From IMG/VR virus record IMGVR_UViG_3300027323_000059, positions 1-32,911 of that record: a stretch of DNA of 32,911 nucleotides; one strand, 5' to 3'. This document shows, one piece after another, positions 1 through 32,911 of the stretch. Position numbers and translations under genes: made by a program. The first letter of the stretch is position 1, and each line of letters begins with the position of its first letter. Origin of the DNA: a virus (taxonomy: Duplodnaviria > Caudoviricetes). The notes below the pieces were generated by a model that made no database searches, was not told the origin of the DNA, and worked only from the letters and a program-made list of their open reading frames with translations.

Positions 1-552
1 TTAGTTCTGCACCCCCGTTACTTTTTCGATTTGCACAGTAGGTTCGTATCCCGCAGCAGGAGCCACTGAACAGTATGCGTAGAGTCTTATCGCCATGATT
101 TTCTCATTCGTATTGACTTTTTCAATGATGTCAAGCAGCCAGTCATCAAAGCTTGCCCCTTCTGCTACGCTTTCTTCTGCATCCAGCAGGTCAACCTCTG
201 TGACTCCATCGCTCAGCAGGGCTCTTAGCATGAAATAGAGGGTGCTACCAGAACCAGCGGGGTTATTTGCTATCACGTGTATTGAATGCACAAATGAGAT
301 GAAATCGTTATCCGGGAGCACCTCTTGTTTGAGTGTCAGCGTGGTTTCTGTTACTGTTGCAGAAGTGGTGTTGCCTTTGCTGAGAATTCTTCCAGAGAGT
401 TCTTTGTTCAAGCTCTCAATATCTTTAGCAGTGCTATAATTGAACCAGTTGTCATATTCTGCTATGGGCTGCTCGCCCGCTACGTATTTTGCCGAGCCCG
501 CAGGAGGTTCTTGCCCCGTGTCGTCCCATCTGGTCTTCTGTGTGATAGCCAT
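1..552 (-). CDS. Putative tail fibre / baseplate-attachment protein
   Basis: Directly follows the baseplate wedge genes; N-terminal W..TG.EP...KY..GEQP.A.Y.NWF motif typical of fibre N-termini; GAGGTGAG RBS. Confidence 0.6.
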   Translation of the reverse strand: MAITQKTRWDDTGQEPPAGSAKYVAGEQPIAEYDNWFNYSTAKDIESLNKELSGRILSKGNTTSATVTETTLTLKQEVLPDNDFISFVHSIHVIANNPAGSGSTLYFMLRALLSDGVTEVDLLDAEESVAEGASFDDWLLDIIEKVNTNEKIMAIRLYAYCSVAPAAGYEPTVQIEKVTGVQN

Positions 553-561
553 TATCTCACC

Positions 562-1164
562 TCACAACAGTCCTGCATAAGTCCCCGCGTCGGGGTTCGA
601 GTTTAACAAATCATTATAACCTTTAGCCGGGTCTGATGTCTCAGCAGCAGAGCGGTATGTGAAAGTGCCCTGCTGGTATGTCTCGACGCTTATTCCCACG
701 CCCTTTATCTCGCTGATTAAGTCCTTCAGGTCTTGCACCGTTATTCCAGCGTCATTGAGGTCTTGAAGCCAGACCCAAACGTCGAAGTGCGCATATTTTC
801 CTCCGCTGAAATCCTCAGTGACCTTCACGCGGGAGGTAGGCTTGCCAAGGATTGTTGCCACAACCTGCTTAACATTGTTTATCGTCGCGCTGGAGGTGTA
901 TCTCTGCATCTGTGTCTTGAGCCTCGCGCGGTAGTGGGCATCGCTCTCGCCTGTCAGACGTTTACAATTGAAAAGCTTGCCCAGGTTGTCGAGGTTCTTC
1001 CCAGTGGCGTAATCCACGTGGTGGGCGTTGAGGATGTTCTGGAGCTCTGCCTCTATCTGGTCGAGCTCTTGGGCTGGGATGGAGAGCAGCTTGTAGTTGT
1101 TGCTGCCCTGCTCTCGACGGTATGCGCTTGAGAGCCTTTTGACAAGCCTATCTATCACGCTCAT
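562..1164 (-). CDS. Baseplate wedge protein (P2 gpI / Mu gp48-like)
   Basis: ATG..LD.LG..F...R..GESD..YR.RL motif; overlaps the stop of the baseplate J gene. Confidence 0.8.
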   Translation of the reverse strand: MSVIDRLVKRLSSAYRREQGSNNYKLLSIPAQELDQIEAELQNILNAHHVDYATGKNLDNLGKLFNCKRLTGESDAHYRARLKTQMQRYTSSATINNVKQVVATILGKPTSRVKVTEDFSGGKYAHFDVWVWLQDLNDAGITVQDLKDLISEIKGVGISVETYQQGTFTYRSAAETSDPAKGYNDLLNSNPDAGTYAGLL

Positions 1165-2369
1165 GCACTCGTCACCGTCACCGAGGTTGTGGAGGCGCGT
1201 GCCACCTGAGTCGCGCCTATGGAAATGTTACTCGTGCCAGCAGGTGGCGAGGTGGTGTCTATCTTTACGGTTGCATCCACCACGCCCTGGATGCTCATGA
1301 CGGCTGCAACAACCTTTGCGTAGATTACATCCTCGCCTATCCCGAGTCCGATATGAGTATCACCGTTGGCATCGACTCCCCCGATGTAGTCGATTACGGC
1401 GGTCTGTACCTGAGTATCGCCGTCCGCTGGATAGGTGCTGTCCTTCGTGACCTGCACGTCAACGTAGATTGTCACCTGCTCAGGGCGCTCGAAGTTTATC
1501 GTATACTGCGCGCCGTCGTCCGCAACGGCGATTCCAGAAACAGAGCCATAAGCCTGAATTCCAGCAGGCTTGGAGTCGAAGATTGCTTGCGCGATGTCGT
1601 TATCATCGCCTCCGAGGACGGTTACTCTGAAGGATTTTGGAGGCAAGCCCCCTGTGCCTGTGTTGTCCTGTGTGGTGTCGTTCTCCTCAATTGAGCATGC
1701 TGTTACCCCGTTGACCTTCAGCACCTCAGCGCGAATAGCGTCCAGGGTAGCGTTGCCAGAGATGCTTAGGCTTTGCTTTACCCTTGTGCGGAAAGCTGCG
1801 TCGCTCTCTGTGTCCTGCCCTCCAGAAGTTGCACTGGCGTTGTTCACGCTTTCTATCCCGCTTACTGGGTCAACTATGACTGTGATTGTGTTAGCGGCGA
1901 CGTTTCCCGCTGCCCCTGCTTCCACTGCCTCGATTGGTGCGTCTACGGAGGTGCTCCCCGCTGTGAGGGTCACCGGGTCAGTAGTTTTGAAATAGACTGG
2001 GTTGTCTCCTGCTGTGCTTACCCGTGTTCCTGCAGGTATGAGAATATCGCTACTCGCAGGGGTAGAGCGGGAGAAGGTTACCGTACCCGTGGCTTTAGTA
2101 GCCTGCTTTCTTGTCAATCCAATTAAGGCAACAACACGGTCAAGGTTTACGCCAGTTGCAGTGTCGAGATAACCGCTGTAATATACATCCTCCATTATCT
2201 GCCAGAACGATGCCAATTCTTGGGCTATGTCCCTTAGAAACTTGCTCAGCGGGGAGGAGTCGGAGAGGTCTATGTCCAAGCCATACTCGTTCTTCGCCCT
2301 TGCCTCCATGTCGGCGATAATCTCATTGTAGGTCTTGAGAGTGAAGCCGTTAGAATCTACGCCTGCCAT
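1161..2369 (-). CDS. Baseplate J / Mu gp47-like wedge protein
   Basis: TATG.NLD....GL.R..AT.A.G.V.F, IPAGT.V, A...G..GN, GG.D.ESD..FR.R and KPAGI motifs; 402 aa. Confidence 0.92.
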   Translation of the reverse strand: MAGVDSNGFTLKTYNEIIADMEARAKNEYGLDIDLSDSSPLSKFLRDIAQELASFWQIMEDVYYSGYLDTATGVNLDRVVALIGLTRKQATKATGTVTFSRSTPASSDILIPAGTRVSTAGDNPVYFKTTDPVTLTAGSTSVDAPIEAVEAGAAGNVAANTITVIVDPVSGIESVNNASATSGGQDTESDAAFRTRVKQSLSISGNATLDAIRAEVLKVNGVTACSIEENDTTQDNTGTGGLPPKSFRVTVLGGDDNDIAQAIFDSKPAGIQAYGSVSGIAVADDGAQYTINFERPEQVTIYVDVQVTKDSTYPADGDTQVQTAVIDYIGGVDANGDTHIGLGIGEDVIYAKVVAAVMSIQGVVDATVKIDTTSPPAGTSNISIGATQVARASTTSVTVTSA

Positions 2370-2735
2370 TTACGCCTGCACCTCCGCCGTGACCTGCTCC
2401 CCACTCGTGAGAGTCACTTTCACAGAGATGCTCAGCGTCCTGTTCTCGTCGAGGCTGCCTATTGTGATTTCATCAACAGATTTGAGCCAGGGGTAGAGCT
2501 TGAGCGCCCTGGTAAGCTCAGCTTTGATGACGCGCTCCTTCATGCCACTTTGCTTGATTCTGAGCCAGTCCACGCCGAAGTCCGGGTTCTCGGGGTGCTC
2601 GCCCTTGACGGTCTTGAGGAGCACCCTCAAGTCCTGCTTGACTTTTTCAACGCCTGTGACCATGCCGAGGGTGTTCAGCTCCGTGATAGTTACGTCGCCA
2701 GAAGCGTCGAGCTCCAGAGTAGTGCCATAACTCAT
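2370..2735 (-). CDS. Baseplate gp25/gpW-like sheath initiator
   Basis: Q.L...L.T..GE.P..PDFG motif; 121 aa; immediately upstream of baseplate J. Confidence 0.85.
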   Translation of the reverse strand: MSYGTTLELDASGDVTITELNTLGMVTGVEKVKQDLRVLLKTVKGEHPENPDFGVDWLRIKQSGMKERVIKAELTRALKLYPWLKSVDEITIGSLDENRTLSISVKVTLTSGEQVTAEVQA

Positions 2736-2760
2736 GATGAGAAATCAGCATGCGTGGACT

Positions 2761-2777
2761 TTATAAACCAAAGTCAG
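2761..2777 (-). promoter_or_regulatory. Viral late promoter copy (CTGACTTTGG-TTTATAA)
   Basis: Motif starts 42 nt upstream of ATG 2735 and contains the TGA stop of the upstream gene. Confidence 0.75.
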
Positions 2778-3091
2778 AGCTTAGCCACCACTATGGCGTC
2801 GTTAATGTCAAATCTGCGAGCCGATTTTCCTGTGAGGGGATACTTCGAGAAGACAACGAGCACCCTGTCCCCTTCTCGAAGAGCTTTGCTGATTACCGCG
2901 CCCTGGGCATCGTGGTCGTGGAGGTATTTGAGGTTCTCGGTGAAGGGCACGTCGAAGAGCTCGGTATCCTCGCCGTCCTCAAGGCGAAGGTTGCATGAGT
3001 TGCCACTTACAAGAGTAACCACTGCGGTGCAGGCCGTGTATATGCCCCTGAGCTTCCTCTCTATCCTTTCATCGATGAGCTTTGGGATCAT
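2774..3091 (-). CDS. Short baseplate spike, OB-fold domain only (gpV/Gp138 N-terminal-like)
   Basis: L.DVP, L..GD.VLVVFS and RRFDINDAI motifs; lies between the hub and the gp25-like gene. Confidence 0.75.
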   Translation of the reverse strand: MIPKLIDERIERKLRGIYTACTAVVTLVSGNSCNLRLEDGEDTELFDVPFTENLKYLHDHDAQGAVISKALREGDRVLVVFSKYPLTGKSARRFDINDAIVVAKL

Positions 3092-3900
3092 ACCGCCTTC
3101 ACCTCGAGTTCGCAGTAGTACTCCTCCCCACGTGCTATTTTCCTGTAGCTCACCACTCTGAATAGCCCCGTCGCCTTTATGCTGTCCAGATCAATGATTG
3201 AATCCTGCATGATCTTCCAGAGCATCAGGGTCCTTAGCCTGTAGTCCGCTTCACCATTCTCCTTTCTGATCTTCTGAACTTCCAGCAAGCCGGTCTCAGC
3301 CGTGAGTATGAAAGCTTCCTCATGCCTCGTGTTCTCCTCAACGAAGAAACCCATGCCGTTCTTGACGTAGTGTTTAAACCTCTTCCCGCTTAGCTCCTCT
3401 ATCTCTTTAGCTAGGTAGCTGAGCAGCTCCGATATGCTCTTTTTCCCCGAGGTCCATGTTTGGGTGAACTTTAGCCCTATGTGCTCCACCCTACCCACTG
3501 GCACGCCTGCAAACTCGAAGAGCTTCTCCACGACCTCCTCAAAAGTTGTGCCCCTGGGAACGGTGAGCTTTACCTCTGTTGTAAGGAGATTGGCGGTGTC
3601 GTCCTGGGCAAATATCTGAGTTGCCACATCTGCGCCCTTGAGCTCGTCCACTACTTCTTTGATCACTCCGGAGAAAATGATGCCGTAGTCCTCTGCATAC
3701 CCCGCCTTCAGTGTGATCCGCTCGCTTGGCTTCAGCTTCTGTTTCGTAGTCTCAGCCAAGTTGTAGATGGTTATCTCGGCAGAGCCTGCCTCCTCGCCGG
3801 TGCTGTTCTCTACCACGAACTCTATGTCAAGCTGCTCGCTGGTGATTACCACGTCGCCAACTTCAATAGCTATGTAGCGGTTCCAGAAAGTGCTATTCAT
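3088..3900 (-). CDS. Baseplate hub protein (gp27/gp44-like)
   Basis: A.ITIYNL...T, I.L.AGY...YG.IF.G.I and ETGL motifs. Confidence 0.82.
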   Translation of the reverse strand: MNSTFWNRYIAIEVGDVVITSEQLDIEFVVENSTGEEAGSAEITIYNLAETTKQKLKPSERITLKAGYAEDYGIIFSGVIKEVVDELKGADVATQIFAQDDTANLLTTEVKLTVPRGTTFEEVVEKLFEFAGVPVGRVEHIGLKFTQTWTSGKKSISELLSYLAKEIEELSGKRFKHYVKNGMGFFVEENTRHEEAFILTAETGLLEVQKIRKENGEADYRLRTLMLWKIMQDSIIDLDSIKATGLFRVVSYRKIARGEEYYCELEVKAV

Positions 3901-4192
3901 CCCAGAACACCCATGCCTCGACGTTCTCCTTGCTCAGCGAGTATGGCATAAGGGTAAAGAGCAGCTCGTAGTTCTGAGGGTCTCTCACTTCGTAGGGATT
4001 GAGCTCCACCAGCTTGGAGTTGAATACAACCGCGCCGTCCTCTACTCTGACGATTTTAAGCCTGACAAATTCGCCTAGGGAGTTCCAAGAATAATAGAGC
4101 TGGTAGGCTTTGTCTGCTATCTTCACCCGCTGCTTCTGCGGCAACCCTAAGTTAGATTCGAATGGCAGGACTCCATCAGGCAAAGAGACCAC
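3893..4192 (-). CDS. Small baseplate protein (plug-like)
   Basis: 99 aa with Y.L...WN motif; sits between the Dit-like gene and the hub. Confidence 0.6.
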   Translation of the reverse strand: MVSLPDGVLPFESNLGLPQKQRVKIADKAYQLYYSWNSLGEFVRLKIVRVEDGAVVFNSKLVELNPYEVRDPQNYELLFTLMPYSLSKENVEAWVFWDE

Positions 4193-4706
4193 CCACCCAT
4201 GAGATTAGACTCTCAAGCCAGTTCTTCCCCTGCTCTTTCTGCGGCTTGTTTTGGTATGAGATCTCTTTAGGAGATACGGCTGTATCGCCTCCAGGAGGCT
4301 CTTCTCCTGTTTCTATCTCCGCACTCGTGGCTGGGTCCTCAAATTTGACCACTCGAGTCTTGAGCTCTGCTCGCCTGATCTGCTTGATGCGGATCTCTGC
4401 TTTGTATGCGTTTACTCCCGCCGGCGAGAGGTCAAAGCTGGTAATCACCATATCGTCGAGGTCTTCCAGCTCTGATTCAAACCTCACCAGCTGCTTGGAC
4501 TCGTAGAGCTTCCTGAGCGCTTCAAGTTCCTTGCTATCCTTAAAGAGCATGACAGAAATAGAGAACTCCTTCGGCTCGAGAATGATGTGATCTGCTACTG
4601 AGAACTGGCGCTCAGTGCGGTGTTCTGGTACCTGTGCGCTTTGGCTGAGGTCGAGGACCTGCGTGGCCGTGAGTTCCACGCCGCCGAGCTTTATGATCTC
4701 TGGCAT
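4176..4706 (-). CDS. Tail tube initiator / Dit-like baseplate protein
   Basis: VPEH..E....V.DH...EP motif and 'DMVITS...I.IKQIR'; directly after the tape measure gene. Confidence 0.78.
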   Translation of the reverse strand: MPEIIKLGGVELTATQVLDLSQSAQVPEHRTERQFSVADHIILEPKEFSISVMLFKDSKELEALRKLYESKQLVRFESELEDLDDMVITSFDLSPAGVNAYKAEIRIKQIRRAELKTRVVKFEDPATSAEIETGEEPPGGDTAVSPKEISYQNKPQKEQGKNWLESLISWVGGLFA

Positions 4707-4732
4707 GATAAAAAAATCAGAGAGACGGGAGG

Positions 4733-4749
4733 TTATAAATCGAAGTCAG
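4733..4749 (-). promoter_or_regulatory. Viral late promoter copy (CTGACTTCGA-TTTATAA)
   Basis: Motif starts 43 nt upstream of ATG 4706. Confidence 0.7.
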
Positions 4750-4768
4750 AAAATTTCCCGTGAAATAT

Positions 4769-6517
4769 CTAGCTATATGCGAGGAGTCTCTGTATCTTCT
4801 TTATGGCTAAATCCGCTGCTTTCTCGGGATCGCTTACGCCTTTGATGACCACCGCACCAGGCTTGATCTCTATTTTTCTCTGGTTCACTGTGGTTGTCCT
4901 GGTCACTGTCGTGGTGGAAGCTACCAGCTCTCTCGGCGAGGGAACCAATCCGCCAGCTGCGAGTTCCCTTGCCAATTTCACCCCGCCTATCCCTGGCATG
5001 AGATAGCTTGCTATTCTGATAAATGGTTTGATTCTCTCATAAGCGTTTGTAAGAACATCAATCAACCACTGAATCTTAGAGCTTACCCATTCAGCAGCTT
5101 TGCCCAAATATTCTCTCAATCCTCTGGCCAATGAGGTTACTATGGCTCTGAATTTATCTGACTTAAACCACAGTGTTGTTAGAATTGCTCCTAATGCCAG
5201 TAGCCCGATACCAATTGGTCCTAAAGCTGTCCACAAACCAATAGCAGCAACTCTCAGCAAATTCAGAGCGCCGCCAAATAATTTGGTTGCGATATTGGCG
5301 GCACTTAGGGCTTTAGAGTAGATAAACGTAGCCGCTGTAGATGCAAGCATGACAATTCGATTAGTTTTAAGAGCTACAGTTAGCCCGTTCGTCTGAACTG
5401 AAGCCCAAAAAGCTTTGATGCCTAGAACGCCCAAGGCGGTGCTAACTGGACCCGCAATGATGCCTAGAGCGCCCAACGCAGAGGCTAATATAAGCCCCGC
5501 TGCGGCGAACTCTTTTAGCAATGGCACTTTATCAAGAGTGCGCAGGAGCTGTGCAAGAATAGAAGCAGCTTTACCTACAGCTGGATATAAGGTTTTCCCA
5601 AGTTCAGTAGAGAGGTCATCTATCGCTGCACGTGCGGCCATCATCTTACCGATGTTTTCCTTCATTATCTCATTTTCCTTCCCTAACTTATCTGCCATCT
5701 GCTCCTGGATTGCAAGCATTATGACCCTTTGCTTCTGCTCTGCATTAAGTTGTGACAGCCTTTTGCCATAGAGTTTAAGGGCGATGTGGTTGACTGCGTT
5801 CTCTCTTAGCTGTAATCCGATTCTCTCTGCAAGTTCCGCCTCTCCATATTTCATCGCCCTTACCATGGCAATGAAGGCAAGTTGTAAGTCCTCACCAAAC
5901 ATTGCTGCAGCAGATTTTGCATAGGGAAGAAGGGTCTCAAGTTCTTCTCTGGTGAGACGGTTGGCCTTAGCATAGGCGAGAGTTGCTGCGATATCAGACT
6001 TCGAAAAAAGCCCTCCCTTATTTTTTTCAATCAAAGATAGATAATATTCATACTCTTCTGCATTATCAGCAGTGAGCGCCCGCAGAGTTGCTAAAGATTT
6101 CTCGTACGTTTGTGCCTTCCAGAGTAGCCCACTCATAGTAGCGGTAGCTGCAACTCCCATTGCTTTTAGTTGTTGCGCATGTTCCCTTGCAAACCGCCCT
6201 ACCTTTCTAAGTTCTGGTGCTAATACCTCCCTTTTATACTGTTTAACTTTCCATTTTAGATTTATATAAGCTTGGGCAAGCTTTTTGACTGCCCTATTAT
6301 GTTGCTGAGATACTCTAATAATGTCTTTTTCAATTGTATCCATTTCTCTAAAGAATTTAGCTACACTCCCCATTTGCTTGCCTAATTTTTCCGCGCTACT
6401 ACCCACTTTCTGGAATTGTTTATGCACTGCATCAGAACTTTTCATTATTTTCAACATCTTCCCAGATGCGGTGTCATGAAGTCCGATCCTAAGAAAGAGG
6501 TCTCTTACTGAAGGCAT
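4769..6517 (-). CDS. Tail tape measure protein
   Basis: 582 aa, Ala/Leu/Gly-rich and helical; N-terminal 'L.LRI...D.AS'; hydrophobic segments, 'LGPIG' and W/F-spaced repeats; upstream of the Dit-like gene. Confidence 0.88.
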   Translation of the reverse strand: MPSVRDLFLRIGLHDTASGKMLKIMKSSDAVHKQFQKVGSSAEKLGKQMGSVAKFFREMDTIEKDIIRVSQQHNRAVKKLAQAYINLKWKVKQYKREVLAPELRKVGRFAREHAQQLKAMGVAATATMSGLLWKAQTYEKSLATLRALTADNAEEYEYYLSLIEKNKGGLFSKSDIAATLAYAKANRLTREELETLLPYAKSAAAMFGEDLQLAFIAMVRAMKYGEAELAERIGLQLRENAVNHIALKLYGKRLSQLNAEQKQRVIMLAIQEQMADKLGKENEIMKENIGKMMAARAAIDDLSTELGKTLYPAVGKAASILAQLLRTLDKVPLLKEFAAAGLILASALGALGIIAGPVSTALGVLGIKAFWASVQTNGLTVALKTNRIVMLASTAATFIYSKALSAANIATKLFGGALNLLRVAAIGLWTALGPIGIGLLALGAILTTLWFKSDKFRAIVTSLARGLREYLGKAAEWVSSKIQWLIDVLTNAYERIKPFIRIASYLMPGIGGVKLARELAAGGLVPSPRELVASTTTVTRTTTVNQRKIEIKPGAVVIKGVSDPEKAADLAIKKIQRLLAYS

Positions 6518-6541
6518 AGAAAACTTTTTTATAGGCCCTAT

Positions 6542-6558
6542 TTATAAAATAAAGTCAT
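6542..6558 (-). promoter_or_regulatory. Viral late promoter variant (ATGACTTTAT-TTTATAA)
   Basis: Motif starts 41 nt upstream of the TMP ATG 6517 and overlaps the start of the divergent gene at 6557. Confidence 0.65.
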
Positions 6559-6784
6559 GGGGGTAGCTACTGGATACACAGTTGGTTTTATTCTGCTATG
6601 GTTGGTAATAATCACAATAGTGGATGCACTTACATCAAATACTCTAATACTGTGGGCGGTGGCATACGGATTAATTGGAGTATATTTTGCGGGTTTATTT
6701 AAAATTAGCAAAAGTTCAGGGATTGCGGGAAGTGTAGTTTTTATAATCATTCTAACTGTGGCTCTTATACTTAAAGTGTGGTGA
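6557..6784 (+). CDS. Small membrane protein (about 3 TM helices)
   Basis: 75 aa and almost entirely hydrophobic; first gene of an AT-rich insert. Confidence 0.7.
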   Translation: MGVATGYTVGFILLWLVIITIVDALTSNTLILWAVAYGLIGVYFAGLFKISKSSGIAGSVVFIIILTVALILKVW

Positions 6785-6789
6785 AAAAT

Positions 6790-7401
6790 ATGTCAGAAAA
6801 GTTGGTCTCTTCAAAAGATGCTCAAAAAATTATGGAAGAAATCAAGGAGAAAGCAAAAGATGAGGATACACATTTGGAATGCTTAGACTTGATAAAGCGA
6901 CATTTAGATACACTCCCGATTGAAGCTTACTTCATAGCAAAGGAACTCTCAAAATCAGATGACATTTCAATAAAAGAAAAAGCAAAACAAATTTTGAGTG
7001 AATATCATGAAAAATACCCTGAGCTTGATAGATTAGAAAAAAGTTTGGCGAATACTATGGCAGCTATTTCGTCAATCTCTAAAACAATATCTCTATATAG
7101 AGAGCTTCAAATTCCTGTTCTAAAAACTTTGAAAATCGCTCAGCAATTCGCAGAAGTCCATCAGAATTTAAGCAAAGTCTTACCCAAAATAGAAAAATTA
7201 CAGCTACAATATGAGAAACTACCAATTTATTATACAAGTTATCGCACAGACAGGTTGGCGAATATTGAGGCGAAATTGGATGAGATATATCAAGAAATAC
7301 AAGAATTAAAAAAAGCTAGGAGTATTGATAAGGAGGAATATGAGAGATTAAAAAAGAGACTGAAAGAGCTAGAGGAAGATGTGGATAAAGCATATCAGTA
7401 A
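6790..7401 (+). CDS. Hypothetical helical / coiled-coil protein
   Basis: Long AT-rich ORF; GGTGA RBS before ATG 6790; heptad-rich C-terminus. Confidence 0.75.
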   Translation: MSEKLVSSKDAQKIMEEIKEKAKDEDTHLECLDLIKRHLDTLPIEAYFIAKELSKSDDISIKEKAKQILSEYHEKYPELDRLEKSLANTMAAISSISKTISLYRELQIPVLKTLKIAQQFAEVHQNLSKVLPKIEKLQLQYEKLPIYYTSYRTDRLANIEAKLDEIYQEIQELKKARSIDKEEYERLKKRLKELEEDVDKAYQ

Positions 7402-7648
7402 TAACCCCGATGCCCAGGACTGCAACATCAACGTGATTGCCAAGGCTTTGCAGACAACCGAACAATAAATTTTATATATCAAAGAGTTGGTGTAACTATA
7501 CGAAAGTATAGGTATATACAATATACAATAAACATATACGGTGATATGGGTATAAGTTATGATAGATGATAGAGATATAGGTATATGATATAGTTGGGTG
7601 GGCGCAAAAAGGTGAGGTAATTAATGATGTAAGGTTGGAGGCTAATAC

Positions 7649-8404
7649 ATGGCGTCCGTTAATGTTGTTTCTGTTTATCATCCAAAAATTGGTGTGTATC
7701 ACCCTTCTGGACCATCTTTTGGCAGACCCAGTAAAGAGGAATTTATTAGAGAATGGAAAGCACTGCCATTCTTTAAATACAATGAACTTGAAATATTCGA
7801 AGAAGAGACTTTAAACAAAGTAGACAAAATGTTAAAAGAGATGGAACCTTTTATTATAAAATATTCTGATTACATTGAGATCACAGTTAAGACCATGGGA
7901 TCTAAATACAACATGTATGACCATATTACAAAATTGCATTACGAAAACTTATTCAAAGATTATGCTCATATTTATGGATTTGAGTATGTTATAAAATTTG
8001 CCCATTTATTATATATTGATGATTCCATTATAAGATTCTTTCCAGAATTAGAAATAAAGCCTAAAATCCCAACACTTAAGTCGATAATAATTGCTGGATT
8101 ATATGACGAAATTTTTGATTGGGTATTTGCTATGGAGAAGATATATAGGTTCTTTATTCATAGAAGAGATAAAAACTATGTAATAAAAACAATAGATTGG
8201 CTTTATGAGGAGGCTCCTAAAGTTATAGAAACTGCTATAAATAATGGTTGGTATCTACCTATCTCCCCAACCAGGATTACCTCAACAAATACAGATAGAC
8301 TTAAGAATAAAATTATTACAAGTTGGAGAAGAAACAGAAATGTGAGTCCAGGGTTACTAGTAGAATATTTCTATTCTGTAGAATTGGGGAGGTTTAATGA
8401 GTAG
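7649..8404 (+). CDS. Hypothetical protein (251 aa, AT-rich insert)
   Basis: GGAGG RBS; long ORF in AT-rich DNA; no family recognised. Confidence 0.75.
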   Translation: MASVNVVSVYHPKIGVYHPSGPSFGRPSKEEFIREWKALPFFKYNELEIFEEETLNKVDKMLKEMEPFIIKYSDYIEITVKTMGSKYNMYDHITKLHYENLFKDYAHIYGFEYVIKFAHLLYIDDSIIRFFPELEIKPKIPTLKSIIIAGLYDEIFDWVFAMEKIYRFFIHRRDKNYVIKTIDWLYEEAPKVIETAINNGWYLPISPTRITSTNTDRLKNKIITSWRRNRNVSPGLLVEYFYSVELGRFNE

Positions 8405-8939
8405 ACACTTAAGTTTTGTTATTAAAGAGATTGATAAGATAGTTGAAAAATTAAGGAACGAAATTGAAACACGATGGAAAGAAGTCTATATGAATTTATC
8501 CATTAGAGGTTTTTTTTACGACGAGAAAAAGATAGTACTTGAGAACTTTGAGTTTTTTGATTATGAATCAAATAAAATAGTCAATAAATTTTTTACCAAT
8601 ACGAAACTCGAAATAGTCTTCCATCCAGTGGGGAGATCGCCTCGATCAAGAAAATATATACCTGAAAAAATGTTTGAAAGTATTTCAATGGTTTTAGTGT
8701 GTGGTAATGGGGCTACCATACCCTACAAGTGGGAACCTAGAGGAGGGGAATATGGGACCCTAAAGAAAGATGATCGTATAATAATGTCTGAAGGTATGAC
8801 AGCATTCGAGGCAATTCAATTGATTTTGGAAGATGTGTGTAGGCGTGAAATTTCTCAAAATTGGAAAGACAAATCAGAATGTAAACAACCTTCAGAATAT
8901 CATTTACAAAAAATAGCACAATTTTACAATAATGAATAG
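8397..8939 (+). CDS. Hypothetical protein (180 aa, AT-rich insert)
   Basis: GGGAGG RBS; overlaps the previous stop; no family recognised. Confidence 0.75.
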   Translation: MSRHLSFVIKEIDKIVEKLRNEIETRWKEVYMNLSIRGFFYDEKKIVLENFEFFDYESNKIVNKFFTNTKLEIVFHPVGRSPRSRKYIPEKMFESISMVLVCGNGATIPYKWEPRGGEYGTLKKDDRIIMSEGMTAFEAIQLILEDVCRREISQNWKDKSECKQPSEYHLQKIAQFYNNE

Positions 8940-9122
8940 CTAAGAAAACCTGAACGTGTGTCCCTCTGAGCTATCAATAGTAATTGCCTTAACTTTTTCA
9001 TGCTTCTGCTTGAAATATTCAAGCCACTCTAAAACACGGTGAATGGGCAGCTTATTGACCCTTTCCAATTCTAAGTCGCCGAATTGTTCAGCTAAAAAGT
9101 AAAGATGAAACTTAGATTCTAC
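8940..9122 (-). CDS. Frameshift extension of the tail assembly chaperone (gpGT-like T part, 60 aa)
   Basis: Open -1 frame VESKFHLYFLAEQFGDLELERVNKLPIHRVLEWLEYFKQKHEK...RFS* begins at a slippery A-run and has no start codon of its own. Confidence 0.78.
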   Translation of the reverse strand, partial: VESKFHLYFLAEQFGDLELERVNKLPIHRVLEWLEYFKQKHEKVKAITIDSSEGHTFRFS

Positions 9123-9430
9123 TTTTTTTTAATGTGACGCAATGCCTCCTCAGAGAGACCCAGAGAATTTTCGACTTCGTTGACCAATACTGCTAACACA
9201 CCAGGTTTTAATTTTGCTGCGTTAATATCTGGCTCTATCACAGCAGCTTGGACGAGCTTATGGCTGTACTTTTTCCTGTCAAAATCACTTCCACGGCTGC
9301 AGGATTCAAGGATATCATAGTACTCTCCGGAACTCAGTTCCTTTAGCTTGAATTCCACTCCGTTCACTTCGATTGTTATAGGATCGTCTGCCACATATAT
9401 CTTAGAATAATCAATGCCCTTCTTTGCCAT
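9119..9430 (-). CDS. Tail assembly chaperone (gpG-like)
   Basis: 103 aa after the tube gene; 'F.LKELS..EY' and 'AVIEP'; ends ATT AAA AAA AAG TAG. Confidence 0.82.
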   Translation of the reverse strand: MAKKGIDYSKIYVADDPITIEVNGVEFKLKELSSGEYYDILESCSRGSDFDRKKYSHKLVQAAVIEPDINAAKLKPGVLAVLVNEVENSLGLSEEALRHIKKK

Positions 9431-9440
9431 CTACACCACC

Positions 9441-9845
9441 TCAGTACTCGATATCGAAGTTTGTGCCTATGAACTTCCAGCTCCACGTGGGCTCCTCTGC
9501 CTCGGGCTTGAACTCCGGCCAGGAGAAGTGGCAGTCGTCGATGCTCATCTTCGAGAAGCCCGTTGCCTCTTTGTTGTTGCTCTTCACAACGACCTGCACG
9601 CCGCGCTTGGCTTTGACGATGTCCATGAGCAGCTGGTTGGTCTTGCTCTGCGCCTTTAAGCCGATGGTGCCCTCTGCGTCGGTGTCATCCTTCACGTTCC
9701 AGCCTATTGTTCTATTGCTCCAGTCCTTCACTGGCGTTACGTTGTCCTCTCCTTTGGGCGTGATGGTGAGTTCTGCGATGTCTTCCACTTCAACGCCGTC
9801 GATAAAGACGGTTACATCCTTAACGCTATACTCCACAAGCGCCAC
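9441..9845 (-). CDS. Tail tube protein
   Basis: YS.KDV.V.IDG start; about 134 aa; between sheath and chaperone. Start set at GTG 9845 after GAGGTGA (ORF extends to 9854). Confidence 0.8.
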   Translation of the reverse strand: MALVEYSVKDVTVFIDGVEVEDIAELTITPKGEDNVTPVKDWSNRTIGWNVKDDTDAEGTIGLKAQSKTNQLLMDIVKAKRGVQVVVKSNNKEATGFSKMSIDDCHFSWPEFKPEAEEPTWSWKFIGTNFDIEY

Positions 9846-9855
9846 TTCAATCACC

Positions 9856-10935
9856 TCATAGCGTTATGACCAGGTCAAGCGTGATCTTGCTGATGCTGCC
9901 GCTCAGGTATGCAGTCACGGAAACGTTGTTGAGCACGCGGTTGCTCTTGTCGCTGTCTGGTATTGAGTCATAGCTTGGCACGCTCACAAGGAAGCCCTTC
10001 ACGAGGTTGCCTTTCCCGTCCACGTAATCAGCTCTCAGCGCGCCCAGAGTCTGAGCAGCTCTGCAGACCCCCTCGATTGTCGCCTTGATCATGTCCAGCC
10101 CCGCCGGCGAGTAAGGTATCTTGCGCCCCATGTTGGCGAGGCGGATCTTCAGGTTCACCAGGGCGTTTTTGATCTCCTTGGCGAGGTAGATCTTAGTGCG
10201 CGGGATGTCTATAAAGCTGCCCGTGAGGCTCTTGGCTCCGCTTATCACGCTGCGCTGCGCCACAGTTATGACGGTGTTGATGTTGCTGCCCTCGAGGGCA
10301 TCGACATCGCTGGGGGCGTAGCTCGCAGCACTTATGCCCTGCACCTCATGCCACTCCGGAGGCACCCAAGGGCGGAGCACGCCGAGCACGCCAGCGGCAG
10401 CGCCCGCAAGTTCTCCTGGTGCAAGCGTTGCATCATCGTGAGCAATAGCAAAGCAGTACTCGTTTGCCGTGAGAGCCCCGATGTTGGCTTCCACGGTAGC
10501 TTTATCCCCTATGTCCGGTATGATGAGCACCTTCTTCTCGCTGCCTGCGTGGCTCACAAGCGTTGGCATGTTGGCATCGCTGGCGTCTATCGTCGGGACT
10601 ATTATGTCGTAGTCAACTTGCTCGCTCACCAGGGAGTTGAGCACCGTGTTATAATCCGCAACGGAGCCGCCTGCTCCGTCGTCCTTTAGGGCGTTAACCA
10701 CCTTCACGTGGTCCACGCCCTGGGCGAAAATCTTCGATGTAGCCTGCGATATCGGTGAAGTAGCGCCGAACTTCTGCTCAACCTCGCTCTGGCTATAGTA
10801 GGTGTATACAGTGTTGAAGTCCGCGAGATTGTCGCTGTCCTCGCCGATCACAATTACCTCGCCGTAGGTTTCGGCCTTAGAAGCCGAAGTTGCATCAGCT
10901 ACGTTGATTTGGATTGCGCTATCCGACGTCGGCAT
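9856..10935 (-). CDS. Contractile tail sheath protein (compact)
   Basis: C-terminal FID.....YL...I...L, KIPY...G...I and R.L..V.....L.G.I..I motifs. Confidence 0.85.
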   Translation of the reverse strand: MPTSDSAIQINVADATSASKAETYGEVIVIGEDSDNLADFNTVYTYYSQSEVEQKFGATSPISQATSKIFAQGVDHVKVVNALKDDGAGGSVADYNTVLNSLVSEQVDYDIIVPTIDASDANMPTLVSHAGSEKKVLIIPDIGDKATVEANIGALTANEYCFAIAHDDATLAPGELAGAAAGVLGVLRPWVPPEWHEVQGISAASYAPSDVDALEGSNINTVITVAQRSVISGAKSLTGSFIDIPRTKIYLAKEIKNALVNLKIRLANMGRKIPYSPAGLDMIKATIEGVCRAAQTLGALRADYVDGKGNLVKGFLVSVPSYDSIPDSDKSNRVLNNVSVTAYLSGSISKITLDLVITL

Positions 10936-10985
10936 CTCTTACTTCCTCCAGTTTCGGCTTTTAAGCTTAAGCTGAATGCAGAGGT

Positions 10986-11002
10986 TTAAAAAGGAAAGTC
11001 AG
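10986..11002 (-). promoter_or_regulatory. Viral late promoter copy (CTGACTTTCC-TTTTTAA)
   Basis: Motif starts 67 nt upstream of the sheath ATG; the leader carries GGAGG. Confidence 0.75.
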
Positions 11003-11006
11003 AAAA

Positions 11007-11549
11007 TCAGCCCTGCTGGACCTCGTAGTTAATGGTCTCAATGGTGGTGACCGTCTCCTGGTAGCTCAGCGTATAGGCGAGGTAGAAGTCTATCCTCCGC
11101 CTCGCTATTCCGTCGCCTGCGAGGAAGTCAAGTGCAGCAACTTCGCTTCTCCCCCGCGTGGCTATACCGGGGATGTTTAGCTTGAGGTACCACAGAAGCA
11201 GCTCGTCAACCACTGCGTCTACAACATCGCTCCTGTGGTGGAACTCTGCGCCCCTGTGGTCCTTTGCGTGGATGTTGATGCGCAGCGTGATCCGCTCCCT
11301 CTCCCCCTTGGTGTAGATCACATCCACGCCGTCGCTGGTTATCTCCAGGATGTCATTGAGGGGGCTCTCCACATCGCTCCTCCTGTCACCGAAGTAGTGC
11401 AAAGTGAGCACCACGGGATAGCTGCGAAGCTTCTCTGAGACGTTCACTCTGTCAGCGTAGTCAACGTATATGCTGAGGGTGTCGTTGCCTATTGTTACCT
11501 GCTTGGGCAGGCTTTTGAAGATCTCTTTCTTTAGACTCGAAGGGAGCAT
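11007..11549 (-). CDS. Tail completion / terminator protein
   Basis: Immediately before the sheath; YP....L, RR.IDF and TIETI features. ATG 11549 preferred because of promoter spacing (ORF extends to 11558). Confidence 0.65.
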   Translation of the reverse strand: MLPSSLKKEIFKSLPKQVTIGNDTLSIYVDYADRVNVSEKLRSYPVVLTLHYFGDRRSDVESPLNDILEITSDGVDVIYTKGERERITLRINIHAKDHRGAEFHHRSDVVDAVVDELLLWYLKLNIPGIATRGRSEVAALDFLAGDGIARRRIDFYLAYTLSYQETVTTIETINYEVQQG

Positions 11550-11572
11550 GATAAGCACTCACAGCACAGAAC

Positions 11573-11589
11573 ATAAAAAGCAAAGTCAG
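11573..11589 (-). promoter_or_regulatory. Viral late promoter copy (CTGACTTTGC-TTTTTAT)
   Basis: Motif starts 40 nt upstream of ATG 11549 and contains the upstream TGA stop. Confidence 0.75.
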
Positions 11590-12095
11590 AGGGTGTAGCG
11601 ATTCAGCTCTTCCTCGAGAGCCTGCCGCGCTATTTTAAGAATTTTCTCTTCCTCCATGTCGAAAACCAGCGTGAAAAGAGGTCTCGGTGGGATGTGGAGT
11701 TCTGACGTACTTTGCTTGAGGTGTAGCCCCTGGGCATGGAGGAACTTCCGCATCCTCTCACTCACTCTTATCGTTGCCCCTTCCTCGAGGACTAGCGCTA
11801 TGAAAGCCTTCTTGCTCTGGAAGATGCCGACCTTTATGGTCCTGCTCATGCTTTTGCCCGTGATGCGGTGCGTGATCTGATTCCTCAGCTCTCCGGTGTC
11901 GATCCACGCCTTTGTGCTGCCTTTCCTTGAGACGGTGAAGGGATGCAGCTCCGGCCAGGAGGCGTCGCCAGACTCCATCTTGTCAAGGATCTTCTGCTCG
12001 AGGTACATCGCAATCTTCGCTGCGACGCGATCGAGGATCTTCTCAAAATCAGCCACAAGCTTGGGGATGTTGTTCTTGTCTTCTACTTTGCTCAT
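11586..12095 (-). CDS. Neck / virion morphogenesis protein (HK97 gp10 / P2 gpS-like)
   Basis: W..L...T..RKG, IDTG.LR..I, E.GA.I and IPPRP motifs. Confidence 0.8.
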   Translation of the reverse strand: MSKVEDKNNIPKLVADFEKILDRVAAKIAMYLEQKILDKMESGDASWPELHPFTVSRKGSTKAWIDTGELRNQITHRITGKSMSRTIKVGIFQSKKAFIALVLEEGATIRVSERMRKFLHAQGLHLKQSTSELHIPPRPLFTLVFDMEEEKILKIARQALEEELNRYTL

Positions 12096-12457
12096 TGTCT
12101 CCGCCTGAGCAGAAACGCCTCTCTCGAGGCTGCGTACCTCTCAAGCAAGCCGTAGCTTCTCTCCCTGCGCACAACTTTCCACTCGCTCACTGAGCCGTCC
12201 GCCTCTGTGATTTTGATTATATCTCCCTCGGCGATGCCGTAGCTCTTAGCTACGTAGAGCCTTCTGTCGCCCAGCTCATAGAGCCCTTCCGGTGCACGCT
12301 GCAGGTCTTTGACCGTAACATCGCTGATGTGTCCCTTTATCTCCACCACGCTCTCCTGGGGAGGGATATAGTCACCAGTGCTCTGGTCGGTGTAGCCCTC
12401 TGTGATTCTTACCAGCTCAATTTTATAGGGCCAGTCTAAAGCCGAGAACATTTTCAC
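12092..12457 (-). CDS. Head closure (stopper) protein
   Basis: GY.D..G, L...PEG....GD..LY and beta-rich pattern; follows the adaptor gene. Confidence 0.7.
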   Translation of the reverse strand: MKMFSALDWPYKIELVRITEGYTDQSTGDYIPPQESVVEIKGHISDVTVKDLQRAPEGLYELGDRRLYVAKSYGIAEGDIIKITEADGSVSEWKVVRRERSYGLLERYAASREAFLLRRRQ

Positions 12458-12822
12458 TCACTGAAGAAATCGTTGGTCACACCAAAGGGCAGAGGTCTGA
12501 GCTTGTCAATCAGCCTCTCAGCTTCGGCGCGCCACTCCTTAGCCTTCGCAGAGAGGTCTTCAAAGTCCAGCGAGGCATCGCCCTCGCGGATTGTTTTGAC
12601 GTTGCGCTCTTTTATGTTCCCGGTCTTCATGTCAACCAGGAAGGCGGCGGCGAGCAGCTTCTGCGCCCTCTTGCCCAGTATACTGCTAACATTTCCCCCT
12701 TCCGCCTCTATGATTGCTTGAGCTTCGTCCAGAGCGCTCTGGATCTCAGGGTCGCCGAAGATGTAGTTGTCTGGGTCGGTGTCGCCAATCTGTGCCCTCA
12801 CGTCGTCGATAGTGGCTGCCAA
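12454..12822 (-). CDS. Head-tail adaptor protein
   Basis: ATIDDVR..IGD.D...F.D.EI...L and 'EGD.S..F' motifs; TTG start. Confidence 0.75.
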   Translation of the reverse strand: MAATIDDVRAQIGDTDPDNYIFGDPEIQSALDEAQAIIEAEGGNVSSILGKRAQKLLAAAFLVDMKTGNIKERNVKTIREGDASLDFEDLSAKAKEWRAEAERLIDKLRPLPFGVTNDFFSE

Positions 12823-12823
12823 G

Positions 12824-13144
12824 TCAGTTCCCCCCAGAGAACAGGTCTTTAAGCTTCACCACCATTGTGCTAACGCCTGCGGGAATTACCACGAGAGCCC
12901 CGATTATTCTATTCTTGAATGTTTCCAGAGCGCGGATCCTCTGTTCATGATCTTCGATTGCTGTGGTTGTCTGACTGAGCTCAGTGATAGAGCGCTCGAG
13001 CACCCCAATGCGGCTGTAAAGCTGCACGTGGTCATTTCTGTTATCTTCGATTAGCTTGTCTAGCTTCTTGCAGATGGATGAAATCTGCCTCTGCTGGTCC
13101 TCGAACTTGCTGTCGAGGTACTTCATGAGGAGGGACTCTTCCAT
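12824..13144 (-). CDS. Coiled-coil protein with C-terminal membrane anchor
   Basis: Heptads, 'DHEQRIRALE', then hydrophobic IIGALVVIPAGVSTMVV. Confidence 0.7.
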   Translation of the reverse strand: MEESLLMKYLDSKFEDQQRQISSICKKLDKLIEDNRNDHVQLYSRIGVLERSITELSQTTTAIEDHEQRIRALETFKNRIIGALVVIPAGVSTMVVKLKDLFSGGN

Positions 13145-13153
13145 TTCCCCTCC

Positions 13154-13441
13154 CTACTCGGCGTTTTCTTCAGGTTCGCTTTTCTCTGGTCCCTTTGGCT
13201 TGCTTTCCTCAGCCTTCTTGCCCTTTCCCTTTTTCTTGGGCTTCTCCTCAGGTGCTGGCTTGCTCTCCACCGGCTCGAGGTCGATAACGACGAGGTTGCC
13301 GTTCTTCAATGCATCGCGCTCCGCAGGCGTCTGAAGCTTCTCGTCCGCTGGTATCTTGCCCCTGTCGCCCCTCTTGCCTCGCAGGTGCTTGCTCTCGAAG
13401 TGTGCGGCTCTGATTTCCACAAGCAGTTCATTCTTTGGCAT
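13154..13441 (-). CDS. Small head-associated protein with charged low-complexity tail
   Basis: GAGGTGA RBS; directly after the MCP gene; K/E/P-rich C-terminus. Confidence 0.65.
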   Translation of the reverse strand: MPKNELLVEIRAAHFESKHLRGKRGDRGKIPADEKLQTPAERDALKNGNLVVIDLEPVESKPAPEEKPKKKGKGKKAEESKPKGPEKSEPEENAE

Positions 13442-13488
13442 CTACATCACCTCAAAACATATTTCCCGGAAAATGGAAAGAGAGGCGC

Positions 13489-14367
13489 TTACGCCTTCAA
13501 GCCGGTGATCTTGCAGATGTACTCTGGGCTGTCGATGACTGGCTCTGCCATGGCGAAGTTGAAGTAGCGGTTGTCTATCATCGGGTTGCCGAGGTTCTCA
13601 CCGGAGACATTGACCGTAGTCAGGGGTATGCTCTCAGCCATAAAGCCTATGTCCTTTCTGCGGATCACGAGCACCACGCCGTCGTCGTTGGGATCAACGG
13701 CCTTATCCTTGATTATGTTGAGCCCTGCGAGGCCAGGGATTACACCGGTCTTGACCACCTGGGCCTGGAGGTAGTTGTTGTTGCGTACCACGTCGAACTT
13801 GGTGAGGCGCTCGTACATTATGGGGCTCATGATGACGTCGGTAGCCTCACCCCCATCCGTAGCGTCGTAGATGAGCGTCTTGGCATGCTCGAGGTCTGCG
13901 ATGGGGTCCCCTGCCGTGGTGTCAGTCCAGTTGGTACCGTCGAATGTGTTTATACCGGTTGCATTGAGCATGGCGTTGAAGATCAGATCGTCCTCAAAGC
14001 GGCGCATCTTGTAAACGCTGCGATTGATCTTTCTGCCCACAGTCTGGACGCGGGAGAATCTGCGCTCCATCAGCGTAACGTCGAAATACGCACCGTAGGG
14101 CCGGATAGGCTTGGCCTTCTTGCCATACTTGAAGTCCAGCTTTGGGAAACCGCCCAGCTCGCTGATCCAGTCCACGTTGCCTACGATGTCACCCTCTTCT
14201 ATCCAGGAGACGGAATCACCCTCGATGCGCTCGGGTCCACTCAGAAGCTGCCTGCCTATCAGCGTCTTTTCGTAGACCTGCTTGACCCTCGCCCTTATGA
14301 CTTCAGGCTTAAGGGCGGGGCTGTCCTGGTATGCTAAATCCTTCTGTGTGAAAGCTGCGGTCGTCAT
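13489..14367 (-). CDS. Major capsid protein (HK97 fold)
   Basis: About 292 aa; WISE.G.FP, YG..F.VT, GDPIADL and .IMSP motifs; follows the protease and decoration genes. ATG 14367 after GAGGTGG (ORF extends to 14376). Confidence 0.88.
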   Translation of the reverse strand: MTTAAFTQKDLAYQDSPALKPEVIRARVKQVYEKTLIGRQLLSGPERIEGDSVSWIEEGDIVGNVDWISELGGFPKLDFKYGKKAKPIRPYGAYFDVTLMERRFSRVQTVGRKINRSVYKMRRFEDDLIFNAMLNATGINTFDGTNWTDTTAGDPIADLEHAKTLIYDATDGGEATDVIMSPIMYERLTKFDVVRNNNYLQAQVVKTGVIPGLAGLNIIKDKAVDPNDDGVVLVIRRKDIGFMAESIPLTTVNVSGENLGNPMIDNRYFNFAMAEPVIDSPEYICKITGLKA

Positions 14368-14377
14368 CTCCACCACC

Positions 14378-14848
14378 TCATATCAGCACGAGCACCTTGC
14401 TACCATCGGCTCCGCCCTTCCAGCAGATGCCGATGGGGTCGCGGTAGTCTATGGTGTGCGTTGCGGTGCCGCCTTCGTCGATAGTCTCTGGGGGCAGCGC
14501 CTTCACTCTGCCTGGGTTGGTTGTGCTCGTGGTAACGGCGTCTCCAGCGTTGATCGCACCCTCCGCGGTGAACTCAACGATAGCCCTGAACTTCGTGAGC
14601 ACGGAAACGCGGTGCCTGGAGTCAAGCCCTTCGGGTGCAGAGCTCTCGTGGATGCTCGAAACGAGCACGCCTATCGCCTTACCAGAGGTGGTTGCCTTGC
14701 CCACGGTTTCGTCGGCAACGATCTCCACGAGATCCCCAGCCTTGTAGTAGTAGCCGTCGGCGTCCTTGGTCTGCGTGGTATCCACCTTCGCGCTCAGGAT
14801 ACCTTCAGGGAGGTACCCCCTTACAGGTGAAGCTGCAGTCTCCACCAT
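14378..14848 (-). CDS. Capsid decoration / cement protein (DUF2190-like)
   Basis: AGD.V, AIGV, A.GAI.AGD.V and IG..W motifs; directly before the MCP gene. Confidence 0.78.
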   Translation of the reverse strand: MVETAASPVRGYLPEGILSAKVDTTQTKDADGYYYKAGDLVEIVADETVGKATTSGKAIGVLVSSIHESSAPEGLDSRHRVSVLTKFRAIVEFTAEGAINAGDAVTTSTTNPGRVKALPPETIDEGGTATHTIDYRDPIGICWKGGADGSKVLVLI

Positions 14849-14849
14849 C

Positions 14850-15179
14850 TTAGCTCACCCCCACTTCAACCGGGCCGAAGTACTTCTCGGCAAGCTCAAA
14901 CGGGTCCTCGGCTTTGGCTGCGTTGTCCCTGCTCTTCTCGGTGCTCTGGGTTTCCACCATGCGCTTCTTGAGGTCCGCCTTGTACTTCTCCAGCTGCTCC
15001 CTGTTGAGCGACTTCAGGAAATCCCTGTCAACCTCAGGGTAAATCGCGATGATCTCCGCGCGGAGCTCGGTCAGCTCTTCGATTTTCTTGATCTTCGCTG
15101 CGAACTCCTGCTTGACCTCCTCGAGCTTCTGCTCGTACTCTTTCTTGAGGTCTGTCTTGATTTTCTCTATTTCTTCCAT
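14850..15179 (-). CDS. Nested in-frame scaffolding protein (109 aa)
   Basis: Internal ATG 15179 (MEEIEKIK) preceded by GGAGGT (15186-15191) and by a late-promoter copy at 15220-15235. Confidence 0.7.
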   Translation of the reverse strand: MEEIEKIKTDLKKEYEQKLEEVKQEFAAKIKKIEELTELRAEIIAIYPEVDRDFLKSLNREQLEKYKADLKKRMVETQSTEKSRDNAAKAEDPFELAEKYFGPVEVGVS

Positions 15180-16208
15180 GCTTAGACCTCCTTTGTTGTT
15201 GAGTTCCGAGCCTTCTGTATTTAAAGCAAAGTCAGATTTGGCGAAGTTTGCCTCTGGAGGCTCTTTTTCGAATTCTCTGTAGTGAGCTGCGAGATGGTTG
15301 TACACCTTGCGCTTATCTGCCGCGGGAATGTCAACGCCACCACGGGCGCCCATGAGTGCTGCCATTGCTGCGCGAACACCGTTCCACACCACGGCGCCGT
15401 CGCTAGGGCGGTGATGCGGCAACTTGAGGTCTGTGAATGCGTTGGGCGGCATCTTCGGAGCCCAAGCGAAGTGCTGGGCTATTCTGCGCTTCTCCGCATC
15501 GCTCAGCTCATCCCAACGCTTGCTGGTGAAGTCCTCAAGGCGAGGCTTTTCCCAGGGTGTGTCCTCGCTCGCCTTGCGGTAGTTTGGCGGGTTGCTCGGC
15601 ACCACGCCAAAGTCGAATATTTCCCGGGAAATATCGGCACCTCTGGAATTGGAGATCAGCCTGGCATTGGGATCAGCGGGCTCGTTTACCACGGCGATGT
15701 GCACCAGGGTCATGTCAGCAAGGTACTCCCCTTCTGCGTCCTGCTCTATTCTGCCCCTCACCCTGACGGAGAAGAAGGTGTTCTCAGGGTCTAGCTTCAC
15801 GCGCTCTGCAACCTCTCTGAGCATGGGCGTGGTGTTCCAGAACTCCACGTCTGCTATTGCCGCCTGCAGCCCCTTCTCAGGGTCCTTGCCGAACTCGAGG
15901 TTGTAGGTGGCTCCGACTTTGTCCAGGAAGCTATCGCTGTGGTCCAGAACAAGAGGCACCTTGAAGTACTTCCTATTCTCCTGCTCTTTCACCTCAATGG
16001 CACGCCGGACCATCGCCTCAATTTCATTAGCCCGGAACTGTATGCCGTTGTGTGTGCCTTCGGTGACAGCGATGATCCTGCGCTTTAGTCCCCTCGAGGT
16101 GTCCTCGTTCTTCAGGTCAACCACTGGGACGAAGTCGCCTTTCTCTGCACAAAAGCCCAAGCAATCGGCAACCCTTACAGTGAAGTCTACTGTAACCTCG
16201 TCGCTCAT
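14850..16208 (-). CDS. Prohead protease with extra domain and C-terminal scaffold
   Basis: PLVLDH (His), FSV (Ser) and HIAVV..PAD..A motifs; middle domain LKLPHH...GARGG...HLAAHY; coiled-coil C-terminus. Confidence 0.82.
   Translation of the reverse strand: MSDEVTVDFTVRVADCLGFCAEKGDFVPVVDLKNEDTSRGLKRRIIAVTEGTHNGIQFRANEIEAMVRRAIEVKEQENRKYFKVPLVLDHSDSFLDKVGATYNLEFGKDPEKGLQAAIADVEFWNTTPMLREVAERVKLDPENTFFSVRVRGRIEQDAEGEYLADMTLVHIAVVNEPADPNARLISNSRGADISREIFDFGVVPSNPPNYRKASEDTPWEKPRLEDFTSKRWDELSDAEKRRIAQHFAWAPKMPPNAFTDLKLPHHRPSDGAVVWNGVRAAMAALMGARGGVDIPAADKRKVYNHLAAHYREFEKEPPEANFAKSDFALNTEGSELNNKGGLSMEEIEKIKTDLKKEYEQKLEEVKQEFAAKIKKIEELTELRAEIIAIYPEVDRDFLKSLNREQLEKYKADLKKRMVETQSTEKSRDNAAKAEDPFELAEKYFGPVEVGVS
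15220..15235 (-). promoter_or_regulatory. Intragenic late promoter copy (CTGACTTTGC-TTTAAA)
   Basis: Motif lies inside the protease gene, 56 nt upstream of the nested ATG. Confidence 0.72.
15617..15634. repeat. Perfect 18-bp palindrome ATATTTCCCGGGAAATAT
   Basis: Read directly; near-copies at 4751-4768 and 13459-13476. Confidence 0.8.
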
Positions 16209-16232
16209 GAATAAAGGCTGAGGAGAAGTAGC

Positions 16233-16249
16233 TTAAAAAGGAAAGTCAG
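16233..16249 (-). promoter_or_regulatory. Viral late promoter copy (CTGACTTTCC-TTTTTAA)
   Basis: Motif starts 41 nt upstream of the protease ATG 16208. Confidence 0.78.
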
Positions 16250-16265
16250 ATAGTGGTTGTAGAAT

Positions 16266-16658
16266 TTAGCAGTCGGTGGTATCTTTTCTGTAAAGCCACC
16301 ATGTTAACCAGTCTGCTGTAAAAGATAACAACCAAACTAAAATCAGTTTGTACCACGGCCATAGTCCTCTCATGATATCAATAAATTTGATTATAGTAAG
16401 AGAGAGAAGAACCGCGAATATTCTAAAGTGATAGTACGTGTACGCCTCTTGATTTTCTTCCCATCTTCCCCAACGAATGCGGACGATTAATCTTGCGGGA
16501 ATAAACAACAAGTAGCTTGCAACAATCGCCAAGACTATCTGCTTCAATAATTTATAATTAATAAACTGATCGCCAAGGATTACATAAAGAGCGAAATAGC
16601 CAATTACAAAATGATTGACCAAATTACGAGAAGTCAAATCCTTTATGTTAATATCCAT
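16266..16658 (-). CDS. AT-rich membrane protein (about 4 TM)
   Basis: Four hydrophobic stretches; GAGGGGG RBS; AT-rich codons. Confidence 0.72.
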   Translation of the reverse strand: MDINIKDLTSRNLVNHFVIGYFALYVILGDQFINYKLLKQIVLAIVASYLLFIPARLIVRIRWGRWEENQEAYTYYHFRIFAVLLSLTIIKFIDIMRGLWPWYKLILVWLLSFTADWLTWWLYRKDTTDC

Positions 16659-16677
16659 ACTACCCCCTCTTACAACC

Positions 16678-16950
16678 CTAGAAAAGCTCTACTAAGATAC
16701 CATCCTCCCTCAGATAGACAGAGCACCAGTCCATGTCGTAATCTGTGAGTTTCAATTCTCTGTATACCTCCTCGGGAAGGGTGATATAATCAGCGCCGTT
16801 CTCCCTTATGATCTCCACCTCAATGTCGCCCCTCCCTAAGACTAACCCTGTTCTGTTGTTTACGTACGCTGCTCTAATTTTGCCTTCTGCAGGTCGTTTC
16901 TCTGGATTTTTGAGCAGCTCGTCCCCGTAGCTTATTCGGAGCCTCTTCAT
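16678..16950 (-). CDS. Putative immunity / antitoxin protein with AbrB/MazE-like C-terminus
   Basis: Coupled (ATGA overlap) to the MuF gene; 'YITLPEEVYRELKL...V.LREDGILVE' resembles the AbrB swapped-hairpin pattern. Confidence 0.5.
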   Translation of the reverse strand: MKRLRISYGDELLKNPEKRPAEGKIRAAYVNNRTGLVLGRGDIEVEIIRENGADYITLPEEVYRELKLTDYDMDWCSVYLREDGILVELF

Positions 16951-18221
16951 TTCAACTCCTCTTTAAATCTCATCTTAAGCTTCTCAACTTCTTTCCTTTT
17001 TGTAATGACAAATGAAGTTTTAATTTTTCTGTCAGGTGTCAATATTATATAAACTGGGCGCTGATATATTTTAGATTTTCCATGCAATAAAAATTCTCCG
17101 GTATCAGGATCGCGTCTTACCCATTCCGGGCTCTTTTTTATGCTGAAAACATCTGACAGGGAGTACCTCCTCCCATCCTGCACCATGTGCCTGTATGATG
17201 AAGCGGTACCGTGAAATGTGGAGTGCCTGAGAGAGATTCCAAGGATCTCTTTAGCTTTTGCTTGCGGGCTTTCCCCGGTAATGGAAAGGAGGGTGCGCAT
17301 GTCTTCGCTTTTCTTAAACCTCTCTATGAGGTAGTTAAGCTGCTCATCATAGGAAGGAGGTGCTAAGCCTTTTCTGTCGAATGGTTCTAGATACTTCCCA
17401 AGAGAATCGAGACCCTTCTCTCTCTGCCATTCCTGGGCCCATTTTTTCTTCTCCTGCTCGAAAACCTCTTGAGGCGTGTCAAGCTTGGGATCGTCGAAGT
17501 ATGGCGAGGGCCTGCATCTACAGTTGGGCTCGCTCATTACGCGGAGGGCGAGCTCTTCTTCTGCTGTGCCAACCTCAAATACTCTGCCGTGAAGAGCTAA
17601 GTGGTGCGGCCTGGTGCGTTCATCTGCTACGCTGCGATACCTCCACTTTCGCAGGCCAGCGGCGACGTAGCCCTCGCGGTGCCCCAGGGCGTAGGCTTTC
17701 TTTACGTTGGTCCTTGCGAGGAGATCGGCGTAGTCGTCAAGCTTCAGCGTCTTTGTGCGGGTGATTTTAACCTGCCTGACTCTGAGCCTGCCTCTGCGGT
17801 CAATGTAGATCTCTTCCCTTAGCTTTCCACGCCTGTCAAAGTGAATCTCCTCGCCGAAGGTTGTTCTTAGCCTTTCCTTTAGCCTTGCAGAGATTTCGTC
17901 GTAGGTAAGTCCCTCCCGGATGCCTTCCTCGATGACGCTCTTAATGTCGCGCTCGAGGAACTCGTACATCTCTTTTATTGCTGGCGCTACATCCTGCTCT
18001 ATGAGCTTCTCGAGCGCTCTGATCTCCAAGCTGGTGATGCGCACGTCAGCGCCAACTTCTTTGAGCGCCCTCTCTGCGCCGATGTAGTAGCTGACGGTGA
18101 GAAGCTTGGCGAGCTTTTCAACCGCGCGCTTCCTTGATTCTGCTGTCTTCCTGAGAAGCGCTTCCTCAATGGCACGGATCGCATCTTCCTCATCCTTGCT
18201 GAGGAAATCGTAGAGCTGCAT
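16947..18221 (-). CDS. Minor head protein (Mu gpF / SPP1 gp7-like) with C-terminal putative nuclease-toxin domain
   Basis: WRY.SV.D.RTRP.H..LHG...EPNCRC MuF signature followed by an extension of about 185 aa; directly after the portal gene. Confidence 0.85.
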   Translation of the reverse strand: MQLYDFLSKDEEDAIRAIEEALLRKTAESRKRAVEKLAKLLTVSYYIGAERALKEVGADVRITSLEIRALEKLIEQDVAPAIKEMYEFLERDIKSVIEEGIREGLTYDEISARLKERLRTTFGEEIHFDRRGKLREEIYIDRRGRLRVRQVKITRTKTLKLDDYADLLARTNVKKAYALGHREGYVAAGLRKWRYRSVADERTRPHHLALHGRVFEVGTAEEELALRVMSEPNCRCRPSPYFDDPKLDTPQEVFEQEKKKWAQEWQREKGLDSLGKYLEPFDRKGLAPPSYDEQLNYLIERFKKSEDMRTLLSITGESPQAKAKEILGISLRHSTFHGTASSYRHMVQDGRRYSLSDVFSIKKSPEWVRRDPDTGEFLLHGKSKIYQRPVYIILTPDRKIKTSFVITKRKEVEKLKMRFKEELK

Positions 18222-19613
18222 TCAGTCGAAGACCTCCAGGAGCTCTTTCCGGAGGCGATGGATTTCTTCCGCGAACTCTTCTCTGACGTCAACGCTTCCG
18301 GTCAGCACGGGCTTTGGCACGCCCTTCTGAGTTGCGAGGTCCACCTTTGCGCTGAACTCTTTTTCCTCCTCTTTTGGCACTGGGTAGCCGAGCTCGTCGA
18401 AGAGGCGCTTGATCTGCGACTTGGTCATGTAGGGCAGGTAGGAAGCCATCACCGCAGCCCAGCGCACCTCATCGCGTGGCGTGAGGTCTTCGAATACCAT
18501 CTCCGGTGGCTTCGCTTTGGGTCCGAGCTTCTTCCTGACATAGGGGATTATGATCCTGTCCTCGATGACGACCTTGAAGATGTAGCGCTCTGGTCTAATA
18601 TCGCGTTCAAAGAACTGGAGCTGCACCTCACCAACAGAGCGGTTGCTGCTCTTGCTCTCGGTGAAGCTGTCGCTGAAGCCCATGCCGGCGATTACCTGGT
18701 CCTCTATATGCTCCTGAGCTTTGATCGTCGCTAGGGGATTGCCTTTCGGCTCGAGTATTTCAACCTCCATGCCCTCGGGGATCCAGAGGTCACCGCCCGC
18801 TTTCAACATGTTTTTGATTTTGCTCTGGAGTTCCTCAATGCGATGCCACCAACGTTCAGGAACTTTAAACTTGTGCTTGTGGTCCACGAAGCGCTTGAGC
18901 ATGATCGCCTGGTACTTCTCCGTGCCGAGCTTGTTCATGATATTGGCGTAGTTCTCCCTGAGCAGACTGACACCGTCGGGGGCGTCGTAGTCGGGATAGC
19001 GCGGGATGAAGATAAGCTCCTCAGGCTTGAAGAATACCGCCTTGCCCTCCTCAGCCCTCTTGAAGTGCTGCACGAAGCCTATGATGTTGTCACCGCTGCC
19101 CTCTTTGATGTTGCTCCTGTCCACATTCGGGAAGTGACGCTTCAGGAAGTCCCGGAGCTCACGCACATCGTCCTCGTTGTCTCTGAAAACGCGGACTGTC
19201 ATCGGGTTAACGCGCTTGATTTTGATGATGTCCTCTACAACATTGTTCCCGATGCGCTTCTTCTCCCACACCACTTCCAGGAAGCAGCGTCCATATTCAA
19301 GCCAGTCCTTGAAGGCGAGCACGAGAATTAGATCAAGGTGGGTGCGCCGGCGCATCTTCTGCACCAATTCCAACGCCTTGTCGTCATCGCCAGAGAAGTC
19401 GAAAGCCATTGCATTCTTAGCTAAGCTTCTAATCATCCTCGCTATTTTGCCCTGCTTCGCAGCCCAGGCGCACCACTTATCCCAGCCGCCCTCTGGCTCA
19501 AAGTCGGGATTATAAATTTTATCATCCGCAGCCTTTGCAACCCCTTTCAGAAGCTCCGCGAGAGCCAGGTCCATTCTCGAAGATTTCGGCTTCAGCAGGT
19601 CAAAGATGCTCAT
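18222..19613 (-). CDS. Portal protein
   Basis: 463 aa after TerL; 'L.YG..FLEVV', 'NP.TV', 'F.PEELIFI....D...G.SLL' motifs. Confidence 0.88.
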   Translation of the reverse strand: MSIFDLLKPKSSRMDLALAELLKGVAKAADDKIYNPDFEPEGGWDKWCAWAAKQGKIARMIRSLAKNAMAFDFSGDDDKALELVQKMRRRTHLDLILVLAFKDWLEYGRCFLEVVWEKKRIGNNVVEDIIKIKRVNPMTVRVFRDNEDDVRELRDFLKRHFPNVDRSNIKEGSGDNIIGFVQHFKRAEEGKAVFFKPEELIFIPRYPDYDAPDGVSLLRENYANIMNKLGTEKYQAIMLKRFVDHKHKFKVPERWWHRIEELQSKIKNMLKAGGDLWIPEGMEVEILEPKGNPLATIKAQEHIEDQVIAGMGFSDSFTESKSSNRSVGEVQLQFFERDIRPERYIFKVVIEDRIIIPYVRKKLGPKAKPPEMVFEDLTPRDEVRWAAVMASYLPYMTKSQIKRLFDELGYPVPKEEEKEFSAKVDLATQKGVPKPVLTGSVDVREEFAEEIHRLRKELLEVFD

Positions 19614-19647
19614 GAAACATCACCAGAGTTCCCTCTGCGGGAAAGGC

Positions 19648-19664
19648 ATAAAAAGCAAAGTCAG
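19648..19664 (-). promoter_or_regulatory. Viral late promoter copy (CTGACTTTGC-TTTTTAT)
   Basis: Motif starts 51 nt upstream of the portal ATG and contains the TerL TGA stop. Confidence 0.75.
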
Positions 19665-20995
19665 AAGAAGGGCCATTCGTCGATGTCTGGAAGCGATGGC
19701 TCGTGGAATGCTCCAAATACAGCAAGAGCTAGGGCCATGACGCAGTCGTCGTGCATGCCTTCGTGAGCTTCCATTTTCAGGCTACCCGAGCTCGTGCGGA
19801 CGTACTCGAAGTACTTGAGCTCGTTGATCAGCTCGGGGATGTTGGGGAAGATGACCTTGCGATTGTCTATTGCAGCCGCTAACCTCTCCACCAGGATTGT
19901 CTTTGGCACCTTGGTGATGTTTCCCTGCTGAGTTATTGCGGTGCCACCCGTGATGGTTATACCTCGTGCTATGTGCTGGACCATCTCCAGCAAGGGGTCG
20001 CCGGCGCCAGTGCTGTCCACAACTATTGCCTGGGGCGAGAATCTTGCATGGATGTCCTCGATTCTCCTGGCTATCTCTCCCCAGGGGAGGCGCTGGAAGC
20101 GGTCAAAGTATATGAGCTTCGCTGGCTCCTGGGCAATATCTATGCCGATGATTACGGTGTAGTCGAGGTACTTCGCCACGTCCACGCCGAAGACGAAGCG
20201 CTGCTTGGCATGGGTCCTACCCTCGAGGAGCTCTATATCTTCTTCGATGCACGCCTGAATGCTGCGCCATGGGAAGACAGCATTCTGGTCGTCTATGAAC
20301 TCCGCCATGTACTCGGTGCGGAAGCGGATGCTGTTCTCCCCGTATTCTTTCTTCTTGCGCTCTATGTATTCCCTGGAGATGTGCGGGTTTACCCAGGATG
20401 GGAACTGGTAGCTGCTGTAGTACTCATTTCTCTCGAGCCCCCTGATGAATGAGTCATAGAAGTGGTTTCTTCCCGCAGGGGTGCCAATCTTGATCAGGTC
20501 TCCGTCATAGTCAGCGAGCATTGGCTCAATTACGTTGGTGACCGCCTCGTCCTTAATGTAGCCCGCTTCGTCGAGGATTATGCGGTGCGCCTTATGGCCT
20601 CGCAGGTTCTGAGGCTTGTCAGCGGAGCGGGCATGAATAATTGAGCCTGTAAGAAAGCGGAGCTTCGGGAAGGGAGTGTAGACCACCTTATCCACCAGCT
20701 GAATGAGCGGCGACCTGGAAAGCAGCCTGACGATGGTGTCAAAGATAATCTGTGCCTGGTCGTAGGTTGGGGCGATGATGAACTGAATGCTTCCAGGGTG
20801 CGCTATGGCATAGTGGATCGCGGAGACTGCCATGCACTCGCTCTTGCCGAATCTTCGTCCTGCTGCGACTGTGAGGTTCTTTGCCCTGTCCCTGAGGATT
20901 TGCTCCTGCGCTTCGTGAGGTGTCCAGCCAAGCAGCTTTTTTGCAAAGGTGACGGGATCCCTGAGAGGTTTAGCCAGCTTCTTCGTCCTCAGCAT
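19661..20995 (-). CDS. terL: Terminase large subunit
   Basis: Walker A AGRRFGKS, APT..QA, LRG, Walker B IILDEA, IGTP.G.N.F; nuclease motifs GVDVAK..D and HDD.VMALALA. Confidence 0.96.
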   Translation of the reverse strand: MLRTKKLAKPLRDPVTFAKKLLGWTPHEAQEQILRDRAKNLTVAAGRRFGKSECMAVSAIHYAIAHPGSIQFIIAPTYDQAQIIFDTIVRLLSRSPLIQLVDKVVYTPFPKLRFLTGSIIHARSADKPQNLRGHKAHRIILDEAGYIKDEAVTNVIEPMLADYDGDLIKIGTPAGRNHFYDSFIRGLERNEYYSSYQFPSWVNPHISREYIERKKKEYGENSIRFRTEYMAEFIDDQNAVFPWRSIQACIEEDIELLEGRTHAKQRFVFGVDVAKYLDYTVIIGIDIAQEPAKLIYFDRFQRLPWGEIARRIEDIHARFSPQAIVVDSTGAGDPLLEMVQHIARGITITGGTAITQQGNITKVPKTILVERLAAAIDNRKVIFPNIPELINELKYFEYVRTSSGSLKMEAHEGMHDDCVMALALAVFGAFHEPSLPDIDEWPFF

Positions 20996-21401
20996 AGAGG
21001 ACCTCCAGGAGCTCCTTCACAGGGTTGTTGACGTCGCCGGAAATCTCGTACTTGAGCTTCATTGCCTGGACAGCGGCTGCGGTTATCTTCTGAAGGTCGC
21101 TCGGGTCGCTGGTGATGTCAAGCAGAGCATCCGCTTTGGCCTTGACCTTCTCAAGGAACTCGAGGTCGTCAATGACCTTGCGCTTCCCCTCCTCAAGTTG
21201 CTTCTGAAACTCTTTCACTGCCTCGGGCACTACCGGGAAATGGCGCTTGTGGTTGGTGATGTTCGCCTTGCTGAGCCCCGGGATGTGCTTCTCAAGCTTG
21301 GCGATGATCTCGCTGTAGGGTCTGCCTTCGATGAGCATCTGGTTAACTTTGTCGGCATGCCCGCTACGGCAGATCTTGCATTTAGGATTGTAAAGGTTCA
21401 T
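20970..21401 (-). CDS. terS: Terminase small subunit
   Basis: Overlaps the TerL start; N-terminal CKIC plus HTH with H..H; helical oligomerisation region. Confidence 0.75.
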   Translation of the reverse strand: MNLYNPKCKICRSGHADKVNQMLIEGRPYSEIIAKLEKHIPGLSKANITNHKRHFPVVPEAVKEFQKQLEEGKRKVIDDLEFLEKVKAKADALLDITSDPSDLQKITAAAVQAMKLKYEISGDVNNPVKELLEVLYAEDEEAG

Positions 21402-21426
21402 ATAGATTCGTCAAGGTTCGTTTAGG

Positions 21427-21443
21427 TTAAAAAGGAAAGTCAG
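21427..21443 (-). promoter_or_regulatory. Viral late promoter copy (CTGACTTTCC-TTTTTAA)
   Basis: Motif starts 42 nt upstream of the TerS ATG 21401. Confidence 0.78.
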
Positions 21444-21598
21444 GCAGATAATGTATTAGGACCTTTGTAGAATTCATTTAAACTTCATGAAATGTCCCGC
21501 AATTAGCACAATATTTGGTACCAAGTTTTGGTAGAAGAAGTAAACAATATTTGTAAATCAATAATTTTTAAATATAAAGAAGTTCACAATAAATTCGT

Positions 21599-21811
21599 AT
21601 GAAAAACAAAGACCTTGGGACAGTTCTAATTGGAATTGGGTCTCTTCTATTATTATCATCAATCGGAGTCGAAGCGAAACTGTCTGCTCTTGAACTTGCA
21701 GGCCCAGGGGGTATTGGACTCACTGGAACTGGAATAAAGGGTGCAACAGTTACTACTATTATAGTCGGTGTCATTTTCATGGCTTTCGGCGTATATCTCC
21801 GAACAAAATAA
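21599..21811 (+). CDS. Small two-TM membrane protein
   Basis: Two hydrophobic segments around a Gly-rich loop; TATA-like TTTAAATATA about 25-30 nt upstream. Confidence 0.65.
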   Translation: MKNKDLGTVLIGIGSLLLLSSIGVEAKLSALELAGPGGIGLTGTGIKGATVTTIIVGVIFMAFGVYLRTK

Positions 21812-21821
21812 TGCCTATTAG

Positions 21822-22280
21822 CTAAATAATTTTTTGGAGAACAGGTATGAGATATTTAATTATGGCGAAGATAACTAAAACCACTCCCGAAATTTTTTGA
21901 GCGAAAATATCAATTAATATTTCTACATTTTCATGTTTTTCTAGCAAGTCTGAATAATGCATTAAGAACACAGAAATAGTGAGGAAAATCATAACACCTG
22001 TGAGATTCGATACACCTGTTACAAATGCAATAGTGAATAAAGTTAATGTTACAAAAATACCTACAAGAAATGAATTCAGTGTTCCTCCTCCTTTTGTTAT
22101 AGCTTTCCCTATATAGTGACCCATTGATAATCCTATAAATATAGACACCCACAAAATTGCATTTGATTGACTAAGGTTCACTGGTGCAATTGAATTGCTT
22201 ATATACTCCCCTATAAAATAAAGCGCAAGAACGAATGTAACTCCACCAAAAAATGCCGTATAATTAAATTTATCCTCCAT
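21822..22280 (-). CDS. AT-rich multi-TM membrane protein
   Basis: About 5 hydrophobic helices; GGGGTGA RBS; upstream TATA. Confidence 0.75.
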   Translation of the reverse strand: MEDKFNYTAFFGGVTFVLALYFIGEYISNSIAPVNLSQSNAILWVSIFIGLSMGHYIGKAITKGGGTLNSFLVGIFVTLTLFTIAFVTGVSNLTGVMIFLTISVFLMHYSDLLEKHENVEILIDIFAQKISGVVLVIFAIIKYLIPVLQKII

Positions 22281-22369
22281 CCTTACATCACCCCTCTTTT
22301 TTACTAGATTTTCTTTCCTATTTCCTATTTATATAGCATTCCCTAGACCACGGGAAAAGTGAAAAGTAA

Positions 22370-22705
22370 TTAAGTTTGTCTATGTTGATTCCGTGGGTCG
22401 TCGGATGACGCTTTCTTCTTCCGCATCTTCTGCCGTGCCTCTTCTGCCTTCCTTGCTATCTCCTTATAGTCTCCGAGGATATTGAGCAGCTTCTGGGCGC
22501 ATTCTTTAGAGCAAGTGGGGAGCACTGTTGCGTCATACTTCAGTGCAAACGAGATTAGGAAGTCGCGCTTCTGCTCTATGGTTGTTTTTATTCTATTTGA
22601 GCATTCTGGATTGAAGCACGTTATTTCAGTTATGCGTTCTTCCAGCTCTATTTCCACCACCCAATAACTTCGCTTTAAGGTGGACAATGTCGTTGATGTA
22701 AGCAT
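22370..22705 (-). CDS. Hypothetical zinc-finger protein
   Basis: CFNPEC...TCSKEC cysteine pairs; start uncertain. Confidence 0.55.
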   Translation of the reverse strand: MLTSTTLSTLKRSYWVVEIELEERITEITCFNPECSNRIKTTIEQKRDFLISFALKYDATVLPTCSKECAQKLLNILGDYKEIARKAEEARQKMRKKKASSDDPRNQHRQT

Positions 22706-22856
22706 CCGTGAAGATTTTCCTGAGCTTGCGATTGATCACAACTGCGTGGATAAGGAAAGGTATCCGCGGCAGGTTGCAGGTGTTGCGATGCTTACAATAT
22801 TTTGTGCAGCAAGCGCCCTGAAGTGGGCTCTCATCTTTGCAGCCTGGTGGCTTCAC
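22626..22856 (-). CDS. Hypothetical Cys-rich protein
   Basis: CC..YC.H...C cluster; in line with neighbouring minus-strand genes but overlaps the next ORF. Confidence 0.4.
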   Translation of the reverse strand: MKPPGCKDESPLQGACCTKYCKHRNTCNLPRIPFLIHAVVINRKLRKIFTDAYINDIVHLKAKLLGGGNRAGRTHN

Positions 22857-22999
22857 CTGCTATCTCCCTCCCATGGCAGTCTTCGCAGAGGTGACCAGGG
22901 TGAGGGCATACGCAGTCACTAGCAGTGGTATCATGATGCTTCCATAGCCTTCCCAATCCCGCGAATGTTCCTGAGAGATAATCCACTTCTACCGGCAAC

Positions 23000-23482
23000 T
23001 TAAATACCAACGAGTTCCACCTCCACGGGGTAGATTTCCACGTCGCTGCCTATCACAAAACGATGGCCGAGATGCACTATGCAGTTGTACTTTGTGATTC
23101 TCACGCGAGAGTTAAGGATCCAGAGTTGGTGCTTGAAGAGGCTGAGTAAGTATTTCTTCCCGCTGTCCGCAAGGAGCCATGCCTGGTAAACTATCTCGTA
23201 GATGTCTGGATATTCAAGCTCGTCTGGCGGAACGTATCCCTTTTTGATGATGTTTCTGCTCTGTCCCCTGATTTTACCCCGAGTCATGAAAACTTCGCCA
23301 ACAACGCCTTCGAGCGTACGCCTCTTTAGAACCCTGTCCCGCCAGAAGCGCCCGAGAAAAGCGGCTATCTTTGTTTCAAGTGAAGTGACTCCTGTCTTTG
23401 CCAGGAGATCATAGATTTTCGCCGTCATCGCTGGAGAGGAAGGCCCCAGTATTTGTACCGCGCCCTGGGGCCGGCGCATCAT
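23000..23482 (-). CDS. Hypothetical protein (about 160 aa)
   Basis: Protein-like composition; ATG 23482 avoids overlap with the upstream gene (ORF extends to 23533). Confidence 0.6.
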   Translation of the reverse strand: MMRRPQGAVQILGPSSPAMTAKIYDLLAKTGVTSLETKIAAFLGRFWRDRVLKRRTLEGVVGEVFMTRGKIRGQSRNIIKKGYVPPDELEYPDIYEIVYQAWLLADSGKKYLLSLFKHQLWILNSRVRITKYNCIVHLGHRFVIGSDVEIYPVEVELVGI

Positions 23483-23510
23483 TTCCCGTCCGCCATCAGG
23501 GAAATGATCG

Positions 23511-23711
23511 CTACTTGCTGAGGTCGATGCCAAGGACAGCGATAGCTTTGTCCACTATCTCCTGGAACTCCTCTTCTGTTATCTCGTCGTCCTTGGCAGC
23601 CTGGAGAATTTCAATGAGAAGGTCGTAGATCTGCGGCTTGCGAGTGTTGAGCCACGCGAGGATTGCGGCTGCAACCGTGGCCACATAGGCCCAAATCTGA
23701 TAAATGTCCAT
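23511..23711 (-). CDS. Small membrane protein, possibly holin-like
   Basis: N-terminal TM (IWAYVATVAAAILAWL) followed by acidic DDEITEEEF..I. Confidence 0.65.
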   Translation of the reverse strand: MDIYQIWAYVATVAAAILAWLNTRKPQIYDLLIEILQAAKDDEITEEEFQEIVDKAIAVLGIDLSK

Positions 23712-23879
23712 GGAGAAAACTTGAAATGGTTAGTATATTTCCATATCTGATTCACTTATGGTATACCCTTAAAAAATAGGTTTGCAATCCTAACTATTGT
23801 TTGCTCATGTGGTTGAATAAATTAATCGACATATTTATAAGTGTGCTATTCCTTTTTAATTTTGTAAAACTAAAAGGAG

Positions 23880-24092
23880 GTGAAAAGGATAGGAATTCGG
23901 ATTCGACACGGAAAAGTTACTTGGAGAGCACAACTAAACAAGAACGACTTTAGTGTATACAAAGGCAGAAAGAGATTTTTTAGTGTTCCTAAAGAAAAAC
24001 TCTATGGTCTTGGTAGACTTGGTCTAAGAGCTTTATTAATATCGCAAGGAGTTCCCATCTATATAGTCGATGACTTGGTTTCTATAGTGTAA
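23880..24092 (+). CDS. Small basic hypothetical protein (AT-rich)
   Basis: TTTATAA upstream and GGAGGTGA at the start region; exact start unclear. Confidence 0.5.
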   Translation: MKRIGIRIRHGKVTWRAQLNKNDFSVYKGRKRFFSVPKEKLYGLGRLGLRALLISQGVPIYIVDDLVSIV

Positions 24093-24131
24093 TCAATACA
24101 ATGCTGTGTTCTCAGCATCCTTTTTTCTTTT

Positions 24132-24278
24132 TTATAATTTTTCATATAACTTCACGTACTTTCGCACTGTTTTCCAATCCACCCCGACCTTTCTTGCAAT
24201 ACTCCTGTATCCCATGCCCTCTGCAATTCTGAGCTTGATGATCTTCAGCACGGTCTCAATTTCAAGCTGACTCGGCAT
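24132..24278 (-). CDS. Small HTH DNA-binding protein (48 aa, not in the ORF track)
   Basis: MPSQLEIETVLKIIKLRIAEGMGYRSIARKVGVDWKTVRKYVKLYEKL*; GGAGG RBS; classic IAR..GV...TV.KY HTH. Confidence 0.8.
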   Translation of the reverse strand: MPSQLEIETVLKIIKLRIAEGMGYRSIARKVGVDWKTVRKYVKLYEKL

Positions 24279-24294
24279 GGACTAGGCCTCCAAT

Positions 24295-25815
24295 TCATCT
24301 CACTATATCTATCCTGAATCCCCTCTCGGTTATTGCATACAGTCGCCTCTGGTACTCCTTGAACTCCCTTTCTGTCATTATGATGATGTGCTGCGGTTCA
24401 CGCTGCTGGCTGTGCATAAGTCTGCCGAAGCGCTGAGCCTCTTGCCTCCTGCTTCTCCCTAGGAAGGCAACCTCTATCACCCTCTCAAGGTCGGGAATGG
24501 ATATGCCTTCGTCGCCCACCCTTGAGACTACGACGGTACTGCTGCTTCTGATTACCTCCAGCCTGTTCTTTGTGCCACCGTGAACGAAGGGTATGCCAAA
24601 TTTGCTGCTGATCTTCCTACCTAGCTCAAGGTAGTCGCAGAAGATTATTGTTTTAAGCGGGATTCCAAGCAGCTCGTCAAGCTTTTTCAGCTTCTCTCTT
24701 TCGTCCTTAACAATGTAGACTTTGAATGTGGGCACGTTCACGTAGCCCTGGCGGATAAACTCGTTCCAGTTCATGCCCAGGGGATAGCCGGTCAGGGCAA
24801 AGATGTAGTTCTCTCTGCCGTCCTCCCTAAAGGGGCTACCGCTCAAGCCAACTCTATATTTGGTTCTGATGGTGGAGAGCCTGATGTAGGTGTTCGCGGG
24901 CAATCGATGGCACTCGTCGTATATTGTCAGGGTATACTCCCTGTCTCTCACTTTCTCATAGCCTGCGTAGGTTATTACATCAATTTCATGCTCGAACTCA
25001 GGTATGTGCTTTCTTATCCTCTTTATCCACTGCTCTTTGAGTAGAACCGTTGGAACCACCACGAGCTTTCTCCCTGTTATCCTTGCAAGGAGGTATATCC
25101 CGAAGTAGCTTTTGCCAGCGCCGTAGGGCCAGAATATGCCGATAGCGCCCCACTTAAGAAGCTGCTGCCAAGCTTTCTCCTGGTGGCTTCTCAGCTTTAT
25201 TTTGTTCCAGTCTCTCAGATCTTTCTCAGAAACAGGCTTTGGGACGAAGGGCAGAGAGCCCTCCTCTATTATTTTGGCGATAAGCAGGAACTCGTGCCCG
25301 GCTTTTATCCTTATCTTGTCTTTCCCTTCTCTCCTGGTGAGGTGCTTTCTGTACTTCTGCCAGGCTCTATCCTGCAACTCCGGTGGGGTGATGAGAAATC
25401 CATCTGAGACCGTGAAGGGCTCTGGCTCGGGGGCTTTTATTTTCTCCCTGATCTCCTTCGGCAGGTCGAGAATCCAGTTGAAGTACTTGTTGATCGCAAA
25501 CACCCTGAAGGAGGGCGTCTCGTGCTCCAGCCAACCAAGGTAAAGGTTCACAAATCTCGGTACGACTATCCACCACTGATCTGCCCTCTTGTGGAGCAGG
25601 ATGTACTTCTCCCTGTTTCTGAGGAAGTTCTTCAGCTCTTCTACATCTATGTCGGGTGGTGCCTTCAGCTCCTCGAGCTTCTTCTCTATCTCTATGCTTA
25701 TCCTTTCCCTCTCCCTCTGGAGTTCTTGTATGTATTCGTCTAGCCGCTCCAACTCTCTCTTTAGATTGCTTAATGAGTAATCTAGCAATTCAATCATGAC
25801 GCGGTCTCGGCTCAT
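24295..25815 (-). CDS. SF2 helicase, XPB/Rad25-like
   Basis: LR.HQ Q-motif, WPYGAGKS, VVPT..L..QW, DECH, GLSGSP.REDG, SRVGDEG..IPD, Q..GR..H; N-terminal coiled coil. ATG 25815 (ORF extends to 25830). Confidence 0.9.
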   Translation of the reverse strand: MSRDRVMIELLDYSLSNLKRELERLDEYIQELQRERERISIEIEKKLEELKAPPDIDVEELKNFLRNREKYILLHKRADQWWIVVPRFVNLYLGWLEHETPSFRVFAINKYFNWILDLPKEIREKIKAPEPEPFTVSDGFLITPPELQDRAWQKYRKHLTRREGKDKIRIKAGHEFLLIAKIIEEGSLPFVPKPVSEKDLRDWNKIKLRSHQEKAWQQLLKWGAIGIFWPYGAGKSYFGIYLLARITGRKLVVVPTVLLKEQWIKRIRKHIPEFEHEIDVITYAGYEKVRDREYTLTIYDECHRLPANTYIRLSTIRTKYRVGLSGSPFREDGRENYIFALTGYPLGMNWNEFIRQGYVNVPTFKVYIVKDEREKLKKLDELLGIPLKTIIFCDYLELGRKISSKFGIPFVHGGTKNRLEVIRSSSTVVVSRVGDEGISIPDLERVIEVAFLGRSRRQEAQRFGRLMHSQQREPQHIIIMTEREFKEYQRRLYAITERGFRIDIVR

Positions 25816-25953
25816 GGCACCAACTCCCACCTCACTGTTATTGTCGAGGCGCTATAGATGCACCTTCCAAGTGGCTTTGAGTCATCAACGCATCTCCACT
25901 TCACGCCTCTCCCCCCTCTCAACTTTGCCAAGAAAAGATTTTCCAACGCATTT

Positions 25954-26160
25954 TTATCTCCTCTTTCCAGCTATCTCAACTGGATAGTAGCGCGTGACGT
26001 TTCCTGGCACCCGCTCCCTGACTCTAACAACTTTGCCTTTCTTCACAAGGCGCGAGATGTACTTTGATACGTTCGTCGGATGCAGGTCAACTTCCTTGAG
26101 TATCTCCTTCCTCGTTATGCCCGGATTCTCCAGAATGATCTCATACAGGTCATATAGCAT
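25954..26160 (-). CDS. Winged-helix DNA-binding protein
   Basis: I.ENPGIT..EI...V.L....VS.YI.RL...G.V.R motif. Confidence 0.85.
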   Translation of the reverse strand: MLYDLYEIILENPGITRKEILKEVDLHPTNVSKYISRLVKKGKVVRVRERVPGNVTRYYPVEIAGKRR

Positions 26161-26161
26161 C

Positions 26162-26548
26162 CTAATCCTCCTCCCACTTCTTCAGCACCGTAACATATCC
26201 GCGATTGCGCTTCACGAAGCCCTGTACTTCTAGCGCCTCGAGGTAGCGCTCCAGGGTCTGTTTAGTCATGATGCCTGTGAAGTACTGGATCTTTCTGAGC
26301 TCTGACGGCGGTAACTTTGGCGTGCCGCTTTTCCGCATCCAGTCAAGCATTGCTTTGTACAGCTTGCACTGCTTTGGGTGCTCTGGCAGCTTCAGGCGCG
26401 GGCTTGGCTTGTCCTTCTTCAGCTTCGCCACTGCGAACCTGAGCACGCCTGCAACGCTGAGTCTGTGCATCTTCATGACCTCTTGCAGAGCTTCATACTC
26501 GTCTTTTCGCAACCTTGCAGTGACCACAATGCTGTCCTTCGAAGGCAT
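26162..26548 (-). CDS. RHH plus winged-helix DNA-binding protein
   Basis: N-terminal VVTARL..DEY..L.......LSVA.VLR.AV (RHH); C-terminal T..RYL..LE..GFV (wHTH). ATG 26548 with GGAGTGGTG RBS. Confidence 0.75.
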   Translation of the reverse strand: MPSKDSIVVTARLRKDEYEALQEVMKMHRLSVAGVLRFAVAKLKKDKPSPRLKLPEHPKQCKLYKAMLDWMRKSGTPKLPPSELRKIQYFTGIMTKQTLERYLEALEVQGFVKRNRGYVTVLKKWEED

Positions 26549-26576
26549 GATCGCACCACTCCAATGAACATTGTAA

Positions 26577-26833
26577 GGGTAATACCCCTCAGGGGTAATA
26601 CCCCGGGTATTACCCAAAGGCTTTTTTTGTAGCGGAGGGAATACATCAGCGTGTATACATTTCGTCCCAGAAACGCTTTTTTTCTTTTCTCCTTCTCCAA
26701 ACTAATCCATATCATTTTTCTTTCCTTCCTCCTGATTTTTTTCTTGAGTTTATTTATAAATCAACGCGAAAAATTTGCTTTTGTAATACCTCGGGTATTA
26801 CCCCTTTTTGTTGCAAAAAATTGGGTATTACCC
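26577..26833. repeat. Six GGGTAWTACCC palindromic repeats flanking an AT-rich spacer (putative replication origin)
   Basis: Copies at 26577, 26593, 26605, 26781 (degenerate), 26793 and 26823; T-rich spacer 26616-26780. Confidence 0.8.
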
Positions 26834-27045
26834 TTTGCGGCATCACCTCCTATGATGCTGTACTTACCTCTCCTCAGTGCTTCCTTCAGTTTCGCCACGC
26901 TGCTCTCATCTAAGCCATGGCGTTGCATCAGCGCATGCTTATGGCATCTCAGCTCTCCTACCTTTGCGGTTTCTCCTTTCTTCCCTAGGGCATGCGCAGC
27001 ATCGAGGATGGTGAAAAGGTCCGCGATAGTTAGCCTGATCTTCAG
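26761..27045 (-). CDS. Hypothetical protein with CTG start (94 aa, not in the ORF track)
   Basis: GGAGGTGA then CTG AAG ATC AGG: MKIRLTIADLFTILDAAHALGKKGE...; fills the gap in the operon. Confidence 0.55.
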   Translation of the reverse strand: MKIRLTIADLFTILDAAHALGKKGETAKVGELRCHKHALMQRHGLDESSVAKLKEALRRGKYSIIGGDAAKGNTQFFATKRGNTRGITKANFSR

Positions 27046-27060
27046 GTTTTCACCTCCTTC

Positions 27061-27222
27061 TCATGCCTTCTGCATTTCCTTCCTGCAGTAATCGCATGAG
27101 CCTACAGGGCGGAAGCACACGTTGCAGATGGGGCGCTCCTTTTTGACCAGGTCGCGCCTGGTGAGCCTCTGCAGTTTGCGTATCCTTTCCTCCTGCTTGC
27201 TGAGCCGTCTGCGTTTAACCAC
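27061..27222 (-). CDS. Small basic zinc-finger protein (53 aa)
   Basis: GGAGG(G)TGG RBS, GTG start; CNVC...CDYC. Confidence 0.6.
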   Translation of the reverse strand: MVKRRRLSKQEERIRKLQRLTRRDLVKKERPICNVCFRPVGSCDYCRKEMQKA

Positions 27223-27394
27223 TGTTTTCCACCCTCCTGAATATGAGAGGTTTTTCGAAGATCCCCTTGTGGAGGTTGCAGTAGTACCCACCCTTCCTGG
27301 TTCTTTTGTAGATGTCGTGGCTGCCGCATTCCGGGCAGAAGAAGAGCTCTCTGGCACACAGGATATTCTCCCTGAAAACTCTCCAGCCGGGCAT
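27215..27394 (-). CDS. Small zinc-ribbon protein (59 aa, not in the ORF track)
   Basis: MPGWRVFRENILCARELFFCPECGSHDIYKRTRKGGYYCNLHKGIFEKPLIFRRVENSG*; GGAGGGTGA RBS. Confidence 0.7.
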   Translation of the reverse strand: MPGWRVFRENILCARELFFCPECGSHDIYKRTRKGGYYCNLHKGIFEKPLIFRRVENSG

Positions 27395-27397
27395 CTA

Positions 27398-28378
27398 TCA
27401 CCCTCCAAGAGCCGCAATGCCTTTCTCTGTGAGGGTCCAGAATGCGCGGCGGAACTTTTTCTTCCCCTCATCCCAGGTGGTAACCGAAGCTCTGAGTAGT
27501 CCTTTGTCCTCGAGCTGCCTGTAGAGCTTTCTCGTTTCCCTGCTGATCTCGTCGTCCCATACCTGCCCTTTATCGTAAATCTCCTGTAGGGTTGTCTCCT
27601 CCTCGCTGGAAAGCTCTACCTTCTCCTCTTCGACCTTTGGAGGAGCAGCCCATGGTGACTCTGAGGCAACTTTCTCCGGCTGCTGCGTTGTTGAGGAGTA
27701 GTAGCGAGGGCGGCTCTGCTTCTCTACATCCAGTATGCCCTCGTCTGCGAGGTCTTTCAGTACGACTCTAAGCTTGGGGATGGAAATGCTGATGCCTCTC
27801 TTTTCAAGCCGTTTTGCGATCTGCCTTGCTTTGAGACGATTGCGTCCGCTCTCTTTGAAGACAGCTATTATTGCTTCACGCAGGTTTTCTTCCCTGAGCT
27901 CCGTTGGTATGAAGTAGATATAGCGCGAGGGCCTTCCCTTCTCCTCCTCTATTTCCCGCAATATGAGCCCTTTCTCATACATGCTTCGCAGTATTTTTGA
28001 CAATCCACGTGAGCTGATGCCACCAAGCTTCTCTGCAATTTCTTTTGCACCGAGCTTTTCTCCACCCTCGAGAATTGTGAGAATCTTTTTCTCCCTTTCG
28101 TCGTGAGGGATACAGAAGAAAGCGCTTGGCTTTTTTTCGTCTTCACCAGAGTGTCTCTCTTTCGGTGTGGTAGGAACCTCAGCCCCAGGATCCTGGACCT
28201 CAGCTTTCGAGTTCTCTGGAACCTTGAATCCGAAACCACAACGTTGGAGAAACCCTACTGCCTCAAGAAAGAAAGGAATCTCTGTGGACTCTACAGGCTT
28301 CTTTAGAGCTGCGGATATCCCATCTAGCTTGACCTCAGTGACTGCACCTTCCTCGATTTTCAACCACAGCTCTGGCAT
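27398..28378 (-). CDS. Tandem winged-helix DNA-binding protein (2-3 wHTH domains)
   Basis: IL..L...EIAEKL...L..M..KGLI.R; II..F...L.ARQIA..L...L..L...G.L; third L..KGLL...FW.LTEKG. Confidence 0.8.
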   Translation of the reverse strand: MPELWLKIEEGAVTEVKLDGISAALKKPVESTEIPFFLEAVGFLQRCGFGFKVPENSKAEVQDPGAEVPTTPKERHSGEDEKKPSAFFCIPHDEREKKILTILEGGEKLGAKEIAEKLGGISSRGLSKILRSMYEKGLILREIEEEKGRPSRYIYFIPTELREENLREAIIAVFKESGRNRLKARQIAKRLEKRGISISIPKLRVVLKDLADEGILDVEKQSRPRYYSSTTQQPEKVASESPWAAPPKVEEEKVELSSEEETTLQEIYDKGQVWDDEISRETRKLYRQLEDKGLLRASVTTWDEGKKKFRRAFWTLTEKGIAALGG

Positions 28379-28384
28379 TGTGGT

Positions 28385-28966
28385 TCACCTCCGCCCACGA
28401 GGTGCTGGCACTTCCGCCTGTACCACCGTTGTTACCCTCTCGAGGATGCGGAGCGACTCGCCGAGACAATATGGGCAAGAGTATGCTGGAGGGTTTCCCG
28501 GGAAGCATGCAGGAGGCACCGGGATGTAGAAGACCCCACCGCAGTTTTCGCAGAATACTCTGCTCAGTGTTACGGTGTTCCTACTCTCCCCGCGGTCCAC
28601 ATCGACGATTTCTAGGAAAACGTGGTGGTCATCGCCTTCCGGCCACTCCCAGCCAAACTTGACGGTCACGCTCCTCACATCGGGCTGATGTGGTGCGTAT
28701 ATGCTAGCATCCATCAAGTCAGCAATCTCTTTGACTACCCGCGGCAGGTCCTCCAGGTGCAGCCCACCGAGGAGCATGCCTTTGCGGGGTTGTGGCTCGG
28801 AGAGGCGTTCAAGGACCTTGGCTTTTATCTCTTCTGGCAGGTTGTCTAGGTGTTTTTTCAACATCTCGTCATACTTAGTGAGGAAGGGCATGCTGCGCTT
28901 GTGAGCTTCCTGGAGAGGCCCGGGGAGACTATGAGCCGCATATTCCGGGTAGTCGCACATTGCCAC
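28385..28966 (-). CDS. Hypothetical protein with C-terminal zinc ribbon
   Basis: CENCG...CPYC. Confidence 0.7.
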   Translation of the reverse strand: MAMCDYPEYAAHSLPGPLQEAHKRSMPFLTKYDEMLKKHLDNLPEEIKAKVLERLSEPQPRKGMLLGGLHLEDLPRVVKEIADLMDASIYAPHQPDVRSVTVKFGWEWPEGDDHHVFLEIVDVDRGESRNTVTLSRVFCENCGGVFYIPVPPACFPGNPPAYSCPYCLGESLRILERVTTVVQAEVPAPRGRR

Positions 28967-28970
28967 CGCC

Positions 28971-29414
28971 TCAGAGGCTTGCGACTTGCTCCAGCTTCTT
29001 CTTGTACTCGCTGACGTTTGAGACAGACCACTCTCTACTCAGCCCTTCGCCTCGCACCTCTACAATCAAAGCGAGGAGCTTTGCACCGTCCACTTCTGTG
29101 ATATCCCCCGCTTTCACAGCTTCTTTCGCAGCTCTGAGCACCTTCTGGTATACTGACTTCTCATGTCTGCTCACCCTCATGCTCCATGTCGCTCTTCCGG
29201 CAACTTGCCCATCCTCCACGAGTAGGATTGGAAAATCTGCCATGCGCCTCTTTTCCACCGTGCCGTCCTTCTTGTTGAACTCCTGATCTCTGAACTTCGG
29301 CTCTCCGAGCAAGATCTTGTACATTCCATCGCCTGGCTTCCAGAACTCCCCGCCGCTCGCGGGGAGCTTTTCCGCTTCCTCTTCAGCCTTCTGTATCCAA
29401 CCATCCAGACTCAT
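28971..29414 (-). CDS. Putative single-stranded DNA-binding (OB-fold) protein
   Basis: N-terminal EFWKP..G...I.L and C-terminal R.GEG....W.V pattern recalls viral SSBs; lies in the early module. Confidence 0.5.
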   Translation of the reverse strand: MSLDGWIQKAEEEAEKLPASGGEFWKPGDGMYKILLGEPKFRDQEFNKKDGTVEKRRMADFPILLVEDGQVAGRATWSMRVSRHEKSVYQKVLRAAKEAVKAGDITEVDGAKLLALIVEVRGEGLSREWSVSNVSEYKKKLEQVASL

Positions 29415-29527
29415 TTCTTTCCCTCCATGGCTTTCTTTTCAAGTGGATAATATTTTTTCATGAAATATTCGCAAATTTCGTCTTCTGTGACTGGTATTCC
29501 AGCAAACGGGTCTTTCTCCAGCTTCAT
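29411..29527 (-). CDS. Small hypothetical protein (38 aa)
   Basis: MKLEKDPFAGIPVTEDEICEYFMKKYYPLEKKAMEGKK*; ATGA-coupled to the next gene. Confidence 0.5.
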   Translation of the reverse strand: MKLEKDPFAGIPVTEDEICEYFMKKYYPLEKKAMEGKK

Positions 29528-29531
29528 CTGG

Positions 29532-29972
29532 CTACAGCCCCCTCGTCGCTTCAAGAAATCGCGTATAGATTTCTAAAGCACGGAATTGATAGCGCAGGTA
29601 CTCGAGCTCTATCCTGTCCTTCTCTTGTTGCTCTTTATACTCCTGCAGCGCTTCGCTGAGCTGCTTGTACCTCTGATCCTCAGCCTTCCTGCGCTCGAGT
29701 TCTGCCTGCCGCAGCTTCTCGTTGCTGAAGAGCTTTCTGCCATTCTCGTCAACCGCTGTGGCAATGTCCTGGATTTGCTCCGCTTCCCATTGTTTGAGTT
29801 CGAACTCTGTCTCGTTGATCCTGCTTTGCATGAGCAGGATATCGAGCATTTTCTCCCGAATCTGCTTGGGCAGGCTGAGCAATTGCGGAACTATCTCCGC
29901 CTCAAGCGCTGCAGTTGAAGGGGCGTCGTCGAAGCTACGGGATGATGGGTCGTATTGGGTCTTTTCCTCCAT
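29532..29972 (-). CDS. Coiled-coil protein (possible recombination mediator)
   Basis: Long helical hairpin with central 'GRKLFSNEKLRQAEL'; near the SSB-like gene. Confidence 0.6.
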   Translation of the reverse strand: MEEKTQYDPSSRSFDDAPSTAALEAEIVPQLLSLPKQIREKMLDILLMQSRINETEFELKQWEAEQIQDIATAVDENGRKLFSNEKLRQAELERRKAEDQRYKQLSEALQEYKEQQEKDRIELEYLRYQFRALEIYTRFLEATRGL

Positions 29973-29975
29973 CCC

Positions 29976-30254
29976 TCATTCCTCCAGGGAGAGAATCGCA
30001 AAGACGCAGTAATTGATCGCATCGCGCAGGTCGTCGATGATTTTCTCCTTGTTCCTGGTCTGAAGCGTCCTCGCCCGCTTGATTTTCAACCTAGCCCAGT
30101 CAGTGTGATATTCGAAGTCTTTTTCAGGGATGCCATGCGTGGGCATCCTGTCTGCTACGATTTGGGCGGCTGCTCTGAGCTCCTGATTGAACTTCTCCAG
30201 AAAAGCCAGCTGCAGATCATACTTTGCTTCTTCCTCCAACCTTCTCACCTCCAC
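29976..30254 (-). CDS. DUF1599-like (nucleotide-modification-associated, all-alpha NTP-pyrophosphatase-like) protein
   Basis: K..R.......E.I.D.L.D.INY...A.L motif. Confidence 0.6.
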   Translation of the reverse strand: MEVRRLEEEAKYDLQLAFLEKFNQELRAAAQIVADRMPTHGIPEKDFEYHTDWARLKIKRARTLQTRNKEKIIDDLRDAINYCVFAILSLEE

Positions 30255-30940
30255 TCGAGGAGTTCAGAAATTGGCCTGAGCTCCCTCACGTAGACCTCGT
30301 GGAACGCTGTTGGAGCTACAAAGCTGTTGTAGCGGTAGCCCTTCCTCCTGTACCGTGCTTTCTCATTGAATTCTGCAACAGTAAGCCAGCCGAGAACAAA
30401 GGCGAGCCTCGAGGGCTTGGTGTAGCTGACAAAAACCAGGATTTCTTCGCCGCTCTTTCTGATGAGCTGCTTGTGTGCAACCACGCAGCTGTAGTGAGGC
30501 TTTGGGACAACTGTCCTGGCTACTGTTTTCACGTCTATCTTAGCTAGGTTGTCTTCGTCGTCGGAGCGCTGCAGATAGAAGTCTGCACCGCCGTCGCCAC
30601 CATCAATCATATCAGTAGGCCTATCGATTAGCCTGATGTTGATGTTCCTGGCGAAGAGGAAGCCGCAGACGAGCTCGCCTATGATACCTACCTTTTCATT
30701 CTCAACGGGATCGGTCTGAAATATCGGCACGTTGTCGGTGCTGGAACGCTTGAACTCCCGCCTCTCCAGGGCGTACTTATGCGCATCCTCAAGAAGCCAG
30801 TCAGGGACCTGGGTATAATACCAAGTGGTGTCTTTCCACGTTTTAAATTTGAGAGAGGGGGTGGGGGCGCTGGGTATAGAGGAGGCGATGTGGGAGATGG
30901 AGCCCGCCCCAACACCCGCATCAGCAGCATTGAGGTTCAA
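30245..30940 (-). CDS. PD-(D/E)xK restriction-endonuclease-like nuclease
   Basis: G..GE (motif I), DGG.D (motif II), IDVKT (motif III) and V.GW. Confidence 0.75.
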   Translation of the reverse strand: MNLNAADAGVGAGSISHIASSIPSAPTPSLKFKTWKDTTWYYTQVPDWLLEDAHKYALERREFKRSSTDNVPIFQTDPVENEKVGIIGELVCGFLFARNINIRLIDRPTDMIDGGDGGADFYLQRSDDEDNLAKIDVKTVARTVVPKPHYSCVVAHKQLIRKSGEEILVFVSYTKPSRLAFVLGWLTVAEFNEKARYRRKGYRYNSFVAPTAFHEVYVRELRPISELLEWR

Positions 30941-31035
30941 TGCTCACTCACCTCCTGGCAGAAAAAAGAGTGGGCGCCAGAGGGCGAGAAGCCTCGTACA
31001 GCGAAGTCGGCGTGGGGGGTACCTCCAGCGCCCAC
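30865..31035 (-). other. Predicted RNA hairpins with U-tract (attenuator/terminator-like)
   Basis: 14-bp stem 30970-30983/31022-31035 followed by UCUUUUUUC; second 10-bp stem 30865-30874/30908-30917. Confidence 0.5.
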
Positions 31036-31257
31036 GGAGGTAGTGGGGAGGGGTTTGGGGGGATGGGCAGCCCGAGCCTGCAAAGCTCCAGAAAAAGAGA
31101 CTTTAGGGCTGCCATGGTGAGTGATGCCCGCGATTTCTTCGAGACGCTTGAGTCCTGCCTCGAGGAGCAAGTCACCCTTCACCGCGCGCCTGACCTCGTC
31201 ACCATGCTTCTCCAAAAACACGCGCACAACCCTGCGGAAGAGCTCGTCCTCGTTCAA
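30937..31257 (-). CDS. Hypothetical protein
   Basis: GGAGGTGAG RBS and TTG start; helical N-terminal half; the C-terminal half overlaps the structured region. Confidence 0.55.
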   Translation of the reverse strand: MNEDELFRRVVRVFLEKHGDEVRRAVKGDLLLEAGLKRLEEIAGITHHGSPKVSFSGALQARAAHPPKPLPTTSVGAGGTPHADFAVRGFSPSGAHSFFCQEVSEH

Positions 31258-31388
31258 TTGTCACTCACCTCCGCGGTGATCTCCAGCACCTCGCCGCTCG
31301 GCAGAATCTCGGTGATCTTGTGCCCCTTGGTGAGCTTCTGGACCTGCTCCCTGCTCAGTCTGAGCCTGAGAACCTGCTCCAGCGCCAT
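31254..31388 (-). CDS. Small hypothetical protein (44 aa)
   Basis: MALEQVLRLRLSREQV...; ATG overlaps the upstream TGA. Confidence 0.55.
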   Translation of the reverse strand: MALEQVLRLRLSREQVQKLTKGHKITEILPSGEVLEITAEVSDN

Positions 31389-31648
31389 CACCTGTCCCTC
31401 CGGTATGGATTCAGCCAGGGGTCGAACTCGTGCAAACCATAGTGTCTTCGAATGCCGCGCATCTTCAGCTTCAGCCACTTCGCCTCTGGATGCTGCTTGC
31501 CGAGCTTCTTGAAAAGCTCGCGTAGACCGCGCCTCCCGAGCTCGAAAATCTCGTCCTTGGTGAGGTAGCAGAGGTGCTCCCAACGCTTCAGTGTGAGTCC
31601 CGGAACTATTTCTTCCCCTGTATCGATGATGGCAAGAATCTCAGGCAT
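31388..31648 (-). CDS. Hypothetical protein (86 aa)
   Basis: GGAGGTGG RBS; second gene of the leftward early operon. Confidence 0.7.
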   Translation of the reverse strand: MPEILAIIDTGEEIVPGLTLKRWEHLCYLTKDEIFELGRRGLRELFKKLGKQHPEAKWLKLKMRGIRRHYGLHEFDPWLNPYRRDR

Positions 31649-31651
31649 GGC

Positions 31652-31873
31652 TCAGTCCACCTCCACTTTCTGCACCCTGTTGCCGGTGGCGTCGCTGATG
31701 TGGCGCGGTGGTTGAGCGGACTGTACGAGCATGCCATGCTTCTCAAGAAGGAGATGCCCAGCCTTCTCGAAGAAGTCCGGCCGGGACTTATAGTCCCCTT
31801 TTTCTACGAGCGCGTCAACGGCTTTTGCAAAGCCCTTCGAGAGAGTCAGTTTCACAATCTCACGCTCTGCCAT
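31652..31873 (-). CDS. Ribbon-helix-helix (CopG/Arc/MetJ) regulator, Cro-like position
   Basis: IVKLTL......VD.LV.KG.Y.SR.DF...A..LL; GGAGG RBS. Confidence 0.85.
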   Translation of the reverse strand: MAEREIVKLTLSKGFAKAVDALVEKGDYKSRPDFFEKAGHLLLEKHGMLVQSAQPPRHISDATGNRVQKVEVD

Positions 31874-31888
31874 ACTTTCTCCTCCAGT

Positions 31889-31973
31889 AGTTCTAATAAA
31901 GTTCCTGATAAGTTCCTAATACGGGAATGGTATAAATACTTTACGGTTTGAAGTTCTAACTAAGTTCCAAAAA
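31889..31973. promoter_or_regulatory. Leftward early promoter flanked by AGTTC(C)TAAT-type operator repeats
   Basis: Minus-strand AAAGTA-TTTATA (31931-31942); repeats at 31889, 31900, 31911, 31952 and 31963 spaced 11 bp within clusters. Confidence 0.7.
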
Positions 31974-32086
31974 AGTGTAGTATATGGGGAATAATTCGAA
32001 CCAGATTTCGCGGCTTTGAAATTCTAACTTTTGAGATTCCGGGACTGTGCAAAAATATTTAGAAAATCGGGAACCGTGACGTTAAC

Positions 32087-32114
32087 TTTATAAGTAACCT
32101 TTTAGTTACTAATA
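32087..32114 (+). promoter_or_regulatory. Rightward promoter with AGTAAC-N6-GTTACT operator
   Basis: TTTATAA at 32087-32093 overlaps the inverted repeat 32093-32110; about 35 nt before ATG 32128. Confidence 0.65.
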
Positions 32115-32127
32115 AGGGCGTGAAAAA

Positions 32128-32310
32128 ATGCCGCAGAAAACATATTTCATAAAGATTGGTGTTTCAGAAGAGACATACGAAAAAGTCCAGAAGTTGGTTG
32201 ATAAAGGGAAGTATCCTACTAAAGCAGATGTCGTCCGGACCGCTCTAATCGAGTGGCTTAAGGAACAGGAACTAAAAACCACGTACAAAAAAGAGGGGGT
32301 GAGGGAGTAA
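32128..32310 (+). CDS. Ribbon-helix-helix regulator, repressor-like position
   Basis: FIKIGVSEE.Y..V..LV.KG.Y.TKADVVR.AL.EWL. Confidence 0.87.
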   Translation: MPQKTYFIKIGVSEETYEKVQKLVDKGKYPTKADVVRTALIEWLKEQELKTTYKKEGVRE

Positions 32311-32353
32311 TAAAATTAAGGAATTTATTAGAGAATATAGGGGGTTTGAGAAA

Positions 32354-32911
32354 TTGGGGCTGGTAAAATGCAAAGAATGTGGAGCGGAGATATCTTCAAA
32401 AGCCAAAGAGTGCCCTCACTGCGGGCATGATAACCGCAGCTGGTGGGGGAGAAGGCACATTGTGACGAAAGCTTTCATAGTGCTCTTTGGCTTGATGTTC
32501 GTAGCAGCATTGTTCGGAGGCGGCGAAGAAGGCTCTACATCAACAGGATCTGCAGCAACGCCTCCTCCAAAAGAGTACATAGATATAAGCTTCTATGAGT
32601 TTGATTCCCTCTTTGGAATGGAAGGCTCTCTGACGGATGCCCAGAAGAAGGTAGAATTTGAGAAATATAAAGGGAAGTATGTCAGGTGGACCTGCGAACT
32701 AGTGGATGTGTCAGAGTCTCTAATGATGTCATTGAGATGCAAGCCAGACACTTTCACGTCAGATATGAGTGTTAAACTTAGATCTGACCAGAAGGAAAAG
32801 GCTCTGGAGATTCCCAAAGGTGCCATGGTAACATTTGAGGCGAGGCTGAAGAGCTACGGGGAGTTGTTGGGTCATAGCGCAGACGATGGAGTAATAATAA
32901 GTTGGAGGTAG
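32354..32911 (+). CDS. Zinc-ribbon / TM / extracellular OB-fold membrane protein
   Basis: CKECG..IS..A..CPHCG, a TM helix, S/T linker and 'YKGK.V.W...L.DV' OB-like domain; TTG start. Confidence 0.75.
   Translation: MGLVKCKECGAEISSKAKECPHCGHDNRSWWGRRHIVTKAFIVLFGLMFVAALFGGGEEGSTSTGSAATPPPKEYIDISFYEFDSLFGMEGSLTDAQKKVEFEKYKGKYVRWTCELVDVSESLMMSLRCKPDTFTSDMSVKLRSDQKEKALEIPKGAMVTFEARLKSYGELLGHSADDGVIISWR

What the first reader, a model, noticed from the sequence alone, without database searches (positions are those of the whole stretch)
2761..21443. Nine-copy virus-specific late promoter with a non-canonical BRE: a candidate dedicated late-transcription system
Seen: on the minus strand, CTGACTTT(G/C)C (or a close variant) immediately followed by a TATA box (TTTTTAW, TTTATAA or TTTAAA) occurs with 5' ends at 2777, 4749, 6558, 11002, 11589, 15235, 16249, 19664 and 21443. 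I found it only in the morphogenesis region. Six copies lie 40-43 nt upstream of an ATG (42, 43, 41, 40, 41, 42). The other three (67, 56, 51 nt) have a leader with an RBS. Established: archaeal BREs just upstream of TATA are purine-rich and bound by TFB, and the early promoter at about 31931-31942 here has that normal form. Inference: a fixed pyrimidine-rich element in the BRE position suggests late genes are read through a virus-encoded factor that replaces or redirects TFB, producing many mostly leaderless late transcripts instead of one long operon. No full TFB homologue is visible. Candidate factors are the tandem-wHTH protein (27398-28378), the zinc ribbon (27215-27394), the small HTH (24132-24278) and the XPB-like helicase.
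Basis: partly seen in the sequence, partly recalled or inferred. Interest (0 to 1): 0.85.

Follow-up and report, generated by a model that had tools for sequence, protein, structure and literature searches.

The report
Swappable archaeal virus late-promoter module
A virus integrated in an archaeal genome places the same short DNA signal in front of its particle-building genes, a signal absent from the rest of the host genome but kept by distant relatives, and it is likely a late-gene promoter switched on by a pair of small, probably zinc-binding viral proteins that sister viruses replace, together with the signal, by a different protein and signal.

Summary
All nine sites and spacings are as stated; TGACTT-N3-TTTWWA occurs 9 times in the 1.99-Mb genome, all in this provirus, on one strand, ahead of or inside morphogenesis genes. 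Its core, YGAC-N5-TATA about 38-39 nt before an ATG, is kept by related viruses down to 37% capsid identity. Host TATA boxes have A at -4/-3; none of the nine does. A two-gene cysteine-rich cassette it missed (22626-22856, 22370-22705) is, usually between head-closure and neck genes. Sister viruses lacking it carry a tandem winged-helix gene in that region and another signal (TATA-GTC); the window's sheath gene is of the sister type yet has the GAC promoter. Best reading: weak-BRE late promoters, still read by host TBP/TFB, likely activated by this cassette. TFB replacement is unsupported: no viral TFB, host-like geometry. No start site, binding or activity is shown. The scan noted similar private archaeal late promoters on other DNA (e1-5268223, the TATA-GTC class; e1-3282275, possibly this family). 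New here: the candidate factor and the paired swap.

The parts
21427..21443 (-). late promoter element + TATA box before terminase small subunit (20970-21401), ATG 42 nt on
19648..19664 (-). element before portal (18222-19613); TGA is the terminase stop; short leader with GGTGA
16233..16249 (-). element before prohead protease/scaffold gene (14850-16208)
   Evidence: same site in relatives
15219..15235 (-). element inside the protease frame, before an in-frame ATG at 15179 with GGAGG; likely makes the C-terminal scaffold part separately
   Evidence: internal site kept in L007, L008, G062, G063, G065, G066
11573..11589 (-). element before tail terminator-like gene (ATG 11549); TGA is the neck gene's stop
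10986..11002 (-). element before tail sheath (9856-10935), leader with GGAGG; the sheath is of the sister-class type
6542..6558 (-). element before tape measure gene (4769-6517); overlaps the start codon of a plus-strand gene at 6557
4733..4749 (-). element before Dit-like gene (4176-4706)
2757..2777 (-). element before gp25-like wedge gene (2370-2735); hybrid site with GAC upstream and GTC downstream of the TATA box
22626..22856 (-). gene A, 76 aa, four invariant cysteines, GTG start behind GGGAGG; candidate late activator subunit; no family or fold assigned
22370..22705 (-). gene B, at most 111 aa, CxNPxC...CSxxC treble-clef-like zinc domain; candidate late activator subunit; overlaps gene A in another frame, true start uncertain
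31931..31946 (-). early promoter with host-type purine-rich BRE, for contrast
1..21401 (-). morphogenesis module of a contractile-tailed provirus (terminase to baseplate and tail fibre)

Best explanation
The nine elements are likely the late promoters of a tailed provirus: a host-type TATA box that lacks the host's BRE adenines and carries a GAC word at the upstream edge of the BRE position, which a virus-encoded activator, most likely the A/B cysteine-rich pair at 22370-22856, would bind to bring host TFB and RNA polymerase onto otherwise weak promoters. Shown: the sites, their restriction to the provirus, their spacing to ATG, their conservation, the missing BRE adenines, the conservation of A/B, and the co-occurrence of A/B with this element and of a winged-helix gene with another element in sister viruses. 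Inferred: promoter activity (about 0.9), start at or next to the ATG for six sites, dependence on a viral activator (about 0.7), A/B as that activator (about 0.55), contact with TFB or polymerase (untested). After induction A/B would first be made by read-through from the early side; in relatives, where it sits in the late region, it would then amplify itself.
For: Geometry: of 132 unique YGAC-type sites from 21 records, chosen without regard to ATG, the first ATG at least 25 nt after the G lies at 37-39 in 93 and at 37-42 in 104; GC of the records 40-66%, capsid identity down to 37%. Anti-BRE: 238 host TATA-like boxes at -32 to -28 before an ATG have A at -4/-3 in 57%/58% and GAC at -10 to -6 in 6 of 238; 0 of 9 viral sites has A at -4 or -3. 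Both host TFBs have the same last helix (its role as BRE reader is recalled). Factor: A/B is the only widely shared gene family without a structural label, present in 18 of 23 records that hold this capsid protein; of the 5 without, 3 loci end before the slot, 1 is a sister-class virus, 1 a truncated remnant. A and B are fused in G068 and in 9 of the 28 library proteins I read (of 85 hits), and B's domain is elsewhere fused to DUF3102, RHH-like and ParB-like parts (the ParB label is recalled). Found by B alone in 5 of 401 genomes: G264 has 7 sites on the provirus contig, 6 with ATG at 38-40; G263 and G209:C5 have an AAC variant at -38 before portal-like and protease-like genes. Sister class: G140, G036, L288, L290, L291, L292 share the head-tail module, gave no A/B hit, have at most 1 GAC-class site with an ATG, carry TATA-GTC before structural genes (4-10 with ATG at 27-32 in the five IMG/VR loci; 11 in G036) and a tandem winged-helix gene between capsid and neck genes. 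Decoupling: the window's sheath is 65% identical to the sheath of G140 and L292 but 25-31% to those of GAC-class relatives; G140 and L292 have TATA-GTC before it, the window has GAC-TATA. Precedent: weak BRE plus adjacent activator site recruits TFB (PMC5937170, passages).
Against: No transcript, binding or activity data exist here. The two promoter classes follow two capsid lineages (23% identity), so the factor-element link may be one inherited event; only the sheath/tube exchange breaks it, and records include near-duplicates (L010/L017/L018; window/L014). The G009 remnant keeps 3-5 sites but gave no A/B hit genome-wide; it is cut inside the portal gene, so the slot upstream of terS is missing. 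G209:C2 and G293 hold A/B with no structural genes and no motif cluster in the 80 kb fetched. A/B's usual place among neck genes also fits a structural or assembly role. Neither protein matches a known DNA-binding family at a significant level. HF2 late-region repeats are active in Haloferax volcanii without viral proteins and BRE changes did not affect HF2 IR4 (PMC8707807, parts 1-4 of 6 read). In 39 of 132 sites the TGA is an upstream stop codon, which may help keep the word.
Confidence: 0.55

Rival explanations
1. They are late promoters read by the host machinery alone; timing comes from copy number or release from read-through silencing, and A/B is a structural or assembly protein.
For: HF2 class II repeats work without viral proteins (PMC8707807). 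TATA position is host-like. A/B usually lies among neck genes.
Against: Does not explain a fixed GAC at -38/-39 across records of 40-66% GC, its rarity at host promoters (6 of 238), or the paired swap with the winged-helix gene and TATA-GTC.
Confidence: 0.17
2. A viral factor other than A/B, or a conserved host factor, reads the element.
For: Many related records are fragments, so a fast-evolving early gene could be missed; the G009 remnant keeps sites without A/B.
Against: No other non-structural family is widely shared, also in the complete record G065 and the long records G062 and G064; the element is absent from host promoters.
Confidence: 0.1
3. A/B replaces TFB or part of it, as the first reader proposed for a viral factor, giving a dedicated late initiation complex.
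For: GAC lies at -8 to -6, where TFB's BRE contact would sit. The best solved-structure sequence match of the B profile is the zinc finger of the RNA polymerase II binder RPAP2, E 0.035 among 177,635 sequences.
Against: No TFB-family gene in the provirus. A and B are small and show no cyclin-like helices. The RPAP2 match is weak, and the part of RPAP2 that touches RPB1 is a two-stranded sheet (10.1101/2021.06.18.448918, passages) where B's model has a helix.
Confidence: 0.1
4. The element is an operator: a repressor bound over the BRE keeps late genes off in the lysogen.
For: Most characterised archaeal and archaeo-viral regulators repress by occluding BRE or TATA (PMC5569661, parts 1-2 of 5 and passages).
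Against: The sites lack BRE adenines, so they look weak without help; A/B in most relatives lies in the late region, which a lysogen would not express.
Confidence: 0.05
5. It is a stop codon followed by a T-rich terminator, not a promoter.
For: TGA is the upstream stop at 3 of 9 window sites and 39 of 132 sites overall; archaeal terminators are T-rich (recalled).
Against: 93 of 132 sites do not use it as a stop, 28 read CGAC, distance to upstream stops is scattered while distance to ATG is fixed; 21443 has no upstream gene nearby. A double role of the T run remains possible.
Confidence: 0.03

Closest known systems
TFB-RF1-activated promoters of Pyrococcus furiosus (PMC5937170, passages read)
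   Same: Weak BRE next to a TATA box with a regulator site just upstream; activation by TFB recruitment is the mechanism proposed here.
   Different: The TFB-RF1 site is a palindrome (TCTG-N5-CAGA) upstream of the BRE and the factor is a host protein; here the word is short, non-palindromic, overlaps the BRE edge and the candidate is a viral cysteine-rich pair.
Halovirus HF2 class II intergenic repeats (PMC8707807, parts 1-4 of 6 read)
   Same: Virus-specific repeats confined to the morphogenesis module of an archaeal myovirus, conserved in relatives, shown to be promoters; authors propose viral factors.
   Different: Two 29-bp near-identical copies driving a long transcript, active without viral proteins, factor unknown; here nine short copies, mostly leaderless, with a candidate factor.
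GTC element of rudiviruses SIRV1/SIRV2 (as reviewed in PMC5569661; the original paper was not seen)
   Same: A three-base virus-specific word at a fixed place beside the TATA box.
   Different: GTC lies downstream of TATA; this GAC lies 6-8 nt upstream. The sister class found here (G140, G036) has the rudivirus-like position.
Phage late activators such as P2 Ogr or RinA (recalled, no call)
   Same: Small phage protein, zinc-binding in Ogr, that lets the host polymerase read late promoters; gene near the morphogenesis module.
   Different: Bacterial sigma-70 machinery; no sequence match of A or B to these families was seen.

Membership tests
Archaeal core promoter (BRE-TATA) | TATA box at host-like distance from a leaderless start | tested here: met
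   Box starts 30-33 nt before ATG at six sites; host boxes scored at -32 to -28
Archaeal core promoter (BRE-TATA) | Purine-rich BRE with A at -4/-3 | tested here: not met
   0 of 9 sites against 57-58% of 238 host boxes
Archaeal core promoter (BRE-TATA) | Mapped transcription start site | not testable with these tools
   No reads to lay
TFB-RF1-type activated promoter | Weak BRE | tested here: met
TFB-RF1-type activated promoter | Palindromic site upstream of the BRE | tested here: not met
   Conservation is limited to YGAC and the pyrimidine spacer; positions -8 to -3 before the G are near background
TFB-RF1-type activated promoter | Activator raises TBP/TFB/DNA complex formation | not testable with these tools
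   Needs biochemistry
Rudivirus GTC promoter | GTC directly after the TATA box | tested here: not met
   1 of 9 sites (2777)
HF2 class II repeat | Confined to the morphogenesis module | tested here: met
   9 of 9 between 2757 and 21443
HF2 class II repeat | 29-bp near-identical copies | tested here: not met
   Likeness ends at the TATA box, about 16 nt
Virus-encoded TFB | TFIIB cyclin repeats (PF00382) in the provirus | tested here: not met
   Genome-wide search finds two genes, on C2 and C15, none on C6
RPAP2/Rtr1 family (protein B) | Pfam PF04181 over its cut-off of 33 bits | tested here: not met
   14-17 bits
RPAP2/Rtr1 family (protein B) | Same fold | tested here: inconclusive
   Fold searches covered mainly residues 1-53 of the model
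Ogr/Delta activators (protein B) | Pfam PF04606 match | tested here: inconclusive
   Not among families listed for 18 and 62 members; only 25 of 42 families shown

The most novel reading that the evidence does not exclude
A/B is a new kind of virus-encoded archaeal initiation factor: a zinc-binding heterodimer that reads GAC where TFB's BRE contact normally sits and reaches the host RNA polymerase through an RPAP2-like finger, so that late genes form a private promoter class; archaeal tailed viruses exchange such factor-plus-promoter modules (A/B with GAC-TATA, tandem winged helix with TATA-GTC) and re-fit newly acquired genes to the resident class.
Probability: 0.2. Interest if true: 0.9.

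Novelty: new variant of a known kind. Interest (0 to 1): 0.7.

Why it matters
How archaeal viruses, which have no RNA polymerase of their own, redirect the host enzyme to late genes is stated as open in a review (PMC5569661) and for HF2 (PMC8707807). This gives a promoter word, a named candidate factor and a natural swap control (sister viruses with another factor and word), so the question becomes testable in a reconstituted archaeal transcription system. A factor-promoter pair that the host does not use would also be an orthogonal expression switch for archaea.

Tried and rejected
Alternative host TFB: two paralogues, same last helix. Cultured relatives: no match for B or a fused A-B protein, and only a 24% capsid match, among 50,697 phage records. 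Folds: A's model is poor (pLDDT 58) with best Z 2.6; B's model (from relative G069, pLDDT 91) gave best Z 5.2 and no Foldseek match at E 0.001, rows covering the N-terminal sheet that the window's B lacks; RPAP2 was not among the rows shown. ESM Atlas: top feature hit for a fused A-B protein was an RTR1-type cluster at 0.88, a lead only; no usable hit for A. Complex prediction of A and B from G069 with the window host's TBP: no answer, score 0.00; TFB and polymerase subunits were not tried. RNA: no RNA holder listed. My strict pattern missed the sites of G264, G263 and G209 at first; upstream listings and a looser pattern found them; one pattern was a letter too long and found nothing. An AAC-type box 71 nt before the ORF at 23511-23711 is not kept in L014 and was dropped as a promoter for the A/B unit. 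Literature: nine searches listed no paper on this element or on A/B; two provirus surveys do not contain the word promoter in their main text (PMC11705971, PMC13573593, term search only; supplements not opened). Subscription papers are outside the library.
Full report
Setting. The window is most of a provirus in genome G000 (1.99 Mb). Pfam and PHROG matches give terminase, portal, capsid, neck, sheath and baseplate genes of a contractile-tailed virus, all on the minus strand from 21401 down to 1. An integrase-like ORF (label from my reading of the sequence) and a tRNA-His lie about 5 kb beyond the left end, and a 19-base repeat of the tRNA lies about 500 bases beyond the right end, so the element is about 38.8 kb and looks whole. 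A genome of the same family (G009) holds a 93% identical capsid gene on a contig labelled Candidatus Hydrothermarchaeota; a 76% relative lies in an Archaeoglobales bin.

The observation. All nine sites and spacings are as described. TGACTT-N3-TTTWWA occurs 9 times in the genome, all in the window and on one strand; shuffles give a mean of 0.005. The pattern was fitted to the sites, so relatives are the real test. In 26 records of 40-66% GC, 136 unique sites with GAC 7-9 nt before a TATA-like box and an ATG 33-45 nt on have that ATG at 37-41 in 121. Chosen without regard to ATG, 93 of 132 sites from 21 records have the first ATG at 37-39. The conserved core is YGAC, five mostly pyrimidine bases, then TTTWWA; G065 uses CGAC. 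A scan of IMG/VR by a 17-base word gave 79 loci; every locus with two or more correctly spaced sites belonged to this virus family, 3 loci outside it had one correctly spaced site, and 54 had neither. Distant terminase loci gave 0 in 732,519 bases.

The BRE. Among 238 host TATA-like boxes 28-32 nt before an ATG, A stands at -4 and -3 in 57% and 58%, and GAC at -10 to -6 in 6. None of the nine viral sites has A at -4 or -3. The early promoter at 31931-31946 has the host form. The host has one TBP and two TFBs whose last helices are the same, so a paralogue with another BRE preference is unlikely (that this helix reads the BRE is recalled). The provirus has no TFB-family gene. Because the TATA-to-ATG distance is the host's, the simplest inference is that TBP and TFB still set the start.

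The factor. Clustering 4,323 ORFs from the window and related records showed one widely shared family without a structural label: genes A (22626-22856) and B (22370-22705), in 18 of 23 records with this capsid protein. In the window's clade they lie upstream of terS, in the others between head-closure and neck genes. The five records without them are three loci that end before the slot, a sister-class virus and the G009 remnant, which keeps 3-5 sites and gave no A/B hit genome-wide. A has four invariant cysteines. B has a CxNPxC...CSxxC domain; a profile finds 85 representatives, and 9 of the 28 I read are A-B fusions. Matches are weak and of treble-clef type: RPAP2 zinc finger E 0.035, L24e 0.25, YacG 1.2; MYND in 10 and RPAP2_Rtr1 in 6 of 62 members, all under cut-off. 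No function can be read from this.

Prospective test. Searching 401 genomes of the Archaeoglobales genome's phylum with B alone gave 5 genomes. G264 has a full provirus with 7 sites, 6 with ATG at 38-40. G263 and G209:C5 have CAACTTTCCTTTTTAT with AAC at -38 before portal-like and protease-like genes; further copies elsewhere in those genomes mostly precede short fragments, several like those genes' starts, which suggests remnants. G209:C2 and G293 have A/B with no structural genes or motif cluster in the DNA fetched; these count against a strict link or are decayed.

Natural control. G140 and G036 share the head-tail module (terminase 54% and 49% identical to the window's) but gave no A/B hit and lack the element. 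They have TTTTAAAGTC about 30 nt before structural ATGs, and a tandem winged-helix gene between capsid and neck genes. Four more records repeat this; L290, L291 and L292 were found by the capsid protein, L288 also by the winged-helix query. The classes follow two capsid lineages, so this alone could be inheritance. But the window's sheath and tube are of the sister type (65% and 50% to G140; 25-31% and no hit to GAC-class relatives), and the sheath has TATA-GTC in G140 and L292 but GAC-TATA in the window. The promoter class thus goes with the resident candidate regulator, not with the gene behind it; this is one case. Hybrid sites with both words occur at 2777 and once each in five other loci.

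Mechanism, inferred. The late promoters are weak by design and stay quiet in the lysogen. After induction A/B is made by read-through from the early side, binds the GAC edge of the BRE position and helps TFB or the polymerase load; several short, mostly leaderless mRNAs result, one of them for the scaffold part inside the protease gene. Precedent for weak BRE plus activator is TFB-RF1 (PMC5937170, passages). The main caution is HF2, whose late-region repeats work without viral proteins (PMC8707807, parts 1-4 of 6). In 39 of 132 sites the TGA is also a stop codon and the T run may also end upstream transcripts.

Verdict. Real, conserved, virus-specific late promoter; viral activator likely; A/B the best candidate; TFB replacement not supported but not excluded. 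New variant of a known kind, interest 0.7.

Noticed in passing
G140:C1:716000-750000 (L192-L194), G036:C29:39000-71000 (L189, L190), L288, L290-L292: Sister proviruses use TTTTAAAGTC about 30 nt before structural genes and carry a conserved tandem winged-helix gene (L193:3517-4008, L190:1927-2427) in the head-neck region: a candidate reader for a rudivirus-like GTC element.
   Followed up: partly
window 31652-32310: Two divergent ribbon-helix-helix genes with five GAACT repeats (31894, 31905, 31916, 31957, 31968) around the early promoter: looks like the lysogeny switch with its operators.
   Followed up: no
window 22626-22705: Genes A and B overlap in different frames and B lacks the N-terminal three-stranded sheet seen in most relatives; its start is uncertain and a frameshift fusion, as in fused homologues, is not excluded.
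   Followed up: partly
window 14850-15235: Internal promoter and start give the C-terminal scaffold part of the protease gene its own transcript; kept in many relatives, leaderless there, with a leader here.
   Followed up: partly
window 9441-10935: Sheath and tube genes are closer to the sister-class viruses than to the capsid's relatives: a module exchange.
   Followed up: yes
window 6557-8939 and 21599-22280: AT-rich inserted genes, mostly on the plus strand, with no family match, between tail genes and before terS; possible morons or defence genes.
   Followed up: no
G263:C1 and G209 (L195-L206): Scattered CAACTTTCCTTTTTAT copies with ATG at -38 outside the main provirus, mostly before short fragments; probably remnants of earlier integrations.
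   Followed up: partly
L102 (G066:C128): A contig with this virus family, archaeal-type promoters and A/B sits in a bin labelled Bacteroides; likely mis-binned.
   Followed up: no
proteins P0079, P0093, P0104, P0054, P0085, P0066, P0113: B's zinc domain also occurs fused to ParB-like, DUF3102, RHH-like and possible winged-helix parts; contexts could not be fetched.
   Followed up: no
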